Assembly (NCBI GenBank): GCA_963832315.1
Contig: CAWHTT010000009.1
Coordinates: forward strand, 14,110 to 78,109
Direction: 5' to 3'
Origin: an uncultured Solirubrobacterales bacterium
GTDB taxonomy: Bacteria > Actinomycetota > Thermoleophilia > Solirubrobacterales > Solirubrobacteraceae
DNA length: 64,000 bases
In this document: positions 1 to 64,000 of the stretch, piece after piece
Layout: each line of letters opens with the position of its first letter
How positions within the stretch are numbered: the stretch's first letter is position 1
Notes under the pieces: model-generated
What the model was told of the DNA's origin: nothing
Database searches by the model: none
The model's input: the letters and a program-made list of their open reading frames with translations, nothing else
Translations under genes and position numbers: made by a program

Positions 1-1
1 C

Positions 2-469
2 GCGATGCGCGAGCTGCGCCGGCGGGGCGGGCGGGCGTCGAAGGCCAAGGTCATCGTGCTCACGAGCTTCCTGGACGATGATCGCCTTCTGCCCGCGCTC
101 GAGGCCGGCGCCGCCGGCTATCTGCTCAAGAACTCGCAGCCGAGCGAGCTCGCCCGGGCAGTGCGCGCGGCGCAGGCCGGCGAGGCGATCATCGATCCGA
201 CCGCGGCAGCGCGCCTCCTGGGCGCGCTGGCCGAGCCCGACAACGCGCGATCCAGCGCGGCTGCACTCGATCACCTGACCGGTCGCGAGCGCGAGGTGCT
301 GGCGCTGATCGCGCGGGGCCGGGCCAACAAGCGGATCGCGCTCGAGCTCGGCATCTCCGAGAAGACGGTCAAGACCCACGTCGGCCACGTGCTGGCCAAG
401 CTCGGCGTCGCGGACCGGACCCAGGCCGCCGTGCTCGCCGTGCAGGAGGGTCTCGTCACAAGGTCTTAG
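2..469 (+). CDS. LuxR/NarL-family response regulator, 5' end cut by the window edge
   Basis: The reading frame is open from base 2. It shows the tail of a receiver domain (VIVLTSFLDDD..AGAAGYLLK) followed by a LuxR-type HTH (REREVLALIARGRANKRIALELGISEKTVKTHVGHVLAKLGV). Confidence 0.85.
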   Translation, partial: AMRELRRRGGRASKAKVIVLTSFLDDDRLLPALEAGAAGYLLKNSQPSELARAVRAAQAGEAIIDPTAAARLLGALAEPDNARSSAAALDHLTGREREVLALIARGRANKRIALELGISEKTVKTHVGHVLAKLGVADRTQAAVLAVQEGLVTRS

Positions 470-510
470 GACCAATTACGCCTGGTAACCGGGACCGCCC
501 CCGGCCTACC

Positions 511-1215
511 GTGGCGGGCATGCCTCTAGCCATCATCACCGGATCATCGCGGGGCCTCGGCCTCGCACTTGCCCGCGCCCTGGCCGAGCGTCAATGGGCG
601 CTCGTGCTCGATGCCCGCGGCGCCGCCGACCTCGAGCGCGTCGCCCGCGAGCTCGGCGCGATCACCGAGGTCCTCGCCCTCCCGGGCGACGTGGCCGACG
701 ACTGGCACCGCGGCGCCCTGGTCGAGGCCGCCGGCGAGAAGGTCGACCTGCTGGTCAACAACGCCAGCCTGCTCGGACCCAGTCCCCAGCCACCGCTCGG
801 CGGCTACCCGCTCGACATCCTCGAGCGCGTCTACCGGGTCAACGTGCTCGCGCCGCTGGCCCTCGCCCAGCTGGCCCTGCCCCGCATGGCCGACGGCGGC
901 GTGATCGTCAACGTGAGCTCCGACGCCGCGGTCGAGCCGTACGCGGGCTGGGGCGGCTACGGATCGTCGAAGGCCGCTCTCGATCAGCTCAGCGCGGTCA
1001 TGGCCGAGGAGCACCCGGCGCTGCGGATCTACTCGGTCGACCCAGGCGACATGCGCACCCGGATGCACCAGGACGCTTTCCCCGGCGAGGACATCTCCGA
1101 CATCCCGGCGCCCGAGACGAGCGTTCCCGGCCTGCTCAGCCTGATCGAGGGCGAGCTGCCGAGCGGCCGCTACCTGGCCCGCGAGCTCGTCCCGCTGGCG
1201 GCCGCGCTGCGATGA
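511..1215 (+). CDS. short-chain dehydrogenase/reductase (SDR)
   Basis: N-terminal TGSSRGLGLALARAL Rossmann motif, NNAS, and YGSSK catalytic Tyr-x3-Lys. The stop overlaps the next start (ATGA at 1212..1215). Confidence 0.8.
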   Translation: MAGMPLAIITGSSRGLGLALARALAERQWALVLDARGAADLERVARELGAITEVLALPGDVADDWHRGALVEAAGEKVDLLVNNASLLGPSPQPPLGGYPLDILERVYRVNVLAPLALAQLALPRMADGGVIVNVSSDAAVEPYAGWGGYGSSKAALDQLSAVMAEEHPALRIYSVDPGDMRTRMHQDAFPGEDISDIPAPETSVPGLLSLIEGELPSGRYLARELVPLAAALR

Positions 1216-2249
1216 GCGCGCCGGCGTTCGAGATCGCAGCGGACCTCGAGGCCCACGAGCCGCCCGAGGCGCGGGGCGTCCCGCGCGACGGCGTGCGCCT
1301 GCTCGCCGCGCACCGCCTAAGCGGTGAGGTCGAGCACCGGACGTTCCGCGACCTGCCCGAGCTGCTCGCCGCCGGCGACGTGCTGGTGATCAACGTGTCG
1401 GCCACGATCCCGGCGGCCGTCCCGGCCCGCCGCGATGCCGGCGGCGGCGCGGTGCGGGTGCACTTCGCCACCCGCGCTCCCCACCTCGACGACGACTGGC
1501 GCGTGGTCGAGATCCGTAGCGCCGACGGCCGGCGCCCGGCGCGCCTGCCTGCGGGGGAGCGCCTGAGCCTGAGTGGGGGTGCGTCGCTCGAGCTGGTGGC
1601 GCCGTACGCGTCCGGCCAGCGGCTGATGCTGGCCCGCTTCTGCTGCGAGCTGCTCGTCGACGAGTATCTCGAGCGCCACGGCGAGCCGATCCGCTACGGC
1701 CACGTGCGCGGGACCTGGCCGCTCGAGGCCTACCAGAACGTGTACGCGATCAGCCCGGGCAGCGCGGAGATGCCGAGCGCCGGGCGCCCGTTCACCCGCG
1801 AGTTGCTCTCGCGCCTGGTGGCGCGCGGAGTTGAGGTCGTCCCGATCACCCTGCACGCCGGGGTGTCCTCTCCCGAGAGCCACGAGCCGCCGTTCCCCGA
1901 GTGGTTCGAGGTCCCCGAGCGCACCGCGGAGACGATCTGCGCCACCCGCCACCGTGGTGGGCGCGTGATCGCGGTCGGCACCACCGTGGTGCGCGCGCTC
2001 GAGTCGGCGGCCGCGGCCGACGGGTGCAGCTGCGCGCGCTCCGGGTGGACCGGCCTGGTCGTCACGCCGGAGTGCGGCGTGCGCTCGGTCGACGGGATGA
2101 TCACCGGCTGGCACGAGCCCGAGGCCTCGCACCTGATGATGCTCGAGGCCGTCGCCGGACCCGAGCTACTGCACGCGTCCTACGCCGCCGCGGTGGACGC
2201 CGGGTATCTGTGGCACGAGTTCGGTGACTCGCACCTGATCCTGCCGTGA
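1212..2249 (+). CDS. queA: S-adenosylmethionine:tRNA ribosyltransferase-isomerase
   Basis: The QueA-like sequence starts at MSAPAFEIA (ATG 1212). The upstream part of track ORF 594..2249 is Arg-rich nonsense overlapping the SDR. The conserved C-terminal VGTTVVRALES and HLILP end are present. Confidence 0.8.
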   Translation: MSAPAFEIAADLEAHEPPEARGVPRDGVRLLAAHRLSGEVEHRTFRDLPELLAAGDVLVINVSATIPAAVPARRDAGGGAVRVHFATRAPHLDDDWRVVEIRSADGRRPARLPAGERLSLSGGASLELVAPYASGQRLMLARFCCELLVDEYLERHGEPIRYGHVRGTWPLEAYQNVYAISPGSAEMPSAGRPFTRELLSRLVARGVEVVPITLHAGVSSPESHEPPFPEWFEVPERTAETICATRHRGGRVIAVGTTVVRALESAAAADGCSCARSGWTGLVVTPECGVRSVDGMITGWHEPEASHLMMLEAVAGPELLHASYAAAVDAGYLWHEFGDSHLILP

Positions 2250-2301
2250 TTCCTTTGCGGCGCGGGGTTGCGCCACGCGGTCCTTGGCCGCGAGCTCGAT
2301 C

Positions 2302-2414
2302 ATGCAGAACCTGCCAATCGCGCCCCCTGCCACGGACCGTGGCATCTGTCGCATGTGGTGGATGCAGAACCTGCCACGGTCCCGCACCGTCGGGCCGGTT
2401 GGCAGGTTTTGCAT
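2302..2414. repeat. two 60-bp-spaced palindromic units (ATGCAGAACCTGCCA x2 plus inverted copy)
   Basis: Direct copies at 2302..2316 and 2362..2376, inverted copy at 2400..2414, and internal palindrome TGCCACGG-A-CCGTGGCA at 2328..2344. Lies between convergent queA and usp. Confidence 0.7.
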
Positions 2415-2589
2415 GACGACCGGGCCGATGCCGTCGGACTTACGCAGGATCGTGCCGCACCGGCCGCCGGGCATGGACGCCCGGCGGAACGGCGTCGCGG
2501 CTGCGGCGCGCTCGGCATCCGTGCCTCGCCCGATGCGCCGGCCGCGACATCATCCGGAGGACGTCGAGCGAAGCGAGACCCCGAAAAAC

Positions 2590-3276
2590 CTACGCCGCGT
2601 GCGCGAGAACCGCCGGGAAGTCGATCGACACCCCGCGCGGCACGACCAGCACCGGGCAGGTGGCGTTCTCGATCTCGTTCTGGGCCTGGGCGCTCAGCAG
2701 CACCTGACCGATCGGTGCCTCCAGGCGCGAGCCGATCACGAGCATGTCGACGCGGCGCTCGTCGCGGGTGAGCGTGGCGCCGAAGCTGTCGGCCAGGGCC
2801 CGGGCGGTCTCGATCGTGGTGTCGTCGCCGGGGATCGCGATCACGCCGATCCGGTGGATCCGCGCCCCGAAGTAGTCGGCCGGGGCGATGGCCACCGCGG
2901 CCGGGCCGCACTCGAGCAGGCTCTGCGTGGTGTGCTGCGGCGCGACGCGCCCGGGCGGGGTGCGGTAGTCGGAGCCAAAGACGACGATGTCGGCGCGTTG
3001 CTCCTCGATCAGCCGGCGAAGGCCCTCGGGTGTCGATGGGCTGACCACCACCCGGGTCTTGACGTCGTCCAGGTCGGCTAGCCGGTCGGCGCCGCGGGCG
3101 AGCAGCATCTCGGCCTCGTGCGTCTCGACCTCCTCCTGGGAGCAGTCATCGCAGGTGCAGTGGCGGACGTAAGCCAGGGTCAGCGAGGCGCCGGCGTCGC
3201 TCAAGATTCTTCCGAACATGAGTGCGTCGTGGTCGCCAGGCGTGTCGTCGTAGGAAATGATCGCCCTGGGTGCCAT
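2590..3276 (-). CDS. universal stress protein (tandem Usp domains)
   Basis: Track ORF 2590..3288. The second ATG (3276) has GGAGG 5 nt upstream. UspA-like segments RIGVIAIPGDD and VLVVPRG are present. Confidence 0.75.
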   Translation of the reverse strand: MAPRAIISYDDTPGDHDALMFGRILSDAGASLTLAYVRHCTCDDCSQEEVETHEAEMLLARGADRLADLDDVKTRVVVSPSTPEGLRRLIEEQRADIVVFGSDYRTPPGRVAPQHTTQSLLECGPAAVAIAPADYFGARIHRIGVIAIPGDDTTIETARALADSFGATLTRDERRVDMLVIGSRLEAPIGQVLLSAQAQNEIENATCPVLVVPRGVSIDFPAVLAHAA

Positions 3277-3390
3277 GTGGGCCTCCATTCCTCGGGGGTT
3301 CGGGGGTTGAACCTCCTGTTCGGCGCGAGCATCGCACCTACCTACTATCAGCGCTAATGAAGTTAGTCATGTCACTGATAAGCTGCGCTA

Positions 3391-4317
3391 ATGCTGCATG
3401 TCGGACGCCTGAGGGTCCTGTGCGAGGTGGCGCGCCGGGGGTCGTTCTCGGGCGCGGCCGAGGCGCTGTCGTACACCCAATCGGCGGTCTCGCAGGCGAT
3501 CGCGCGGCTGGAGGCCGAGACCGGCGCGACGCTGATCGTGCGCGACCGCGGCGGGGTCAGGCCGACGGCCGCGGGGACCAGCCTGGTCGAGCACGCGGAG
3601 GCGATCTTCGCGCGGATCGAGGCGGCCGAGACGCAACTCGCCGCGGTGCTCGGCATCCGAGCGGGGCGGCTGCGAATGGCGTCGTTCCCGTCCGCCGGCG
3701 CCACTCTGATGCCGCTTGCCATCGCGCGGTTTCGGGCGCGGCACCCCGACGTGGCGCTGACGCTGGCCGAGGGCGAGCCCGAGGAGATCGCTCCGCGGCT
3801 GCGCGCGGGCGAATTCGATCTGGCCCTGCTGTTCGAGTTCCCCGGCACCCGCGAGCGGCACGGCGCCCGGCTGCGCACCCAGCGCCTGCTCGATGACCCG
3901 ATGCTCGTCGCGCTCCCGGCCGAGCACGCGCTGGCCGGGAAGCGCGCCCTCACGCTGGGCGACCTGCGCGAGCAGGATTGGGTGCAGACCTCCGCCCCCA
4001 GCCCGTGCGCGCGGTTCGTCGTCCGCTCGTGTCTGGCCGCCGGGTTCGAGCCGAAGGTGACGTTCGAGTCAGACGACTACGAGACCGTGCAGGGCCTGGT
4101 CGCGGCGGGGGTGGGGGTGGCGCTGATCCCGCGGCTGGCGCTTACCCACGTGCACCCCGGCATCGTCGTGCGCTCGCTGGCGCCCAAGCCGCCCTCGCGC
4201 CGGGTGGTCGCCGCGACGCTGGCCGCGGCCGGGGTGGCGCCGGCGGCCGGCACGATGATCGAGATCCTCACCGGGGTGGCCGAGCGCTACACCGACCAGC
4301 CGGCGCAGGCCGCTTAG
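3391..4317 (+). CDS. LysR-family transcriptional regulator
   Basis: N-terminal HTH (LRVLCEVARRGSFSGAAEALSYTQSAVSQAIARLE) and a LysR substrate-binding domain. Divergent from the usp gene. Confidence 0.85.
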   Translation: MLHVGRLRVLCEVARRGSFSGAAEALSYTQSAVSQAIARLEAETGATLIVRDRGGVRPTAAGTSLVEHAEAIFARIEAAETQLAAVLGIRAGRLRMASFPSAGATLMPLAIARFRARHPDVALTLAEGEPEEIAPRLRAGEFDLALLFEFPGTRERHGARLRTQRLLDDPMLVALPAEHALAGKRALTLGDLREQDWVQTSAPSPCARFVVRSCLAAGFEPKVTFESDDYETVQGLVAAGVGVALIPRLALTHVHPGIVVRSLAPKPPSRRVVAATLAAAGVAPAAGTMIEILTGVAERYTDQPAQAA

Positions 4318-4323
4318 AGACTC

Positions 4324-6804
4324 TCAGGACCGGGGCTTGACCTTCGTGGTGAGGCGGGTCGTGCGCTTGAGCGCATCGGTCGCCCGGACCGTGAGCCCGA
4401 GGCGCGAGGCGCGGTGGCGCGCCAGGTCGGACACCAGGCTACCGCCGGCCTGGAGCCTCGGGTAGGTGACCGTCACGTGGACCTGCTGCGCGGGGGTGTT
4501 CAGCCTGAGCACGAGCGTTCCGTGCTGGAGCGACACGGTGGACCTCAGGCGATGGTTGCCGCGCCCGGTCACGTTGACCTTCGCGCGCGCGCGCGTGAAG
4601 CGCAGGCCGCGTGGCAGGGTCAGCGTCACGGTCTTCAGGTTGGGCGCATCGCGCCCGGCGGCGAGCATGAACGACAGCCGGGGCCTGGCCGTGCCGACCC
4701 CGGACAGCGACACGTGCGAGAGCGTGGGGTTGGTCTGGATCGTCCAGGCGAACGAGGTGCGCGAAGTGGTCCCGGCCGGATCGGATGCGGCGATGGTCAC
4801 GGTGGACGTCCCGAGGTGACTTGGGCGGCCGGTGATCTTGCCGTTCGAGGTGCCCAGCGAGAGCCCCGCGGGCAGGCCGGTGGCGCTGAAATGCACGCTT
4901 GCCCCGCGGGTGTCTGAGGCCTTGATCTGGAGGCTGACCGGGCTATGCAGCGTGGAGCGCTGCGCCCCCGGGTTGGCCAGCGAGATCGCGTCGGTGCACA
5001 GGGCGCCGGCCAGGGACGAGCCGTTGGGGGTTCCCAGACCGGTGGCCATGTCGTAGCCGGGACCGGCGGCGAACTGGCCGCCGTTGGTGTTGGTCATGTC
5101 GTTGTCGCCGGTCGTGGTGTCGGTGAAATCGGCGGCGTACGCGCTGGCGGCGGCGTTGTAGAGGGCCGGGTTCGCGAAGCCGACGGCCGTCCCGCTGCAC
5201 GGACTCGAGGCGTTGGTCAGCGCGATCAGCGCCGCCCAGGCCGGTGCGGCGCCGCTGGTGCCACCGACGACCTGCCAGCCCGCCGGCACGAGGGGTCCCG
5301 CGCTCCCGCTGCCGTTCCAGTAGATCACGTACCCGGTGTTCGGATCGGCGTCGGCCGATACGTCGGGCACCTCGCGGCAGTTGCCCGAGGTGGCCCCGCA
5401 TGGCGCGCCCGAGGACGCGGAGTTGATGACGTGTAGAGACGCCGGGGCCTCGGTCTGGTAGGCCGGCATCTTCCAGATGGTGGAGATCCCGCCGCCGCTG
5501 GCGCCGACCGTCTGCCCGTTGTTCCACACGGTCTCGCTGGGTCGGGGGCCGAGCGCGTTCACGCGGGTCCCGCCTACGCCGGTCACGAACGGCTGGCTCG
5601 CCGGGTCGTCGACCTGGGGGGTGGGGTTCTCGGGGAAGCAGTCCTGGGCGCCGTCGTCGCCGGAGGCGGAGAAGATCGATTGGCCCTGGGTGGCGGCTTC
5701 CTCGAACAGCGTGTTCTCGGCCGCGGCCTGGCTCGCGCCGTTGATGAACTCACACTGCCCCCACGACGCGGTGACCACCTGGGCGAGATGGTCGGTGATG
5801 ATCTGGCTGAACGTGTCGTACGGGCCCGCGCCCGAGTTCGGCCCCTCGTACACCGCGATGTTCGACTTCGGGGCCAGCCCGATCACGTTCTCGATGTCGA
5901 GCGCCGCCTCCCCCGATCCCTCCCCGGTGCCGGCGCCGCCGTCGACCAGGACATTCTTGAACAGCGCATCGATGCCGTAGCACTGCTCGTAGGCCACGAT
6001 GTCGTTCGCGTCGTAGGGCTCGAGCTCGAGGATCGCCACGGTCTGGCCGGCGCCCTGGTCGGCTGCGCCGCCCGGTCCGCCCGCGGCGTACAGCCCGGAC
6101 AGTCCGTAGGCCGAGGCGATCTGGTCGGCGGTGAACCCGCCCTGGCTCGAGCCGGCTTGGCTCGCGGCCGCGCAGGGTTGCGGGCCGCCCGTGACGACGT
6201 GCGGCTTGGCGGCGAGTGCCCGGGTCGCGGTGTGGGGGCGGACGAGCAGCGGCCTGGCCGCCTGGAGGGTGTCGAGGCCGAGGACCGCCTGGACGTTGGG
6301 AGCGACGTTCGAGTCGAGCGCCGGCGCCTGCTGGTTGACGATCGCGGTGGCGCCGTTTTGGAGGCTCACGTGCGCGAACGACACGGCAAACGCGCGTGCG
6401 AGCGTTCCCGCGGTGCCGCTGACCGGGATCGAAAGCGCGTTGGCACTGGGCGGGCCGGGCGTGAGGCCGTGGGCCCTTAGCGACGCCTCGACCGCCTCGA
6501 CCGCATCGGGTGCCGCGCCGAACCGCTCGGCGAACTGAGCCGGCGTGATGTAGTCGCGGTACTGCGGCGAGCCCGGCGTGGACACCGCGGTGGCGAACGC
6601 CTGGAGGGCCTCCGGATCGCGCGGCTGCAGCGTCACCGTCACGTGCATGGGTGTGTCGGCCGCCACCGCGCTCGCGATGTGAGCGCCTTGCGGCAGCGTT
6701 GGGGTGCTGCCCAGGCGCGTGGCTCCGGCGGAGGCCGGCGCGAGGAGTGAGATCACCCCCGCGCAGGCGCAGGCGATCGAGGCCAATCGAATGGACGGAG
6801 GCAT
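4324..6804 (-). CDS. secreted S53 (sedolisin/kumamolisin-like) serine peptidase with C-terminal Ig-like repeats
   Basis: Signal-peptide-like start MPPSIRLASIACACAGVISLLAPASAGA at ATG 6804. Pro-kumamolisin-type activation segment (SPQYRDYITPAQFAERFG), SGDDG, and GGTSGAAP catalytic Ser motif. Confidence 0.8.
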   Translation of the reverse strand: MPPSIRLASIACACAGVISLLAPASAGATRLGSTPTLPQGAHIASAVAADTPMHVTVTLQPRDPEALQAFATAVSTPGSPQYRDYITPAQFAERFGAAPDAVEAVEASLRAHGLTPGPPSANALSIPVSGTAGTLARAFAVSFAHVSLQNGATAIVNQQAPALDSNVAPNVQAVLGLDTLQAARPLLVRPHTATRALAAKPHVVTGGPQPCAAASQAGSSQGGFTADQIASAYGLSGLYAAGGPGGAADQGAGQTVAILELEPYDANDIVAYEQCYGIDALFKNVLVDGGAGTGEGSGEAALDIENVIGLAPKSNIAVYEGPNSGAGPYDTFSQIITDHLAQVVTASWGQCEFINGASQAAAENTLFEEAATQGQSIFSASGDDGAQDCFPENPTPQVDDPASQPFVTGVGGTRVNALGPRPSETVWNNGQTVGASGGGISTIWKMPAYQTEAPASLHVINSASSGAPCGATSGNCREVPDVSADADPNTGYVIYWNGSGSAGPLVPAGWQVVGGTSGAAPAWAALIALTNASSPCSGTAVGFANPALYNAAASAYAADFTDTTTGDNDMTNTNGGQFAAGPGYDMATGLGTPNGSSLAGALCTDAISLANPGAQRSTLHSPVSLQIKASDTRGASVHFSATGLPAGLSLGTSNGKITGRPSHLGTSTVTIAASDPAGTTSRTSFAWTIQTNPTLSHVSLSGVGTARPRLSFMLAAGRDAPNLKTVTLTLPRGLRFTRARAKVNVTGRGNHRLRSTVSLQHGTLVLRLNTPAQQVHVTVTYPRLQAGGSLVSDLARHRASRLGLTVRATDALKRTTRLTTKVKPRS

Positions 6805-6919
6805 GACCGCAGAGGTCGAGGCTAGCGGGTCGGCCTGGTACCGGCGTCGGTGGCGGCGATCGCGACTCGGCCGTGCGCGCGTCGTTGTACTCCGTCGGGG
6901 CGTGCCATGCTGCCGGGTC

Positions 6920-7543
6920 ATGACCGACGGGATCGTGCTCGGCGACGACGGCGTGGCGCGCTGCTGGTGGGCCGACTCGGCGCCGGAGTATCGGGCCTAC
7001 CACGACCGCGAGTGGGGCTTCCCGGTCGCCGACGACGACCGGCTGTTCGAGAAGCTGAGCCTGGAGGGCTTTCAGTCCGGACTGTCCTGGCTGACCATCC
7101 TGCGCAAGCGCGACGCATTCCGGCGCGCGTTCGCGGGCTTTGACTTCGACGTGGTCGCGGGGTTCGACGACGGAGACGTGGCGCGGTTGCTGGCCGACGC
7201 GTCGATCGTGCGCCACCGGGGCAAGATCGAAGCCGTGATCAACAACGCGGGGCGGGCGGTCGAGATGGTCTCCGAGTGCGGATCTCTGGCGGCCTTCCTG
7301 TGGGGCTTTGAGCCGACGCCGCGGGCCGGGGGGTTGCGCCGCGACGCGATCGAGGCCCACACCGCGGAGTCGCGCGCACTCGCGAAGGAGCTAAAGCGCC
7401 GCGGCTGGCGGTTCGTCGGGCCCACCACGGTGTACGCGTTCATGCAGGCCATGGGCCTGGTCAACGATCACCTGGAAGGCTGCGCCGCGTGGGCCTCGGT
7501 CGAGCAGGCCCGCGAGCAGTTCAAGCGGCCTACAGCAGCCTGA
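6920..7543 (+). CDS. tag: DNA-3-methyladenine glycosylase I
   Basis: MTDGIVLGDDGVARCWW..YHDREWGFP..LEGFQSGLSWLTILRKR is typical of Tag. ATG at 6920 lies inside the longer track ORF 6704..7543. Confidence 0.85.
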   Translation: MTDGIVLGDDGVARCWWADSAPEYRAYHDREWGFPVADDDRLFEKLSLEGFQSGLSWLTILRKRDAFRRAFAGFDFDVVAGFDDGDVARLLADASIVRHRGKIEAVINNAGRAVEMVSECGSLAAFLWGFEPTPRAGGLRRDAIEAHTAESRALAKELKRRGWRFVGPTTVYAFMQAMGLVNDHLEGCAAWASVEQAREQFKRPTAA

Positions 7544-8288
7544 CGATCGCGGTGATCCCCACCACCACGATCACCGCGCGCAGCGCCGCCGGGGGCAGAC
7601 GCCGGCCGTAGCGCGCGCCGAGCACGCCACCGATCGTCGAGCCGATCGCGATCAGCAGCGCGACCAGCCAGGCGACGTGCGCGGCGAACACGAACACCAC
7701 CCCGGCCACCAGGTTGACCAGGCCGGCCAGCACGACCTTCAGCGCGTTGATCCGCTGGAGGTCCTCGCCCTCGAAGGACAGCCCGAGGATGGCCAGCAGG
7801 AGGATCCCCTGGGCGGCGCCGAAGTAGCCGCCGTACACGCCGCTCGCGAAGATCGACGCGGTGGCCACCGGGCCGACGCGATCGCGGTCGCGGGGGCGCC
7901 CACGATGGGCGGTCAGCGCGCGCGACAGGCGCGGCTGGAGCACGATCAGTACCAGCGCGATCGCGATGAAGGCGGGGACGATCGTCTTGAACGCGCTCGG
8001 CGGAAGGCTGAGCAGGAGGATCGCGCCGGTGACGCCGCCGATCGTCGAGGCGGTGGCGAGCGGGATCGCGCGCCGGGTCTGACCCTTCAGCTCGTTCCGG
8101 TAGCCGATCGCGCCCGACACAGAGCCCGGGACGAGGCCGACGGTGTTGGAAACGTTGGCGGTCACCGGGGGATAGCCGAACGCGAGCAGGACGGGAAACG
8201 TGAATAGCGTGCCGCTGCCCACCACCGTGTTGATCGTGCCGGCCACGATCCCCGCCCCGAAGATCCCGAGCGCGTGCGGCAGCGTCAT
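7530..8288 (-). CDS. TauE/SafE-family anion exporter membrane protein
   Basis: Polytopic membrane protein with GAGIVAGTINTVVGSGTLFTFPVLL and a repeated half, as in TauE/SafE. Confidence 0.8.
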   Translation of the reverse strand: MTLPHALGIFGAGIVAGTINTVVGSGTLFTFPVLLAFGYPPVTANVSNTVGLVPGSVSGAIGYRNELKGQTRRAIPLATASTIGGVTGAILLLSLPPSAFKTIVPAFIAIALVLIVLQPRLSRALTAHRGRPRDRDRVGPVATASIFASGVYGGYFGAAQGILLLAILGLSFEGEDLQRINALKVVLAGLVNLVAGVVFVFAAHVAWLVALLIAIGSTIGGVLGARYGRRLPPAALRAVIVVVGITAIVRLL

Positions 8289-8309
8289 GGGGTTGCTTGT
8301 ATCCGCGTT

Positions 8310-8981
8310 CTAGGTCCGGTACGCGCGGACGAGGTAACCGCTGCGGCCGGGGCTCTGGATCTCGACGCGGTCGAAGCCGCTGGCGCCGAACATCAACTCG
8401 AGCTCCCGGCGGCTGTAGTTGAAGATCGGGCAGTCGCCGATCCACTCGTAGCGCACCTTGCGGATCGGCCCCTTGAGGATCGACCAGGTCGGGAACGAGC
8501 CGACCACGCAGCCGCCGGGTGCGGCGAGCTCGAACATGCGCCGGGCGAAGCGGTGCGGCTCGGGCAGGTAGTCGAACAGCCCGACCGCGAGGATCACCTC
8601 GAACGGCCCGGTGAGCTCGGCGGTCAGGAAGTCGTCGACGATGAGGTCCATGCGGTCGGCGAAGCGGCCTTCCAGTCGCGCGCGAGCGAGGTCGATCATC
8701 GGCGCCGAGAAGTCCACGCCGACATAGTGCTGGGCGCCCGCCGCTTCGAGGACGAACTCGCCGATGCGACCGGAACCGCAGCCCACGTCGAGGACGCGCG
8801 GGCTCGCGTAGGCCTTGACGGTGTCAACGGCCAACTGGCGCCGGCGGAACAGCCCGGGGCGCAGCGTGCGCACCAGCCAGCGCTCGTCCTCGTACAGATC
8901 GTCGAACTGATGCGCGCGTTCTTCGAAGCGCGTACGGACGCGCTCAGGCGCCGCCGTCGAGTCGTGCATGGGCCTCACCAT
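8310..8981 (-). CDS. class I SAM-dependent methyltransferase
   Basis: The VLDVGCGSGRIG motif I is present. It overlaps the 3' end of the upstream deacetylase gene. An alternative start is M5 at 8969. Confidence 0.75.
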   Translation of the reverse strand: MVRPMHDSTAAPERVRTRFEERAHQFDDLYEDERWLVRTLRPGLFRRRQLAVDTVKAYASPRVLDVGCGSGRIGEFVLEAAGAQHYVGVDFSAPMIDLARARLEGRFADRMDLIVDDFLTAELTGPFEVILAVGLFDYLPEPHRFARRMFELAAPGGCVVGSFPTWSILKGPIRKVRYEWIGDCPIFNYSRRELELMFGASGFDRVEIQSPGRSGYLVRAYRT

Positions 8982-9807
8982 AGGGGATCAGGTCGAAGCG
9001 CCGCCCGATCGCCTTGAGCACGCCAGGGGCGCGCCGGCGAGCGCCGTTGCGCTGGGCCTCGCGCAGGCGGGCATGGACGCGCTGGGTGGCGCTCACGCCT
9101 TTCGGGACCATCGCCTTCAGGGGCTGCGGGTCGAGTTCGTTGGGGTGCAGGTACACGCCCGCGTACGGGCCGGAGCGCTCGAGTCCGGTCAGGATCAGCG
9201 GCGTGGGGAGGACCTGCCAATAGGACGCGCCGCCGACCGGGACGGTTCCGCCGGCGGGGTGCCAGACCGCGATCGGGAACTCCCACAGGCCGGTGGCGAG
9301 GCGGTGGGGTTCTCGGGCCGCCGGGACGGTGTGATCGCGGATGGCGGGCGAGTCGTGCTGGCTGGCGTCGTAGGAGAAGCCCTCTTGCGCGAGGACCTCG
9401 AAGGCCCATTGCGCGTCGTTGGTGATCGAGAAGGCGGGGGCGCGGTAGCCGATCGGCGTGCGGCCGGTCAGGTCCTCGATCGTCGCCTTCGCCGCTCGGA
9501 GATCCTGCGCGAACTCGGCCGGCGTCTGGGTGTGGACGAGCTTGTGGGCGTCGCCGTGGCACGCGATCTCGTGGCCGGCCCGCACGATCGGCTCGAGCAA
9601 CTGCGGGTGGGCCCGAGCGGCCATGCCGAGCACGAAGAACGTGGCGCGGGCGCCCAGCTCGTCGAGCGTCGTGAGCAGGGCGTCGGTCTGGCGCGGGAGC
9701 GCCGGCCCGGGCTGCTGCCAGTCCGGCGCGCCCACGCGCCGGCGCACCAGCTGGTGCCAGTCCTCGAAGTCGACGCTGAGCAGAAGGGTGTGGCGGGCGT
9801 CGGGCAC
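8944..9807 (-). CDS. polysaccharide deacetylase family protein
   Basis: LLLSVDFEDW start, ATFFVLG, and HEIACHGDAH metal-binding motifs of NodB-type deacetylases. Confidence 0.75.
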   Translation of the reverse strand: MPDARHTLLLSVDFEDWHQLVRRRVGAPDWQQPGPALPRQTDALLTTLDELGARATFFVLGMAARAHPQLLEPIVRAGHEIACHGDAHKLVHTQTPAEFAQDLRAAKATIEDLTGRTPIGYRAPAFSITNDAQWAFEVLAQEGFSYDASQHDSPAIRDHTVPAAREPHRLATGLWEFPIAVWHPAGGTVPVGGASYWQVLPTPLILTGLERSGPYAGVYLHPNELDPQPLKAMVPKGVSATQRVHARLREAQRNGARRRAPGVLKAIGRRFDLIPYGEAHARLDGGA

Positions 9808-9915
9808 TCTCCGGGCAACCGTAGCTCGGATCGCCAGCCCGGCGCTTGGGAGATCACCGGTGCTATACGACGGTTATCTCCCGAGCACCCGCGGGAGGGC
9901 GGCGCGCGCGGCTAC

Positions 9916-11022
9916 CTATCCACCCGCGAGCATGCGCTTGCCGATCACGCGCTGGCCGACCCGCAGCGGCGTCAGTAGCCCCAGCCGCGAGGCGAGCCGC
10001 ATCGAGTCGGCCCATCGCGACAGGCCGGAGTGCTGGGAGTCGGCGAACGCGCCGTCCTCGATCAGCTCGAGGTACCAGTCGATCGTGGCCTGGAGGGTGT
10101 CGTCGAGGGGTCGCGACTCGTACCCGAGCTCCTCGCGCGCCTTGCGCGAGCTGAAGCGCCAGTCCTGGCCCATCAGGTTCGAGGCCTCCGCCGACAGCGC
10201 GCCAGGCAGCCCCAGCGCCTCGCGGATCTGCGCCACGCGCCGGATGCTCGCCGGCAGCACCATGATCGGATAACGCACGCCGGACAGATCGGCCACGCGA
10301 TCGATCAGGCGGGGCCAGGGCAGGTTCTCGCCGCCCAGGATGTAGCGCTCGCCGGGCTTTCCGCGATCGGCGGCGAGCAGGTGGCCGGCCGCCACGTCCT
10401 CGACGTCGACGAAGTTCATCGGCGCGTCCAGCACGCCAGGCAGGCGGCCTCGGAGGTAGTTGCCGATCGTCCGGGTGGAGGTCTCGCCCGGCTGGGAGCG
10501 GTTGACCGGAACGCCCAGGACGTAGGCGGGATTGACCACCACCACGTCGACCTCGTGCCGGTCGGCCACGTCGAGGGCGGCGGTCTCGCCGGCGTGCTTG
10601 GAGTCGGGGTAGGCCAGCCCGAGCCAATCCTTCGGATACGTCGTCTCCTCGTTAGCCGGCCGTCCGTTCGCGACGCCGATGGCCGAAATCGTCGAGGTGA
10701 CCACCACCCGCTTCACCCCGGCCGCGGCCGCCGCCTCGACCGCGATCTCGGGCCCGCGGGCGTTCAGCTGCCAAACGCTCTCCATCGGGCTCGACGCGAC
10801 GTAGCCGGCGACGTGGAACAGGAGGTCGCTGTCGCGCAGGGCGCGTTTCAGCGCGCGGAAGTCGAGCACGTCGCACTTGGCCCGCCGGTACTTGATTCCG
10901 GTCAGGGCCTTCAGGCGGTCGGGGTTTCGGTAGATGACGCGCACGTCGTCACCGCGCTCCGCCAGCGCTCGCACCACGTGGGCGCCGACGAAGCCGGTGG
11001 CTCCGGTCACGCATACCTTCAT
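9916..11022 (-). CDS. NAD-dependent epimerase/dehydratase (extended SDR)
   Basis: MKVCVTGATGFVGAHVVRAL Rossmann motif and YPDSK catalytic motif. Confidence 0.8.
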   Translation of the reverse strand: MKVCVTGATGFVGAHVVRALAERGDDVRVIYRNPDRLKALTGIKYRRAKCDVLDFRALKRALRDSDLLFHVAGYVASSPMESVWQLNARGPEIAVEAAAAAGVKRVVVTSTISAIGVANGRPANEETTYPKDWLGLAYPDSKHAGETAALDVADRHEVDVVVVNPAYVLGVPVNRSQPGETSTRTIGNYLRGRLPGVLDAPMNFVDVEDVAAGHLLAADRGKPGERYILGGENLPWPRLIDRVADLSGVRYPIMVLPASIRRVAQIREALGLPGALSAEASNLMGQDWRFSSRKAREELGYESRPLDDTLQATIDWYLELIEDGAFADSQHSGLSRWADSMRLASRLGLLTPLRVGQRVIGKRMLAGG

Positions 11023-11107
11023 GGGGGATCTCCTTGGGTTGGTCGACTAAGTGCCTTCCCGCCGACGCGGATCCCCATGCGCCGGATGCTGGAGTTCACA
11101 CGATGTA

Positions 11108-11914
11108 TCAGTCGATCGCGCGGCGGTAGAAGCCGCGCACGCCGATCGCGCTCAGCGCGCACAGCGATCCCAGAAGCACCACGATGCAGACCCAGGTGGC
11201 GATGTGCGGCACGGTCGGCACGAGCGCCGCGCGCATCGACTCGCTGACGTAGGTCATCGGATTGCAGGCCGTGACGACCTGAAACCAGGGCAGGCGATCC
11301 AGCGACGGCCATGGATACTGGCTGCAGCCGGTGAACAGCAGCGGCGTGAACACCAGCGAGAACACGATGTTGATCCGGTTGGGGACGACGGCCGTCCCGA
11401 GCACCAGTCCGAGTCCGGCGCCGAGCATGCTGCCGAGCACCAGCGCGAGCACGAGCAGCGGCACCCCGCTCCAACGCCACGGGATCGACCCGAGCACGAG
11501 GATCCCGACCGGGATCATCACGGCGGTGGCGGTGATCGCGCGGAGCGTCGCGAACAGGACCTTCTCCGTCGCCACCAGCGCGGTCGACATCGGGGCGAGC
11601 AGGCGATCCTCGATCTCCTTGGTCCACCCGAACTCGACCACCAAGGGGAAGGCCAGTGTCTGCATGCCGGTGATCACCGCGGTCAGCGCGAGCAGCCCCG
11701 GAAACAGGAGTTCGGCATAGCCGTTCTGGGTGTATCCGAGCGAGCCGAGCACCTTGCCGAACACGAACAGGAGAAACAGGGGCTGGAGGATGACCTGGGC
11801 GAGGAACACCGGCAGCTCTTTCCACGTCACGTACAGGTCGCGGCGGAGCACCGCGGAGAACGCCCGGGCCTGGCGCGGGCGCGAAGCGGCCACAGTGGCG
11901 GTGGCGATGCTCAT
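11108..11914 (-). CDS. ABC-2 type transporter permease
   Basis: Starts at MSIATATV (ATG 11914, ATGA overlap with the ATPase stop). Six predicted TM helices of ABC-2 style. Confidence 0.8.
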   Translation of the reverse strand: MSIATATVAASRPRQARAFSAVLRRDLYVTWKELPVFLAQVILQPLFLLFVFGKVLGSLGYTQNGYAELLFPGLLALTAVITGMQTLAFPLVVEFGWTKEIEDRLLAPMSTALVATEKVLFATLRAITATAVMIPVGILVLGSIPWRWSGVPLLVLALVLGSMLGAGLGLVLGTAVVPNRINIVFSLVFTPLLFTGCSQYPWPSLDRLPWFQVVTACNPMTYVSESMRAALVPTVPHIATWVCIVVLLGSLCALSAIGVRGFYRRAID

Positions 11915-12927
11915 CGCAGCGTCCTCCCGGTCAAGTGGATGAACACGTCCTCGAGCGTCGGCGTGCCCAACTCGACCCCCTTGAGCGCGAAGCCGCGATC
12001 GGCCAGCAAGGTCGCCGTCGGCGCGATCAGCTGCGAGGCCTCGCCGGACACGTACAGGCGCACGCGCCGTTCCGCGGCATCGGCGTCGGGCATGTCGTCG
12101 TGCAGGGCCTCCACCGCCTCCACCCCGACGAGTCCCCCGAGCGCCTGCACCAGCGGCTCCGGCACGTCTCCATTGACGGCCTGGACGCTCAACTCGAGGG
12201 TTGAGCTTCCGGCCAGCCCGCGCATCAGCGCCTCGGGCGTGTCGAGGGCGAGCAGCTTGCCCCGGTCCATGATCCCCACGCGGTCGGCCAGGACCGCGGC
12301 CTCGTGCATGTCGTGGGTGGTCAGTATCAGCGTGACCTCGCGGTCGCGCAGCTCCCGCAGGCGGTCCCACACGAACAGCCGCGCCGCCGGGTCAAGGCCC
12401 GTGCTGGGCTCGTCGAGGAACAGGACCTGCGGCTCGTGCATGAGCGCGCGGGCGATCATCATGCGCTGCGACTGCCCGCCCGAGAACATGTCGGGCTTGA
12501 TGTCCGCGCGCTCCAGCAGGCCGAACTGCTCGAGCAGCTCGTTGGCGCGGGCGGTCGCCTCGGCCGCCGGCACGCCGTGGTAGGCGGCGTGGAAGGTGAG
12601 GTTGCGCCGGATCGAGATCGCGCGGTCGAGGTTCGAGCGCTGCGGGACGACGGCGAGCACGCTGCGGGCGCGCACCGGATCGACCCCGACGTCGACGCCT
12701 CCGATCATCGCCCGGCCGGCGGTCGGCCGCACCCGGGTGGTCAGCATGCCGATCGTCGTCGTCTTGCCCGCGCCGTTGGGTCCGAGCAGGCCGAACACCT
12801 CTCCGGGCGCCACCGCGAACGAGATTCCGTCGACCGCGTTGACGGGCGACTTGGGGTAGCGCTTGACCAGGTCTGAGACCTCGACGGCGGGCGCGTCGGG
12901 AGAGGGGGGCGGGACCTCGGGGCTCAC
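11911..12927 (-). CDS. ABC transporter ATP-binding protein (DrrA-like)
   Basis: Walker A GPNGAGKTT, signature SGGQSQR, and Walker B LFLDEPSTGLD. The start is chosen at GTG 12927 (VSPEVPPP). The longer track ORF to 13749 is an Arg-rich extension. Confidence 0.85.
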   Translation of the reverse strand: MSPEVPPPSPDAPAVEVSDLVKRYPKSPVNAVDGISFAVAPGEVFGLLGPNGAGKTTTIGMLTTRVRPTAGRAMIGGVDVGVDPVRARSVLAVVPQRSNLDRAISIRRNLTFHAAYHGVPAAEATARANELLEQFGLLERADIKPDMFSGGQSQRMMIARALMHEPQVLFLDEPSTGLDPAARLFVWDRLRELRDREVTLILTTHDMHEAAVLADRVGIMDRGKLLALDTPEALMRGLAGSSTLELSVQAVNGDVPEPLVQALGGLVGVEAVEALHDDMPDADAAERRVRLYVSGEASQLIAPTATLLADRGFALKGVELGTPTLEDVFIHLTGRTLR

Positions 12928-12972
12928 CGGTCCGAGGTTATCGGCGGCCCCCTTGAGCCATAATCGGGCCCC

Positions 12973-13503
12973 GTGGTCCCCGAGGCGGATCTGAAGCGGA
13001 CCGAGCACGGGCTGGAGCCTGTGGGCGACGGCTGGTTCGTGGTGAACGCGCGCGAGGCGAAATGGTTCGACGGCCATTTCGGTGCCTACACGCGCTTCGA
13101 GGGCGACTCTCGCTTCACCAAGCTCGGCTTCAACATCGGCGTGCTGGCCCCCGGCCAGGCGGCCTGTTACTACCACGGCGAGGAGGAGCAGGAGGACTTC
13201 CTCGTCCTCTCGGGCGAGTGTCTCCTGCTCATCGAGGGCGAGGAGCGACCGCTTCGCCAGTGGGACTTCGTCCACTGCCCGGACTGGACCGAGCACGTGT
13301 TCGTCGGCGCCGGCGACGGGCCGTGCGCGATCCTCGCGGTCGGAACCCGCTCGGACGGCGGGGTCGTCTACCCCCGAGCCGAGGTCGCGCTCCGTCATGG
13401 CGCCGGCGTCGAGCGCGAGACGCGCGAGCCGCGCGAGGCGTACGCCGAGACCCCGCCGGATGCGGAGGTCGGCTACCGCGACGGCTGGCTTCCGGGGGAG
13501 TAG
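12973..13503 (+). CDS. cupin domain protein
   Basis: Cupin-like core (YYHGEEEQEDFLVLSGECLLLIEGEERPLRQWDFVHCP). GTG start. Confidence 0.7.
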   Translation: MVPEADLKRTEHGLEPVGDGWFVVNAREAKWFDGHFGAYTRFEGDSRFTKLGFNIGVLAPGQAACYYHGEEEQEDFLVLSGECLLLIEGEERPLRQWDFVHCPDWTEHVFVGAGDGPCAILAVGTRSDGGVVYPRAEVALRHGAGVERETREPREAYAETPPDAEVGYRDGWLPGE

Positions 13504-13553
13504 GCCTCGAGATCGACCGGCCACGCGACGGATCACCGCCGGACCGCGGCTCG

Positions 13554-15752
13554 TTGACCGAGGCGGTGCGCGAGGCGGCCCGGTTCGACCGCCGGGCCGT
13601 GTCGGCGCCTGCCGGTCTGCTGGCCGCCATCCCGGTCGTGTCGGTGCTGGCCCTGGGGACGATCGCCTGGTCGGCGGTGGCGGGCGTGACCATGGGCGCC
13701 GGCGCGATGCTCGTCGGGATCGCCTGGCGGGTGCGGGGCGGGCGACCACCGCTCGCGGTGATGGCCACCGACGCGCTGGTGATGTCTCTCTCGACCTTCG
13801 TCGGTTCCCTGACGGGGTCGCTGCCGTGGCTTCACTTCGGGCTGCTGTGCGTGTGGTGCCTGCTCGGCGGGCTCCTGGTCGGCCTGGGCAACCGCGGCGC
13901 CGTGGTCGGAACCCAGGCGATCATCGCCTTCGTCGTGTTCGGCCGCTTCAGCCAGGGCGCCGGCGCGTCCGCCGGGGTGGCCGGGCTGGTCCTGGCCGGG
14001 GGTCTGTCCCAGGTGCTGTTCCTGAGCGTCGCGCGCTGGCCGACGCCCTTGCGGGCGCAGCGCTCGGCCACCGCCGCGGCCTACCGCGTGCTCGCGGCCC
14101 TGGCCCCGGCCTCGTGGGAGACCTCGACCGTGCCGGCGGGCACCGCGCTGGACGAGGCGCAGTCCACGCTGTCATCGCTCACGTTGTTCGGCGATCCGGC
14201 GCTGATGACGCTGCGCAGCCTGGTCAACGAGGGACATCGGCTCCGGATCGAGCTGAGCGCGATCCACGTGCTGATGCGCCGACAGCTGCCGGGTTCCGGG
14301 GTGGTCGGGCCGAGCGCCGACGCCGACGCCGACTCCGGGGAGGGCGACCCGCCCCGCGAGGTGGTTGAGGGGATGCTCGAAGCGACGGGGCAGGCGCTCG
14401 AGTTGACCGCCCGCGCGGTCGAGGGCGACCGGAGCGCGCCGGCCGATCTCTCCGGTCTGGTGGCCGACCTCAGCGCCCAGGCCAATGACCTGGTGCGCGG
14501 GCGAGAAGACGCGGCGCCGCTGCTGGCCCGGCGGCTGGTCGCACTGACCGGGCAGCTGCGCGCGGTCGCCGCGTTGGCCGCCAGCGCCGGAGAGGGCGGC
14601 AGCCTGCGCGAGCGCCGGCCCCGCCCCCATACCCACCGGCCGCTCGAGCGGCTGGCCGCCGCCCTGGATCAGATGCGAGCCGACGCCAGCCTCGAGTCGC
14701 CGGCGGGGCGCCACGCCCTGCGGCTGGCCGTGGTCGTGCTGCTCACCGAGCTCATCTCCCGTCATCTGCCGATCCAGCGCGGCTACTGGATGGTGGTGGC
14801 CGCCGCCACCACCCTGCGCCCGGAATTCGGCGCCACGTTCACGCGCGGCACCGAGCGGGTGCTCGGGACGTGCGTCGGCGTCGGCATCGCCGGCGGTATC
14901 GCGGTCGCCCTGCACCCGGCCGGTGGCGCGACGATCGTGCTGGTCGGGCTGCTCGCGTTCGCCGGCTATGCCGTGTTCCCGGCCAGCTTCGCTGCCGGGT
15001 TCGCGTTCATCACCGCCGTGGTCGTGTTCCTCCTGAACGCGATCAGCCCCGACACGCTGGGCACCGCCTGGGCGCGACTGGTCGACACGCTGGTCGGTGG
15101 CGGGCTCGGCCTGATCGCCTATGCGGTGTGGCCGACCTGGTCGCGGACGCCCGCCCGGCAGGCGCTGGCGGATCTCCTGGCCGCGCAGCGCGCCTACCTC
15201 GACGCGATCCTGGCCGCGCTGATCACCGGCCGGCGGGCCGACGAGAGCCAGATGCGGACCCCGAGCCGGCGAGCCCGACTGGCCCGGACCACCGCCGAGG
15301 CGACGGTGGCGCGGTCGCTGTCCGAACCCGCCACGCGACGGATCGACGCCGAGGAGAGCCAGGGGATGCTGGCCGCCATGCGCCGGCTGATCCAGGCCGA
15401 GCACGTGCTCCGGCTCGAGGTGCAGGACGAGCGGCCCCGGCCACCCCTGCCGGGGCTCGAGCCGCTGGCCGCCGGGCTGGGCGACCAACTCGGGAGCGTC
15501 GAGGCAACGCTCCGGGCCCGGCCGGAGGACCCCGAATCGCCGTCGCTGCCTGCGGAGCCCGATCTGCGAGCCCGCTATCTCGCGTTCGCGCGCGCCGCGC
15601 CGGACGACGGCGACCAGGAATGGCTCCTTGCCGAACTCGACGAAATCGTCGATGCCGCCAACAGCCTGGCCTCGCTGGCCGGCCTGGACGGCGAGGGGTC
15701 GGCCGGGGACGAGCGAGACGAAACGGCCGGCGTGGCTAGAGCGTCGCCGTGA
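13554..15752 (+). CDS. FUSC-family (aromatic acid exporter-like) integral membrane protein
   Basis: Two hydrophobic multi-helix blocks separated by a long soluble linker, and the segment HALRLAVVVLLTELISRHLPIQRGYWMVVAAATTLRP, typical of FUSC/ArAE proteins. The start is uncertain (TTG 13554 or GTG 13566). Confidence 0.65.
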   Translation: MTEAVREAARFDRRAVSAPAGLLAAIPVVSVLALGTIAWSAVAGVTMGAGAMLVGIAWRVRGGRPPLAVMATDALVMSLSTFVGSLTGSLPWLHFGLLCVWCLLGGLLVGLGNRGAVVGTQAIIAFVVFGRFSQGAGASAGVAGLVLAGGLSQVLFLSVARWPTPLRAQRSATAAAYRVLAALAPASWETSTVPAGTALDEAQSTLSSLTLFGDPALMTLRSLVNEGHRLRIELSAIHVLMRRQLPGSGVVGPSADADADSGEGDPPREVVEGMLEATGQALELTARAVEGDRSAPADLSGLVADLSAQANDLVRGREDAAPLLARRLVALTGQLRAVAALAASAGEGGSLRERRPRPHTHRPLERLAAALDQMRADASLESPAGRHALRLAVVVLLTELISRHLPIQRGYWMVVAAATTLRPEFGATFTRGTERVLGTCVGVGIAGGIAVALHPAGGATIVLVGLLAFAGYAVFPASFAAGFAFITAVVVFLLNAISPDTLGTAWARLVDTLVGGGLGLIAYAVWPTWSRTPARQALADLLAAQRAYLDAILAALITGRRADESQMRTPSRRARLARTTAEATVARSLSEPATRRIDAEESQGMLAAMRRLIQAEHVLRLEVQDERPRPPLPGLEPLAAGLGDQLGSVEATLRARPEDPESPSLPAEPDLRARYLAFARAAPDDGDQEWLLAELDEIVDAANSLASLAGLDGEGSAGDERDETAGVARASP

Positions 15753-18165
15753 CCGAGGCGGGGTAGCCGTTCCAGCTGCTCAGCACGGACAGCGTGGAGT
15801 GGTGCGGTTGGCCGTGGCCGAGTGAAAGCGACACTGTCGCGGTGTGGTTCGCGCCGGGAATCGTGGCCTGACGCGTGGCGATCACGCGCGACCCGGAGCG
15901 CACCTGGAGCCGGACGTGGCACTGCCCGCGTCCGTGACAGCGGAGCACCGCCTGGAGCTTCCCGTTGCGGACGGTGACCCGCGTGATCGTCACCGGCGAC
16001 GTCCGGAACTGGATCACCGCGCTCGTGGCGGACCCGGCGCCGTTGCTGACAACCACGCGCGCGTAATAGGTGCCGCCTGCTGCGAGGTTGCGGAGCGTGG
16101 CCGTGAGGCTGGTTGCCGATGCGGCGAGCACGCCACCGGCGCTGCGGCCGAGCGCGGGCGTGGTTCCGTACTGGAGCGCGTACGTCGCGCCGGCGCCGCC
16201 GGTCGCCACGGTGGCCGCGATCGTCGCGGTGCCCGCGCCGGCCGTGGTCACGCGCGGACGGGACAGCGTCGGCTTGGACGGGGCCGAGGTGCCGGTGGCG
16301 CTCGGATCGTTCGTCGAGCCGGTCGAGCCCGTCGAGGTGGTTGAGCCGGTCGAGGTCGTCGATCCGGTTGCCGGGGGCGTGGTCGTCGTCCCGGGAGGCG
16401 TCGAGGACCCGGATCCGTCCGCCCCGTCCCCCGAGTTCGTTTGCCGGGGCGAGGAGTTGCTGGTCGCGCCGCTTGCGGTGCTCAGCGTGAAGTCATAGCC
16501 GTACTCGGTGCCAAGGGCGTTCTGGGCCACGAGCCGGTAGTGGTAGGCGGTGCCAGGCTGGAGCCCGGTGAGCGTGTCGCTGACCGGCGCCGCGGCGTTG
16601 CCCGACCCGATGTCGACGGCGGGCGTCTGCTGGCCGTAGGCCGTGGTCGGGCCGTACTCCCACCAGTAGGTCGTGTCCGACCCGTTCGGATACACCCCGC
16701 CCTGAAGCTGTGCCGTGCTCGCGGTCACGCCCTGGGTGTAGGAGCCGTTCGTGCCGGCGCCGCCGATGCCGGGCGCGCCCGTGGCCACCGCGCCCGAGAT
16801 GCTCCCGGCGCCGGTCGGGCCGTCGTAGCCGGCGCCGCTCTGGCAGATGTAGGCGATCGAACATGAGCCGTTGGAGCCGTCGGACGGGTCGCCCAGCAGG
16901 CCGGCGTTCTGGTACGCCCAGGAGGGGCCCTGCGTGGTCGATCCGACCAGCGCGTAGTAGGCCGCGATCAGCGGTGTCGCCTCGCTCGTTCCGCCCACGA
17001 CCACCCAGCCGCCGTCAGCGGAGTCGTAGACCTGCATCCCGGTGGCGGGATCGGCGTCCGCCGAAAGATCGTTGTACGCCCGGCCGGTGCACCCGGTGTC
17101 GGACTGCCAGCTCGGCTTGGCCACGCGACGGACGCAGCCCGAGCCGCTGTCGGACCATGCTGACTCGGTGAAGTCGCGCGCGCTCTGCACGCCACTCGAG
17201 CTTGCGGGCTCCAGCGTGGTGCCCCCGGCCGCCGTGACGTTGGCGAGCGCGGCCGGATAGTTGTTGGTGTTCGACCCGAGGTACCCATCGTCCCCCGACG
17301 CGGCCACGGTGGTGACGCCCGGGAACGTGTAGGAGCCGGTGGCGGCGAAGCTCTGGGCCGCGTCGCGACCGCTGAGCGTCACGGCCCAGCTATCCGAGAT
17401 GGCGCTGGCGCCCGCCCGCGCCGCCTCCGCCTGCGCCGCGGCGAGGTCCGAGATGCTGTCGCTGTCCGCCTCGACGAGCACGATGTGGCAATTGGGGCAC
17501 AGGGCGGACACGGCGTCGAGATCGAGCGAGGTCTCGAGCCCCCAGCCCGTGCTGGTGGTCGACGGGTAGTCGGTGCCGCCGGTCTGGTCGACCTTGCTGA
17601 AGCATCCGTTGGCGGTCGTACAGGCGGGAAGCGAGAACTCCGCGCGGTAGGCGGCGAGGTCGGCTTCCGCGTTCGGATCGTCGAACGCGTCGACGATCGC
17701 GATGGTCGCGCCGGCGCCGGCCGTCTGCGACAGGTAGGCGAGGTCGTAGGCCTGTTGGAGGTAGGCCGGCGTCCCCGGCTGCGGCGCGGTGACCGCAGCG
17801 ACCGTCGCGGGGGCGGCGGCCAGCGCCAGATGCGCCCGCCGTCGGGCGCCGAGCCGGTAGGGAGAGGCTGGACGGCGCAGCCGCGGGTGCACGAACGAAT
17901 GAGTCCCGCGCACGCCGAGGACCTTGGCCAGACACGCCGCGCGCAGCGCCGTGGGCGATCCGCATGCGTCAAGAGGCACGACGGACGAAGCGTCGGGGAG
18001 GCCGGTCGTGGCGTCCGTGACGCTTGCGGTCGACGTCGTGGGAGCGGCGCCCGCCGTCGGCGCCAATGCGCCGCACACTCCGAAGAGCGCCACGGCGGAC
18101 AGCCACACGCGCAGCGTGCGAAACGGCGCCCGGGGGCGAGGGATGCTCGTGTGAATCCGTCTCAT
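15736..18165 (-). CDS. secreted S53/S8-clan serine peptidase with Thr/Ser/Gly-rich linker and Ig/FN3-like C-terminal domains
   Basis: Signal peptide (LRVWLSAVALFGVCGALAPTAGAAP), SGDDG, and GGTSEATPLIAAYYAL Ser motif. Linker GSTTSTGSTTSTGSTGST. Confidence 0.75.
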   Translation of the reverse strand: MRRIHTSIPRPRAPFRTLRVWLSAVALFGVCGALAPTAGAAPTTSTASVTDATTGLPDASSVVPLDACGSPTALRAACLAKVLGVRGTHSFVHPRLRRPASPYRLGARRRAHLALAAAPATVAAVTAPQPGTPAYLQQAYDLAYLSQTAGAGATIAIVDAFDDPNAEADLAAYRAEFSLPACTTANGCFSKVDQTGGTDYPSTTSTGWGLETSLDLDAVSALCPNCHIVLVEADSDSISDLAAAQAEAARAGASAISDSWAVTLSGRDAAQSFAATGSYTFPGVTTVAASGDDGYLGSNTNNYPAALANVTAAGGTTLEPASSSGVQSARDFTESAWSDSGSGCVRRVAKPSWQSDTGCTGRAYNDLSADADPATGMQVYDSADGGWVVVGGTSEATPLIAAYYALVGSTTQGPSWAYQNAGLLGDPSDGSNGSCSIAYICQSGAGYDGPTGAGSISGAVATGAPGIGGAGTNGSYTQGVTASTAQLQGGVYPNGSDTTYWWEYGPTTAYGQQTPAVDIGSGNAAAPVSDTLTGLQPGTAYHYRLVAQNALGTEYGYDFTLSTASGATSNSSPRQTNSGDGADGSGSSTPPGTTTTPPATGSTTSTGSTTSTGSTGSTNDPSATGTSAPSKPTLSRPRVTTAGAGTATIAATVATGGAGATYALQYGTTPALGRSAGGVLAASATSLTATLRNLAAGGTYYARVVVSNGAGSATSAVIQFRTSPVTITRVTVRNGKLQAVLRCHGRGQCHVRLQVRSGSRVIATRQATIPGANHTATVSLSLGHGQPHHSTLSVLSSWNGYPASVTATL

Positions 18166-18426
18166 CGGGTCGAGGGGCAGGGCCGCGAGGCCCCAACTTC
18201 CTATCGGCAGGTCTGGCCAGAACCTGAAGCGTTTTCGTGGAGGTTGGACAAATGGCCAAATGCGCGTGCCCCGCGCGGGCCGGCCCGGCGGCGGATTGTG
18301 GCGGACGCGGGAAGATCACAAGCCCAAGTAGCGTCCGTGCTAAACAATTAATCTCACACTGGGTCACTCCGCGGGCGCAGGGGCGCATGGTGACCGCTGC
18401 CCGATACTGGACCAGGGAGTCACATA

Positions 18427-20637
18427 GTGCTGAAACTCACACACTGGTGCATCGCCCACCGGGGTCGCGTGTTCCTCGCCTGGCTGGCGATCGCGATCAT
18501 CACCACGGCCATCGCCGGCGCCGCGGGTCGGAATTACGCCACGAATTTCAGCCTGCCGGGTACCGAATCCCAGCGGGCGCTGGATCTACTCAAGCGTGAG
18601 TTCCCCGCCCAGAGCGGCGACGTCGACACGATCGTGTTCCGCGTCGACGGCGGCACGGTGGACTCGCCGCAGGTGCGAACGGCGATCACCAAGCTGCTTG
18701 GCCAGGTGAAGGGCGATCCGCACGTGATCGGCGTGGTGAGCCCGTACGGTCCGGCCGGGGCGGTCGCGATTTCGCGCGACCGGTCGACCGCGTTCGCGAC
18801 GATCAATTACAACAAGCCGGCCAACCTGGTCCCCAACGACGCGGGCAAGCCGGTTCTCGATCAGGTGAACGCCGTCAAGGTGCCCGGGCTGAGCGTGGCC
18901 GCCGGCGGGCAGGTGATCTCCAACGCGCAGGGGTTCTCGGTCGGCCCGGCGACCCTCATCGGCGCGATCGCCGCGCTCGTGATCCTGCTGTTCACGTTCG
19001 GCTCGCTGATCGCGGCCGGGATGCCGCTGATCACCGCCGCTTTTGGGCTGATCACCGGGGTGGCGCTGATCGGGCTGGCCACGCACGTCACCAGCATCCC
19101 GAACGTGTCCACCGACCTGGCGCTGATGATCGGGCTCGGCGTCGGCGTCGACTACGCGTTGTTCATCGTGACGCGCTTCCGCGAGAACTACGTCGAGTTC
19201 GGCGACGTGGAGCGCTCGGTGGTCGAGGCGATGGACACCGCGGGCCGAGCCATCCTGCTCGCTGGCACGACCGTGGTCATCGCCCTGCTGGGCATGTTCG
19301 CCACCGGGGTCAGTTTCCTGTACGGCCTCTCGATCGCGTCGATCCTCGCCGTGCTGATGACTCTCGCGGCGTCGCTCACCGTGCTCCCATCGATGCTGTC
19401 GAAGTACGGACACAGGATCGTGCCGCAGCGGACGGCCGCGGCGGGTCCGGACGAGGTCGATCCGGACGCGCTGGGGAAGGCAAAATCGCACTCGCGCTGG
19501 CGCCAGTGGAGCCGGACGGTTCAGGCAAGGCCCTGGCCGCTGACCCTGCTGTCCCTGGGGGTGATGATTGCGCTGCTGCTCCCGGTCTTCGGCCTGCGTC
19601 TCGAAAGCAGCGACGCTGGCAACGATCCCGCCAACACCAGCACCCGGCATGCGTTCGACCTGCTCGCCGAGGGCTTCGGGCCCGGCTTCAACGGGCCATT
19701 GCTGATCGTGGCCGAGCTTCCGAGCCACAACGCCGCGTCGCTACCGGCCCTCGAGGCGGCCGTCAAGGCATCCCCCAACGTCGTCGCGGTCACGCCTGCG
19801 CGCCTCTCGCCGGCCGGCAACATCGCGGTATTCGAGGCCTATCCCGGGTCGGCGCCACAGGCCGCGGCGACCACCGACCTGGTCAACCACCTCCGCAACA
19901 ACGTGGCTCCCCCGCTGGAGCGCCAGAGCGGGAACACGGTTCTGGTCGGCGGGTTCACGGCCGGCTCGATCGACTTCTCGGACGTACTCGCGGGCAAGCT
20001 GCCGCTGTTCATCGGGATCGTCGTGGTCCTCTCGGCGCTGCTGCTGTTCGTGATGTTCCGATCGATCGTGATCCCGATTCAGGCCGCACTGATGAACCTG
20101 CTGAGCATCGGCGGAGCGATCGGAGTCACCGTGCTCGTGTTCCAGAACGGATGGTTCGCCAGCGTGATCGGCATCGAGAAGGGACCGGTCGAGCCGTGGA
20201 TCCCCGTCCTCATGTTCGCTGTGGTGTTCGGGCTGTCGATGGACTACGAGGTGTTCCTGATCTCACGCGTGCGTGAGCAGTGGATTCGCAAGCGTGACGC
20301 CTCCGAGGCGGTGGCCGACGGGATCGCCCTCACTGGGCGTGTGATCACGGCGGCCGCCGCGATCATGATCTGCGTGTTCCTGTCGTTCATGTTCGGCAAC
20401 CAGCGCGTGCTCAAGGAGTTCGGCTTCGGGCTGGCCGCGGCGGTGCTGCTCGACGCGATCGTCGTGCGCTGCGTGCTGCTCCCCGCCGTGCTCGAGCTGC
20501 TCGGCCCCAGGACGTGGTGGCTGCCGCGGTGGCTCGACCGCCGGCTGCCTCACATCAACATCGAGGGCAAGAGCGCGCACGCCGCGCTCCTGGCCAACGC
20601 AGACGAACAGCTCGAGCGCGAGCCGGCGCAGGTCTAG
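18427..20637 (+). CDS. MMPL-family RND-type transporter
   Basis: Twelve-TM, two-lobe architecture. FSLPGTESQRALDLL and GVGVDYALFIVTRFRE / GLSMDYEVFLISRVRE motifs are typical of MMPL proteins. Confidence 0.85.
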   Translation: MLKLTHWCIAHRGRVFLAWLAIAIITTAIAGAAGRNYATNFSLPGTESQRALDLLKREFPAQSGDVDTIVFRVDGGTVDSPQVRTAITKLLGQVKGDPHVIGVVSPYGPAGAVAISRDRSTAFATINYNKPANLVPNDAGKPVLDQVNAVKVPGLSVAAGGQVISNAQGFSVGPATLIGAIAALVILLFTFGSLIAAGMPLITAAFGLITGVALIGLATHVTSIPNVSTDLALMIGLGVGVDYALFIVTRFRENYVEFGDVERSVVEAMDTAGRAILLAGTTVVIALLGMFATGVSFLYGLSIASILAVLMTLAASLTVLPSMLSKYGHRIVPQRTAAAGPDEVDPDALGKAKSHSRWRQWSRTVQARPWPLTLLSLGVMIALLLPVFGLRLESSDAGNDPANTSTRHAFDLLAEGFGPGFNGPLLIVAELPSHNAASLPALEAAVKASPNVVAVTPARLSPAGNIAVFEAYPGSAPQAAATTDLVNHLRNNVAPPLERQSGNTVLVGGFTAGSIDFSDVLAGKLPLFIGIVVVLSALLLFVMFRSIVIPIQAALMNLLSIGGAIGVTVLVFQNGWFASVIGIEKGPVEPWIPVLMFAVVFGLSMDYEVFLISRVREQWIRKRDASEAVADGIALTGRVITAAAAIMICVFLSFMFGNQRVLKEFGFGLAAAVLLDAIVVRCVLLPAVLELLGPRTWWLPRWLDRRLPHINIEGKSAHAALLANADEQLEREPAQV

Positions 20638-20673
20638 TCGCGGTCACAACCTCGCGGGGCGCGGCGTGCGCGC

Positions 20674-21816
20674 CTACGAGGCGGCGCGGAGCGTGTCTCG
20701 AGGGGCGTCGGCCGCGCCACCGTGACCCCGCGCGCCGGCCGGCGCGCCCGTCCCTGAGTCGCCGTCCGCGCCGGCGTTCCGACGCGGGTAGGCGCGCAGC
20801 GTCCCGATCAGCTCGGGATCCTCGCCCTCGAACGCCATCCACGCCGCGCGCAACCCCTCGGCGCCCGCGGTCTGCAGGACCGAGGCGCGATGCTCGAGCT
20901 GCCCGATCACCACACAGCCGGACGGCGGGCGGATCACGCAGATGGCCGGCGCATGCTCCGGATCAGCCGCCTGCGCTGCCAGCTCGGCGGTGAGCGCGTC
21001 GTAGCGAGGCGACCGGGTCACCCGCAGCTCGACCAGCGCCGGGTTGATCGGCCGCAGGTAGCGATCGGTGAGGCGCGCCACCAGGGGTGAGAGCGGGGTG
21101 TGGGCGACGCCGTGGGCGCGTGTCTGGAGCACGAGCAGGTCGGTGGCGGTTGAACGGGGCACCTCCACCGGGATGGCCTCGGCGAGCGTGGCGTCGAGCA
21201 GGTTCATGCCGCGGAAGCTGACCGGCCCGCCGGCCAGCCAGGGCAGCCGACCCGACGCCCGCAGCGCGCAGCAGATCTCCTCCTGGCTGTGCAGGTCGGT
21301 GAGGTCGACGATCGCCGCCCGATCAGCGTCGGTGGCCGTGCAATGCAGATCGATCCCGCTCGACAGGATGGCCTCGAACCGGAGCGGCCGTTCGCGAATC
21401 CACACGCGGTTGATGACGTGGTCCATGTCGAAGGCCGGACCGCCGCGCAGCGCCCGCGCGAAGCTCACGAACCGCGGATCCCCGAACCCGTACTGATAGA
21501 GCGTGGTCAGGTAGGCGGCCTGTCCGGCGAGCAGGAACGCGGCGTTGAACGCGCCGGCGGAGGCGCCGTGCACCTCGTCGAAAGCGTCCCGTAGGCCGAG
21601 TTGCTCGATCGCCGCCGTCATCCCGGCCGACACCACCCCGCGCATCCCGCCACCCTCGATGACCAGCGCGACCCGGCGCCCGTCGGTGCGCGCCCCCGGG
21701 CGGGAGCCCTCCTCGCGCCGGCGCCGGAGCGTCTGCACCACCGGATGGGCGCGGAGGTCCTCGGTCACCACCGAGGCGGGTCGGAACGGATCGTGGGAGA
21801 AGCGGGGTGGCCTCAC
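20674..21816 (-). CDS. patatin-like phospholipase
   Basis: GGGMRG oxyanion motif and GASAG nucleophile elbow (VALVIEGGGMRGV..VHGASAGAFNA). Confidence 0.8.
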   Translation of the reverse strand: MRPPRFSHDPFRPASVVTEDLRAHPVVQTLRRRREEGSRPGARTDGRRVALVIEGGGMRGVVSAGMTAAIEQLGLRDAFDEVHGASAGAFNAAFLLAGQAAYLTTLYQYGFGDPRFVSFARALRGGPAFDMDHVINRVWIRERPLRFEAILSSGIDLHCTATDADRAAIVDLTDLHSQEEICCALRASGRLPWLAGGPVSFRGMNLLDATLAEAIPVEVPRSTATDLLVLQTRAHGVAHTPLSPLVARLTDRYLRPINPALVELRVTRSPRYDALTAELAAQAADPEHAPAICVIRPPSGCVVIGQLEHRASVLQTAGAEGLRAAWMAFEGEDPELIGTLRAYPRRNAGADGDSGTGAPAGARGHGGAADAPRDTLRAAS

Positions 21817-21854
21817 GGAGCGGCTAATCGTAGAAGCCCCCGGCGGGGTTGGTG

Positions 21855-21951
21855 GCGCCCCGCGAACGGCTGGACCCGCCTTGCCCGTGGGCCGGATCGG
21901 GCGGGCGCCCGCGGACGGCTGGACCCGCCCTGCCCGCGGGCCGGATCGGGC
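21855..21951. repeat. two tandem copies of a ~49-bp unit
   Basis: GGCGCCC(C)GCG(A/G)ACGGCTGGACCCGCC(T/C)TGCCCG(T/C)GGGCCGGATCGGGC occurs twice back to back in the patatin/acyltransferase divergent gap. Confidence 0.7.
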
Positions 21952-22088
21952 GCCGGTCGGCCTCCACCCGCGACCCCGCCGCCCGCCTCGTCAAATCCGT
22001 GTAACGAATGTCACAGGAGGGGGTACCACCCCCGGTAATGCACTTACGCCGTGAGCGCTCCCGCAAGCGCCGAGTCCTCGACGCGGCT

Positions 22089-22143
22089 CGCGCCGCTCCC
22101 GCGCGCGGCCTCGATGTGGCGCGCGCCGCCCCCGCGCGCGGCC
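22089..22143. repeat. 22-bp motif repeated with 33-bp period
   Basis: CGCGCCGC(T/C)CCCGCGCGCGGCC at 22089..22110 and 22122..22143. Confidence 0.65.
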
Positions 22144-22223
22144 GCGAACTTCGCAAAGCCGCTGCACAGCTCGACATTCCGTGGGCGCGGTCCTGGCCCG
22201 CCGGCGTCGTGCGCGGCACGTTC

Positions 22224-22892
22224 ATGCGGCTGGTGCTCGACCCGATCATGGACTACTACGCCGCCCGCCGCGCGACCGGCAAGGAGTGGCTCGAGGGCTT
22301 GAAAGGCCCGGTGATCCTGGTCGCCAACCACGCGAGCCACCTGGACACGCCGGTGATCCTGTCCGCCCTGCCCCGCCGGTTGCGCAAGCGGACCGTGGTG
22401 GCGGCCGCCGCCGACTACTTCTACAAGAACCGGGTGGTCGCCTCGCTCGTGTCGCTGATCTTCAACACGGTCCCGGTCGAGCGCCGCCGGGGGGGCGGGA
22501 TGTCCAAGAACGGCGGTCATCTCGACACGCTGCTCGACCAGGGCTGGAGCCTGCTGCTCTACCCCGAGGGCACCCGCTCGCGCGACGGAATGCCGGGGCC
22601 GCTGCGCCGCGGCGCGGCCGTGCTGGCTGCGGCGCACCACCTGACGATCGTGCCGATCCGGGTGACGGGCACGGCGGAAGCCATGCCTCCGGGGCGGTTC
22701 TGGCCCAAGCGGCTGCGCTCGAAGCCGGTGCCCCGCCGCCACCGCATCGAGGTCTCGTTCGGAGAGCCGATCAGCGCGGCCGGCGACGCCGACGAGGTCA
22801 TGGAGTACGTGCGGACGTTCTTCAAGAACGGCTCGCCGACCCCGTATCGCTCGCCCTACCGTCAGCGCGCGACGGTCAACGGCGAGCACTGA
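22224..22892 (+). CDS. lysophospholipid (1-acyl-sn-glycerol-3-phosphate) acyltransferase family
   Basis: HxxxxD motif (VANHASHLDT) and PEGTRS motif. The start at ATG 22224 is uncertain; an in-frame upstream GTG is possible. Confidence 0.75.
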   Translation: MRLVLDPIMDYYAARRATGKEWLEGLKGPVILVANHASHLDTPVILSALPRRLRKRTVVAAAADYFYKNRVVASLVSLIFNTVPVERRRGGGMSKNGGHLDTLLDQGWSLLLYPEGTRSRDGMPGPLRRGAAVLAAAHHLTIVPIRVTGTAEAMPPGRFWPKRLRSKPVPRRHRIEVSFGEPISAAGDADEVMEYVRTFFKNGSPTPYRSPYRQRATVNGEH

Positions 22893-23046
22893 CGAGCGCC
22901 TGAGTACCCCCGCAGAGAAGCGGGGCGGCAAGGCAACAGCAGCTTGCCCATCTCGGATATCGCGCTACGATGTCGGAGAGCGATATGTGCGTCCGTGTCG
23001 CGTCAAACCTCGGCGACGAACGGGCGCATGGCAAAGGAGGAACGAC

Positions 23047-23328
23047 GTGACGATCAGCGATCACGCACACGTCGAGGCCGAACGGCCATTCCAGCCGGAG
23101 ATCCCGCGGTCGCGGTTTGCTCTGGGCATGGCCCGCTATCCGAGCGACGCAGCGCAGCTACGGCTCGGCAGATTCGCCGACGGTCAGCAGACGCTGTCGA
23201 TCCCAAAGAGCGGCCTGCATCGCGGGCGCTTCAGCGAGGGCCAGGAGTCGCTCGGCGACGCGGATCCCGAGAAGCACATTCGCCGTCGCTTCAGCGAAGG
23301 CATGGAGAAACCACACACGGAAGGATGA
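23047..23328 (+). CDS. small repeat protein (GRF[SA][ED]GQ repeats), function unknown
   Basis: GTG 23047 follows AAGGAGG with a 6-nt spacer. Four roughly 20-aa repeats ending RFALGM / GRFADGQ / GRFSEGQESLGDADPEK / RFSEGME. Paralogous to 26166..26420. Confidence 0.5.
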   Translation: MTISDHAHVEAERPFQPEIPRSRFALGMARYPSDAAQLRLGRFADGQQTLSIPKSGLHRGRFSEGQESLGDADPEKHIRRRFSEGMEKPHTEG

Positions 23329-23344
23329 GTCAGACGCCAGTGCG

Positions 23345-24883
23345 TCACTCGTCGTCGTCGACCCAGTCGACCGTCCGGGCCACAGCCTTCTTCCATTTCC
23401 GGTAGCCGCGCTCGCGGAGCTTGCCGTCCATGCTCGGCATCCACTCCGAAGCCTTGTGCCAGTTCTGCCGGAGGCTGTCGGTGTCCGGCCAGAAGCCCAC
23501 GGCCAGGCCCGCGGTGTACGCCGCCCCGAGCGACACCGTCTCGGACACGTTGGGTCGCATGACCGGCACATCGAGCACGTCGGCGAGGGTCTGCATCAGC
23601 AGGTTGTTCGCGGTCATGCCGCCGTCGACGCGCAGTTCGGACAGCGGGCTGCCGTAATCGGCGTGCATCGCGTCGACCACCTCGCGCGTCTGCCACGCGG
23701 TCGCCTCGAGCACGGCCCGCGCCAGGTGACCGCGCTGGATGTAACCCGTCAGTCCCGTGATCACTCCGCGCGCATCGCTGCGCCAGTGCGGCGCGAACAG
23801 GCCCGAGAACGCCGGGACGAAGTAGCAGCCCCCGTTGTCCTCGACGGTCAGCGCGAGCGTCTCGATCTCGGGGGCGCTGCCGATCAGTCCGATGTTGTCG
23901 CGGAACCACTGCACGAGCGCGCCGGTGACCGCGATCGATCCCTCGAGCGCGTAGGCGGGATCGGCCGACCCGAGCTTGTACCCGAGCGTGGTCAGCAGTC
24001 CGTTGTTCGATGTCACCGGGCGTGCGCCGGTATTGAGCACGAAGAAGCTTCCCGTCCCAAAGGTGCACTTCGCGTCCCCGGGGCTGAAGCAGGTCTGCCC
24101 GACGAGGGCGGCATGCTGGTCGCCGAGCGCCGAGGCCACCGTGACGCCGGCGAGCGGCGGGCCGGCCTCGCCGTAGGCCTCCGAGGAGGCCCGGATCTCC
24201 GGGAGCATCGCCGACGGGATCCCGATCGCGTCCAGCAGCGAGGCGTCCCAGTCCAGCGTGTGCAGGTTCATCAGCAGCGTCCGGCTGGCGTTGGTGACGT
24301 CGGTGACGTGCCGGCCACACAGATTCCAGATCAGCCAGGAGTCGATCGTCCCGAACAGCACCTCGCCTGCCTCGGCCCGCTCTCGCAGGCCCGAGACGTT
24401 GTCGAGCAGCCACCGGATCTTGGGCCCGGAGAAATATGTCGTCACCGGCAACCCGGTCTTCTCTCGGAACATGTCCTGGCCGAATTCGCGCGCCAGTTCC
24501 CGGCAGATGCGGTCGCTCCGTACGTCCTGCCAGTTGATCGCGTTGTGCACCGGCTCACCGGTACTGCGGTCCCACAACACAGTCGTCTCGCGCTGGTTGG
24601 CGATGCCCAGGGCGCACAGATCGTCCGCGGACAGGTCGGCCTTGTCGAGCGCCACCCGGCAGACGAGCAGCACGTTTCGCCAGATCTCCTGCGGATCGTG
24701 CTCGACCCACCCCGGCTTTGGAAAGTACTGGTGGTGCTCCTGCTGCGCGACCGACACGATTCGGGCCCGGTCGTCGAACACGAGACACCTCGACGATGCC
24801 GTACCCTGGTCGATCGAGGCCACGTATCGCCCAGTGATGCTCACGCCGCGGCGATCATCGCACACCCGCCCGCACGGGCCCAA
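23345..24883 (-). CDS. glpK: glycerol kinase (copy 1)
   Basis: [29 protein letters not shown] and the rest of the FGGY-kinase glycerol kinase sequence. An alternative GTG start at 24844 ([10 protein letters not shown]) fits family length better. Confidence 0.9.
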
Positions 24884-24890
24884 CGATCGA

Positions 24891-25415
24891 TCAGGCCGGC
24901 CCGTACCGAGACCACACGTTGGCGGCGCGGGTCAGTGTCTTCTTTGGCCTGAGGGCGGGCGCGAGCACCTCTCCGTGCTCCAGAGCGACCGCCTTCAGCG
25001 ACCGGTGGGGCACCGCCGGCACCCCGACGAGCTCAGCAGCTTCGACCACGGCGCGCCGCTTGCGCCCACGCGAGAAAGGCAGCTCGAGGGCGACGATCCG
25101 CGCGTGCTCGCCGCGCATCCCGTATATGTGCGCCTCGATCCGGCCCCAGACGACGACTGCGCCGCCGATCAGGTCGGGCGTCGCGGCCGATGCGGTTCTC
25201 GGGCACGGGTCGTAGTAGGCGTACACGCCGCAGCTGCAATCCTTGGCCGGCACGTCATGCCCCCGGGCGCATCGAGCGGTCAGGCGACCGCCCGTCCAGT
25301 CCGCGCCGTCGTAGACCGAGGTGAGCGTTCCCCCTGTAAGGCGCCATTGGCGAAAGCCTATGAGAGCGACGACCAGGTCCGGCGCGAGGTCGTGCGCGCC
25401 GTCGAGAGCGTTCAT
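24891..25415 (-). CDS. conserved hypothetical protein (Cys/His-containing)
   Basis: 174-aa ORF with normal composition, immediately upstream of and co-oriented with glpK copy 1. Motifs GFRQWRL and CSCGVYAY. No family recognised. Confidence 0.5.
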
Positions 25416-25767
25416 CGCGCCTGGGACCGCTCGCTCATCGTCGCGATGACGAATCGCTAGCGCACCGGGGCTGGCTCCCGCTGAGGCGCCCGAGCGGGCT
25501 CGCGGTCGGGGGCCGGCTCCGAAGGATCCGGTGTAACCGCTGGCGGTCGTGGTTGAGTCGCCGGAACGCGGAGCGGCTCGACGATGATGGTACGAGACGG
25601 ACCGTCGAGCGAACCAGCGGGCGGACGGGATACGGTGTGTCGGTGCACGGTCGTTCTCCAGAATGCTGGCAGGCTGTCTCTTGAGAAAGCCTAGCCCAGA
25701 GCTCCAGGGACGTCGATGCGCAGCATCGCGAACGACGCCGGCCGCCGGCTGCTAGGAACCCGCCGCG

Positions 25768-26145
25768 GTGTCACCCCTGTTCCGACGGAGCGAGGAGAAG
25801 GCCGCACAGAAGGCCGCAGCCAAGCAGGAGATTGAGCGCCTCCGGGCGCTGAGTGTCGACGATCTGGCCGCGGATCTGCTGCCCGGGTTAGGACCGGATG
25901 GCCCCACCCACGGGACCAGCGTGTGGCCTCAGCAGCTGTGCCAATACCTCCTGAGGGACTACCCCGGCGCCGGGCGGATGGCCACCCTAGAGCTCATGGC
26001 ACGGGTCAATAGGGCGCTCGACACGCTCGACGACGCGGGGCTCGTCCGGACGATCTCGGTTCAGCGAACGCCCCTGTGGCAAATCACGTCGCTCGGCGAA
26101 CGCGTGCTCGCTGAGGGGACGGTGCGTGAGCGCCTAGCGAGATAG
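25768..26145 (+). CDS. hypothetical protein
   Basis: 125-aa ORF (GTG start) with protein-like composition and no overlapping better ORF. No recognisable domain. Confidence 0.4.
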   Translation: MSPLFRRSEEKAAQKAAAKQEIERLRALSVDDLAADLLPGLGPDGPTHGTSVWPQQLCQYLLRDYPGAGRMATLELMARVNRALDTLDDAGLVRTISVQRTPLWQITSLGERVLAEGTVRERLAR

Positions 26146-26165
26146 CCGGACGCGGCGGGGCGAGC

Positions 26166-26420
26166 CTACTCGTCGTCCTGGCCCTCATCGAACCGGCCCT
26201 GGACATGCTTCTCGGGATCCTCGTCGCCTAGCTCCTCCTGTCCCTCGCTGAACCGGCCCTTCTGGCGCTTCTCGGGATCCTCCTCGCCTAGCTCCTCCTG
26301 TCCCTCGCTGAACCGGCCGACGCGCACCTCCTCGGGGTCGGTGTCATCCGCTTGGCCCTCCGCAAAGCCGCCTTCGAACGGCTGCTCGGGGTCGGCCGTG
26401 TGGTCTCGCTCCTCGGGCAT
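26166..26420 (-). CDS. small acidic repeat protein (GRFSEGQEELG-x-EDPEK repeats), function unknown
   Basis: 84 aa with four tandem roughly 20-aa repeats, encoded by a 60-bp-period DNA repeat. Paralogue of 23047..23328. Confidence 0.55.
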   Translation of the reverse strand: MPEERDHTADPEQPFEGGFAEGQADDTDPEEVRVGRFSEGQEELGEEDPEKRQKGRFSEGQEELGDEDPEKHVQGRFDEGQDDE

Positions 26421-26485
26421 GTGGTCTCTCCTTATCGTGCCGCTATCAGTATCAGCCTACCCGCGACGCGGCCGTGGATAGTGCT

Positions 26486-27250
26486 CTACCAGGGGATCGC
26501 CCCGAGCTCGCGCGAGACGGCGCGCGCACCCTCTCGTACGTACGCCAGCAGGTCCCCGCGTGGCTGCCGCGCCGCCAGCAGCCGCTCGGGCGGACCGAAT
26601 ATCCCCATCGCGCCGACGGTCATACCCCGGCGATCGACGATCGGTGCGGCGTAGGAGACCTGCCCCGGCACGAGCTCCCCGATGTCGGACGCCCAGCCCT
26701 GCGCCCGGACCCTGGCCAGCTCGCGCTCGAGCCGGGCCGGATCGGTGATCGTCGCGTCGGTGTAGATCTCCAGCCCGTTTGCCGCTATGGACGAGGCGAC
26801 GTACGGGTGATGGGCGAGCAACACCTTGCCCAGCGCCGTGGCGTGGGCGGGCAGGAGCGTGCCCACGTCGAGCGTCTGGAGGGTGTCGTCGGGCCGGAAC
26901 ACGTGATGTACGACGAGGACCTGCTCATCGTGCAGCGTCCCGATCCGCACCGCCTCGCGCGTGCGTGTAGCCAGGGAATCGGACCAGTTGAGCGCGCGGG
27001 TGCGAAGCTCGTTGCCGTCGAGATAGCTCGAGCCCATGTGCAGGAGCGCGGCGCCGAGCTTGTACTTCCCGGTCTCCGAGTCCTGCTCGACGAAGCCGAC
27101 GCTCTGCAGCGTCCGGAGCAGTCCGTGGACCGTTCCTTTCGGGAGCCCCATCTCGCCCGCGATGTCCACCACCCCGAGCCTCCGGTTGCGCCCTGAAAGC
27201 AGCCGCAGGATCGTCGCGGCGCGTTCGATGGACTGAATGTTCCCAGGCAA
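26486..27250 (-). CDS. IclR-family transcriptional regulator (GylR-like position next to glpF)
   Basis: IQSIERAATILRLL winged-helix N-terminus and an IclR effector domain. Divergent from the glpF operon, as in actinobacterial gyl loci. TTG start. Confidence 0.85.
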   Translation of the reverse strand: MPGNIQSIERAATILRLLSGRNRRLGVVDIAGEMGLPKGTVHGLLRTLQSVGFVEQDSETGKYKLGAALLHMGSSYLDGNELRTRALNWSDSLATRTREAVRIGTLHDEQVLVVHHVFRPDDTLQTLDVGTLLPAHATALGKVLLAHHPYVASSIAANGLEIYTDATITDPARLERELARVRAQGWASDIGELVPGQVSYAAPIVDRRGMTVGAMGIFGPPERLLAARQPRGDLLAYVREGARAVSRELGAIPW

Positions 27251-27362
27251 CTCTCCGGCGCGGCGGCTCCCCGCGCTACCGCCCCGAGTTGGAAGCGCGC
27301 ACTGCGGTGGATGAAACTTCGCTTGTCATTGCCGAACCCCGTCTCAAGAATGCCAACTTAGT

Positions 27363-27392
27363 TTGACATTGTCGAACGGGTGTGATTAGGAT
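27363..27392 (+). promoter_or_regulatory. candidate sigma70-type promoter for the glpF operon
   Basis: TTGACA (27363..27368), 18-nt spacer, TAGGAT (27387..27392), about 39 nt upstream of the glpF TTG start. It overlaps one of two direct repeats TTG(T/A)CATTG(C/T)CGAAC. Confidence 0.35.
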
Positions 27393-27430
27393 CGGCTGTT
27401 CTTTAGTCCATTTGAGGAGGGAGACGGGAA

Positions 27431-28201
27431 TTGGGCACGCTAGCCGCAGTCGTAGTACTCCTACCCAAGTCACACCTCAGCATCATTGGGGGCGAGATCA
27501 TCGGGACAGCGCTCCTGATCCTGCTCGGCGACGGCGTGGTAGCTGCAGTACTGCTGGCCAAGTCGAAGGCCGAGAACTCGGGGTGGATCGTCATCACGTT
27601 CGGGTGGGGCATGGCGGTGGCGATGGCCGTCTACGCCGTCGGGTACTTCACCGGCGCGCACCTCAACCCGGCGGTGACGCTGGGTATCTGGATCCACGGG
27701 GGAATCGACGGCGGCCAGGCGATCAGGTACTTCATCGGTGAGTTCATCGGCGCCATGCTCGGCGCCTTCCTCGTCTACCTCACCTATTACCTGCACTGGC
27801 GGGACACCGAGGATCCGGGGTTGAAGTTGGCGGTGTTCTCGACCGGTCCAGCGGTCCGCAGCTACGGGTGGAACCTGTTCACCGAGATCGTCGGCACGTT
27901 TGTGCTGGTCTTCGGAGTTTTCGCAATCACGGGTCCGTGGAACGCGATCACGCCAGGCCTGACGCCCCTACTGATCGGCCTGCTGGTGTTCGCCATCGGC
28001 CTGTCGCTCGGCGGCCCGACTGGTTACGCGATCAACCCGGCGCGCGACCTCGGACCGCGAATCATGCACGCGATCTTGCCCATCCCCGGCAAGGGCGGGT
28101 CGGATTGGTCGTACGCGTGGGTGCCGGTCGTCGGGCCGCTGATCGGGGGCGCGCTCGCCGCGATCTTCTTCGACGCCGTCTTCGGCAGCGCCCCGCTCTA
28201 A
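27431..28201 (+). CDS. glpF: glycerol uptake facilitator (MIP/aquaglyceroporin)
   Basis: Two NPA boxes (HLNPAVT, INPARD). GAGGAGGGAG RBS 7 nt upstream of the TTG start. Confidence 0.9.
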
Positions 28202-28212
28202 AAGGACGAACT

Positions 28213-29214
28213 ATGAAAAAGCTGATCAACGCGCCCGACGCGGTACTTCAGGACGCGCTGCATGGAGTTGAAGCAGCGCATGGCGACCGCGTTCGGGTCA
28301 TCTACGACCCGCCGGTTGTCGTGCGAATCGACGCGCCGGTTCAGGGCAAGGTGGGACTCGTGTCAGGCGGAGGCTCGGGCCACGAGCCGATGCACGGTGG
28401 CTACGTCGGCCCAGGGATGCTGGACGCTGCGTGCCCGGGGGAGGTGTTCACCTCCCCCACGCCCGACCAGATGCTGGAAGCCACCAAGGCCGTGAACGGT
28501 GGCGCCGGAGTCGTCCACATCGTCAAGAACTACACGGGCGATGTGATGAATTTCGACATGGCCGCGGAGATGGGCAAGGGCGAGGACATCGAGGTCGAGA
28601 CCGTGCTCACCAACGACGACGTGGCCGTGGAGGATTCGCTCTACACGGCGGGCCGGCGCGGGGTCGGCGTGACCGTGCTGGTCGAGAAGATCTGCGGTGG
28701 CGCGGCCGACGACGGACGATCACTCAAGGAGGTCGCGGAGCTGGGGCGGCGGGTCAACGCCAACGGCCGCTCGATGGGCATGGCACTCACCCCGTGCATC
28801 ACCCCGTCCTCGGGTAACCCGAGCTTCGAGCTCGCCGACGACGAGGTGGAGATCGGCATCGGGATCCACGGCGAGCCCGGGCGCTTCCGCGAGAAGATCG
28901 GTCCGGCCTCGCAGATCGCCGAGCGCCTCATGACGCCGATCCTCGAGGACCTCCCGTTCAGCTCGGGCGACCGGGTGCTGGCCTTTGTCAACGGCATGGG
29001 CGGCACGCCGCTGATCGAGCTGTACGTGATGTACGCCGAGGTGGCCAAGATCGCTCAAGGCCATGGACTGACCATCGAGCGCAACCTGGTCGGCAACTAC
29101 ATCACCTCGCTCGAGATGCAGGGCTGTTCGATCACGCTGGTCAAGCTCGACGACGAGATGGTCCGCTACTGGGACGCCCCCGTGAACACCCCGGCCCTGC
29201 GCTGGGGCGCCTGA
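28213..29214 (+). CDS. dhaK: dihydroxyacetone kinase, DhaK subunit
   Basis: MKKLINAP.., [10 protein letters not shown] and [11 protein letters not shown] motifs. ATG 28213 lies inside the longer track ORF. Confidence 0.9.
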
Positions 29215-29235
29215 TCGCGCGGAGGGCGCCTGACG

Positions 29236-29857
29236 GTGGCCATCACACGCGACGCCGCGCTGGACTGGATGAACCGGTTCGCCGGCGAGATGTCCGAGCA
29301 CCGTGCCGAGCTTGTCGCGCTCGACACGGCGATCGGCGACGGCGATCACGGAACGAACATGAACCGGGGGATGACCAAGGCGGTGGAGAAGCTGGCCGCC
29401 GCCGAACAGGCCGATCCCGGCGCCGTGCTCAAGACCGTGGCGATGGCGCTCGTCTCGAGTGTGGGCGGGGCGGCCGGGCCCCTGTACGGCACGCTGTTCC
29501 TCCAGATGGGCGGGGCGCTGGCCGGTCAGGACGAGGTCGACCTCGAAAGCCTACGCGGCGGCGTGGCGCAAGGGCCTGGAGGGAGTCCAGGCCCGCGGCA
29601 AGGCCCAGCCCGGCGACAAGACGATGGTGGACGCGCTGATTCCAGCGGTGGAAGCGCTGGAATCCGCGTCCGATCTGCAAGCCGGTCTGCGCGCGGCTAC
29701 GCAGGCGGCCGAGGAAGGCATGAAGGCAACGACACCGCTCGTCGCGCGCAAGGGACGCGCCAGCTACCTGGGCGAGCGGTCGAAGGATCACCAAGACCCA
29801 GGCGCGACCTCCACCTACTACCTCTTCAAGACTGCAGCCGAGGCGCTCGCCGGCTGA
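29236..29857 (+). pseudogene. dhaL: dihydroxyacetone kinase DhaL subunit, split by a 1-nt frameshift (possible assembly error)
   Basis: The N-terminal half (DTAIGDGDHGTNMNRG) is in the frame of GTG 29236. The C-terminal half ([23 protein letters not shown]) is in the +1 frame, ending at 29857. The frames switch at AAA 29546..29548. Confidence 0.8.
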
Positions 29858-29870
29858 AAGGAGAACACGA

Positions 29871-31379
29871 ATGCCGAAGTACTCAGTTGCATTGGACCAG
29901 GGGACGACCAGCTCGCGGGCGATGGTCTTCGACCACTCGGGCCGCGTTGTCGCGGTGTCGCAGAAGGAGCACGAGCAGATCTATCCCAAGCCGGGCTGGG
30001 TCGAGCACGACCCGAAGGAGGTCTGGGCGCGCTGCCAGGAGGTGATCGACGAGGCCGTGGAGAAGGCGGGCGCGAGCCGTGACGACGTCGCCGCGCTCGG
30101 CATCACCAACCAGCGCGAGACCGCGGTCGTGTGGGACCGCAACACCGGCGAGCCGGTGATGAACGCGATCGTGTGGCAGGACACGCGTACCGACAAGCTC
30201 GTCGACGAGCTGTCCGCGGACGGCGGTCAGGACCGGTTCCGGTCGAAGGTCGGCCTGCCGCTCGCGACGTACTTCTCCGGGCCGAAGGTCCGGTGGATCC
30301 TCGACAACGTCGACGGCGCGCGCGAGAAGGCCGAGGCCGGCGACCTGGTGTTCGGCAACATGGACACGTGGTGCATCTGGAACCTGACCGGTGGCCCCAA
30401 CGGCGGCCTGCACATCACCGACGTGACCAACGCCAGCCGGACGATGCTGATGGACCTCGAGACGCTGGCCTGGGACAAGGACATCGCCTCGACGATCGGC
30501 GTGCCGATGTCGATGCTGCCCGAGATCAGGGCCTCGAGCGAGGTGTACGGCGAGGTCAGGACCGGCAACCTGACCGGCGTGCAGGTCGCCGGTGACCTCG
30601 GCGACCAGCAGGCGGCCACGTTCGGCCAGGCGTGCTTCGACGCCGGCGATGCCAAGAACACGTACGGCACGGGCAACTTCATGCTGCTCAACACGAGCAC
30701 CGAGGCCGTGCAGTCCAAGGCAGGCCTGCTGACCACGGTCTGTTACAAGATCGGCGACGAGGCGGCGGTGTACGCGCTCGAGGGCTCGATCGCGATCACC
30801 GGGGCACTCGTGCAGTGGCTGCGCGACAACCTGCACATGATCCAGGCCGCCCCGCAGGTCGAGGAGCTGGCCAAGTCGGTGGACGACAACGGCGGCCTGT
30901 ACATCGTGCCGGCGTTCAGCGGCCTGTTCGCGCCGTACTGGAAGTCCAACGCCCGCGGTGTGTTCGCCGGCCTGACCCGCTACGTCAACGCCGGTCACAT
31001 CGCTCGCGCCACGCTCGAGGCGACCGCGTTCCAGACCCGCGAGGTGATGGACGCGATGGAGTCGGACTCGGGCGTCACGCTGAACGAGCTCAAGGTCGAC
31101 GGCGGCATGGTTCAGAACGATCTGCTGATGCAGTTCCAGGCCGACATCCTCGGGGTGCCGGTGATCCGTCCCGAGGTGGCCGAGACGACCGCGCTGGGTG
31201 CGTCCTACGCGGCCGGGATGGCCGTCGGGTTCTGGAGCAGCACGCAGGAGGTCCGCGACAACTGGGCCGAGGACAAGCGCTGGGAGCCCAGCATGGACGC
31301 CGAAAAGCGCGACGAGTACTACAAGTACTGGAAGCGGGCGGTCACGCGGACGTTCGACTGGTTCGACGCGGGCAGCTAG
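29871..31379 (+). CDS. glpK: glycerol kinase (copy 2)
   Basis: [32 protein letters not shown]. Full-length FGGY glycerol kinase with AAGGAG RBS upstream. Confidence 0.9.
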
Positions 31380-31397
31380 CACCTGGGGGCGAGGAAC

Positions 31398-31429
31398 GTT
31401 GAAGGCGGTCCACCCGGGCCGCCTTCAAC
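31398..31429 (+). terminator. intercistronic hairpin between glpK and glpA (attenuator/terminator candidate)
   Basis: GTTGAAGGCGG (31398..31408) pairs perfectly with CCGCCTTCAAC (31419..31429) across a 10-nt loop. No U-tract follows. Confidence 0.3.
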
Positions 31430-31445
31430 GGGATAGGCTGACACC

Positions 31446-33026
31446 ATGGCCGCTCTTAGCACCGATGTCTTGGTGATTGGCGGTGGCGCCACGGGCGCCG
31501 GCGTGGCCTGGGACGCCGCGCTGCGCGGCTACGACGTCGTGCTCGTCGACCGCGCCGATCTGGCCGAGGGCACGAGCGGCCGGTTCCATGGCCTGCTGCA
31601 CTCGGGTGGTCGCTACGCGGTCAAGGACCAGCACGCGGCCGAGGAGTGCATCGCCGAGAACCGCATCCTGAGGAGGATCTCGCCCGACTCGATCGAGGAC
31701 GTCGGCGGGTTCTTCGTCACCACCCCGTTCGACGACCCCGCGTACGCCGATGTGTTCGCGAAGGGATGCCGCGACACCGGCGTCGACTGCGAGGAGATCG
31801 ACCCGGCTGTCGCGCTGAAGGAGGAGCCGCTGCTGAACCCCAAGGTCTCGCGGGTGTTCCGCGTGCCGGACGGCAACATCGACGTCTGGAAGACCGTGTG
31901 GGCGCTGGCTCGCGGCGTCCAGGCGCACGGCGGCCGCGTGCTGCCCTATCACGCGGTGGTCGCCATCCATCGCGACGGCGATCGGGTCACGGGGGCCCGG
32001 CTGCGCGGTGCTGCCACCGGCGAGGAGATCGACGTCGAAGCCAAGGTGACCGTCAACGCCTCCGGCGCGTGGGCCGGCACGATCGCCGAGATGGCCGGGA
32101 TCGAGGGCGTCCGTGTGCTTCCGGGCCGGGGGATCATGATCGCGATGAACCACCGCCTGGTGAACACGTGCGTCAACCGCTGCCAGATGCCGACCGACGG
32201 CGACATCATCGTGCCGATCCGGACCGTGTGCGTGATCGGGACGACCGACGTGCACACCGAGGACCCTGACGACCACACGGTGATCCAGTCCGAGGTCGAT
32301 GCGATGCTCGACGACGGCGAGAAGCTCGTGCCCGGCTTCCGCCAGGCCCGGGCGCTGCGCGTGTGGACCGGCGTCCGTCCGCTGTTCGAGGACGCCAAGG
32401 CGTCTGACACTGACACGCGCGATGTCACACGCGCGCACGCGATGCTCGACCACGCGGAGCGCGACGGCGTGCAGGGCTTCGTGACGATCACCGGCGGCAA
32501 GCTCACTACGTTCCGGCTGATGGCCGAGGACACCATGGCGGCGGTCAGCCGGCACCTCGGTGACGAGCGTCCGTGCATGACCAAGACCGAGGCGCTGCCC
32601 GGCTCGGAGGAAGGAACCACCTACCACCTGGGCGAGCGGTTAGGCCGCAAGGAGGCGCGCTTGGCCGACGACCAGCTGATCTGCGAGTGCGAGATGGTCC
32701 CGCGGTGGAAGCTCGAGGAGGCGATGCAGCGCCGCGCGACGACGAACCTCGACGACATCCGCCGGCTGCTGCGGCTCGGAATGGGTCCGTGCCAGGGCGG
32801 GTTCTGCATCTATCGCGCCACCGGGATTCTGCACGGGCTCGACGGGCTCACCGCCGAGCAGGCCGACGAGTCGCTGCTGCACTTCCTCCGGGAACGGTGG
32901 AAGGGGGTGTGGCCGATCCTGTACGGCGACCAGCTCCGCCAGGCCCGGCTCGACGACTGGATCTTCCAGGGAGTCCTTGACGTGGAGCATCTGTCCGCGG
33001 TCAGTGAGGAGACTGTGGGATCGTGA
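31446..33026 (+). CDS. glpA: anaerobic glycerol-3-phosphate dehydrogenase subunit A
   Basis: FAD motif VLVIGGGATGAG, FHGLLHSGGRY, and a C-terminal BFD-like CECE..GPCQGGFC segment. Confidence 0.9.
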   Translation: MAALSTDVLVIGGGATGAGVAWDAALRGYDVVLVDRADLAEGTSGRFHGLLHSGGRYAVKDQHAAEECIAENRILRRISPDSIEDVGGFFVTTPFDDPAYADVFAKGCRDTGVDCEEIDPAVALKEEPLLNPKVSRVFRVPDGNIDVWKTVWALARGVQAHGGRVLPYHAVVAIHRDGDRVTGARLRGAATGEEIDVEAKVTVNASGAWAGTIAEMAGIEGVRVLPGRGIMIAMNHRLVNTCVNRCQMPTDGDIIVPIRTVCVIGTTDVHTEDPDDHTVIQSEVDAMLDDGEKLVPGFRQARALRVWTGVRPLFEDAKASDTDTRDVTRAHAMLDHAERDGVQGFVTITGGKLTTFRLMAEDTMAAVSRHLGDERPCMTKTEALPGSEEGTTYHLGERLGRKEARLADDQLICECEMVPRWKLEEAMQRRATTNLDDIRRLLRLGMGPCQGGFCIYRATGILHGLDGLTAEQADESLLHFLRERWKGVWPILYGDQLRQARLDDWIFQGVLDVEHLSAVSEETVGS

Positions 33027-34298
33027 GAGGCGAGCTGCACTACGACGCGGTCGTGATCGGCGCCGGTACCGCGGGCCTCGTCGCGGGCGCGCGGCTGGCC
33101 GAGGGCGGCGCGCGCGTGTGCGTGCTGTCCAAGGGCATCGGCTCGACGCACCTCGCGCCCGGGACGATCGACGTCCTCGGTTATGCGCCCGGGCGCGTGT
33201 CCTCGCCGCGGGCCGCGCTCGAGGAGTTCGCCGCCGCTCGGCCCGATCACCCGTACGCGCTGCTCGGCGTCGACGCGGTGGCCGAGGCGGTGCGCTGGTT
33301 CTCCGAGCGTGTCGCCGACGGGCCGCTCTCCGGGTATCGGTACGTCGGCGATCTCGAGCGCAACATCTTGCTGCCGACGGCGGTCGGCGCGCTCCGCCCG
33401 TCGGCGCTGGTGCCCGAGACGATGGCCGCCGGCGACGCGTCCTCCGGGCTCGGCCATGTGTGCGTAGTCGGCACGCGCACGCTGCGCGATTTCCACGCCT
33501 CTCTGTGCGCGGCCAACCTCGGCCGAGCCGGCGTCGGCGCGCGGTCGGTCGAGGTCGAGATCGAGGTCGATCGAGCCGACCAGAACGCGCTCGGGCTGGC
33601 GCGGCGGTTCGACGATCCCGCCTGGCGCGCGGCGTTCGCCGCCCGGCTGGCCTTGAAACTGCAGGCGGACGAGCGCGTCGGGCTGCCCGCGATGCTCGGG
33701 ATCCGCGATCCGCACGCCGTGTGGTCCGATCTCGAGCACCGTCTCGGCCGCCCCGTGTTCGAGATCCCGACGCTGCCGCCGTCGGTTCCCGGGATGCGCG
33801 TGTACGAGATTCTCCGCTCGGCGCTGCGCCGCGCCGGCGGACGGCTCGTGCTCGGCGCCGAGGTCGTGTCGTGCGAGCGCGACGGCTCGCGGGTGACGTC
33901 GGTGGCGACGGCGTCGGCCGGTCACGACGGCCCGCTACGCGGCCCCTTGGTTCGTGCTCGCCGCGGGCGGATTCGGGTCGGGGGCGATCGAGCTCGACTC
34001 ACGCTGGGCCACGCACGAGCGCGTGCTCGGGCTGCCGTTGCGCGGCCTCCCGGCGGCGGACGAGCCGCGCTTCGTCGGCGACTACCTGGCCGAGCAGCCG
34101 ATGGCCCGGGTCGGGATCGCGGTCGACGCGGAATTGCGCGCCGAGGGTGCGGAGAACGTGCTGGTGGCGGGCGCGGCGCTCCCGGGCGCGGTGCCGTGGC
34201 GCGAGGGATCGGGCGAGGGGATCGCGCTGGCCAGCGGCTCCCACGCCGCCGAGATGGTGTTGGCGGGGGCCGGCGCTCCCGCGGGAGCGGCAGCATGA
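33023..34298 (+). pseudogene. glpB: anaerobic glycerol-3-phosphate dehydrogenase subunit B, split by a 1-nt frameshift (possible assembly error)
   Basis: The GlpB-like N-terminal 300 aa (YDAVVIGAGTAGLVAG..) are in the frame of GTG 33023. The C-terminus (YAAPWFVLAAGGFGSG..) is in the +1 frame, ending at TGA 34298. The switch is near CCC 33931..33933. Confidence 0.8.
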
Positions 34299-34314
34299 GC
34301 GCGGGAGCGACGGC

Positions 34315-35548
34315 ATGAGCGACCACAACGTCCTCGAAGAGCTCATGCGGGGGTCGCTCGACCACTGCGTCAAGTGCACGATCTGCGAGACGCAGTGCCC
34401 GGTGTCGAACGTGACGCCGCTGTTCCCGGGGCCGAAGTACGCCGGCCCGCAGGCCGAGCGCTACCGGATCGCACGACGAGCCCTCGGTCGACGCGTCGGT
34501 CGACTATTGCTCGGGGTGCGGGATCTGCTCGATGGCCTGCCCGCAGGGGGTGAAGATCGCCGAGATCAACTCGCAGGCGCGAAACAAGCTCAAGCAGCAG
34601 AAGGGCATCCCGATCCGCGACCGGATCATCACCCGGCCGACTTGGCTCGGACGGGCGGGGACGCCGGTGGCGCCACTGGCCAACTTCACGATCGATTTTC
34701 GGCCGGCCCGGATCCTCGGCGAGAAGCTGCTGAAGATTCATCGCGACGCGGCCGCGCCGGACTTTGCGGGCCGGCGCTTCTCGCGGTGGGCGCGCAAGCA
34801 CCCTAGTCCCGCCACCGGCCGCAAGATCGTCTACTTCCACGGCTGCGGGACCGAGTACTACGAGCCGTGGGAGGGCGAGAAGGTCGTGGCGATCCTGGAG
34901 CACAACGGGTTCGAGGTCGTCGTGCCCAAGCAGGACTGCTGCGGTCTGCCGCTGCAATCGAGCGGCCTGTTCGACGACGCACGCAAGGTCGTGCTGAGAC
35001 TGGCGCGCGCGCTCGTGCCGTACGTCCGCGACGACCCGGACACGATCATCGTCGGCAACGCCACAAGCTGCACGCTGATGCTCAAGCGCGAGGCGCGCGA
35101 GATCCTCTCGCTCGAGGACGACCCAGATCTGAAGCTCGTGTCCGAGCGCACCTACGACATCTGCGAGCTGCTGCTCGAGCTGCACGATCGCGGCGAGCTC
35201 AAGACCGACTTCAAGGCGGTCAACGAACACATCTTCTACCACGCGCCCTGCCAGCAGCAGGGCCACTGGATCGGCAAGCCGGCGCTCGAATTGTTCGCGC
35301 TGATCCCCGGCCTCGAAGTCACCGAGGGGAACGCCCGGTGCTGCGGGATCGCCGGGACGTACGGATTGAAGGCCGAGAAATACGACATCTCGATGGCGGT
35401 CGGGGCTGACCTGTTCGGCCAGGTCAAGGCGTCGGGCGCCGGCGAGGTCGCGTGCGACAGCGAAACCTGTCGCTGGCAGATCTCCCACGCCACCGGCCAC
35501 AAGTCGGTGCACCCGATCGACTACCTGCACCGCGCGTACGGACTCTGA
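34315..35548 (+). pseudogene. glpC: anaerobic glycerol-3-phosphate dehydrogenase subunit C, split by a 1-nt frameshift (possible assembly error)
   Basis: The first ferredoxin motif CVKCTICETQCP is in the frame of ATG 34315. The second, CSGCGICSMACP, and the two CCG domains are in the +1 frame (track ORF 34532..35548). The switch is at about 34466..34471. Confidence 0.85.
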
Positions 35549-35549
35549 C

Positions 35550-38060
35550 GTGGTCGGGATCGTCATCGTCTCGCACAGCGAGACGCTGGCCCAGGGCGTG
35601 GTGAGCCTGGCCCGCGAGATGGGCGGCGAGAAGCTTGCGATTTTGGCCGCGGGAGGCACATCAGAGCCCGGCGTCCTGGGAACCGACGCCGAACGCGTGC
35701 GGGCCGCGATCGAGGAGGCCATGTCCGACGACGGCGTGCTCGTGCTGATGGACCTCGGCAGCGCCCTGATGAGCGCCGAGTTCGCCGTCGAGCTACTCGA
35801 GGATCCGCCCGGGCGCGTGCTGCTCAGCGAGGCGCCGCTCGTCGAGGGCGCGGTGGCGGCCGCCGCGGCCGCCAACGGTGGCGCGTCGCTCGACGAGGTC
35901 GCGACCGAGGCGCGCGGTGCCCTGGCTATGAAGTCCTCGCAGCTCGGCGTCGCCGGCGACGAGCCCGCCGAGCCGCCGGACGAGCCCCCGCCCCCGGCTG
36001 CCGATGCCGAGGCGTCGCTCCTCGTGCGCAACGCGATTGGGCTGCACGCTCGGCCGGCGGCGCGGTTCGTCGAGACCGTGCGCGGCTTCGACGCCGAGGT
36101 CTTCGTGGCGAAGGCCGGCGGCGGCTCGCCGGTGAAGGCCACGAGCCTGACCAACGTGGTGGCGCTCGGGGCTCGGTTTGGCGACACGCTGGTGGTCAGC
36201 GCGTCGGGGGCACAGGCGCGCGAGGTCGTCGCGGCCCTGTCGGCGCTGGCCGAAGAGGGGTTCGGCGATGGCGTGGCTAGCTCGCCACCGCCACCGCCAC
36301 GGCCATCGCCGGGGCCACCCGCCCCCGGGGCGGCGCGGCCACGGACACCAACCCTGACCACGATACCGGCGTCACCGGACGAACCGAGCGGGGTGCTGCG
36401 CGGGGTGGCGGCGTCGGCGGGAGTCGTGGGAGGGCCGGCGCATCATCTGCACGGAGAGTTCGCGCCGCCGCCCGACCATCCGGCGGGCGATCGGGAGCGC
36501 GAGCGTCTGGTTGAGGCGATCGAGGAGGCGAAGCGCGCGATCGAACAGGACCGCGAGACGGTCGCGGCGCGCGCCGGCCAGGCCGAGGCGGCAATCTTCG
36601 ACGCCCATCTGGTCCTGCTCGACGACGAGGCGCTCCTCGAGCCGGCGGAGCGCGCGATCGAATCCGGCGCGACTGCCGAGCGCGCGTTCTACGACGCGGC
36701 CGCCGAGGTCGCCGGCCGTTACCGCGCGCTCGAGGAGCCGCTCTTGCAGGAGCGCGCCACCGACGTGCTCGACGTGGGGCGCCGCGTGGTGGGCGCGCTC
36801 AGCGGTGAGCCCGATCACGGTGGCCACGAGGGCATCGTCATCGCCGGCGAGCTCACGCCTGCCGATGCGGCCGCGCTCGACCCCGCCGTCGTCACCGGGA
36901 TCGCCACCGCGCACGGCACCGCGACCGCCCACGCGGCGATCCTCGCCCGCGCGCTCGGGCTGCCGGCGGTGGTCGGACTGGGGGACTCCGTGCTCGGGAT
37001 ACCCGAGGGCGCCACCGTGCTGCTCGACGGCGACGAAGGAACCGTTCACCTCGACCCGCCGGAAGACGTCCTGCGCGAGGCGACCGAGCGGCGTGAGCGT
37101 GCCGAGGAGCGACGGCGTGCCGCGCACGCGCGGGCGCACGAAACCGGCGCCACCAAGGACGGCACCCGGATCGAGGTGTTCGCCAACCTGGGCTCGGTCG
37201 AGGACGCGACGCGCGCGGTCGAACTCGGCGCCGAGGGCGTCGGTCTCCTGCGCACCGAGTTCCTGTTCCTCGACCGCGCCGAGCTGCCCGGAGAGGAGGA
37301 GCAGGCTGAGACCCTGCGAGAGATCGCCCGCGCCCTCGACGGGCGGCCGCTCGTCGTGCGCACGCTCGACGCCGGCGCCGACAAGCCTCTGCCGGCGCTG
37401 CCCATGCCGCCCGAGGCCAACCCGTTCCTCGGTGTGCGCGGGATCCGGCTCACGCTCGAGCGGGGCGACGTGCTCGCCACCCAGCTGCGCGCGATCCTGC
37501 GTGTCGCCGCCGAGCACCCGATCAAGGTGATGCTCCCGATGGTCGCCACGCTCGGCGAGATCGAAGCCGCTCGGGCCGCCCTCGATCAGGCCCGCGCCGA
37601 CACCGGGATCGACGCCCCGCTCGAGTTCGGGATCATGGTCGAGGTCCCGTCGGCTGCGCTGACCGCCGCTCGCTTGGCCGAGCACGTCGACTTCTTCTCG
37701 CTCGGCACGAACGACCTGACTCAGTACACGATGGCCGCCGAACGGGGCGACGAGCGCCTCGCCCCGCTGCTCACCGGACCGCAGCCGGCCGTGCTGCGTC
37801 TGGTTCAGGCGACGGTCGCCGGCGCGCGAGCCCACGACCGCTGGGTCGGGGTGTGCGGCGAGCTGGCCGGCGACCCGCCGACCGCGGTGCTGTTGGCCGG
37901 GCTGGGCGTGACCGAGCTGAGCATGGCCCCGGCGCTCGTGCCGGAGGTCAAGGAAGCGCTGCGCGGCGTCACGCTCGCGCAGGCCCAGGCGGCGGCGCGT
38001 CAGGCGCTCGAGGCCGACAGCGCGGCCGCGGCTCGCGCGCTCGGCGCCGCTTTGTTGTGA
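35550..38060 (+). CDS. dhaM: multidomain PTS phosphoryl donor: DhaM (EIIA-Man-like) - HPr - full-length Enzyme I fusion
   Basis: VGIVIVSHSETLAQG (DhaM His), GLHARPAARFV (HPr His), TATAHAAILARALGLP (EI His), and a PEP-binding C-terminal barrel with GTNDLTQY. Confidence 0.85.
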   Translation: MVGIVIVSHSETLAQGVVSLAREMGGEKLAILAAGGTSEPGVLGTDAERVRAAIEEAMSDDGVLVLMDLGSALMSAEFAVELLEDPPGRVLLSEAPLVEGAVAAAAAANGGASLDEVATEARGALAMKSSQLGVAGDEPAEPPDEPPPPAADAEASLLVRNAIGLHARPAARFVETVRGFDAEVFVAKAGGGSPVKATSLTNVVALGARFGDTLVVSASGAQAREVVAALSALAEEGFGDGVASSPPPPPRPSPGPPAPGAARPRTPTLTTIPASPDEPSGVLRGVAASAGVVGGPAHHLHGEFAPPPDHPAGDRERERLVEAIEEAKRAIEQDRETVAARAGQAEAAIFDAHLVLLDDEALLEPAERAIESGATAERAFYDAAAEVAGRYRALEEPLLQERATDVLDVGRRVVGALSGEPDHGGHEGIVIAGELTPADAAALDPAVVTGIATAHGTATAHAAILARALGLPAVVGLGDSVLGIPEGATVLLDGDEGTVHLDPPEDVLREATERRERAEERRRAAHARAHETGATKDGTRIEVFANLGSVEDATRAVELGAEGVGLLRTEFLFLDRAELPGEEEQAETLREIARALDGRPLVVRTLDAGADKPLPALPMPPEANPFLGVRGIRLTLERGDVLATQLRAILRVAAEHPIKVMLPMVATLGEIEAARAALDQARADTGIDAPLEFGIMVEVPSAALTAARLAEHVDFFSLGTNDLTQYTMAAERGDERLAPLLTGPQPAVLRLVQATVAGARAHDRWVGVCGELAGDPPTAVLLAGLGVTELSMAPALVPEVKEALRGVTLAQAQAAARQALEADSAAAARALGAALL

Positions 38061-38077
38061 GATACGCTCATGCCCAA

Positions 38078-38635
38078 GTGGAAGCGGCGCCGTCCAGCTC
38101 GTTGCGCTCCTCGAGGGTGCTCGCGGCCGGGACCGGCCTGCGCGTGGCCGCCTGTCCGGCGGTGCTGGCGCTCGTCCTGAACGCCTCCTACACCCCCGCC
38201 GCGATCGTCTTCGTGCTTGCGGCGGCCACCGACTGGCTGGACGGGCGCCTGGCCAGGCGCTGGGGAGTGACCACCCGGCTGGGCGCGTTCCTCGACACGA
38301 CGGCCGACAAGCTGCTGGTGAGCACCGCGCTGATCGCACTGGTCTCGGTGCACCGCGCGTCACCCTGGGTGGCGCTGGTCATCATCGCCCGCGAGTTCAC
38401 GATCCTGGGGCTACGCGCCGCGGTCGAATCGGGCGGACGGCGGTTCGAGACTTCGATGCTCGGCAAGTGGAAGGCCACCGTGCAGTTCGTGGCGATCACG
38501 CTGGCGATCCTGCGCCCCGATGTGTTGATCGGCGACGCCTACCTCGATCAGTGGGCGATGGTGATCGCCGCCCTGGTCACCGCCTGGTCGGGCATCGACT
38601 ACATCGTCCAGTTCGCCGCCGCACTGCGCGAATAG
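38078..38635 (+). CDS. pgsA: CDP-alcohol phosphatidyltransferase (phosphatidylglycerophosphate synthase-like)
   Basis: DWLDGRLARRWGVTTRLGAFLDTTADK matches D-x2-DG-x2-AR-x8-G-x3-D-x3-D. The start is uncertain (GTG 38078). Confidence 0.7.
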   Translation: MEAAPSSSLRSSRVLAAGTGLRVAACPAVLALVLNASYTPAAIVFVLAAATDWLDGRLARRWGVTTRLGAFLDTTADKLLVSTALIALVSVHRASPWVALVIIAREFTILGLRAAVESGGRRFETSMLGKWKATVQFVAITLAILRPDVLIGDAYLDQWAMVIAALVTAWSGIDYIVQFAAALRE

Positions 38636-39616
38636 GTGGCTCGGGTGTTTGTCACCGGGGGGACGGGGGTGATCGGCGGTGCCCTCGTGCGCCGGCTGCT
38701 CGAGCGAGGCGACGAGGTCGTCGGCCTGGCCCGCTCCGACGCGGCCGCCGCCAAGCTCGAGTCGCTCGGTGCCCGGGTCGTCCGCGGCGAGGGCTACGAC
38801 GTCGATGCGCTCGCCCGGGGCATGGACGGGTGCGCGTTCGCGTACAACGTGGCCGGCGTCAACGCGCTGTGCGTGGAGGATCCGCGCCCGATGGAGCGCC
38901 TGAACGTGGACGGAGCGGCCGCCGCCGTCCGCGCCGCCGCCCGCGCCGGCATAACCCGGTTGGTGCACACCTCCTCGGCGGCGACGATCGGTGAGGCGCC
39001 GGGGACGGTCGGCACCGAGCACACCGTGCATCGCGGCTGGTACCTCTCGACCTACGAGCGCACGAAGACCGAGGGCGAGCGCGCCGCGCTGGCCGCCGCA
39101 CGCGAGGTCGGGCAGGATCTCGTGCTGGTCAATCCCTCCTCGGTGCAGGGCCCGGGCCGCGCCGGTGGCACCGGACGGTTCATGCTCGCCTTCCTCGACG
39201 GCCGGCTCAAGGTGTTCGTCCCCACGGTGGTCAGCCTCGTCGACATCGACGACTGCGTCACCGGCCACCTGCTGGCGGGCGAGCGCGGGGCGGCCGGCGA
39301 GCGCTATCTGCTCAACGGGATGACACTCCCGATCGACCAGGCGCTCGCGCTGGCCGCGGAGGTGGCGGGCGTCGAACGCCGCCCTCGGCTGGTCCCGCGG
39401 CGCGTGGCCACGATCGCCGCGGGCCTGCTCGAGCGCGGCTTCCGGCTGGCCGGGCGCCACCCACCGGTGTGCCGGGAGATGGTCCGCACGCTGCTGCACG
39501 GACATCGCTACGACGGCTCGCGGGCCGAGCGCGAACTCGGGCTGCGCTACACCGAGCCGCGCGAGACGATCCGCAAGACCGTGGCCTGGGCTCGCGCGGA
39601 GGGCCTGATCGGCTGA
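38636..39616 (+). CDS. NAD-dependent epimerase/dehydratase
   Basis: VFVTGGTGVIGGALVRRL Rossmann motif and YERTK catalytic motif. GTG start directly after the pgsA stop. Confidence 0.8.
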   Translation: MARVFVTGGTGVIGGALVRRLLERGDEVVGLARSDAAAAKLESLGARVVRGEGYDVDALARGMDGCAFAYNVAGVNALCVEDPRPMERLNVDGAAAAVRAAARAGITRLVHTSSAATIGEAPGTVGTEHTVHRGWYLSTYERTKTEGERAALAAAREVGQDLVLVNPSSVQGPGRAGGTGRFMLAFLDGRLKVFVPTVVSLVDIDDCVTGHLLAGERGAAGERYLLNGMTLPIDQALALAAEVAGVERRPRLVPRRVATIAAGLLERGFRLAGRHPPVCREMVRTLLHGHRYDGSRAERELGLRYTEPRETIRKTVAWARAEGLIG

Positions 39617-39620
39617 GCGC

Positions 39621-39815
39621 TCAGAACAGGCTCTGCGAGTTCAGGTGCACTTCGGTCAGCGCCGCCAGATGCAGGTCGTCGATCTTCGCCACGGCCTCGC
39701 TCACGCAATCTCTGATGATCACGTAGCTGATCGTGCCCCGCCGCAACCCATAGTTCTGCACGGTCCGCCGATCGACGATCTCGTACAGGTGAACCCCATC
39801 CGTGAGGTACGACAT
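39621..39815 (-). CDS. small hypothetical protein (64 aa), paralogue A
   Basis: MSYLTDGVHLYEIVDRRTVQNYGLRRGTISYVIIRDCVSEAVAKIDDLHLAALTEV.., with GGAGA 8 nt upstream of ATG 39815. 44 of 57 aligned residues are identical to the neighbour. Confidence 0.55.
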   Translation of the reverse strand: MSYLTDGVHLYEIVDRRTVQNYGLRRGTISYVIIRDCVSEAVAKIDDLHLAALTEVHLNSQSLF

Positions 39816-39920
39816 TCCCATTTCTCCGCGCTTTCGGCCGCGTGTTCGCGATCCGTACTGCAAGTGCGATTCTGCACGAGATAAACGGGACCAGCCTATG
39901 CCAATTTGCGCAATTTGCGA

Positions 39921-40094
39921 TCAGCGAACTTCGGACAGCGCGGCCAGTTGCAGATCGTCGATCGTGGCCGTGGCCTCGCTGACGCAATCGCGAATGATCA
40001 CGTAGCGGATGGTTCCGCGTCGCAGCCCGTAGTTCTCCACGGTGCGCTGCGAGGCGACCTCGTACAGATGAGTACCGTCGGTCAGATACCTCAT
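39921..40094 (-). CDS. small hypothetical protein (57 aa), paralogue B, absent from the ORF track
   Basis: Hand translation of the minus strand gives MRYLTDGTHLYEVASQRTVENYGLRRGTIRYVIIRDCVSEATATIDDLQLAALSEVR then a stop. Conservation with paralogue A at protein level supports coding. Confidence 0.5.
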   Translation of the reverse strand: MRYLTDGTHLYEVASQRTVENYGLRRGTIRYVIIRDCVSEATATIDDLQLAALSEVR

Positions 40095-40181
40095 AGGAGT
40101 CGTCGCTCTTCTCTATCTGGGTTGCGGCAAGCCTTGCCAAAGCTACACAACCGTAGTTCCCTACCTTCGGAGACGTTTTAC

Positions 40182-40212
40182 CCTGCAAGAGCGCGCTTTA
40201 CGCGCTTGCAGG
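40182..40212 (-). terminator. hairpin downstream of the pqq operon (weak terminator candidate)
   Basis: CCTGCAAGAGCGCG / CGCGCTTGCAGG imperfect inverted repeat with a 5-nt loop, 57 nt after the stop of the R2-like gene. No clear U-tract. Confidence 0.25.
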
Positions 40213-40268
40213 TTGGATAGCAACCGAGGCGGCGAAACGCCTATGGCCGTACGTACAAAGACGCTGTT

Positions 40269-41117
40269 CTAAGCGACCGGCAACGCGTCGGCCAGGCCCG
40301 CGATCGACAGCCGCCGGCGGCACAGGTCCACCGCGTACTTCCGGGTCGCCTCGGGCACCGCGTCCCCCCAGGCGCCGGCCGCTTCGGTGGCGCGGTTCAG
40401 CACGTCGCTGAGGAGGACCTCAGGGTCCTTGGCCTCGGTCAGGCACCGCACGCCGAAGCCGACGTGCCAACGCTCATCGCGCTCCACGTTCTCCACGCCC
40501 TTGCGTATCCCGGGGAGGGCGTCGTCCTCCAGGTCGTCGAGCAGCGCGCGCTGACCGGCGGTGAACACGGCTCCCTCGAGCACCATGTGGTAGAGCCGGA
40601 CGCCGTCCAGGATGCCGGTGCGCTTTGCCGTGATCTCGGCGGCCATCGCGGGCAGGCGCTCTTCGAAGAGTTCGAGGAACGCGGCCGGGACGTGCTCCCG
40701 CGCCGCGGCGAGGCGGTCGGCCGGGGCATCTCCCGGCAGACCCAGCACCTCGGCGGCGATGCGGTCGAAGAACAGGGCGTGACGGTCCTCGTCGCGGCGC
40801 TGGAGGAAGAAGATCCACATCATCATCGTGTCGACGTGCTCGGCGCGGTCCGCGAACGGTGTGAGGTGCTCGGCGACCGAGTCTTCGGCGACGCGGAAGC
40901 CGGCGAGCAGCGTGGTCAGGCGGTGGCGACGCTCCTCGGAGAGCTCAGGCCAGGCTTTGGCGTCGGGGGCGAGATCGATGGCGTTCGGATCCCACTGGAG
41001 CTTGGCGACGATCTGGGAGTACGTCGACAGCCGCGGGAAGATCGACAGCTGCGAGCGGTCAGCGAGGGGAACGCTGAGGCCGCCCGCCCCGGCGGGGATG
41101 TACGGGTCTTGCGCCAT
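40269..41117 (-). CDS. ferritin-like di-iron carboxylate protein related to ribonucleotide reductase R2 (not a canonical R2)
   Basis: Four-helix ligand pattern: AED/AEH, EDRH, LEGAV, ERWH (E, ExxH, E, ExxH). Phe stands where class I R2 has the radical Tyr (EDRHALFF). ATG 41117 overlaps the pqqE stop (ATGA). Confidence 0.75.
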   Translation of the reverse strand: MAQDPYIPAGAGGLSVPLADRSQLSIFPRLSTYSQIVAKLQWDPNAIDLAPDAKAWPELSEERRHRLTTLLAGFRVAEDSVAEHLTPFADRAEHVDTMMMWIFFLQRRDEDRHALFFDRIAAEVLGLPGDAPADRLAAAREHVPAAFLELFEERLPAMAAEITAKRTGILDGVRLYHMVLEGAVFTAGQRALLDDLEDDALPGIRKGVENVERDERWHVGFGVRCLTEAKDPEVLLSDVLNRATEAAGAWGDAVPEATRKYAVDLCRRRLSIAGLADALPVA

Positions 41118-42253
41118 CAGGAAATAGTTTGCCGAATCGGCGGCCGCGTCCCTGGGTCGGAGCCGCGCGGTCGCTTCACCGTGCGATAGACGAACTCATC
41201 CGTCTGCGCCGACTCTCGCATCGACACGATTTGCTCATGATGTGGCGAGAACTGGCACACCGGATCGGTGGCCGCCGCGGTGCCGGTCAGCCGGAGCGCC
41301 TGGCAACGGCAGCCGCCCCAATCCACCTCCTGGCGCCCGACCGGGCACGAGCGGCACGGCTCCTGCATCCAGTCCGTGCCGCGAAACCGGGCGAACGCGT
41401 CGGACTCGTTCCAGATCCACTCGAGCGGATGCTCACGGACATTGGCGAACTCGAGTCCCGGGATCGTCGACGCCGCCTGGCACGGCAGCACGTCGCCGTT
41501 AGGCGCCACCACCATGGCCGTCTGGCCCCAGCCGCCCATGCACGGCTTGGGGAGATCCTCGTAGTAGTCGGGAAGCACCCAGAGGACGTCGACCTTGGGG
41601 CCGACGCGTTCACGGAAGCGCTTGACCGCATCCTCGCCGCGCCGCAGCTGTTCCCAGGTCGGCATCAGCGCCTCCTGGTTGAGGACCGCCCAGCCGTAGT
41701 ACTGGGTGTTGGCGAGCTCGAGCCGTTGTGCCCCGAGATCGAGGGTCAGGTCGAGCAGCTCCTCTATGCGGTCGAGGTTCTGGCGGTGCAGAACACAGTT
41801 GATGGTCAGTGGGAAGTCGAGCTCCCGTGCCGCACGCGCGGCCGCGATCTTCTTCTCGAACGATCGGTTGCCCGCGATGCGGTCGTTCTCCTCCGGGTTC
41901 GGGCTCTGGATCGAGACCTGAACGTGGTCGAGTCCGGCCGCCTTCAGCTGCTCCGCACGCTCCCGTGTGAACAGCGTGCCGGCGGTGATCAGCGACGAGT
42001 AGAGCCCCGCGTCGCGCGCTCCGGCACACAGCTCGGCGAGATCGCGCCGGAGCATCGGCTCGCCGCCGGTCAGGGCGAGCTGGAGGACGCCGAGCCCACG
42101 CGCCTGACCGAAGGTGCGTATCCAGTCGCCGGTCTCGAGCTCATCGCGGTACTTCGCATGCCCGATGTCGGTCGGGTTGGAGCAGTACGGGCAGTGCAGC
42201 GGGCACTGATATGACAACTCGGCGATCAGGGTGAAAGGCCTAAGCGCCGGCAT
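41117..42253 (-). CDS. pqqE: PQQ biosynthesis radical SAM/SPASM enzyme PqqE
   Basis: CPLHCPYCSNP radical SAM motif, GGEPMLR, and C-terminal SPASM cysteines (CMGGWG.., CQA.., CRSCP..CRCQ). The start is chosen at MPALRPFTLIAEL (42253). Confidence 0.9.
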   Translation of the reverse strand: MPALRPFTLIAELSYQCPLHCPYCSNPTDIGHAKYRDELETGDWIRTFGQARGLGVLQLALTGGEPMLRRDLAELCAGARDAGLYSSLITAGTLFTRERAEQLKAAGLDHVQVSIQSPNPEENDRIAGNRSFEKKIAAARAARELDFPLTINCVLHRQNLDRIEELLDLTLDLGAQRLELANTQYYGWAVLNQEALMPTWEQLRRGEDAVKRFRERVGPKVDVLWVLPDYYEDLPKPCMGGWGQTAMVVAPNGDVLPCQAASTIPGLEFANVREHPLEWIWNESDAFARFRGTDWMQEPCRSCPVGRQEVDWGGCRCQALRLTGTAAATDPVCQFSPHHEQIVSMRESAQTDEFVYRTVKRPRGSDPGTRPPIRQTIS

Positions 42254-42503
42254 CGACCAGGAGTCCTCTCTCCGCCATCCCGTCGACCAGGTCGCGAACG
42301 TCCTCGCCGAGGTCAGCACCTTCGTACCGTTCGGCCAGGACGCCGACGATGTCATCCACAGAGCGCTCTCCGTCGCACAGCTCGAGCACCTCGGCCGCGC
42401 TCGGGTTCAAGCGCACCGCCCCCTCGGGGACCAGGAGCAGATGCTCCTCGCGGACCTCGTCATAGCGCAGCCGCGCGCCGGTGACGAGGCGGGGACGAGT
42501 CAC
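42240..42503 (-). CDS. pqqD: PQQ biosynthesis peptide chaperone PqqD
   Basis: LLLVPEGAVRLNPSAAEVLELCDGERSVDDIV is typical of PqqD. GTG 42503 overlaps the pqqC stop (GTGA). Confidence 0.85.
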   Translation of the reverse strand: MTRPRLVTGARLRYDEVREEHLLLVPEGAVRLNPSAAEVLELCDGERSVDDIVGVLAERYEGADLGEDVRDLVDGMAERGLLVDAGA

Positions 42504-43231
42504 TCGCCCTCCGCGTGGGGCTGCGAATCGCCGCGCTCGATCGCATCGAGCTGCGCCCACAGCACCTCGGTCTTGAATCGCAAGGCGGCCACCGCAGCGT
42601 CCTGCTGCTCGCGCGTGCGGCAGCGATCGACCACGAGCTCGAGCGCATAGTCGGCGTCACGGGGGGCCTTGACGAGCCGCGTGCGGAAGTACTCGAGGCC
42701 GGCGGGATCGATCCAGTCGTAATGGCGCTCGAGCGCCTCGAGGCGGACACGGATCGCGGCCGGGCCGAACAGCTCCGTGAGCGAAGACGCCACCGCCTCG
42801 ATCCATGGCTTCTGGCGGGCGAAGTTCACATATGCGTCGACCGCGTAGCGCACGCCGGGAAGGACGCCGCGCTCTGACTCGAGCTCCTCGCGCGAGACGC
42901 CGAGCGCCTCGCCGAGGCGCAGCCACGACTCGATCCCGCCCGTTCGGGCCGCGGTTCCATCGTGATCGATGATCCGCTGGATCCATTCGCGCCGGACTTC
43001 GACCTCGGGGCAGTTGGACATGATCGCCGCGTCCTTGAGCGGAATGCACTTCTGGTAGTAGAACCGGTTCGTCACCCAACGCCGGAGTTCGTCGCGTGTC
43101 AACTCACCACCGTCCATGCGGCGGTGGAAGGGATGCAGATGGTGATAACGCGACCCCTGGGCGCGCAACTCGGCGATGAATTCCTCGGGCGGGGCTGGTC
43201 GCTCCGCTGGCTGGGTGACTGTCTCGATCAC
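42500..43231 (-). CDS. pqqC: pyrroloquinoline-quinone synthase PqqC
   Basis: YHHLHPFHRRMDGGELTRDELRRWVTNRFYYQ and the rest of the PqqC/TenA-like fold sequence. Confidence 0.9.
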   Translation of the reverse strand: MIETVTQPAERPAPPEEFIAELRAQGSRYHHLHPFHRRMDGGELTRDELRRWVTNRFYYQKCIPLKDAAIMSNCPEVEVRREWIQRIIDHDGTAARTGGIESWLRLGEALGVSREELESERGVLPGVRYAVDAYVNFARQKPWIEAVASSLTELFGPAAIRVRLEALERHYDWIDPAGLEYFRTRLVKAPRDADYALELVVDRCRTREQQDAAVAALRFKTEVLWAQLDAIERGDSQPHAEGE

Positions 43232-44124
43232 AGCTCGACCTCGAGTCCATCGTAAGCGACCTCAACCCCGGCGCGCAAAACGGCCGCCCGCTCAGGTGAG
43301 TCTTCGAGCAGGATGGGGTTGGTGTTGTTGATGTGCACGAGTGCCTTCCGCGGTCGCTCGAGTCCGGCCAGTGCCTCGAGCGTCCCACCCGGGCCTGACA
43401 GCGGCAGATGCCCCATGTCGCGTGCGCTGCGCGCGGAGATGCCGAGGCGGGCAAGCTCGTCGTCGCGCCAGAAGGTGCCGTCGAGCAGCACGAGGTCGCT
43501 GTCGGCGAGCCGTGCCAGCACGGCGTCGTCCAGGCGGGCGAGCCCGGGGATATAGGTGAGCACGCCGCCGCCGGCGGCGTCCCGGAACACGAACCCGCTC
43601 GCCTCGAGTTCGACGCCCGACCCGTCGAGATAACGCGGCGCGTCACCGCCCACGTCGAACCGCTCGACCGTCAGGCTCGAGCCGTCGAGCGGGCAGGCCC
43701 GCTCCGGCTCGAGCGTGTGCCACTCCAGGCCGCAGAAACGCTCGAGGATCGAGAGCACCGGGTAACCCTGCCGGAGCGCAAGCTCGACGCCGTCGCCGCC
43801 GTATACGCGCACGGGCGCCGCGGACTCGCGCAGGAGGAGCAGTCCGGCGGTGTGGTCGATCTCGGCGTCGGTCAGGAGCACGCCGGCGATCGGCGCAGAT
43901 CGCACGCCCTCGGCCGGCGGCCCGGTGAGCGCCTCGAGTTGCAGGCGCGCGTCGGGCGACGCGTTCACGAGAAACCACGGACCGTCTCCGCCGCGGATCG
44001 CGAGCGAAGACTGCGTCCGGGGTCGTGCCCGAACGCCTGCTCGGGCCGCCTCACAGGTTGGACAGCGGCAATTCCACTGCGGGAACCCGCCCCCGGCGGC
44101 CGAGCCGAGAATCCGGACGCGCAC
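43228..44124 (-). CDS. pqqB: PQQ biosynthesis protein PqqB (metallo-beta-lactamase fold)
   Basis: MRVRILGSAAGGGFPQWNCRCPTC N-terminus is characteristic of PqqB. GTGA overlap with pqqC. Confidence 0.9.
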   Translation of the reverse strand: MRVRILGSAAGGGFPQWNCRCPTCEAARAGVRARPRTQSSLAIRGGDGPWFLVNASPDARLQLEALTGPPAEGVRSAPIAGVLLTDAEIDHTAGLLLLRESAAPVRVYGGDGVELALRQGYPVLSILERFCGLEWHTLEPERACPLDGSSLTVERFDVGGDAPRYLDGSGVELEASGFVFRDAAGGGVLTYIPGLARLDDAVLARLADSDLVLLDGTFWRDDELARLGISARSARDMGHLPLSGPGGTLEALAGLERPRKALVHINNTNPILLEDSPERAAVLRAGVEVAYDGLEVEL

Positions 44125-44185
44125 GTTTGGTTGAAGCGGTGCGCAGCCTCAGGCGGGCGCCAGAGGCCACGCCAGCTTCACGGTC

Positions 44186-44260
44186 CTACCGGTGATACAG
44201 GTAGGAGGTGACCTCCGAGCACAGCTCGATGAACTCAAACTTCGGCTTGATCCAGGTCAT
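44186..44260 (-). CDS. pqqA: PQQ precursor peptide PqqA (24 aa), absent from the ORF track
   Basis: Minus-strand hand translation gives MTWIKPKFEFIELCSEVTSYLYHR then TAG. It carries the W-x-K-P and E-V-T-x-Y (Glu-x3-Tyr) signature. GAGGAGAGAGG lies 6 nt upstream of the ATG, 61 nt upstream of pqqB. Confidence 0.85.
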   Translation of the reverse strand: MTWIKPKFEFIELCSEVTSYLYHR

Positions 44261-44343
44261 AGGATGCCTCTCTCCTCTTAGAGTTCAACGTCCGGTCCGC
44301 ATCTTACACATCTAGTGCAAGCCGCTGAAAAAGCCTCCGGACG

Positions 44344-45747
44344 ATGGTCATCGAGGTAACCGCCACCGACGCGGACGCGGTGAGGGCCGACCTCGTCGCG
44401 GTCCCGTCCGGACCGCGGGCTTCCGCACTCGGGGCGCCGGAGCGTGCGTCGGCGGACGCCGACCCGGTCGCGATCGTGTACCGGGCTTCCGGTCAACCCC
44501 CGCTAGCGGTGGTGGCGGTCGAGCCGGATATCGAGGGGCTCCGGACCGCCGCGGCGCGGGCGGTGCGCGCGTGCCGAAGTGGCGGAATTGTCGCGTGGGA
44601 GCTTGATTTCGCGCTGTCTGTGGCAATCGAGGAGCAGGTGCGCGCGTTGGCCGAGGGTGCGGTCATCGGCGGCTACGACGGCAGGCGTTGGCGCAGCGGC
44701 GAGCCACCGCGCGGCGTCGAGCGGTTCGTGATCTGTGGGTGCCCTGGCGAGCTCGCGCCGGTGGCCGAGCGCGCGGCGCTCGTGGCGCGTTGGACGAACG
44801 TCGCCCGCGAGCTTGTCGACGCGCCGGCGAACGTGATGTCGCCCGCGGGACTATCCGATCGGGTAGTGAAGTTTGCCCACCTGGACAGTGAAATTGTCGA
44901 CCCGGATAGGGCGGGCCTGGGTGCACTCGCCGCGGTCGGCGGGAGTAGCCCGATCCCGCCGCGTCTCATCGTGCTTCGGCACGCGCCGCCCGGCGCGCCG
45001 GGCGCGCCGCGGCTCGCGCTCGTCGGTAAGGCCGTCACGTTTGACACCGGCGGTTACTTCCTGAAGCCCCAGCACGACATCGTCCGTCAGAAGGCGGACA
45101 TGGCGGGCGGCGCGGCCGTCGCGGCGGCCCTCGGCGCGATCGCCGAGCTTGGGCTACCGCTGTCGGTCACGGGGGTCGTGCCGGCGTGCGAGAACATGCT
45201 GAGCGGGAGCGCGATCCGGCCCACCGACGTGATCACGACCGCGGCCGGTCTGACCGTCGAGGTCAACAATCCCGACGCCGAAGGCCGTCTGATCCTGGCC
45301 GACGCGCTGTGGTACGCGCGCCGGGACGGCGCGACCCACGTCGTCGACCTGGCCACGCTCACCGGCGCGATGCGCGCCGGCATGGGCGACTTGTATGCGG
45401 GAGTGTTCGCGCCCGACGAGGCGTGGCGCGAGGCGGTCGTGCAGGCCGGCAACGCGAGCGGGGACCTGGCCTGGCCGTGGCCGCTTCATCCGCGCTACCG
45501 GCCGCTGATCGACTCGACCGTGGCCGATCTGCGCAACACCGCGGGCAAGGGCTTCGGCTTCCCGATCGTCGCCGCGACCTTCCTTCAGCAGTTCGCGGGC
45601 GAAGGGCCGTGGGCGCACGTCGACATGCTGGGGCCGGCGCTGCTCGACGACGATCGCGGCGACGCCTTCGGCCGCGGGGCGTCCGGCTACGGCGTGCGCA
45701 TGCTGGTCGAGCTGGCCACGCGACTGAGCGTTACGCTGACCCAATGA
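44344..45747 (+). CDS. pepA: M17 leucyl aminopeptidase
   Basis: VGKAVTFDTGGYFLKP, DMAGGAAV and NPDAEGRLILADAL (NTDAEGRL-type) metal-ligand motifs. Confidence 0.85.
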   Translation: MVIEVTATDADAVRADLVAVPSGPRASALGAPERASADADPVAIVYRASGQPPLAVVAVEPDIEGLRTAAARAVRACRSGGIVAWELDFALSVAIEEQVRALAEGAVIGGYDGRRWRSGEPPRGVERFVICGCPGELAPVAERAALVARWTNVARELVDAPANVMSPAGLSDRVVKFAHLDSEIVDPDRAGLGALAAVGGSSPIPPRLIVLRHAPPGAPGAPRLALVGKAVTFDTGGYFLKPQHDIVRQKADMAGGAAVAAALGAIAELGLPLSVTGVVPACENMLSGSAIRPTDVITTAAGLTVEVNNPDAEGRLILADALWYARRDGATHVVDLATLTGAMRAGMGDLYAGVFAPDEAWREAVVQAGNASGDLAWPWPLHPRYRPLIDSTVADLRNTAGKGFGFPIVAATFLQQFAGEGPWAHVDMLGPALLDDDRGDAFGRGASGYGVRMLVELATRLSVTLTQ

Positions 45748-46355
45748 ACCACGGAGACGGCGATCGGCGCGCGGTGGCGCCGTCTACCCCGGGACGGGTC
45801 ATCGACACTGCGAAGATCGACCTCGCCGCCGCCGAGCGGGCCGCGCGTGATCTGCTGCAGGCGATCGGCGCCGACCCCGACGCTCCCGACCTGCTCGAGA
45901 CGCCCCGCCGCGTGGTCGCCTCGTTCGCGGAGCTCATAACCCCCGCCGAATTCGGCGCGACGGTGTTCCCGAACGAGGGCTACGACGAGCTCGTGCTGGT
46001 GCGCGACATCTCGTTTCAGACCCTGTGCATGCACCACCTGCTGCCGTTCCACGGCGTCGCCCACGTCGCCTACCTGCCGGGGGAGAGCATCATCGGGCTG
46101 TCGAAGCTCGCGCGCGTGGTCGAGTTCTTCGCCCGCGATTTGCAGCTCCAGGAGCGGATGACCGTCCAGATCGCCGACTGGCTCGAGCAGGAACTCGCGC
46201 CGCGCGGCGTAGGGGTGGTGCTGAGCGCCGAGCACATGTGCATGACGATTCGCGGCGTGCGCAAGCCGGGGGCGCGGACGATCACCTCGGCGTTGCGGGG
46301 CTCGCTTCGCTCCGACGCACGCACGCGCCAGGAGTTCTTCAGCCTTGTCGGCTGA
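45744..46355 (+). CDS. folE: GTP cyclohydrolase I (type 1)
   Basis: ETPRRVV, CMHHLLPFHGVAHVAY, GLSKLARVV and QLQERMT motifs. ATGA overlap with pepA. Confidence 0.9.
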   Translation: MNHGDGDRRAVAPSTPGRVIDTAKIDLAAAERAARDLLQAIGADPDAPDLLETPRRVVASFAELITPAEFGATVFPNEGYDELVLVRDISFQTLCMHHLLPFHGVAHVAYLPGESIIGLSKLARVVEFFARDLQLQERMTVQIADWLEQELAPRGVGVVLSAEHMCMTIRGVRKPGARTITSALRGSLRSDARTRQEFFSLVG

Positions 46356-46935
46356 CGCCGGTGAGCCGTATCCGCTGATCGAGACCGTGGTGACCACGAC
46401 CGGTTCAGACGGGGTGGTCAACTGCGCGGCGATGGGGGTGCGGTGGGGGGAGGAAGAGCTCGTGTTCTGGCCGTTCGACGCGACGCGGACGCTGCGCAAT
46501 CTGCGTGTGCACGGCGAGGCCGTCGTCCACCTGACCGATGACGTGCTGCTGTTCGTGCAGGCTGCCCTCGGCCATCCGCACCCTGCGATGCGTCCCGCCA
46601 GCACGGTCGCCGGCTCGGTGATCGAGGATGCGAACGCCTGGCGCGAGGTTGTCGTGACCGAGATCACGCCCGGTGGCGACGAGCTGCCGCGGTCGATGGT
46701 GCGTGCGCGTGTCGTGGCCTCGGGTACCGGCACGCCTCGGCAACCGCTCGGCCTGTGCCGCGCCCGGCACGCCGCCGTCGAAGCATCGATCCTCGCGTCG
46801 CGGCTGAAGTGGCTGGGCGCCGAGCACGTGTCGGCCGAGTTCGCCCGGCTACAGGAGCTGGTCGACAAGACGGCCGGATCCCGCGAGCGCGCCGCGATGG
46901 ACTACGTACGACGCCACGTCGCAGAGCGCACGTGA
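46345..46935 (+). CDS. DUF447-family protein (flavin-reductase-like fold; linked to H4MPT clusters)
   Basis: LIETVVTTTGSDGVVNCAAMGV N-terminus resembles DUF447 proteins of methanogens and methylotrophs. TTG start overlaps the folE end. Confidence 0.65.
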   Translation: MSADAGEPYPLIETVVTTTGSDGVVNCAAMGVRWGEEELVFWPFDATRTLRNLRVHGEAVVHLTDDVLLFVQAALGHPHPAMRPASTVAGSVIEDANAWREVVVTEITPGGDELPRSMVRARVVASGTGTPRQPLGLCRARHAAVEASILASRLKWLGAEHVSAEFARLQELVDKTAGSRERAAMDYVRRHVAERT

Positions 46936-47897
46936 CCGAGGTCGTGATCAGCGCGCCGGCCAGGCTGCATTTCGGGATGCTCGATCCGACCGGAGTGGGC
47001 GCGCGCCGCTTCGGAGGCTGTGGCGTGGCCGTGGAGTCGCCCCGGGTGGTTGTCGCGGTCAGGCCACGGTCCGGCGAGGAGGTTGTGGCGGGTGGGTCGC
47101 AGGCGGAGCGCGCGGGCGAATTCGCCAGGCGGGCCCGGGACGCATTCGGGCACCGGGGCGGCGTCGAGGTGGAGGTGCGCGAGGCGATCCCGCCGCACGT
47201 AGGACTTGGATCGGGCACCAAGCTCGGCCTGGCGGTCGCGTTCGGGGTGGCCGAACTGGCGGGCGTCTCGGCCGGGCCGGAGAAGCTCGCGGAGGCGAGC
47301 GGTCGGGGGGCGCGCTCGAGCGTGGGCGCCTGGACGTTCGCCGAGCCGGGGCTTGTGGTCGAGGCCGGCGTGCGCGAGGGCGGCGCGATCAGCCCGCTGG
47401 TCGCTCGGCACCCGATGCCCGCTCGGTGGCGATGCGTGCTCGCGCTGCCGCGCGACGCGGAGGGGCTGTCCGGCGATGCCGAGGAGCGACTCTTCGATCA
47501 GTTGCACGACCGGTCGGCGGGCGAGCCGAGCGTCTCGCGGCTGCTGCTGACCGCCCTGCTGCCGGGGCTGGTGACCGGGGACATCGACGAGTTCGGCGGC
47601 GCGCTGTCAGAGATCCAGCGCGAGATCGGAGCGATGTTCGCGGACCAGCAGGGCGGCGTGTTCCATCCGCGCGCGGCTCCTGTGGTCGAGGAGTTGCATG
47701 CGCTCGGCGTCGGGGCGGTCGGGCAGAGCTCGTGGGGTCCGGCGGTCTACGGGATCGTGGACGGCCCGGAGCGCGCCGCGGACGTCGCCGATCGGCTGCG
47801 CGCCGCCGTCGGGCCGGGCACCGATGTCCGCGTGGTCGACTTCGATCGCACGGGCGCGCGGGTGGCGCGTCATGGCTCGGGCCAGGCGGCGGCGTGA
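46932..47897 (+). CDS. mptG: beta-ribofuranosylaminobenzene 5'-phosphate synthase (GHMP-kinase fold)
   Basis: VVISAPARLHFGMLD start and the IPPHVGLGSGTKLGLAVA GHMP motif. GTGA overlap with the previous gene. Confidence 0.75.
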   Translation: MTEVVISAPARLHFGMLDPTGVGARRFGGCGVAVESPRVVVAVRPRSGEEVVAGGSQAERAGEFARRARDAFGHRGGVEVEVREAIPPHVGLGSGTKLGLAVAFGVAELAGVSAGPEKLAEASGRGARSSVGAWTFAEPGLVVEAGVREGGAISPLVARHPMPARWRCVLALPRDAEGLSGDAEERLFDQLHDRSAGEPSVSRLLLTALLPGLVTGDIDEFGGALSEIQREIGAMFADQQGGVFHPRAAPVVEELHALGVGAVGQSSWGPAVYGIVDGPERAADVADRLRAAVGPGTDVRVVDFDRTGARVARHGSGQAAA

Positions 47898-48637
47898 GGC
47901 TGCTGGTCAGTGTCGTGTCGGCTTCCGAGGCGACGCGCGCCGTCGCCGGTGGAGCGGACATCATCGACGTCAAGGATCCGGGCGAGGGCGCGCTCGGTGC
48001 GCCGGCGCCGCGCGTGGTGTCCGAGGTCGTGGAGGTCGTGGGCGGCGCCGCTCCGGTCAGCGTCGCGCTCGGCGATCTGCCGGATCTCCCGCACACCGCG
48101 GCACTCGCCGCGCGTGGCGCCGCGGTGTGCGGCGCCGCGTACGTCAAGGTCGGGCTGCGCGGGGTGCGCGAGCTCGACCGTGCGGTGGCGCTGATGAGCG
48201 CGGTCGCCGACGCGGTCGGGGATCAGGTTGCGGTGATCGCGGCCGCGTACGCAGACGCCCGCGCGCTCGACCCGCCGGCACTCGAGCCCGCGTGGCTGCC
48301 GGCGTTGGTGGAGCGGACGGGGATCGCCGGCGCGCTCGTCGATACGTTCGTCAAGGATGGGCGCGGGTTGTATGGCTGGCTGTCCGAGGCCGAGCTGACC
48401 GAGTTGGTATCGGGGACGAGGGCGGCCGGTGGGACGTTTGGCGTGGCCGGGCAGCTGCGGCTCGGCGAGCTGTGCCGCGTGCCGGCCGACGTGGTCGGCG
48501 TGCGGTCTGCCGTTTGTCGCGGGAGCGATCGAACGGCTCACCTGGAGCAGGCTCTCGTGGCGGCCGCGGTCGCCGAACTAGGCACCGTTGGCGCTGAAGC
48601 TACGTATGTGTTAGCTGGATCGCCAAAGTCCGGGTGA
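47894..48637 (+). CDS. mfnB: (5-formylfuran-3-yl)methyl phosphate synthase-like protein (DUF556/MfnB family)
   Basis: RLLVSVVSASEATRAVAGGADIIDVKDPGEGALGA N-terminus is typical of the DUF556 family. GTGA overlap with mptG. Confidence 0.7.
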   Translation: MRLLVSVVSASEATRAVAGGADIIDVKDPGEGALGAPAPRVVSEVVEVVGGAAPVSVALGDLPDLPHTAALAARGAAVCGAAYVKVGLRGVRELDRAVALMSAVADAVGDQVAVIAAAYADARALDPPALEPAWLPALVERTGIAGALVDTFVKDGRGLYGWLSEAELTELVSGTRAAGGTFGVAGQLRLGELCRVPADVVGVRSAVCRGSDRTAHLEQALVAAAVAELGTVGAEATYVLAGSPKSG

Positions 48638-49145
48638 GCGGACCGTTACGCGCACTCCCGTGCGACGCACCGCTTCCGGCAGGTAGGCGTCCACCGCCGC
48701 CCCGTCGACCGGTTTGAGCAGGATCGCCTCCTCGGCGCCGATTGCGGCGGCGGCGAGCACGGCCAGCGAGTCGCTCGTGACGTCCCACGACTCGGGAACA
48801 TCCGGTCGCCCGGCGAACGCCGGCGCGGCCACGAGCAGCCCGAGCGAGCGCGGCGCGACCAGCTTTCGGAGCAATTTCGCCCCCGGCAACATCGGCGCGA
48901 GCAGCAGCCCCAGCTGATCCATCGCCTGCAGCGCCAGCCGATGCGCTACATCGTCGCCCAGTCCGACCTGCGCGTCGAGTGCACGGACGACATCCGCGAA
49001 CGGGCCTCCTCCGGGCACGACGAGCACGGGCCGGTCGCGGGCAAGCTCGAGTACGTCCGCGCAGCCGCGGCGTAGTCCTCCGGAGCCCCTCGGCGCTCAG
49101 TAACCCGCCGCCGATCTTCACGACCAGCGGGCGAGGCTCACTCAC
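48611..49145 (-). pseudogene. amino-acid-kinase-family protein (MfnE-like), split by a 1-nt frameshift (possible assembly error)
   Basis: The N-terminus VSEPRPLVVKIGGGLLSAEG is in the frame of GTG 49145. The rest (DRPVLVVPGGGPFADVV..) is in the +1 frame (track ORF 48611..49027). The switch is at plus-strand CCCC 49086..49089. Confidence 0.65.
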
Positions 49146-50143
49146 GACCGAGCACCGACAGCGCGACCGCGGCGGCGACCTCGCCGCCCGTACCGTTCAG
49201 GGGCCGGACGTCGTCGTGGACCGGAAGTCGACAGCGCGCAGCCGCCGCCCGGGCCAGGAATGCGCCCACGCCGACGGCGACGACCTGAGCTGACCGGGGC
49301 GACTTCGGCCGAGACGCGGCGCAACGCCGCCGCGATCGCGGCGACCTGCGCCTCCTCGACCGCGGCGGCGATCGACTCCAGATCGCCCTCGGCCAGCTCT
49401 TCGGGATCGGCGCACACGACGCGCGCCAGCCGGGCGCGGACCTCGGCGACCGATCCGCCGCGGCCGTCCGGGAACGTGCACGTGCACTGCTCGGGGGTGA
49501 GGCTGCCCCGCAGCAGATGCGCGTCGGCGGCGATCGCGAACAACTCCGAGGAAACCGGACACGGCTGACCGCCGACGGGCACGTGCGAGAGCACCGCGGC
49601 CACGTTCGTGCGCAGCGCACCCGTGTAGACCAGCTCGCCTGCGAGCAGCCGCGTCACGTCGGTCCGCCCCCGCGCCACGACGTTCCCGCCGGCGATCGGG
49701 ATCAGGTCGGTGGTCGTGCCGCCACAGTCGACGAGGATCGCGTCGGGCAGCGAGCGCGCCACCAGCAGCGCCGTCGCCATCCAGTTGGCGGCGGCGCAGG
49801 TAAGAGGCGCGGCCCGCGCCGCGTCCAGGCCGATCAGCTCGCCGCCGGTGGTCATCACGCGCAGCCGTCGCCCCGGCAGCGCGTGCGCCGCAGCCCGGAG
49901 CACGTGCAGCACGCCCTCGCGCTTGCTGGCGAACGCGTCGACCAGCTCTGCGGTCGTAGTCAGCGCCACCGGCGCGCCGTCGACCCCCAGTTCCCCGACG
50001 ACGCGTTCGATGACCCCGGACATGCCGTGCGGGTCCCGCCACACCTCGAACGGCTCTGAGGCGATCCGCACCGGGTCGGACCCGTCAACCACCGCGGCCT
50101 TGGTGTTGGCGCCACCGATGTCGAGCCCGATCACCGTGACCAT
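49138..50143 (-). pseudogene. hydantoinase/oxoprolinase-like H4MPT-linked C1 pathway protein (MfnF-like), split by a 1-nt frameshift (possible assembly error)
   Basis: VIGLDIGGANTKAA ASKHA-type N-terminus and DCGGTTTDLIPI are in the frame of ATG 50143. The C-terminal AQVVAVGVGAFLARAAA.. is in the +1 frame, ending at 49138. The switch is at plus-strand GGGG 49296..49299. Confidence 0.7.
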
Positions 50144-50162
50144 CGCGCCATTGCATCACGGA

Positions 50163-50266
50163 TAACGCGTCACGCCACGATGATCCGGGCCGGCGTGACG
50201 GCTAATGCGTCTGGGAGACGCTTAACGCGTCACGCCCGTCGGCAAACCGCCTCGCGTGACGCGTTA
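50163..50266. promoter_or_regulatory. four copies of TAACGCGTCACGCC arranged as two inverted-repeat pairs with 60-bp period
   Basis: Direct copies at 50163..50176 and 50223..50236. Inverted copies at 50192..50205 (one mismatch) and 50253..50266. Lies directly upstream of the mfnF-like start (50143). Confidence 0.5.
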
Positions 50267-51259
50267 GCCGCCAATCAGCGCCATCTCGGCATCGCGGTAG
50301 CGGCCGCCGACGACTGCGTCGGCCGGGACGGCCTGGTCGAGCGCCGCGACGTCGTCGTCGCTCAGCTGGACCTCGAGCGCTGCGACGTTCTCCGCGAGCC
50401 GCTCGGGTCGCTTCGTCCCAGGGATCGGGACGATGTCCTGACCTTTGGCATGCACCCACGCGAGCGCGAGCTGCGCGGGGGACACGCCGCGCTCCTCGGC
50501 GAGCGCCTGCACCCGATCGGCCAGCTCGACGTTCTGACGCAACGCCTCCTCCTGGAAGCGCGGGTTCGACCGCCGCCAGTCGTCCTCGGGGAGGTCGTCC
50601 AGGGAGCGGATCTGGCCGGTCAGGAAGCCGCGCCCGAGTGGCGAGTACGCCACCAGGCCGATGCCCAGCTCGCGCAACGTTGGCAGCACCTCGGCCTCGG
50701 GATCGCGGGTCCACAGCGAGTACTCGGACTGCACGGCGGTCAGCGGGTGGGTGGCGTGGGCCCGGCGGATGATCTCTCCTGACGCCTCGGAGAGGCCGAT
50801 GTAGCGGACCTTGCCTGCGGCGACCAACTCGGCCATCGCGCCCACGGTCTCTTCGATCGGCACTGCCGGATCGACTCGATGCTGGTAGTACAGGTCGATG
50901 TAGTCGGTGCCCAGCCGCTCGAGTGACGCATCGCAAACGCGCTTGACGTTCTCCGGGCTGCCGTCCAGCCCGCGGGGCCCGTAGGGATTCTCCGGGTCGA
51001 AGCTGAACCCGAACTTGGTGGCGATCTCCACCTGGTCGCGGCGCCCCGCGATCGCCCGCCCGACCAGCCGCTCGTTGGTGTACGGCCCGTACACCTCGGC
51101 GGTGTCGAGCAACGTCACCCCGAGCTCGAGCGCCCGGTGGATCGTCTCGAGCCCCGCCTGCTCATCGCCGGTGCCATAGGCCCACGTCATGCCCATACAA
51201 CCGAGCCCCTGCGCCGAGACCTCGAGCCCCTGGCTTCCGAGCTTTGTTCTCTGCATCAA
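50264..51259 (-). CDS. aldo/keto reductase
   Basis: [25 protein letters not shown] and GLSEAS motifs of the AKR superfamily. Confidence 0.85.
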
Positions 51260-51357
51260 TCAAACTCCTAGTCGCTTGCTTGCAGACACCACCGAGTCTG
51301 TGACGCGACCAGCGACTCGACAAGGGAATAGCCGATCCTGGTAGATGACCTTCCCCC

Positions 51358-52092
51358 ATGCGAATCGTTCCGGTCCTCGACTTGAAAGGCGGGGTCGTCG
51401 TGCATGCCCGCCGCGGGCAGCGCGCCGATTACGCCCCGCTGCAGAGCCCGCTCGTGCAGGGCAGCGAGCCGGTCGCGGTGGCGCGGGCGCTGTGCGCCGT
51501 CTGCCACACGAGGACGCTGTACGTGGCCGATCTCGACGCGCTCGCCGGCCAACCGGCCGACGAGGCGACGCTGAGCGCGCTGGGTGCGGTGGCGGACCCA
51601 TGGGTGGACGCCGGCGCCACCACGCCCGAGCGCGCGGCGGTGCTCGAGCGCGCCCGGGTGGCGCGCAACGTCATCGGCACCGAGTCGATCGGCTCGGGGG
51701 CGCCGCCCGCCCGCCCGCCCACCGTCCAGGGGGCGCCGCCTGCCCGGCCGCCCGCCGTCCCCGCGCCACCGCTCGTCCTCAGCGTCGACCTTCGCGACGG
51801 CCGGCTGATCTCGCCTGACCCCGCGCTCGCCGGCCGCGAGCCGGCGGCCGCCGCGTCGCTGGCGCAAGCGTTGAACGTGCGCGAGTTGCTCGTGATCGAC
51901 CTCGCCCGCGTGGGGAGCGGCTCGGGCCCCCCGCTCGACGCCGTGGCTGAGCTGGCGCGCGCGCTGCCGGGAGTGGAGATCTACGCCGGCGGTGGCGTGC
52001 GCCACGACGACGACCTGCGCGCGCTCGAGGCAGCCGGCGCCGCCGGCGCGCTCGTCGCCACCGCGCTGCACGAAGGTCGCCTCACGCTGTGA
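51358..52092 (+). CDS. HisA/HisF-family (beta/alpha)8-barrel protein
   Basis: MRIVPVLDLKGGVVVHA start and C-terminal GGGVRHDDDLRALEAAGAAGALVATALHEG phosphate-binding end. Contains an in-frame 33-bp tandem duplication. Confidence 0.7.
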   Translation: MRIVPVLDLKGGVVVHARRGQRADYAPLQSPLVQGSEPVAVARALCAVCHTRTLYVADLDALAGQPADEATLSALGAVADPWVDAGATTPERAAVLERARVARNVIGTESIGSGAPPARPPTVQGAPPARPPAVPAPPLVLSVDLRDGRLISPDPALAGREPAAAASLAQALNVRELLVIDLARVGSGSGPPLDAVAELARALPGVEIYAGGGVRHDDDLRALEAAGAAGALVATALHEGRLTL

Positions 52093-52981
52093 CGAGCGCC
52101 TCGCAGGCGCTCACGACGACCTGCGTGAGGTCCCGCTCGCACACCGACTGCAGCGCCTGCCAGCCGGGGATCCCGTTGACCTCGACCACGACTGCCTCGC
52201 CGTCCGGCCCGATCAGCAGGTCGACCCCGGCGAGGTCGGCCTCCACCGCCGCGACCGCGGCGAGGGCCAGACCACGCTCGTCCTCACCCAGCGTCACCGC
52301 CCGCGGACGGCCGCCGCGGGCCACGTTCGCCCGCCACGAGTCGCTCACCCGCTCCATCGCGCCGGCGATCTCGCCTGCGACCACGAGCACGCGCAGGTCG
52401 CGGCGGCCGGCGGGTGCGATCGTGCGCTGCACGTAGTAGACCGTCCGCTCGAGCTCCAGAGCGCGGAACACGCGGTGGGCCACATCGCGATCCTCGACGC
52501 GCACGATCCCGTAACCCATCGCGCCGAACAGCGGCTTGACCACGACGTCGCCGCCCAGATGCTCGAACGCCTGCATCGCATCGTCGTAGCGCTCGCAGAC
52601 GATCGTGGGCGGCGTGGGCAGCCCAGCCAGGGCCAGCAGCGCGCTCGCCCACGACTTGTCGATGGTCCGCTCGATCGCGCGCGGGGCGTTGACGCAGCGG
52701 ACGCCCTGTTCGGCGAGGACGTGGAGCGCGTCCATGCGGAAGATCACCTGCTCCAGCGAGCCGCGCGGGAGGCCGCGCACGATCAGCAGGTCGAACGTGT
52801 CGAGGACCACCCCGTCCGGAGCGAGGACGTGCGCTTCGCCGTGCGCGTCGACGATCGACCGAAGGCGCGTGGCGGGGAGCGCGAGCACCTCGTGGCCACG
52901 AGCGGTGAGCGCGCCGATCAGTCCTCGCGAGTGCCAGGAGCCGGTCGCCCCCAGGACCGCCACTCGGAGCGATCCCGTCAC
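52082..52981 (-). CDS. RimK-type ATP-grasp ligase (H4MPT:glutamate ligase MptN-like)
   Basis: ATP-grasp core (DVVVKPLFGAMGYGIVRV, DLRVLVVAGE, VEVNGIPGW). GTG 52981 overlaps the mch stop (GTGA). Confidence 0.7.
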   Translation of the reverse strand: MTGSLRVAVLGATGSWHSRGLIGALTARGHEVLALPATRLRSIVDAHGEAHVLAPDGVVLDTFDLLIVRGLPRGSLEQVIFRMDALHVLAEQGVRCVNAPRAIERTIDKSWASALLALAGLPTPPTIVCERYDDAMQAFEHLGGDVVVKPLFGAMGYGIVRVEDRDVAHRVFRALELERTVYYVQRTIAPAGRRDLRVLVVAGEIAGAMERVSDSWRANVARGGRPRAVTLGEDERGLALAAVAAVEADLAGVDLLIGPDGEAVVVEVNGIPGWQALQSVCERDLTQVVVSACEALVTA

Positions 52982-53928
52982 GACGTGAACGAGCGCTCGA
53001 GCACCTCGGGCGCCAGCCCGCCGCCGTGGTGCGCGCGCCCGGACTCGGTGCTGGTCAGCGTGACCGCAGCGGGGCTGAACAGCATCGGATCCACGTCGTA
53101 GAAGTTCCAGTCGGCCGCCTCGAGCAGCTCGCCGAACGGGGTGCCGAATGCCTCGGAGGCCGACGAGGGCAACCGCTCGGCGAGCTTGGCCGTCTCCTCG
53201 TCCGAGGCCTCGATCCACAGGTGAACGGTGCCGCCGTACAGCACCGCGTCGTTGGTCCGGCCGATCGCCTTCGGGTCGTCCTTGGCCACCGGAGCGATCG
53301 GGCAGCAGCCCCAGCCGTGGCGGACCCGGGCCGGATCTACCCCGAGCTCATGCAGCTTGTGCATCGCGGTCTCGACCACCCTGGCGCTGATCTGGACCGA
53401 GCCGCAGACCGAGGCGGTCGGCGCGATCAGGAACGTGACCGCCACCGCCTCCACCCCGCAGCGCTCGGCCACCTTCTCGACGATCGCCCCCGGCGGCTCC
53501 TGGCTCGTCTCCAAACACAGGACGGCTTCCTTGGACTCCTCGCGCCAGGCCAGCTCGTCGAACAGGTCCTCGGCCCGGGCCAGCGCGCGTCCCGGGCCGC
53601 TGGCCATGGCGAAGAAGTCGTCGTGCTCGAGCTTCCAGCCGGCGTACTGGGCGGCCAGGCACGCCGTGGCCGGATCGTCGACCGACACGGCGACGCCCGG
53701 CCACGTCCGTTCGCCAACCACAACCGGCACCGGGTCGACCCGGCCCAGGGCGCCCATGCAGGCCGCCGCGAAGACCAGGCCGGCCTGGAGTCCGCCGCGG
53801 GCCTGGGCACCGCAGTCCAGCAGCCGCGCGCCGGACTCCAGCGTGCGGACCTCGATTCCCAGCGCGTCGGCGTGGGTGGCCATCGCGTCCACGAGCGTCG
53901 CGGTGCGTTCGTTCATCGACCGGCTCAT
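52978..53928 (-). CDS. mch: methenyltetrahydromethanopterin cyclohydrolase
   Basis: Mch-like throughout (LDCGAQARGGLQAGL, AQYAGWKL, SVCGSVQISARVVETAMHKL). ATG 53928 overlaps the fhcC stop. Confidence 0.9.
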   Translation of the reverse strand: MSRSMNERTATLVDAMATHADALGIEVRTLESGARLLDCGAQARGGLQAGLVFAAACMGALGRVDPVPVVVGERTWPGVAVSVDDPATACLAAQYAGWKLEHDDFFAMASGPGRALARAEDLFDELAWREESKEAVLCLETSQEPPGAIVEKVAERCGVEAVAVTFLIAPTASVCGSVQISARVVETAMHKLHELGVDPARVRHGWGCCPIAPVAKDDPKAIGRTNDAVLYGGTVHLWIEASDEETAKLAERLPSSASEAFGTPFGELLEAADWNFYDVDPMLFSPAAVTLTSTESGRAHHGGGLAPEVLERSFTS

Positions 53929-54698
53929 CGACCGCCATTCTCCTCGTCGAAGATCAAGATCTCGCCGCGGGTGAGTGCGGTCCGGTCGCCGGACCACCGA
54001 GCCCACGTTCCGCGGAGCAGCGCATCATCCACGGTCAGGCCGAGTGAGCGAACCCGGCGAAGCTGGAGTCCCAGCGCCGGCGGACGAAAGCGGGTGGCGA
54101 ACGCATACGCGGGCAGCGGGTCCACCGCCCGGCCCGAGACCAGGCTGCCTCGCTTGTTGCCCAGCCCTGCCTCCTCGCCGATCCCGCCGAGCGCGATGAC
54201 CGTGCCGGCCAGCATCCTCAGCCCAGCCCCGCTCCCGGTCCGCCCGCCGACCGCCACGAGGCCGCGCCGCATCCCGGCGCCGGCCTCCTCGCCGGCATCG
54301 CCGGTCACGACGATCTCGCCGCCGGTCATGCCTGCACGGGCGCCGGGATAGGCGGCCCCAAGCCGCGCGCCGGCATCTCCGAGGATCCGCAGCACGCCGC
54401 CGGACATCTCCGTGCCCGCCCACGCGCCGACATCACCCCGAACGACGATTTCGCCGCCCGCCATGCGAGCGCCTACCTCATCGAAACGCCCGAGGTCTCC
54501 GGCCAGCACGAGCGCCTCCTCCTCGGTGCCCGCGCCGGACACCTCGAACAGGTCGCCCACGGACACCGCCTCGCCACCACAGCGCAGGCCAACCCCGGCG
54601 ACCGCCGAGGCGTTCAGCCCGCGCAGCCGCTCGGGGATCAGCGGTGCGGCGAGCACCCGCGCCGGTGGGGACTCACGAAGTGTCAACGTCAAGGTCAT
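53925..54698 (-). CDS. fhcC: formyltransferase/hydrolase complex subunit C (FwdC homologue)
   Basis: Repeated G-x-x-M-x-GG-x-I-x-V-x-GD beta-helix units (MAGGEIVVRGDVG, MSGGVLRILGDAG, MTGGEIVVTGDAG). Confidence 0.85.
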   Translation of the reverse strand: MTLTLTLRESPPARVLAAPLIPERLRGLNASAVAGVGLRCGGEAVSVGDLFEVSGAGTEEEALVLAGDLGRFDEVGARMAGGEIVVRGDVGAWAGTEMSGGVLRILGDAGARLGAAYPGARAGMTGGEIVVTGDAGEEAGAGMRRGLVAVGGRTGSGAGLRMLAGTVIALGGIGEEAGLGNKRGSLVSGRAVDPLPAYAFATRFRPPALGLQLRRVRSLGLTVDDALLRGTWARWSGDRTALTRGEILIFDEENGGR

Positions 54699-55600
54699 GG
54701 CGGGTCGCGAAGCTCCGAGAGCGGGAAGTGAAACTCGCCGAGCTTGCCGCCGAAGTTGGCGGCGGTCACGAGCTTCGCGCCGGCGCCCGCCGCGGCGTGC
54801 AGGCCGCGGCGCATCGCCTCGCGGACGGCGTCCTCGGATGCGCCGTCGATCACGATCTCGAACATCGCCCCGACCCCTTCGGGGACCAGCGTGTCCTCGA
54901 CCTGAACGCGGAGCGTCGGAGCCATCGGATGGTTGGTGGAGGCGGGCATGGACTTCGACGTCAGCGCGCCGACCTTGCTGCCGCTGCGGACGATCCCGCC
55001 CGGGAACGGAAGCGCGATGCCCTCGCCGCGCATCGCGTCAACCGCCACCTGCGCGGCCGCCAGTGCGCTGTCGTCGTCGCCGGCGCCGATCACCAGATTG
55101 CCGCCTCCGACTCCACTCCCCACGCCGAGGGACTCGGAGACGAGGAACTCGCCCTCCATCACCGGTATCCGCCAGAAGCGCTGACCGGCGATCACCTTGC
55201 TGGCCTGAAACCCGTCGCCGAAGTACCGCAGGCTCCGCCCCAGCGGCACGGTCCGCTCGGCTCCGGGGAGCCCGTCGAAGCACGCCGTGGTGGGGCAGGT
55301 CATGACGCTCTGGCCGACGCGCTCGAGCACGCGCTTGCCGACGCCCTCGCGGTCCATCGCGAACAGCAGCACCGCGACGCCGGGGCGGCCGTCGGGCGTG
55401 TCCTGCGCCTCGAGCGGCCGTTCGATTGCCGCCTCGCACTTGCAGCCGATCACCGACGTGGCAAAGCCCGTCGCCGAGCGCGCCGCCTCGAGCGCCCAGT
55501 CCGCGGTGGCCGCCGTGATCACCACACGGGCGAAGCGCATCGGGAACGCCTCCGCGAACGTGTCGGCGACTTCGGCATCGCCAAGCGTGTAGCCGGTCAT
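54695..55600 (-). CDS. fhcD: formylmethanofuran:tetrahydromethanopterin N-formyltransferase
   Basis: Ftr-like sequence (VADTFAEAFPMRFARVVITA, CPTTACFDG, FWRIPVMEGEF). ATGA overlaps on both sides. Confidence 0.9.
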   Translation of the reverse strand: MTGYTLGDAEVADTFAEAFPMRFARVVITAATADWALEAARSATGFATSVIGCKCEAAIERPLEAQDTPDGRPGVAVLLFAMDREGVGKRVLERVGQSVMTCPTTACFDGLPGAERTVPLGRSLRYFGDGFQASKVIAGQRFWRIPVMEGEFLVSESLGVGSGVGGGNLVIGAGDDDSALAAAQVAVDAMRGEGIALPFPGGIVRSGSKVGALTSKSMPASTNHPMAPTLRVQVEDTLVPEGVGAMFEIVIDGASEDAVREAMRRGLHAAAGAGAKLVTAANFGGKLGEFHFPLSELRDPP

Positions 55601-57249
55601 GAGCCTCCGGCCTCCACCACGCGCGCCGGCTCGCGCAGCGCCGGGTCGCGGACCGGGTAGTGCTCGAACGCCACCGTGTAGCGATCGCCGAACAGCGGCT
55701 CGAGCACGCGGCTCACCTCGGGGTCGAAGCCGGCGCGGCTCGAGAACAGCACCCCGTCTTCGGCGCGGCGCAACTCGCCGTCCTCGACGGCCAGTTCGCC
55801 GCCCTTGATCACGTAGCGCGGGGTGGCGAACATGTCCTCGCGGTCGGCGCGATCGTGGTAGATCGTCACGTCGGCGTCGGCGCCGACGCCGAGGTGGCCC
55901 TTGTCGCGCAGACCGAGGCGGCGGGCCGGCGCCGCGCGGGTGATGATCGCGATCTCGTTCAGCGTGTACTCGCGCTCCAGTCCGTCGGTGAGGGCCGTGC
56001 GGCGGATCGCTCGCTGATTGGCCTGAGCCATCTGATCCTCCCGGAAGGCACGGTCCATCAGCAGCCGGATCAGCTTCGGATAGGAGAGGAACGAGCCGCC
56101 GTTGGGATGGTCGGTCGACAGCATCACCTGCCAGGGATCCTGGCCGAGCAGGAACAGCTCGAGCCCGATCGCCCACTGCAGGGCGTGCACGTAGTTGCCG
56201 GCTCGGTACCGGTAGGGGACGATCCCGCACCCGGTCTCCACCTCGGTGTCGTGGTTGATCCACTTATCGGCGCCGAGGTCACGCAGGACCGCCGACAGCG
56301 GAGCGTCGGCCGTCATCGTCACGGCCGGTCCGAACATCACCTGGCCCACGTCGGCCGTGACCTCGGGGTGGGCGGACAGGTACTCGACCAGCTCGGGCGC
56401 TCTCGAGCGAGGCAACCCCTCGGGGTGGCCTCCGTAGCAGTGGAACTGCAGATGGGCGAAGTGCGCCTGGCGTCCCGCGAGCGTTCGCATCGTCTCGAGC
56501 GTGGTGTCGGCGTTGCCGGGGACGCCGAGGTTGTTGGCGTGGACGTGCACGGGGTGGGGCAACCCGAGCTCGTCCACCGCGCCGCCGATCGCCTCCAGCA
56601 CCTGGCGCGGCGTCACCTCGAAGCCCGCCACGCGGTCGTCGAGCGAGTGGACGTTGCCGTTGTCGCGCTTATAGAGCTCCACGCCACCGGGATTGACCAG
56701 CTTCACCCCGTAGCCGCCGGTGGCGTCGAGCCACCACGCCACCGCGTCCTTGATCCGGTCCCCGCCCGCCCCGCCGGACTCCCGGATCAGCTCGAACAAC
56801 ACCTGGTTGTTGCCCATCAGGATCAGGAACGCCTTATCGATCATCGGCGTGTCGCGCAGCTCGGAGAGCACATGGCGCGCCGCCAGCGGCGGAGCGGCCG
56901 CCTCGACGACCGTGGTGTAGCCGAGCAGCGAGTAGCGGTAGCCGGTGGTGAACGTCGACGGAACGAGGCCGCCGGTCCCCGAACGAAGCGTCGCGGTTCG
57001 ATCGACGGGATCGCCGCGCCGCTCCTCGGGGGACAGCTTGCGGGCCGCATTCACCTTGGGCCCGGCGATGTGGGCGTGGATGTCCACGCCGCCGGCCATC
57101 ACGACCATCCCGCGAGCGTCGATCCGACGCGCATCGGGACCGACATCGTCGACCACCTTGCCGTCCTGGAGGCACACGTCGCGGATCTCGCCGTCGACCT
57201 CGTTGGCGGGGTCGTGGACGGCGCCGCCGGTGATCCGGATCGCCGTCAC
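55597..57249 (-). CDS. fhcA: formyltransferase/hydrolase complex subunit A (FwdA amidohydrolase homologue)
   Basis: GGVDIHAHIAGPKVN metal site and HVHANNLG. GTG 57249 overlaps the fhcB stop. Confidence 0.9.
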   Translation of the reverse strand: MTAIRITGGAVHDPANEVDGEIRDVCLQDGKVVDDVGPDARRIDARGMVVMAGGVDIHAHIAGPKVNAARKLSPEERRGDPVDRTATLRSGTGGLVPSTFTTGYRYSLLGYTTVVEAAAPPLAARHVLSELRDTPMIDKAFLILMGNNQVLFELIRESGGAGGDRIKDAVAWWLDATGGYGVKLVNPGGVELYKRDNGNVHSLDDRVAGFEVTPRQVLEAIGGAVDELGLPHPVHVHANNLGVPGNADTTLETMRTLAGRQAHFAHLQFHCYGGHPEGLPRSRAPELVEYLSAHPEVTADVGQVMFGPAVTMTADAPLSAVLRDLGADKWINHDTEVETGCGIVPYRYRAGNYVHALQWAIGLELFLLGQDPWQVMLSTDHPNGGSFLSYPKLIRLLMDRAFREDQMAQANQRAIRRTALTDGLEREYTLNEIAIITRAAPARRLGLRDKGHLGVGADADVTIYHDRADREDMFATPRYVIKGGELAVEDGELRRAEDGVLFSSRAGFDPEVSRVLEPLFGDRYTVAFEHYPVRDPALREPARVVEAGGS

Positions 57250-58403
57250 GGCCCGACCTCCGCCAGCAAACGGGCGAGCAGCGCGGCCGCGGTCGGCGCG
57301 TCGCCGGGCTGCGGCACCTGGAGCGTCAACGGTACGCCGTCCAGCCGATGGGCAGTGCCGCCGGCAGAGACCCCGGCGGCCGCGGTGCGGATCCACACCT
57401 CGACCCCCGGCCCGGCTACGAGGCAGCCAGCCGGTCCAGACTCGACGCGCAGCGTGACGTCAACGTCCTCGAACGGCTCCGTGGCCGTGACGAGCTCCGG
57501 ATGGCCGCCGGCGAAATCCACATTCCCGCCGTACCCCGTCTGCCAGGCCAGCACATCCTCGGCGCTCCTGCATCCGGGCGTATCCGGCAGCTCCAGCGTG
57601 ACCGCATGGCGCTCTTGGCACAGGGCCCGGACTAGTTCGTGGAGCGCGAGGGCGCGTCGCTGGCCACCCGCGCCGGCGGTCAGGCCCGCTCCGTACACGA
57701 ATGCGACATGTGGAACCGCTCGCAGGCGCTCGAGCAGGCTCTCGGCTTGAGTCCCGATCTCGCCCTCCGGGACCGTGACGCCGCGCTGCAAGGCATGCAG
57801 GCTGACGAGCGCGTCGAGGTCGCGGTCACTCCCCCAGCCGAGCCGTACCTCGGCGCGCCGGGCCGTCGCCGTATCCGCGTCATCGACGACCACGAGTGTG
57901 CGCTCGTCGTCGCCACCGAAGCCGAGCCGCTCGAGCAGTCGCGGATGCGTCGTCTCCGGGTCCTCGCGCCAGATCACGACGAGCCGCGAGCGGTCGCGGA
58001 TCTCACCCAGGGTGGCCGTCGACGCGCCGCGAAGCGGAACCGCCGGGGCACCCGGCCACGCGCCCGCCACCGCGCCGGTGCTCACCAGCGCCCCGAGACG
58101 GTCGGCGAGCGCCACCGCCGCGCGCGCGTCCTCGACGGTGGCGTGATCGAAGCCGTTCAGCAGAGGACGCCGCGCAGCGCGCAATAACTCGGCGGCTCGC
58201 ACGAGCGCCGCGTCGACGTCGACCACCTCGCCGTTGATGGCGGCGCCCGGCGACTCCGCCGGGCGAAGCATGCGTTCCGCGAACCACTCAGCGCCGAGGC
58301 GACAGGGTGGCTCCAGATGCACGTCGCCATTGCGCTGCTCCAGGAACACGTCGTCGCACAGCAGACCACACCCGGCGCATGTGACGGGGCGAAGCTCAGC
58401 CAT
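57246..58403 (-). CDS. fhcB: formyltransferase/hydrolase complex subunit B (FwdB homologue)
   Basis: MAELRPVTCAGCGLLCDD N-terminus and a molybdopterin-oxidoreductase-like fold. ATG 58403 is preferred over the TTG at 58412. Confidence 0.85.
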   Translation of the reverse strand: MAELRPVTCAGCGLLCDDVFLEQRNGDVHLEPPCRLGAEWFAERMLRPAESPGAAINGEVVDVDAALVRAAELLRAARRPLLNGFDHATVEDARAAVALADRLGALVSTGAVAGAWPGAPAVPLRGASTATLGEIRDRSRLVVIWREDPETTHPRLLERLGFGGDDERTLVVVDDADTATARRAEVRLGWGSDRDLDALVSLHALQRGVTVPEGEIGTQAESLLERLRAVPHVAFVYGAGLTAGAGGQRRALALHELVRALCQERHAVTLELPDTPGCRSAEDVLAWQTGYGGNVDFAGGHPELVTATEPFEDVDVTLRVESGPAGCLVAGPGVEVWIRTAAAGVSAGGTAHRLDGVPLTLQVPQPGDAPTAAALLARLLAEVGP

Positions 58404-59472
58404 AGAGGACAATTGACTCTGGAAGCGCGGACAAAAGCTGAGCTCCGCGCTGGACGAGATCGGACACGCCCGCCTCGGCCGAAATCAGCGTGCACACCGG
58501 TGCGCCTCGCCTGATCTCCTCGCCGGCGTGCGGGACGTCGCGCACGAGCCCTGACGGCCACCAGCCGGGATCGGGAGCGCGGAGATCACGATCGGCGTAC
58601 AGGACGACCTTCACCCGTGAGCGGTCGACCGCCGGGACGGTCGGCAGGCTCAGGCGGCGCGCCCCCTGCACGTGCGCCTCGAAGCTGCCCGGACCGAACA
58701 GCTCGAGCGACGCCGGCGGTCGCGGGTTGACCTCGAGCACCCAGGCGTGACGGCCGTCCCAGATCGCGTCAACCCCGAACGCCCCGCGTACGCCGAACCG
58801 CTCCGCGACCTCGGCGCACACGGCGCGCAGCTGCCCGTCGAGCTCGGTCAGCTCGCCGGCCGGGAGGCGCGGAGGGACCACATTGCCCGTCCAGGCAAAG
58901 CCGCGCGGTCGATGCAACTGCTCGGTCAAACCGAGCACGGCGGCCCGCCGGCCGTCGCCGATCGCCACCGCAGAACAGGAGAGCCCGTATATCCGGCGCT
59001 GGAGGATCTCGGTGGGGCGCGGTGCGCCGCCCGTCCACCGCCGCACTCCCCGGCCTCCGCCGCCGCCGCGCGGCTTTCGCAGCCACCGGTCCGGCTCCGC
59101 GACGGGGAGCTCGCCGGCCGCCGGTCGGGTCTCGGGCGCGTGCGCACCGGCCGCCCGCGCCGCCGCGCCCACGGCCCAGGGATCGCGCACATCCGCCAGC
59201 AGCTCGGGCGGCGTCCCGAGCAACTCGCGCCCTTGGGCCAGCTGACGGACCAGATCGGGGCGATTCTCGAATCCGGCGCCGTACACGACCGCGTCGGCCT
59301 CGACGTCCGCGGCGAGCCTCGCCAGAGCATCGCCCGAGGACGCTGTCGCGCCCGGGGCGATTGCGCGCAGGTCGAAGTCGCCGAAGCGGTCGAGCGCGAT
59401 CGCCTCGTACCCATCGGCCACCGCGAGCTCGGCCAGCATCCGCGCGCTCACGGCGACCAGCAGCACGCTCAC
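58396..59472 (-). CDS. ATP-grasp domain protein (carboligase-like; candidate methanofuran/H4MPT tail ligase)
   Basis: ATP-grasp-like core (RWLRKPRGGGGGRGV, GAFGVDAIWDGRHAWVLEVNPRP). GTG 59472 overlaps the upstream stop (GTGA). Confidence 0.6.
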   Translation of the reverse strand: MSVLLVAVSARMLAELAVADGYEAIALDRFGDFDLRAIAPGATASSGDALARLAADVEADAVVYGAGFENRPDLVRQLAQGRELLGTPPELLADVRDPWAVGAAARAAGAHAPETRPAAGELPVAEPDRWLRKPRGGGGGRGVRRWTGGAPRPTEILQRRIYGLSCSAVAIGDGRRAAVLGLTEQLHRPRGFAWTGNVVPPRLPAGELTELDGQLRAVCAEVAERFGVRGAFGVDAIWDGRHAWVLEVNPRPPASLELFGPGSFEAHVQGARRLSLPTVPAVDRSRVKVVLYADRDLRAPDPGWWPSGLVRDVPHAGEEIRRGAPVCTLISAEAGVSDLVQRGAQLLSALPESIVLYG

Positions 59473-60329
59473 GGCAGCCTCGTTCCCTCCAGGAGCGCGG
59501 CGAGCAGCGTCGCGGCAACCAGGTCCGCGGTCGTCCCGGGGTTCAGCCGGTTGCCGGCTTCGCGGAGCGAGACGTCGAACTCCGCCGGCGAGCGCGATCC
59601 ATCGCGCACCTCGCGCGCGGCTGCGCTGACCGCCCGGGCCACATCGACGCCCGCCTTGCGTGCGATAAGCGTGTCGGGCCAACTCGACAGCAGGCCGACG
59701 TGAACGGAAACGATGGCATCGAGCGTGGAGAGCCCCTTGCGCAGTGCATCATCGAGCAGCGGCAAGCCGGTGTCGAACACGATCGTGTACCCGGTCGCGT
59801 ATTCCGAGGCGATGCTGTCGCGGTGCGCCGCGGCGGCCATCGCGTCGCGCAGCGAAACGTCGGCCGGAGCCCGCACGTCGTGCTCGGGCGCCTCGCCCAG
59901 CCCGCCGGGGTTGGCCCGGGCGATCGCCGCGAAGGCCGCCGCCGCGTCGTCTACGTCGAGGCCGGCAAGCGTCCGCTCGGTGGCCGATCGCAACGATTCG
60001 CCGGCTCGCTGCGTGACCGCCGCGCGCGCGAGCGGCGCGAACAGGAGCACGATCCCCAGATTGGTGTTGGCGCGGGCCACCCGTCCGGTCGCCTCCACGC
60101 CGTCCGCGACCAGCTCTCCGACGGTTCGTTGCATGACCCGACGACGCGCGAATACCGGGCCGAGCGCGAGCGCCGAGCGCACCATGTCGGAGTAGGTCGT
60201 GTCGGAGAAGTCATGCGCCGGCGTGATGTTGCCGGGCTTGGCTGCTGACACCTCGAGCACGCACGCGAGCTGCACCTGCTGCTCAAGTAGGTCCCCGCTC
60301 AGTCGCGAGTGAGCTAGGGTTGCGTTCAC
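59469..60329 (-). CDS. triphosphoribosyl-dephospho-CoA synthase (CitG/MdcB) family protein
   Basis: LEVSAAKPGNITP, NTNLGIVLLFAPL and NPGTTADL motifs of the CitG family. First gene of the minus-strand fhc operon. Confidence 0.75.
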   Translation of the reverse strand: MNATLAHSRLSGDLLEQQVQLACVLEVSAAKPGNITPAHDFSDTTYSDMVRSALALGPVFARRRVMQRTVGELVADGVEATGRVARANTNLGIVLLFAPLARAAVTQRAGESLRSATERTLAGLDVDDAAAAFAAIARANPGGLGEAPEHDVRAPADVSLRDAMAAAAHRDSIASEYATGYTIVFDTGLPLLDDALRKGLSTLDAIVSVHVGLLSSWPDTLIARKAGVDVARAVSAAAREVRDGSRSPAEFDVSLREAGNRLNPGTTADLVAATLLAALLEGTRLP

Positions 60330-60366
60330 CCCGTCACCATACGATAGGAGAGAGGAGACTCACGTT

Positions 60367-60879
60367 ATGGCCATCACCCTGGCAACCGGTGAGGCGCTGG
60401 TCGGTGAAGGTAACGAGGTCGCGCACATCGACCTGCTGATCGGATCCAAGAGTGGACCGGTCGGTGAAGCATTCGCCGAGGCCTTCATCAACGAGTCCCA
60501 AGGTCACACCAACCTGCTCGCCGTGGTCACCCCCAACCTGCCGGCCAAGCCGGACACGGTGCTCAGCAACAAGGTGACGATCGGGGGCGCGAGGCAGGCC
60601 GTGCAGCTGTTCGGTCCCGCTCAGGCTGCGGTCGCCCGCGCGGTGGTCGACTCGGTAGCCGACGGCGTCATCCCCAAGGATCAGGTCGACGACCTGTGCA
60701 TCATCGTCAGCGTGTTCATCCACTGGGAGGCCGAGGACGACAAGAAGATCTACACCTGGAACTACGAGGCCGTAAAGATGTCGATCGCCCGCGCCCTGGG
60801 CGGTGAGCCGAGCATCGACAAGGTCCTCGCCGACACGCCTGACTCGCGTCATCCGTTCGCCGGCGGCGCCGAGGATTAG
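60367..60879 (+). CDS. fae: formaldehyde-activating enzyme
   Basis: GEALVGEGNEVAHIDLLIG, QGHTNLLAVVTPNLPAKP, IIVSVFIHWEA. Full-length Fae with GGAGAGAGGAGA RBS. Confidence 0.9.
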   Translation: MAITLATGEALVGEGNEVAHIDLLIGSKSGPVGEAFAEAFINESQGHTNLLAVVTPNLPAKPDTVLSNKVTIGGARQAVQLFGPAQAAVARAVVDSVADGVIPKDQVDDLCIIVSVFIHWEAEDDKKIYTWNYEAVKMSIARALGGEPSIDKVLADTPDSRHPFAGGAED

Positions 60880-60890
60880 CGAGGGAGCAG

Positions 60891-61655
60891 TTGACCGCGC
60901 AGGCCGGAGAGCCTTCGCTCACCGGTCTGCGCACCGTCGTCACGGGGGCAAGCTCCGGGATCGGCCGGGCGATCGCGATCGCCTTTGCGGCCGCCGGAGC
61001 GAACGTCGGAATCGGCTACAACCGCTCCTCAGATGCCGCGCGAGCGCTGGCCGAGGAGCTTGACGGCGGCCCTCATCCTCTGCTCCGGGCGGACCTCAGC
61101 ACGCCCAACGGCTGCGCTTCGATCGTGGAAGACGCCTTCGCCGCCTTGGAGAGCGTCGACGTCTGGGTCAACAACGCCGGCGCCGACGTGCTCACGGGCG
61201 AGGCGAGGGAGTGGCCGGCCGAGCGCAAGCTCGAGGCGCTGATCGACATCGACCTCAAAGGCACGATTCGCTGTTCGCGGCTCGTCGCCGGCCGGATGCG
61301 CCCCGGCGGCTGCATCCTCAACATCGGCTGGGATCACGCCACAATCGACGGGATGGCGGGTGATAACCCGGAGTTGTTCGCCGCGGTGAAGGCGGGGGTG
61401 CTCGGCTTCTCCAAGGCGCTCGCGCGCTCGGTGGCGCCCGACATTCGCGTCAACGTGCTGTGCCCCGGCTGGGTCGAGACGGCCTACGGCGAGGGGGTGG
61501 ACCGCGCCTTCTACGACAAGGTCGCCGCGGCCACGCCACTGAAGCGATGGGGCACGCCGCAGGACATCGCGGGCGCCGCGGTATGGCTCGCGTCGCCGGC
61601 CGCGGCGTTCGTCACCGGCCAGGCGATCAACGTCAACGGCGGCACAGTTGGCTGA
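60891..61655 (+). CDS. short-chain dehydrogenase/reductase (SDR) embedded in the fae operon
   Basis: TGASSGIGRAIA, NNAG, FAAVKAG (Phe where classical SDRs have the catalytic Tyr of Y-x3-K), and PGWVET motifs. TTG start. Confidence 0.75.
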   Translation: MTAQAGEPSLTGLRTVVTGASSGIGRAIAIAFAAAGANVGIGYNRSSDAARALAEELDGGPHPLLRADLSTPNGCASIVEDAFAALESVDVWVNNAGADVLTGEAREWPAERKLEALIDIDLKGTIRCSRLVAGRMRPGGCILNIGWDHATIDGMAGDNPELFAAVKAGVLGFSKALARSVAPDIRVNVLCPGWVETAYGEGVDRAFYDKVAAATPLKRWGTPQDIAGAAVWLASPAAAFVTGQAINVNGGTVG

Positions 61656-62991
61656 CACGCTGTTCGTCACCGGCCGCCTGGCGGAGCCGGCGGTGCGCTA
61701 CATCGTGTCCGAGCTGGAGATCGGCCACCAGATCGCCGTGATGAACATCAGCGTCGCCGCGCTGATGACCACGCGCTGGATCGCCCGGCGGCTCGAGGTG
61801 CCCGACGGGGTCGACAACATCGTGATCCCGGGGCTGTGCGACGGCGACGTCGACGCGTTGCAGCAGGCCACCGGGCTGCCGGTGCGTAAGGGCCCGGCCG
61901 ACGTCAGGGCGCTGCCGGAGTGGTACGGCCGCGAGGCGGTCCGGGCCGAGCTCGGGCCGCGTGACGTGCGCGTGTTCGCCGAGATAAACGGCGTGCAGTC
62001 GCTGACTCGCGAGCGGGTGATCGAGCGGGCGGAGGCGTATCGCGAGGAGGGCGCGGACGTGATCGACCTCGGACTGTCGCTCGATCAGCCGTGGCTGACC
62101 GAGGGCCCGGAGACGATCGCCGCCTTGCGCGAGCGCGGCCTGTCGCTCAGCATCGACACGCTCGACCCCGAGCACATCCGCATGGCCGACGCCGCCGGCG
62201 TGGATTATGTGCTGAGCCTCACGCCGGGCACGATCGACCTGGCCGAAACGCTGCGGGCCACCCCAGTGCTGATCACCGACGACCCCGATGACCTCGACGC
62301 GCTGGGCCGGATGGCGGCCCGGATGGACCAACTGAAGCGGCCCTACCTGCTCGACTCGATCCTGGCTCCGATCAACTCGGGCTTCGCCGCGTCCCTGGCC
62401 CGGTACGTGGAGGTCCGCCGCCGCCATCCCGACGCCGAGATGCTGATGGGGATCGGAAACCTGACCGAGCTCACCGAGGCCGACTCGACCGGGGTCACCG
62501 CGCTGCTGATCGGCTTCTGCCAGGAGGTCGGCATCGGCGCGGTGCTGACCACCGAGGTGATCGGCTGGGCCCGGGGCGCGGTACGCGAGACGGTGCTGGC
62601 GGCCGAGATCATGCACCTGGCCCAGCGCCAGGCGCGGCCGCCCAAGCACCTCGACTCGGGCCTGGTCACGAGCAAGGACGAGTCGATGCGCGCCCCCAGC
62701 GAGGATGAGCTGCGGGCGATGCAGGCGCAGATCTCCGACGCCAACTACCGGCTGTTCGCCGACGCCGAGTGGCTGTACGCGTTCAACGGCGAACGGTTCG
62801 TCCGCGAGGCCAACATGTACGCGGTGTTCGACCAGCTTGAGGTCGACGACGCCTCGCACGCCTTCTACCTCGGCAAGGAGCTGATGAAGGCCACGATCGC
62901 GCGCGGCCTGCACAAGAACTATCGCCAGGAAGGCCCGCTGGACTGGGGCCTTTTGAGCTTTCCCGAACCTCGACGGGAGGACGTCCCATGA
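61648..62991 (+). CDS. dihydropteroate synthase-like pterin-binding protein (H4MPT biosynthesis type)
   Basis: Central pterin-binding barrel (EGADVIDLGLS, SIDTLDPEHIR, MGIGNLTELTEADS) with extra N- and C-terminal domains, as in methanopterin-type DHPS homologues. Confidence 0.7.
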   Translation: MADTLFVTGRLAEPAVRYIVSELEIGHQIAVMNISVAALMTTRWIARRLEVPDGVDNIVIPGLCDGDVDALQQATGLPVRKGPADVRALPEWYGREAVRAELGPRDVRVFAEINGVQSLTRERVIERAEAYREEGADVIDLGLSLDQPWLTEGPETIAALRERGLSLSIDTLDPEHIRMADAAGVDYVLSLTPGTIDLAETLRATPVLITDDPDDLDALGRMAARMDQLKRPYLLDSILAPINSGFAASLARYVEVRRRHPDAEMLMGIGNLTELTEADSTGVTALLIGFCQEVGIGAVLTTEVIGWARGAVRETVLAAEIMHLAQRQARPPKHLDSGLVTSKDESMRAPSEDELRAMQAQISDANYRLFADAEWLYAFNGERFVREANMYAVFDQLEVDDASHAFYLGKELMKATIARGLHKNYRQEGPLDWGLLSFPEPRREDVP

Positions 62992-63848
62992 AGAAGATCC
63001 TGATCCAGCTCGACACCGACCAGCACCCCAGCGCGTTTGACGCAATTGCCGCCTACGACGCCGATGTCGACGTCGTGCTCGGATACGGCGAGATCACCGA
63101 CGAGAACCTGACCGACGTCGTCCAGGGCGCGATCTTCCCGCGCGGCCCCGACGGCTTGGCCAATACCGCGTTCTGGGTGGGAGGGTCCAAGGTGCGCGAC
63201 GGCGAGAAGGTGTTCGCAGCCGCCAAGAAGCTGTTCTTCGAGCCGTTCAACGCGTCGATCATGCTCGACTCGGACGGTTCGAACACGACCGCCGCCGCCG
63301 CCGTGGCCCGCGTGCGCGGTGCGGTTGATCTGAAAGGCGCCAAAGCGGCGGTGATCGGGGTCGGTCCCGTAGGACTGCGCACGGCCGAGCTGCTGCGTCG
63401 CGAGGAAGCCGAGGTGACCATGTTCACCTTCCCGCCCGACACGATGGAGGGCAAACACCGCCGGGCGTCGGGCGTTCCGGTCGCCGAGGAAGCCGGGTTC
63501 GAGGTCGTCGAGCCGGAGTCCAGCGACGACCTGGATGGGGCGCTCGCCGGCTTCGCTGTCGTGTTCGCCGCGGGCCCCGCGGGCACCCAGATCCTGCGGC
63601 GCAGCGGCTGGACGCAGGAGGGCGTGCGCGCGGTGGTCGACTACTCGGCGGCCGATCCGGTCGGGGTCGAGGGCGTCGACCGCGGCGACAGCCTCGAGGA
63701 GGAAGACGGGGTCCTCAAGCTGGGCGCGCTGGCGGTAGGCGGTCCCAAGATGAAGCTGCAAAAGGCCTGCATACGCGCCATGTTCGAGACCAAGGGCACC
63801 GTGCTCGACCTCGAGGGCGTCTACGACGTCGCGCTCGAGGCGCTGTGA
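62988..63848 (+). CDS. mtdB: NAD(P)-dependent methylenetetrahydromethanopterin dehydrogenase
   Basis: MKKILIQLDTDQHPSAFDAIAAYDADVD start and the IGVGPVGLR Rossmann motif. I cannot discriminate MtdA from MtdB by eye. ATGA overlap with the previous gene. Confidence 0.8.
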   Translation: MKKILIQLDTDQHPSAFDAIAAYDADVDVVLGYGEITDENLTDVVQGAIFPRGPDGLANTAFWVGGSKVRDGEKVFAAAKKLFFEPFNASIMLDSDGSNTTAAAAVARVRGAVDLKGAKAAVIGVGPVGLRTAELLRREEAEVTMFTFPPDTMEGKHRRASGVPVAEEAGFEVVEPESSDDLDGALAGFAVVFAAGPAGTQILRRSGWTQEGVRAVVDYSAADPVGVEGVDRGDSLEEEDGVLKLGALAVGGPKMKLQKACIRAMFETKGTVLDLEGVYDVALEAL

Positions 63849-64000
63849 GCTATTTCTTCGAGAACACGAACTTCCCCATCGGCCCGTCGAGCGGGCCGTC
63901 GGGCTCCGGCCGCCAGAGGATCGTGTCCTCGATCTTGCGCGCCAGGGTGAAGTCCTTGTCGGTGATGCCGCCAGCCGAATGCGTGGCCAGCTTGACCCAG
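63849..64000 (-). CDS. 3' end of an unidentified convergent gene (partial)
   Basis: The minus strand reads ..WVKLATHSAGGITDKDFTLARKIEDTILWRPEPDGPLDGPMGKFVFSKK then TAG at 63849..63851. It is open to the window edge. No family recognised. Confidence 0.4.

Follow-up and report, generated by a model that had tools for sequence, protein, structure and literature searches.

An R2-like gene lies directly after pqqE in the 64-kb window analysed here (the whole stretch of 64,000 nucleotides from an uncultured Solirubrobacterales bacterium), and its synteny with PQQ genes extends over about 80 species of two bacterial classes. Judged from its sequence and modelled fold, the encoded protein is closest to R2lox and is not an RNR subunit. 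We tentatively propose, at rather less than even probability, that it may be an oxidase that depends on a reductant, activates O2, and helps in PQQ maturation. The literature searched contains no description of an R2-like or R2lox protein associated with PQQ genes, in line with an earlier sequence-only reading of this DNA, which had regarded the association as new.

The pqq Operon and Its Additional Gene

The pqqABCDE genes of the window are on one strand, with PqqB, PqqC, PqqD, and PqqE all scoring above equivalog thresholds, and are directly followed by the R2-like gene (Table 1), whose third-codon-position GC of 0.91 is as in genuine genes of this 71% GC window. On the coding strand, the junction between pqqE and the R2-like gene reads TGATG, in which the stop codon TGA (41119..41117) and the start codon ATG (41117..41115) overlap by one base. 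In this arrangement, the R2-like gene is the sixth cistron of the pqq operon, and it is predicted to be translationally coupled to pqqE. The sequence-only reading had proposed the same position and an overlap, from which coupling is still predicted, but the four-base ATGA with which it described the junction is wrong. A promoter and terminator scan of the pqq operon gave nothing informative. The M17 leucyl aminopeptidase next to pqqA is a candidate PqqA-trimming peptidase, and the same aminopeptidase cluster is present in 65 of 80 related loci.

The sequence-only reading had also started from the premise that the PQQ pathway lacks a hydroxylase. This premise is outdated, as PqqB is now regarded as an Fe-dependent hydroxylase and PqqC as an oxidase of the pathway (PMC10906245). 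PqqB, encoded in the same operon, performs the O2-dependent hydroxylation earlier proposed for the R2-like protein (PMC10906245), but it has an unrelated metallo-beta-lactamase fold and occurs in all pqq operons, unlike the optional R2-like protein. No change in PqqB residues tracks the presence of the R2-like gene, and no PqqB degeneration was found among the loci compared.

Downstream of the R2-like gene are two small ORFs (Table 1). Substitutions in small ORF 1, which was found in 42 related loci, are mostly at third codon positions; it has no match in Pfam, NCBIfam, or PDB, and its single-sequence AF2 model is poor (pLDDT 50). This ORF may be the seventh cistron of the operon. Two longer ORFs were rejected as extra cistrons and are artefacts of non-coding frames, namely a 213-aa ORF (39547..40188, -), whose third-position GC is only 0.52 and whose homologues are interrupted by stop codons, and a 364-aa ORF (38411..39505, -) antisense to a Pfam-supported epimerase gene. 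The conserved DNA beneath the 213-aa ORF, in which neither a tRNA nor a credible Rfam match was found (RT-15, 20.8 bits vs. 82), corresponds to the two small protein-coding ORFs.

Table 1. Genes of the pqq operon in the window and their immediate neighbours.
Feature	Position	Strand	Evidence and remarks
Small ORF 2, about 64 aa	39621..39815	-	Tandem paralogue of small ORF 1; start inferred by homology
Small ORF 1, 57 aa	39921..40094	-	175 nt downstream of the R2-like stop, same strand
R2lox-like di-metal carboxylate protein	40269..41117	-	282 aa, ATG start
pqqE (radical SAM/SPASM)	41117..42355	-	TIGR02109 497 bits, cutoff 381; likely true start ATG at 42253
pqqD peptide chaperone	42240..42560	-	TIGR03859 78 bits, cutoff 46; start codon uncertain, family match from ORF residue 23
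pqqC	42500..43231	-	TIGR02111 330 bits, cutoff 240
pqqB	43228..44124	-	TIGR02108 358 bits, cutoff 245
pqqA precursor peptide, 24 aa	44186..44260	-	MTWIKPKFEFIELCSEVTSYLYHR; Glu-x3-Tyr pair; read from sequence; conserved in 69 related loci
M17 leucyl aminopeptidase	44344..45747	+	PF00883 317 bits; divergent from pqqA

Relationship of the R2-like Protein to R2lox and RNR

All motifs that the sequence-only reading had quoted for the E / ExxH / E / ExxH ligand set were found in the R2-like product (A77-E78-D79, E110-D111-R112-H113, L180-E181-G182-A183-V184, and E215-R216-W217-H218). The six di-metal ligands are all kept (E78, E110/H113, E181, and E215/H218, with Glu at site 1), align with E69, E102/H105, E167, and E202/H205 of Gk R2lox, and are invariant across the 125 family members compared. 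V81 and Y176, which align with the R2lox ether cross-link pair (V72/Y162 in Gk), are conserved in 125 and 124 of these 125 sequences respectively. Four residues past H113, as that reading had also pointed out, F117 replaces the RNR radical Tyr, and Phe occupies this position in 123 of the 125 sequences. Class Ic R2 likewise bears Phe there, and because of this exception to the radical-Tyr rule, Phe117 alone is not decisive against RNR.

F185 stands at the position of the tunnel-lining Ala of R2lox (A171 in Gk), which is Phe in the Thermoleophilia members. Most other clades of the 250-aa family have Phe there as well, the Actinomycetes pqq clade has Leu, and only the 300-aa outgroup has Ala or Gly. 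In R2lox, the conserved Ala171 opens the ligand tunnel, and an A171F mutant keeps the ligand off the metal site (PMC6399176). With Phe185 in this place, small-molecule access to the metals of the R2-like protein is uncertain. The core is about 250 aa, the family alignment has no conservation past R268-R269-L270, and no conserved C-terminal Tyr, as in the RNR tail, follows these residues. Inspection of the 282-aa sequence revealed no signal peptide, consistent with cytoplasmic PQQ synthesis. The pqq-linked clades are set apart from the other clades by only five residues (H84, M99, D118, P128, and R135), which are too few for interpretation.

R2lox provides both the best-scoring curated families and the solved structures nearest in sequence, with the top NCBIfam R2lox model, NF006200, at 75.6 bits vs. 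a cutoff of 194 and four other R2lox models far under their cutoffs. In a Foldseek search of PDB with the AF2 model (pLDDT 88, pTM 0.87), ranks 1-34 are all R2lox, with TM-scores of 0.61-0.74, and class Ic and Ie RNR R2 rank behind them. The sole Pfam match at E <=0.01 is PF00268, a marginal pass (35.4 vs. 33.6 bits); rubrerythrin, ferritin-like peroxidase, and flavodiiron families gave no match in the Pfam scan.

That the gene encodes a functional class I RNR small subunit (e.g., class Ic-like) whose large subunit is encoded at another locus is hardly credible. Besides the Phe shared with class Ic, the PF00268 match and the label "ribonucleoside-diphosphate reductase beta chain" carried by relatives in public sequence databases would favour it, but R2lox proteins, too, routinely carry the annotation of RNR small subunits (e.g., PDB 4hr0 and 3ee4), and the marginal match therefore cannot tell the two apart. 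We rejected the RNR beta assignment on the scores of the NrdB/NrdF equivalog models (<=24.9 bits vs. cutoffs of 237-310), the short core with its unconserved C-terminus, the lead of R2lox by sequence and by fold, and the large subunit, which is absent, as the sequence-only reading had stated, among the four ORFs of >=700 aa in the window (a kumamolisin-type protease, a FUSC protein, an MMPL protein, and a PTS EI/HPr/EIIA fusion). The synteny with pqq also speaks against it, the upstream neighbour being pqqE and not an RNR gene in 54 of 80 relatives. With the Mn/Fe class Ic small subunit of Chlamydia trachomatis (NrdB), the R2-like protein shares the R2 fold, the first-ligand Glu, the Phe for the radical Tyr, and a Phe at the R2lox Ala171-equivalent position (PMC6399176). 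It differs in having the R2lox cross-link residues but neither a conserved large-subunit-binding C-terminal tail nor nrdA linkage, and it is far under the RNR thresholds.

The sequence-only reading had named an R2lox-like protein among its options, and on sequence and model this is an R2-fold di-metal protein closest to R2lox, in a separate, shorter clade outside every curated R2lox model. It resembles R2lox in the R2/ferritin fold, in the Glu / ExxH / Glu / ExxH ligands with Glu instead of Asp at site 1, in the Phe at the radical-Tyr position, and in the conserved Val/Tyr pair that corresponds to the R2lox ether cross-link; R2lox, too, is without an assigned physiological function (PMC9314684). 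In contrast, identity to R2lox is only 18-23% in fold-search alignments, the score stays far under the R2lox cutoffs of >=194 bits, the core measures about 250 aa against about 300 aa in R2lox, Ala171 is replaced by Phe or Leu and an Arg by Trp217 (PMC6399176), and the R2-like family has a rubredoxin partner or fusion and a PQQ-island instead of a lipid context.

Synteny with PQQ Genes in Thermoleophilia

We compared 80 loci of the R2-like gene from species-level genomes of Thermoleophilia, with the neighbourhood set at 8 kb. Genes for pqq are present within this distance in 70 of the 80 loci, and either pqq genes or a PQQ-dehydrogenase module in 77. The R2-like gene directly follows pqqE in 54 loci (starting <=125 nt past pqqE or overlapping it), ten of which have the same one-base overlap as in the window, and only mntP lies in between in two further loci. 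It is tail-to-tail with pqqE in six loci, and eight more have pqq within 8 kb. The position of the R2-like gene beside pqqE is not due to chance, and the neighbourhood survey, which includes a second clade in Actinomycetes (see below), bears out both the sixth-cistron placement and the enrichment next to pqq, whose absence the sequence-only reading had named as a refutation.

A PQQ dehydrogenase, on the other hand, is found within 8 kb of the R2-like gene in only 16 of the 80 loci and nowhere in the 64-kb window, so the R2-like gene tracks pqq more than it tracks the dehydrogenase. In about 16 Thermoleophilia loci, the R2-like gene abuts genes for an MSMEG_3727-like protein and a PQQ dehydrogenase (PF23509 and PF01011) instead of pqqE. 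Because of these loci, and of Actinomycetospora, with the gene beside dehydrogenase or pqqA, synteny alone cannot separate PQQ synthesis from PQQ use. The R2-like gene is outside the PQQ island in a nested subclade (L042, L046, and L051), near acyl-CoA synthetases in L042 and L051, and in some loci it lies among H4MPT and pABA genes or beside the dehydrogenase.

A Second Clade in Actinomycetes and the Rubredoxin Partner

An independent R2-like clade occurs in PQQ islands of Actinomycetes, always with a rubredoxin, in the order pqqE-rubredoxin-R2like (L084, L085, L099, and L100) or pqqA-rubredoxin-R2like (L082, L094, and L095). No rubredoxin was found in the 64-kb window, and 79 of the 80 Thermoleophilia loci have none within 8 kb, the sole case being a rubredoxin-R2like fusion with the rubredoxin at the N-terminus (L062:7788-8795). 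In Actinomycetospora, the R2-like gene follows dehydrogenase-pqqA with no pqqBCDE in between, and no Actinomycetospora appears among the best 120 matches listed in a PqqC search. The R2-like gene is upstream of the dehydrogenase module in L103, and the dehydrogenase of L084 has no recognisable signal peptide. The pqq linkage is shared by two bacterial classes whose proteins are 45% identical, and it is kept in at least five arrangements (after pqqE, convergent with pqqE, beside the dehydrogenase, after pqqA, and upstream of the island).

Only three of 40 informative Actinomycetes pqq islands contain the R2-like gene, which is also missing from two Streptomyces plasmid pqq clusters, and a search of a plasmid collection with the R2-like protein matched only the known G. 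kaustophilus R2lox. Sister clades of the 250-aa family are found in lipid, paa (phenylacetate), desaturase, or unrelated contexts, with neighbouring genes for acyl-CoA dehydrogenases, enoyl-CoA hydratases, P450, fatty-acid desaturase, and paa. These sister-clade contexts, the low count in Actinomycetes islands, and the intact PqqB wherever checked mark the protein as an accessory of certain lineages and not as part of the PQQ core. The new operon component proposed by the sequence-only reading stands as an accessory of the pqq operon, but an optional one.

Proposed Function and Alternatives

We propose that the R2-like protein is a cytoplasmic R2lox-type O2-activating di-metal oxidase, probably with a Mn/Fe or Fe/Fe cofactor, that certain lineages may have recruited as an accessory to the PQQ gene island and that would, in the window, be co-transcribed with pqqABCDE as well as translationally coupled to pqqE. 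When reduced, its metal site (E78, E110/H113, E181, and E215/H218) would react with O2, and the electrons for turnover would come from rubredoxin, the adjacent gene in the Actinomycetes clade and the fused N-terminal domain in one locus. Most likely, it would work next to PqqB and PqqC as an auxiliary enzyme that uses O2 to oxidise or hydroxylate a PqqA-derived intermediate, by which it would raise or secure PQQ output without being indispensable. The fold, ligand set, conserved cross-link residues, operon position, synteny, and rubredoxin partnership are shown by the present analysis; we infer the metal identity, catalytic turnover, substrate, and reaction. Against a role in PQQ synthesis, Proteobacteria make PQQ without the R2-like protein, and so do most Actinomycetes islands. 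The hydroxylase and oxidase that the pathway already has, the undegraded PqqB, Phe185, the other contexts of the sister clades and of L042, L046, and L051, the loci with H4MPT and pABA genes or the dehydrogenase as neighbours, the lack of rubredoxin near almost all Thermoleophilia genes, and the small number of distinguishing residues also count against it.

Coq7/Clk-1 hydroxylase and alternative oxidase, which are di-metal carboxylate proteins with a four-helix bundle, use O2 to hydroxylate or oxidise quinone or quinol cofactors. Their value as a precedent is limited to function, as they are membrane-associated members of different subfamilies with no detectable sequence relationship to the R2-like protein. 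A hydroxylase role of the R2-like protein is plausible. It is possible, though doubtful, that the R2-like protein (rubredoxin-fed where present) is an unrecognised O2-dependent PQQ-biogenesis enzyme in Actinomycetota, which would either hydroxylate the Tyr-derived ring or perform an aerobic side-chain C-H activation paralleling the radical-SAM step. The latter is conceivable since R2lox chemistry itself joins Tyr to an aliphatic side chain.

The R2-like protein could instead serve PQQ use, together with rubredoxin, as a soluble electron sink or oxidase for a cytoplasmic MSMEG_3727/PQQ-dehydrogenase module or for PQQH2, or it could act on the dehydrogenase product in a methylotrophy-like island. 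Precedents are known in the di-iron carboxylate quinol oxidases using O2 (alternative oxidase and PTOX) and in di-iron reductases of O2 or H2O2 that are fed by rubredoxin. The loci with the gene by the MSMEG_3727-like protein and dehydrogenase, the gene orders in Actinomycetospora and L103, and the L084 dehydrogenase, whose electron acceptor could be cytoplasmic given the lack of a recognisable signal peptide, agree with this explanation. We nevertheless consider it unlikely, as no dehydrogenase is near the R2-like gene in 64 of the 80 Thermoleophilia loci or in the window, where pqqE is adjacent, most islands with the same dehydrogenase (70-90% identical) do not contain the R2-like gene, and two-electron chemistry of the R2lox type fits the conserved Val/Tyr pair better than simple O2 reduction does.

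Rather improbable is a protective partner that scavenges O2 or H2O2, rubrerythrin-like, beside the oxygen-sensitive radical-SAM PqqE and the H2O2-producing PqqC. The translational coupling to pqqE, the rubredoxin partner or fusion, and an optional, lineage-specific distribution would suit such a non-essential helper, and Phe185 may shut the substrate tunnel and leave only small oxidants as substrates (PMC6399176). However, PF00268 as the sole Pfam match gives no sign of rubrerythrin or flavodiiron similarity, such specific synteny is unexpected of a general scavenger, and the invariant cross-link residues would be left unexplained. Quite improbable, too, is an oxidase of the lipid or hydrocarbon type, similar to classical R2lox, whose place in the PQQ island would be a genomic accident kept by descent. 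The neighbours of the sister clades and of L042 and L051 fit this idea, as do the hydroxy fatty acids that co-purify with R2lox (PMC9314684), but the pqq linkage outlasts the five or more gene arrangements and the divergence of the two classes, and Phe185 would block the R2lox fatty-acid position.

Implications

R2lox has been the subject of structural and spectroscopic study for over fifteen years, with no known substrate or function (PMC9314684). The PQQ-operon clade described here is the first defined pathway context for an R2lox-type enzyme, its role in that context being our proposal. An R2lox sister clade fixed within a well-understood five-enzyme cofactor pathway narrows the candidate substrates to a few known intermediates, namely cross-linked PqqA, excised Glu-Tyr species, AHQQ, and PQQ/PQQH2, and the rubredoxin beside or fused to the R2-like protein is a candidate physiological reductant. 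With few candidate substrates and a candidate reductant, the function of the R2-like protein becomes directly testable. Our assignment also corrects a widespread mis-annotation of these proteins as RNR beta chains. The PQQ operons of abundant soil Actinomycetota, in which PQQ synthesis has hardly been examined so far, contain one additional conserved gene, perhaps together with one or two small ORFs, which could matter for engineering aerobic PQQ production. If the R2-like protein is indeed an O2-dependent PQQ-biogenesis enzyme, it would provide the first physiological substrate for an R2lox-type Mn/Fe cofactor.

R2-Like Gene Downstream of pqqABCDE

The open reading frame (ORF) that the sequence-only reading had proposed for the R2-like protein is real, with an ATG start and a third-codon-position GC of 0.91 in a window of 71% GC. 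The same strand carries pqqA, pqqB, pqqC, pqqD, and pqqE directly upstream, and the last four all score above their NCBIfam equivalog thresholds. The junction with pqqE, earlier described as a four-base ATGA overlap, reads TGATG on the coding strand and shares one base (41117). The R2-like gene is thus predicted to be co-transcribed and coupled with pqqE, and its product, which lacks a signal peptide, is predicted to be cytoplasmic. As first noted, no large subunit of ribonucleotide reductase (RNR) is nearby: the four window ORFs of at least 700 aa encode a kumamolisin-type protease, an FUSC protein, an MMPL protein, and a PTS fusion.

Features of the PQQ island and its surroundings in the window
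Feature	Position	Strand	Remarks
FGGY kinase, FAD glycerol-3-phosphate-type dehydrogenase, CCG-domain protein, EIIA-HPr-EI PTS fusion	29871..38060		glycerol/dihydroxyacetone genes
small ORF 2	39621..39815	-	~64 aa; tandem paralogue of small ORF 1
small ORF 1	39921..40094	-	57 aa, MRYLTDGTHLYEVASQRTVENYGLRRGTIRYVIIRDCVSEATATIDDLQLAALSEVR; 175 nt 3' of R2-like gene
R2-like gene	40269..41117	-	282 aa
pqqE	41117..42355	-	probable start 42253
pqqD	42240..42560	-	
pqqC	42500..43231	-	
pqqB	43228..44124	-	
pqqA	44186..44260	-	peptide MTWIKPKFEFIELCSEVTSYLYHR
M17 leucyl aminopeptidase	44344..45747	+	divergent from pqqA
DUF447	46345..46935		C1 island
GHMP-kinase-like gene	46755..47897		C1 island
Hydantoinase_A	49142..50143		C1 island
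RimK-type ATP-grasp gene	52082..53218		C1 island
methenyl-H4MPT cyclohydrolase (MCH)	52978..54006		407 bits

Relationship to R2lox and RNR R2

All di-metal motifs reported earlier were found, namely AED (E78), EDRH (E110, H113), LEGAV (E181), and ERWH (E215, H218), as was the Phe four residues after the first ExxH His (Phe117, His113). The sole Pfam match is PF00268 (35.4 bits, threshold 33.6). Five models of R2lox, a group of R2-fold oxidases, head the NCBIfam ranking (best 75.6 bits), far above the RNR beta models (at most 24.9 bits), and the score approaches none of the R2lox or RNR beta cutoffs. A sequence comparison with solved structures ranks R2lox of Geobacillus, Sulfolobus, Saccharopolyspora, and Mycobacterium tuberculosis highest (E 1e-12 to 1e-7), while RNR R2 structures match at 1e-3 or worse. 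A confident AlphaFold model built from an alignment of 47 sequences (pLDDT 88, pTM 0.87) has R2lox as its best 34 fold matches in the PDB, with class Ic and Ie R2 next.

In the alignment to G. kaustophilus R2loxI, the six ligands correspond to E69, E102/H105, E167, and E202/H205, and V81 and Y176 align with the ether cross-link pair V72 and Y162. The ligands and V81 are conserved in all 125 compared sequences, and Y176 in 124. The metal site is predicted to be R2lox-type and O2-activating. Alignments of the family contain no conserved C-terminal tail or tail Tyr, which rules out an RNR beta subunit; together with the R2lox-nearest sequence and fold matches, this bears out the original reading and leaves an RNR identity next to no probability. 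Public databases name the clade RNR beta chain. Neither Pfam nor NCBIfam has a model for it.

A defining feature of R2lox is the conserved Ala171, which lines the fatty-acid tunnel; RNR R2 proteins have Phe at the equivalent position, and an A171F R2lox mutant keeps ligand out of the metal site (PMC6399176). The window protein has Phe185 instead. Phe also occupies this position in Thermoleophilia members and in most of the other clades in its family, which has a ~250-aa core. A pqq-linked clade of Actinomycetes has Leu, and Ala or Gly is confined to an R2lox-like outgroup of 300 aa. Given the missing tunnel Ala and the R2lox-nearest matches, the protein belongs to a distinct, shorter sister clade and is not a bona fide R2lox. 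Phe185 is its main structural puzzle: if it shuts the tunnel, substrate must take another route to the metals; alternatively, by analogy with RNR R2, the protein may act through long-range electron or radical transfer.

Linkage to PQQ Genes in Thermoleophilia

Scanning one genome per species gave 80 loci, all from Thermoleophilia (Solirubrobacterales and Thermoleophilaceae), onto which the Pqq proteins of the window were mapped. The R2-like gene starts within 125 nt after pqqE or overlaps it in 54 loci, ten with the identical one-base overlap, so that the enrichment beside pqq genes that the sequence-only reading called for is present. Elsewhere only mntP intervenes (2 loci), the gene lies tail-to-tail with pqqE (6), the pqq operon is 4-6 kb away (8), or the gene adjoins or is near an MSMEG_3727-like protein and a PQQ-dependent dehydrogenase (PF23509, PF01011; 7). 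The linkage thus survives rearrangement, and the association with PQQ genes is solid. No PQQ gene occurs within 8 kb in three loci (L042, L046, and L051). These make up a single small nested subclade, with genes for acyl-CoA synthetase and luciferase-like proteins nearby. Because a PQQ-dependent dehydrogenase lies within 8 kb in only 16 of the 80 loci, and none is in the 64-kb window, the R2-like gene tracks pqq rather than the dehydrogenase. Our literature search found no paper that links PQQ to R2lox or to another R2-like protein, in line with the sequence-only reading, which knew of no description of this association.

Relatives Outside Thermoleophilia and Rubredoxin

The family is modest (57 clusters at E < 1e-30 among 1.8 billion representative proteins). 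A neighbor-joining tree and gene-context look-ups revealed a second pqq-linked clade in the class Actinomycetes, with ~45% identity to the window protein. Its gene order is MSMEG_3727, dehydrogenase, pqqABCDE, rubredoxin, R2-like gene, and Na/Ca exchanger in a MAG labelled Jiangellaceae (L084), and MSMEG_3727, dehydrogenase, pqqA, rubredoxin, and R2-like gene in Actinomycetospora (A. endophytica and Actinomycetospora sp. contigs). Unlike these separate neighboring genes, a 335-aa ORF (L062:7788-8795, +) combines an N-terminal rubredoxin domain, which has two CxxC pairs, and the R2-like domain in one protein. Together, these loci show a rubredoxin partnership. As rubredoxin also lies beside the non-pqq members L083, L086, and L090, it is likely the reductant of the family.

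L083 and L086 lie in clusters of lipid-metabolism genes, each accompanied by another R2lox-like gene (300 aa), rubredoxin, and rubredoxin reductase, plus a P450 in L086; the paired 250-aa and 300-aa proteins sit inside fatty-acid/beta-oxidation genes (L083:10001-13154, L086:9001-13513), which may constitute a rubredoxin-dependent lipid oxidation system. Other non-pqq members neighbor a methyltransferase (L087), a sigma-factor gene (L088), a desaturase and acyl-CoA dehydrogenase (L089), a paa cluster (L090), or an opp transporter (L091).

In these islands, the gene before the PQQ-dependent dehydrogenase always encodes an MSMEG_3727-type protein of 150 aa (L084:3428-5594, L059:9000-11314, L092:3538-5803). 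The L084 dehydrogenase has no recognizable signal peptide and carries a Cys-Cys pair and D-Y-D motif, the signature of the lanthanide type. It would be unusual for a PQQ enzyme to be cytoplasmic and possibly dependent on lanthanides.

Neighboring Genes

The two small ORFs, on the operon strand and masked by a spurious 213-aa ORF, have no match in Pfam, NCBIfam, or the PDB. In 42 Solirubrobacterales loci they are present as one or two copies (e.g., L003:9029-9199, L003:9306-9494), whose substitutions fall mostly on third codon positions. They might serve the system as additional cistrons, partners, or substrates. The M17 aminopeptidase keeps its position in 65 of the 80 loci; since no PqqF/G-type protease was seen, it is a candidate for the trimming of cross-linked PqqA here. 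The pqq operon borders H4MPT-type (tetrahydromethanopterin-linked) C1-pathway genes (46345..54006), suggesting that this Solirubrobacterales genome has a methylotrophy-like island. The glycerol/dihydroxyacetone genes belong to ordinary metabolism and show no obvious connection with the R2-like gene.

In Actinomycetes pqq islands (L098-L177, e.g., L104:5986-6537, L112:1851-2921; L082:10834-11415), pqqE is nearly always followed by a metal transporter (MntP, Na/Ca exchanger, or GDT1), and in 37 Thermoleophilia loci the R2-like gene is itself followed by a Na/Ca exchanger; such neighbors suggest that the PQQ island includes dedicated metal handling.

Possible Role

In a reverse test, 80 metagenome loci were sampled with the L084 PqqE (71-100% identical, presumably the Actinomycetes-type island). 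Among the 40 with at least 1.2 kb 3' of pqqE, only three carry rubredoxin and the R2-like gene, and MntP or a Na/Ca exchanger fills the slot in most of the others. The pqq clusters of two Streptomyces plasmids, one with the same dehydrogenase module, also lack it, and no PqqB residue change tracks its presence, all differences following phylogeny. The premise that the pathway lacks a hydroxylase is also outdated: in the current model, PqqB hydroxylates and PqqC performs the final oxidation (PMC10906245). The R2-like protein is thus an accessory, optional and lineage-specific, rather than a missing core enzyme, and most PQQ producers can do without its gene.

In the leading, though tentative, reading of its role, the metal site would be reduced by rubredoxin, or another donor in the window, and react with O2, and the protein would oxidize or hydroxylate an intermediate derived from PqqA, as a supplement to PqqB and PqqC. 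Half as probable in our estimation is a function tied to the PQQ dehydrogenase or to the methylotrophy island, such as that of a rubredoxin-fed oxidase serving as electron sink, for which the missing signal peptide of the L084 dehydrogenase speaks. We give slightly less weight to shielding of PqqE from O2 or removal of H2O2 made by PqqC, and consider a lipid-type oxidase carried along by descent improbable.

The function of R2lox is still unknown (PMC9314684). The PQQ association makes this old question of R2lox-type function testable, with the role in the PQQ island being a candidate only.

Follow-up and report, generated by a model that had tools for sequence, protein, structure and literature searches.

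[quoted passage not shown] Genes were called by combining a GC3 frame plot with Pfam and NCBIfam profile searches. All the catalytic and cofactor genes named in a first-pass annotation of this DNA were recovered where it had placed them, and its family assignments stand under Pfam, NCBIfam and PDB matches. The five tightly packed transcription units that it described are strand-coherent, with neighbouring genes overlapping by 4-11 nt. The gene content that it gave for the span 44344-63848 holds, but the right boundary does not, as the island continues beyond the window edge. The features are as follows.

40269..41117, minus strand, ferritin-like protein, R2-like ligand-binding oxidase relative (Pfam Ribonuc_red_sm, 35 bits; NCBIfam NF006200, 75 bits, under cut-off)
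41117..42355, minus strand, pqqE, radical SAM/SPASM (TIGR02109, 497 bits, cut-off 381; Pfam Radical_SAM and SPASM)
42240..42560, minus strand, pqqD (TIGR03859, 78 bits, cut-off 46)
42500..43231, minus strand, pqqC (TIGR02111, 330 bits, cut-off 240; Pfam TENA/THI-4/PQQC)
43228..44124, minus strand, pqqB, between pqqA and pqqC (Pfam Lactamase_B_2, E = 1e-36)
44186..44260, minus strand, pqqA precursor peptide, 24 aa, MTWIKPKFEFIELCSEVTSYLYHR (ORF listing)
44344..45747, plus strand, M17 leucyl aminopeptidase (Pfam Peptidase_M17, E = 1.5e-94)
45744..46355, plus strand, folE, GTP cyclohydrolase I (TIGR00063, 187 bits, cut-off 181.6; Pfam E = 1.7e-62)
46345..46935, plus strand, DUF447 protein (Pfam DUF447_N and DUF447_C)
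46932..47897, plus strand, beta-RFAP synthase, MptG-like (TIGR00144, 119 bits, cut-off 113.5; GHMP kinase domains)
47894..48637, plus strand, MfnB-like 4-HFC-P synthase (Pfam 4HFCP_synth, 209 bits)
48611..49145, minus strand, amino-acid-kinase-fold, MfnE-like gene (frame interrupted by an extra base near 49078-49083)
49142..50143, minus strand, MfnF-like "H4MPT-linked C1 transfer pathway protein" (TIGR03123, 279 bits, cut-off 244)
50264..51259, minus strand, aldo/keto reductase (Pfam E = 1e-83)
51358..52092, plus strand, HisA/HisF-related, Orf17-like protein (Pfam His_biosynth; TIGR00734, E = 2e-28, under cut-off)
52082..52981, minus strand, RimK-type glutamate ligase, MyfA/OrfY- or MptN-like (TIGR00768, 177 bits, cut-off 143)
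52978..53928, minus strand, Mch, methenyl-H4MPT cyclohydrolase (TIGR03120, 379 bits, cut-off 229)
53925..54698, minus strand, FhcC, FwdC-like subunit (TIGR03122, 208 bits, cut-off 131)
54695..55600, minus strand, FhcD/Ftr, formylmethanofuran:H4MPT formyltransferase (TIGR03119, 370 bits, cut-off 293)
55597..57249, minus strand, FhcA, FwdA-like amidohydrolase subunit (TIGR03121, 667 bits, cut-off 393)
57246..58403, minus strand, FhcB, FwdB-like subunit (TIGR03129, 170 bits, under the cut-off of 328)
58396..59472, minus strand, ATP-grasp ligase (Pfam ATP-grasp_3, E = 3e-18)
59469..60275, minus strand, CitG-like triphosphoribosyl-transferase family protein (Pfam CitG, E = 2.6e-65; start placed as in the gene predictions for L081, a nearly identical contig)
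60367..60879, plus strand, Fae, formaldehyde-activating enzyme (TIGR03126, 247 bits, cut-off 118)
60891..61655, plus strand, atypical SDR between fae and the DHPS-like gene (Pfam adh_short_C2)
61648..62991, plus strand, DHPS-like pterin-binding protein, MptH-like (Pfam DUF6513, 72 bits)
62988..63848, plus strand, MtdA/B/C-family methylene-H4MPT dehydrogenase (Pfam Mpt_N, E = 3e-25)
63850..64000, minus strand, 3' end of a pterin-4a-carbinolamine dehydratase (PCD) gene, truncated at the window end

The host is actinobacterial, as first proposed, and neither proteobacterial nor planctomycetal, since the nearest Mch sequences (76-94% identity) lie in 62 species-level MAG loci syntenic for the island and mostly titled Solirubrobacterales or Solirubrobacteraceae. 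Several carry no title beyond "uncultured Actinomycetota", and one, a short contig (L022), is titled Candidatus Dormiibacterota. Every host genome of the island is a MAG; contigs reach 2.5 Mb, and the Solirubrobacterales label comes from several independent projects. Solirubrobacterales belong to the class Thermoleophilia of the Actinomycetota, and this uncultured group is very common in soil. In an Mch phylogeny the clade is monophyletic and its sister is a Conexibacter sp. MAG (56% identity), the next-closest sequences being from Planctomycetes (44-48%). The window also holds actinobacterial-type neighbours (MMPL and an IclR/GylR-type glycerol cluster). There is no sign of recent transfer of the island: GC is uniform (~0.69-0.74 over the island, 0.66-0.75 elsewhere in the window), leaving no compositional trace, no tRNA was found, and Pfam scans of the window gave no integrase or transposase domains.

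Gene content is strongly conserved: the seven catalytic genes are complete in 56 of the 62 loci and occur together with 11 accessory genes in 51; Fae-SDR-DHPS-like-Mtd form an unbroken row in 56/56, and pqqB is within reach in 50. The aldo/keto reductase gene, which Pfam confirmed at its first-pass position, is present in only 12/62 loci and is a variable insert, not a conserved member. The M17 aminopeptidase gene (45/62 loci) heads the folE unit, divergent from pqqA, and ends in an overlap with the folE start codon (ATG at 45744); considered as a C1 gene, 44344-45747 was rejected, being a Peptidase_M17 aminopeptidase. In the pqq operon, we take the short peptide to be PqqA from its E-x3-Y motif, and the real start of pqqE probably lies further downstream than that of the ORF. 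The start of the ferritin-like gene and the stop of pqqE overlap, and ten further loci likewise have this gene behind pqqE; its membership of the pqq unit is uncertain.

Family assignments suggest a full route from formaldehyde to formate. Fae would condense formaldehyde with (dephospho-)tetrahydromethanopterin, the MtdA-family enzyme would use NAD(P)+ to convert methylene-H4MPT to methenyl-H4MPT, and Mch would hydrolyse the latter to formyl-H4MPT. FhcD would then move the formyl group onto a methanofuran/methylofuran-type cofactor, and formate would be released at the amidohydrolase site of FhcA. Structural matches are consistent with these family assignments: Mtd matches Methylobacterium extorquens MtdA over its full length (PDB 1LU9, E = 3e-57), FhcD matches Ftr (1M5S, E = 1e-84), FhcA matches 8RJA_A (470 bits) and 6S6Y_A (365 bits), and FhcB matches FwdB (5T5I, E = 2e-33). 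All four genes reported earlier as fhcC-D-A-B are present, but the direction of transcription gives fhcB-A-D-C. The complex is predicted to be of the hydrolase (Fhc) rather than the redox (Fwd) type, because its FwdB-like subunit lacks the W/Mo-ligating Cys, Cys118/His119 of FwdB aligning to Gly/Ala. The N-terminal C-x2-C-x3-C...C motif is retained, and it is conserved in 56 FhcB sequences, window included. Neither a formate dehydrogenase nor an assimilation pathway is visible within the window.

Profile searches also confirmed each of the proposed cofactor genes, for which biosynthetic roles and cofactor structures are predicted from sequence. GTP cyclohydrolase I makes the pterin precursor and beta-RFAP synthase catalyzes the first committed step of methanopterin synthesis. 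The pterin arm would comprise folE, the MptG-like, DHPS-like, PCD and SDR genes, and perhaps the DUF447 gene, whose neighbour in loci of lineage 2 is likewise the RFAP synthase gene, and the CitG-like gene. The DHPS-like protein (TIGR00284, 159 bits, under cut-off) is 83-95% identical over the 57 loci holding it, and the 49-aa PCD fragment is 100% identical to the L081 PCD (NF002017, 77 bits, cut-off 80).

MfnB supplies the furan moiety of methanofuran/methylofuran, and the furan arm would comprise the MfnB (NCBIfam equivalogs up to 194 bits, under cut-off), MfnE-like, hydantoinase-like MfnF-like and Orf17-like proteins and two glutamate ligases. The family proposed for the MfnE-like gene stands but an intact reading frame does not, the gene being readable only after removal of one base. 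This +1 frameshift near 49081 is probably an assembly error; the extra base is absent from two orthologues (L001 and L048), and the gene is conserved in all loci once read in the correct frame. The repaired 177-aa protein matches NF040622 MfnE (E = 1.6e-17, under cut-off). The RimK-type ligase scores 204 bits with the MptN equivalog, under cut-off, and the ATP-grasp ligase at 58396..59472 appears to be like the polyglutamate ligase Orf5/MyfB (PMC8141765); Orf17 is needed for methylofuran synthesis in M. extorquens (PMC8141765). No MfnA, MfnC or MfnD homologue is visible within the window.

Scores exceed curated cut-offs for Fae, Mch, FhcA, FhcC, FhcD, MptG, TIGR03123, PqqC, PqqD and PqqE, and fall under NCBIfam equivalog cut-offs for FhcB and the DHPS-like, MfnB, MfnE-like, MfnF-like and MptN-like proteins, so the exact functions of the latter are less certain than their family membership.

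The earlier inventory was incomplete in overlooking the SDR gene at 60891-61655. In its product the catalytic Ser is replaced by Trp, followed by an invariant Asp, and the catalytic Tyr by Phe, with the Lys retained; this motif is conserved in 49 sequences, window included, and throughout the subfamily. Two divergent lineages have this gene next to the DHPS-like one; in the second it clusters with H4MPT genes, and relatives elsewhere are fused to HPPK. No known dihydromethanopterin reductase is visible within the window, and the SDR is a candidate for this missing pterin reductase.

Pfam scans agree that no PQQ-dependent enzyme lies in the window. The user of PQQ and the source of formaldehyde, first left as open questions, are largely accounted for just past the window. 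Contigs 98.9-99.7% identical to the window run on through PCD, DUF1464, an MSMEG_3727-family protein (TIGR04339, 241 bits) and, ~1.7 kb past the window end, a PQQ methanol/ethanol-family dehydrogenase (TIGR03075, 591 bits, cut-off 480). The same continuation occurs in three further Solirubrobacterales genomes, in one of which a PRK-CbbX-RuBisCO operon follows. The dehydrogenase has vicinal Cys-Cys and a W-D-Y-D motif with the lanthanide-type Asp, and its best PDB match is the lanthanide-dependent PedH (E = 9e-94). No signal peptide was found in its sequence, although PQQ enzymes usually have one. This leaderless enzyme is likely the user of PQQ, which the adjacent pqqABCDE operon would feed to it, and, by oxidising methanol, most likely the formaldehyde source. 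The enzyme is nearest to the ethanol-type PedH and ExaA, and behind its gene come an ErcA-like Fe-ADH and a sensor kinase, an arrangement seen in ethanol-oxidation regulons of Pseudomonas, so methanol is a putative rather than a proven substrate.

We consider it probable that the region forms the middle of a ~26 kb C1/alcohol-oxidation island that is conserved and inherited vertically in uncultured Solirubrobacterales. With a formaldehyde island adjoining pqq genes and a PQQ alcohol dehydrogenase, soil Solirubrobacterales may be overlooked methanol consumers. Solirubrobacteraceae were among the predominant labelled taxa after 13C-methanol feeding (PMC9258066), and a Solirubrobacteraceae MAG was obtained from 13C-methanol-labelled soil DNA (PMC10994693).

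The pathway itself is textbook knowledge, and the C1 cofactors of the island are best known from methanogens. Literature searches found no description of this Solirubrobacterales island. The occurrence of the pathway in Actinomycetes had already been noted at survey level, and the first-pass remark that reports elsewhere were only of that kind is fair: Chistoserdova 2016 (PMC5020050) lists "Actinomycetes" for the pathway in just one survey sentence.

Longest-ORF calling in the window, which has about 71% G+C, gave overlapping spurious ORFs and was replaced by a frame plot of third-position GC (GC3). Combined with the gene calls on near-identical public contigs, this plot yielded a map of the region from 44.3 to 64.0 kb in which the genes form five strand-coherent blocks and mostly overlap by 4–11 nt, in keeping with the five tightly packed units described in the first-pass annotation. 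Every family named in that annotation was recovered by Pfam and NCBIfam profile searches, and a gene absent from it, encoding an atypical short-chain dehydrogenase (SDR), was found between fae and the gene for a DHPS-like protein. The formaldehyde-oxidation island had been taken to start at 44344; a gene is present there, but it encodes an M17 leucyl aminopeptidase (LAP) and no recognised C1 enzyme. At the other end, the island is truncated by the window edge, the last 150 bases being the 3′ end of a gene for a pterin-4a-carbinolamine dehydratase (PCD).

Genes of the pqq operon and of the formaldehyde-oxidation island in the window, with profile scores and cut-offs in bits.
41117–42355, minus strand: pqqE, above the equivalog cut-off
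42240–42560, minus strand: pqqD, above the equivalog cut-off
42500–43231, minus strand: pqqC, above the equivalog cut-off
43228–44124, minus strand: pqqB
44186–44260, minus strand: pqqA, peptide MTWIKPKFEFIELCSEVTSYLYHR, recognised by its E-x3-Y motif only
44344–45747, plus strand: M17 leucyl aminopeptidase
45744–48637: folE, DUF447 protein, beta-RFAP synthase (TIGR00144, 119; cut-off 113.5) and MfnB-type 4-HFC-P synthase (Pfam PF04476, 209; cut-off 22.4; NCBIfam equivalogs below cut-off)
48611–49145, minus strand: MfnE-like protein of the amino-acid-kinase family
49142–50143: TIGR03123/MfnF-like protein (TIGR03123, 279; cut-off 244; archaeal MfnF equivalog, 194; cut-off 520)
50264–51259: aldo/keto reductase
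51358–52092: HisA/F relative (His_biosynth, family level)
52082–52981: RimK-type ligase (RimK family, 177; cut-off 143; MptN-like equivalog below cut-off)
52978–53928: Mch (TIGR03120, 379; cut-off 229)
53925–58403: FhcC (TIGR03122, 208; cut-off 131), FhcD (TIGR03119, 370; cut-off 293), FhcA (TIGR03121, 667; cut-off 393) and FhcB (TIGR03129, 170, below the cut-off of 328; no Pfam match; homology to FwdB of 5T5I with E = 2e-33; kept in 59 loci)
58396–59472: ATP-grasp_3 ligase (family level)
59469–60275: CitG-like protein
60367–60879: Fae (TIGR03126, 247; cut-off 118; Pfam Fae, E = 7e-69)
60891–61655, plus strand: atypical SDR
61648–62991: DHPS-like protein (DUF6513, 72; cut-off 23.9; TIGR00284, 159, below the cut-off of 257)
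62988–63848: MtdA-family dehydrogenase (Mpt_N, E = 3e-25; full-length alignment to MtdA 1LU9, E = 3e-57)

Judged by homology and gene context, Fae would condense formaldehyde with an H4MPT-type pterin, the MtdA-family dehydrogenase would oxidise the Fae product, and hydrolysis by Mch would lead to formyl-H4MPT. FhcD would then move the formyl group onto a cofactor of the methanofuran/methylofuran type, and formate would be released at the amidohydrolase site of FhcA. The complex is of the hydrolase (Fhc) type by the replaced W/Mo ligands of its FwdB-like subunit and the lack of FwdD/F/G genes in the island. The remaining island genes appear to fit the two cofactor pathways as understood at present, the glutamate ligases and the HisA/F-like gene being matched at family level only to MyfA, MyfB and Orf17 of Methylorubrum extorquens. 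In that organism, the methylofuran side chain is built with two glutamate ligases, OrfY/MyfA and Orf5/MyfB, and methylofuran cannot be made without Orf17, a HisA/F-like protein (PMC8141765).

The amino-acid-kinase gene of the earlier reading is present and conserved in all loci compared, but its frame is not intact in the window: one extra base near 49081, relative to the related loci L001 and L048 that served as references, splits it. A 181-aa ORF at 48600–49145, which had appeared to be an orphan with no Pfam, NCBIfam or PDB match, is the wrong frame of this gene and was discarded. With the base removed, the product has 177 aa and matches NF040622 (MfnE) with E = 1.6e-17 and 64 bits, below the cut-off of 300. 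Three contigs from one population, L081–L083 (ERZ25039577, ERZ25039559 and ERZ25039562), differ in 41 columns of single-base indels over 7.1 kb, and the way in which genes are split or fused varies from contig to contig, those affected being HisA/F, Mch (joined to RimK), CitG and the PQQ dehydrogenase. An assembly error is therefore the most likely cause of the mfnE-like frameshift, and other frameshifts from this data source are best regarded as probable assembly errors too.

The complete pqqABCDE operon lies upstream of the island on the minus strand, as had been read from the sequence. Its 3′ neighbour, whose start overlaps the pqqE stop, encodes a ferritin-like protein of 282 aa (40269–41117, minus strand) that is weakly related to R2-like ligand-binding oxidases and is, to our knowledge, not among the known pqq genes; a ferritin-like gene also follows pqqE in ten related loci whose sequence extends that far (L003, L011, L016, L020, L024, L029, L030, L040, L046 and L057). 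The aminopeptidase gene diverges from pqqA, and its stop overlaps the folE start (ATGA at 45744), suggesting that the two genes are probably translationally coupled and co-transcribed. Since the pqq cluster contains no PqqF/G-type peptidase, a role of the aminopeptidase in PqqA processing is conceivable, as is one in trimming of the cofactor side chain. On the pqq side of the island, at 23345–38060, we also noted a glycerol/dihydroxyacetone cluster with two glpK genes, an IclR/GylR-type regulator, glpF, dhaK/dhaL, glpA, glpB, glpC and a DhaM-like EIIA-HPr-EI fusion of 836 aa. The rest of the window encodes an MMPL transporter, proteases, other transporters and regulators.

Two questions had been left by the first-pass annotation, namely what uses the PQQ and where the formaldehyde comes from. 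The scanned ORFs of the window contain no PQQ-dependent enzyme, as that annotation had stated. An exact-sequence look-up of the Mtd protein gave no match, and the exact Fae protein is encoded on three ENA metagenome contigs (L081–L083), which are 98.9–99.7% identical to the window over 13.6 kb and run past its end. After the Mtd gene, these contigs carry PCD on the opposite strand, a DUF1464 protein, a ‘PQQ-associated’ protein of the MSMEG_3727 family (TIGR04339, 241 bits) and a 566-aa PQQ dehydrogenase of the methanol/ethanol family (TIGR03075, 591 bits; cut-off 480), with MntP, an ErcA-like iron alcohol dehydrogenase and a HisKA_3 sensor kinase further on. The continuation from PCD to the PQQ dehydrogenase recurs in three more distant Solirubrobacterales genomes.

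Genes for the PQQ alcohol dehydrogenase beyond the window.
L081 (near-identical contig), 15571–17274: PQQ alcohol dehydrogenase
L088 (further Solirubrobacterales genome), 15044–16744: PQQ alcohol dehydrogenase
L090 (further Solirubrobacterales genome), 15144–16844: PQQ alcohol dehydrogenase

Among PDB entries, this enzyme scores highest with PedH (319 bits, E = 9e-94), followed by ExaA (270), XoxF (266) and MxaF (239). It has the vicinal Cys-Cys pair and a W-D-Y-D motif, whose second Asp, two residues after the catalytic Asp, marks lanthanide-dependent enzymes. Its gene is preceded by a strong Shine-Dalgarno sequence (GAAAGGAG), and no signal peptide was detected in the dehydrogenase or in its MSMEG_3727-family partner, the maximum Kyte-Doolittle hydropathy in the first 70 aa being 0.42; the host is presumably monoderm. 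The adjoining dehydrogenase is thus the likely PQQ user, which answers the first of the two questions, and it also offers a possible source of formaldehyde: oxidation of methanol, its putative substrate, would be the most economical one.

Downstream of the PQQ dehydrogenase, L081 (17999–20513) and L088 (17452–20666) carry the ErcA-like iron alcohol dehydrogenase (NF041833, 432 bits, below the cut-off) and the HisKA_3 kinase, joined in L088 by a LuxR-type response regulator, a set that resembles the ethanol-oxidation regulatory module of Pseudomonas. In L090, a 1.18-Mb contig, the island is directly followed at 17533–20768 by genes for phosphoribulokinase, CbbX and the small and large subunits of RuBisCO. 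These Calvin cycle (CBB) genes hint that some members may fix CO2 derived from C1 compounds autotrophically.

Our scan with the Mch protein, covering one genome per GTDB species, retrieved 62 close loci and one distant locus from a Conexibacter sp. MAG. The 62 syntenic loci were contributed by several MAG projects independent of one another, the contigs reaching 2.5 Mb, and are mostly titled as Solirubrobacterales or Solirubrobacteraceae bacterium, with several titled only ‘uncultured Actinomycetota’ and one short contig (L022) titled Candidatus Dormiibacterota. Mch identity is 76–94% across these loci, 56% to the Conexibacter MAG and 44–48% to Planctomycetes; the nearest relatives being of Solirubrobacterales type, the actinobacterial host proposed earlier is upheld, and the contig is neither proteobacterial nor planctomycetal. 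By tblastn, the seven catalytic genes are complete in 56 of the 62 loci (the others being short contigs), the seven together with eleven accessory genes are found in 51, and the run Fae–SDR–DHPS-like–Mtd is contiguous in 56 of 56. Within reach of these genes lie pqqB in 50 loci and the aminopeptidase in 45, but the aldo/keto reductase in only 12.

Island proteins diverge about as much as the products of the flanking PqqB/C and LAP genes, and the GC content is uniform across the window, in which no tRNA genes, no Rfam families (riboswitches included) and, in Pfam scans of its ORFs, no mobile-element domains were found. A neighbour-joining distance tree of Mch, which holds only the groups fetched and is weak evidence, places the clade as monophyletic with the Conexibacter MAG as sister. 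For three Fhc subunits, the scores against archaeal Fwd/Ftr structures exceed those against the M. extorquens complex (FhcA, 470 vs 365 bits; FhcD, 288 vs 266; FhcB, 119 vs 23), which argues against a recent proteobacterial origin. Taken together, the synteny, parallel divergence, uniform GC, Mch tree and archaeal-leaning Fhc scores indicate that the island has been inherited over the long term, essentially vertically, within an uncultured clade.

The SDR, whose gene is flanked by fae and the DHPS-like gene, retains the glycine motif (TGxxxGxG), the NNAG motif and the catalytic Lys, but the Ser...Tyr-x3-Lys set of classical SDRs is incomplete: in 49 of 49 aligned sequences (48 loci and the window), the catalytic Ser is replaced by Trp together with an invariant Asp, and the catalytic Tyr by Phe. 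An Asp at the Ser position is also a feature of the trypanosomatid pteridine reductase PTR1. A homologue search with this protein gave only Solirubrobacterales orthologues at least 80% identical to it. In a library of representatives at 50% identity, a distinct subfamily became visible, with members sharing 44–57% identity and scoring 180–245 bits, against about 127 bits for FabG-like SDRs; most representatives inspected have the same substitutions, the Tyr being kept in 2 of the 10 sequences of alignment A1. Two representatives are fusions of the SDR to HPPK (FolK), a pterin enzyme, and such fusions make up more than 120 clusters, one of them named Gemmataceae. The two fusion contigs inspected have no C1 genes nearby, so that the fusion supports a role with pterins but not specifically with H4MPT.

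The SDR gene adjoins the DHPS-like gene in all 56 Solirubrobacterales loci, and its association with this pathway extends beyond them. Scanning metagenomes with the subfamily alignment, we retrieved about 30 loci with an SDR at least 45% identical to that of the window, and in nearly every one of these whose flanks could be used, H4MPT and methylofuran genes lie nearby, differently arranged; none of these neighbours was seen in about 45 loci with generic SDRs. A second, high-GC lineage (L094, WNGI01000971.1, with L091, L097, L098, L100 and L138), whose Mch is about 50% identical to that of the Solirubrobacterales clade, has the order FhcA-D-C, Mch, RimK-type ligase, CitG, HisA/F, MfnF, MfnE, MfnB, followed by SDR-PCD-DHPS-like-PabB-PabA-DUF447-MptG, plus PTPS and a 627-aa PQQ dehydrogenase with a cytochrome c after it. 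Genes for dihydromethanopterin reductases of the DHFR type (DmrA) or flavoprotein type (AfpA/DmrB/DmrX) were found neither in the scanned ORFs of the window nor in the called flanks of L081–L090, nor among the seven ORFs of L094 scanned with Pfam, and our literature search gave no link between a short-chain dehydrogenase and dihydromethanopterin reductase.

From the distinct subfamily, its clustering with H4MPT genes, the HPPK fusions, the unseen Dmr genes and this gap in the literature, we infer with moderate probability that the SDR may be a pterin reductase in H4MPT biosynthesis or maintenance, most likely a dihydromethanopterin reductase. More tentatively, it might represent a new class of pterin reductase that converts H2MPT to H4MPT, possibly with PCD, in bacteria without DmrA and AfpA/DmrB. 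Alternatively, it could act like a sepiapterin reductase, or like a quinonoid-dihydropterin reductase paired with PCD. If the SDR does reduce dihydromethanopterin, it would supply the final step of H4MPT synthesis, which has been remarked on as ‘missing’ in Planctomycetes.

The direction, integrity and ownership of the pathway can each be read otherwise. The FwdB-like subunit FhcB (57246–58403, minus strand) has an N-terminal C-x2-C-x3-C...C motif in all 56 aligned sequences (55 loci and the window), which in archaeal FwdB is the [4Fe-4S] site; together with the nearness of the Fhc subunits to archaeal Fwd/Fmd, this motif could suggest a module that runs reductively from CO2 to methylene-H4MPT with a true methanogen-like formylmethanofuran dehydrogenase. 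Such a reading is highly improbable, as Cys118 and His119, which ligate W/Mo in FwdB, align with Gly and Ala (the Cys118 position not being conserved as Cys among the 56 sequences), the island has no FwdD, FwdF, FwdG, Mer, Mtr or Hmd genes, and Fae accompanies an NAD(P)-type Mtd in an aerobic context indicated by PQQ. A redox complex of the Fwd type was rejected for lack of the catalytic Cys. In the alignment, M. extorquens FhcB is without the N-terminal region that holds the Cys motif, and a hydrolase-type Fhc complex would not normally be expected to contain an Fe-S cluster. As for integrity, the extra base near 49081 might be real, in which case the island would be decaying, no methylofuran would be made and the pathway would be inactive in the window organism; this is improbable, given that the other island genes are all intact, that the MfnE-like gene is intact in the other loci inspected, and that the indel columns and variable gene splits in contigs of the same population are typical of long-read assembly errors. 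A recent horizontal gain from Proteobacteria or Planctomycetes, or mis-binning of a non-actinobacterial contig, could be argued from the patchy phyletic distribution of the pathway and from the related genomes, which are all MAGs, the best 80 loci of a pattern-based scan including no named cultured Solirubrobacterales species. This origin is also very unlikely and already largely refuted: GC, synteny across independent projects, divergence in step with LAP and PqqB/C, the Mch tree, the low identity to Planctomycetes, the lack of tRNA and mobile-element genes and the archaeal-leaning FhcA, FhcB and FhcD scores all speak against it, and we rejected it.

A more serious alternative, though still an unlikely one, is that the island only detoxifies or dissimilates formaldehyde released by demethylation of methoxylated aromatics, methylamines, choline or similar compounds, the PQQ enzyme being a dehydrogenase of ethanol or higher alcohols and the organisms not methylotrophs. 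The best PDB matches of this enzyme are indeed the ethanol dehydrogenases PedH and ExaA, it is followed by the ErcA-like dehydrogenase, kinase and LuxR-type regulator, the window has no assimilation genes, and the H4MPT pathway occurs in non-methylotrophic Burkholderia (Chistoserdova 2016, PMC5020050). Against this stand the tight linkage of pqq, the H4MPT module and the PQQ dehydrogenase in every examined genome reaching far enough, the CBB operon next to the island in one genome, and the lanthanide-type Asp, which is typical of XoxF, ExaF and PedH, several of which oxidise methanol. Labelling studies fall on both sides: Solirubrobacteraceae were among the predominant 13C-labelled taxa when plant roots and rhizosphere were fed 13C-methanol (PMC9258066), whereas a 2024 stable-isotope probing study obtained a Solirubrobacteraceae MAG from 13C-methanol-labelled soil DNA and did not count it among its methylotrophs (PMC10994693).

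In sum, the first-pass observation is confirmed and its interpretation supported. One island joins PQQ synthesis, a PQQ alcohol dehydrogenase, the full H4MPT/methylofuran route and the genes for both cofactors, which suggests that the clade may oxidise methanol or other formaldehyde-yielding compounds by a ‘Gram-negative’ scheme and not by the mycothiol/RuMP scheme. Solirubrobacterales are among the most abundant soil actinobacteria, and a conserved island with a PQQ alcohol dehydrogenase in such an uncultured clade is ecologically meaningful and testable. If the suggestion is true, it would account for the labelling of Solirubrobacteraceae in 13C-methanol experiments, and it offers a recipe for cultivation, methanol plus lanthanides. 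The island also raises two mechanistic questions: how a leaderless PQQ enzyme and PQQ work in a presumably monoderm cell, and how dihydromethanopterin is reduced, the conserved atypical SDR being a testable candidate. The pathway itself is ordinary, so that the finding matters for ecology, cultivation and enzyme discovery and not as a new principle. Variant features of the island are the archaeal-like FhcB with an Fe-S Cys motif, the embedded SDR/PCD pair in place of the known Dmr types, and the physical association with pqq and with the gene of a leaderless PQQ dehydrogenase that has the lanthanide-type Asp.

The H4MPT/methanofuran pathway is textbook knowledge for methylotrophic Proteobacteria, and Planctomycetes, NC10 and others are also known to have it. 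Beyond methylotrophic Proteobacteria, Planctomycetes and methanogens, the first-pass annotation had spoken of survey-level reports only, which is fair: for ‘Actinomycetes’, one sentence of a survey lists the pathway genes (PMC5020050), and the island was nowhere described in our search of the literature on Solirubrobacterales/Thermoleophilia in combination with H4MPT, Fae, xoxF or PQQ methanol dehydrogenase.

The ‘archaeal-like’ H4MPT/methylofuran reference cluster of M. extorquens AM1, which presumably comprises orf5/myfB, orf7, fae, orf17, orf9, mtdB, mch, orfY/myfA and fhcCDAB, has essentially its gene families in common with the island: Fae, an Mtd-family enzyme, Mch, FhcABCD, the RimK-type and ATP-grasp ligases and the CitG-like, HisA/F-like, DHPS-like and MfnB/E/F-like genes, as well as a hydrolase-type complex whose subunit B has no Mo/W ligand. 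The island differs in its phylum, in the order fhcB-A-D-C, in an FhcB that keeps the archaeal Fe-S Cys motif and is far closer to FwdB than to its M. extorquens counterpart, in the embedded SDR and PCD with no DmrA, and in the physical linkage of folE and pqqABCDE. Subunits A, B and C have homologues in archaeal W/Mo Fwd (FwdABCD..., PDB 5T5I and 8RJA); the scores of A and B are higher there than with M. extorquens Fhc, and subunit B shares the four-Cys motif of FwdB; in contrast, the Gly/Ala at Cys118/His119 and the lack of FwdD/F/G set the island apart.

Planctomycetes are likewise non-proteobacterial carriers of Fae, Mtd, Mch and Fhc and have the same atypical SDR subfamily, but their Mch is distant, their C1 genes are far less clustered, and their SDR occurs as a fusion to HPPK; in the two fusion contigs inspected, which may or may not be planctomycetal, the fused gene lies away from C1 genes. 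Like the island, they have no recognisable dihydromethanopterin reductase gene of the Afp/DmrA type (Chistoserdova 2016, PMC5020050; PMC6193120). With the lanthanide PQQ alcohol dehydrogenases (Pseudomonas putida PedH, Methylacidiphilum XoxF and ExaF), the island enzyme shares TIGR03075, the Cys-Cys pair and W-D-Y-D; it differs in having no signal peptide, in its presumably monoderm host and in its MSMEG_3727-family partner, which stands in place of MxaJ/XoxJ and cytochrome cL. Amycolatopsis methanolica, Mycobacterium and Rhodococcus, methylotrophs of the same phylum, use NDMA- or NAD-linked type III methanol dehydrogenases, mycothiol-dependent formaldehyde oxidation and RuMP assimilation. No genes for a type III methanol dehydrogenase, the mycothiol route or RuMP were found in the window, and the PQQ plus H4MPT scheme of the island, unlike that of the cultured actinobacterial methylotrophs, is the one typical of Gram-negative methylotrophs.
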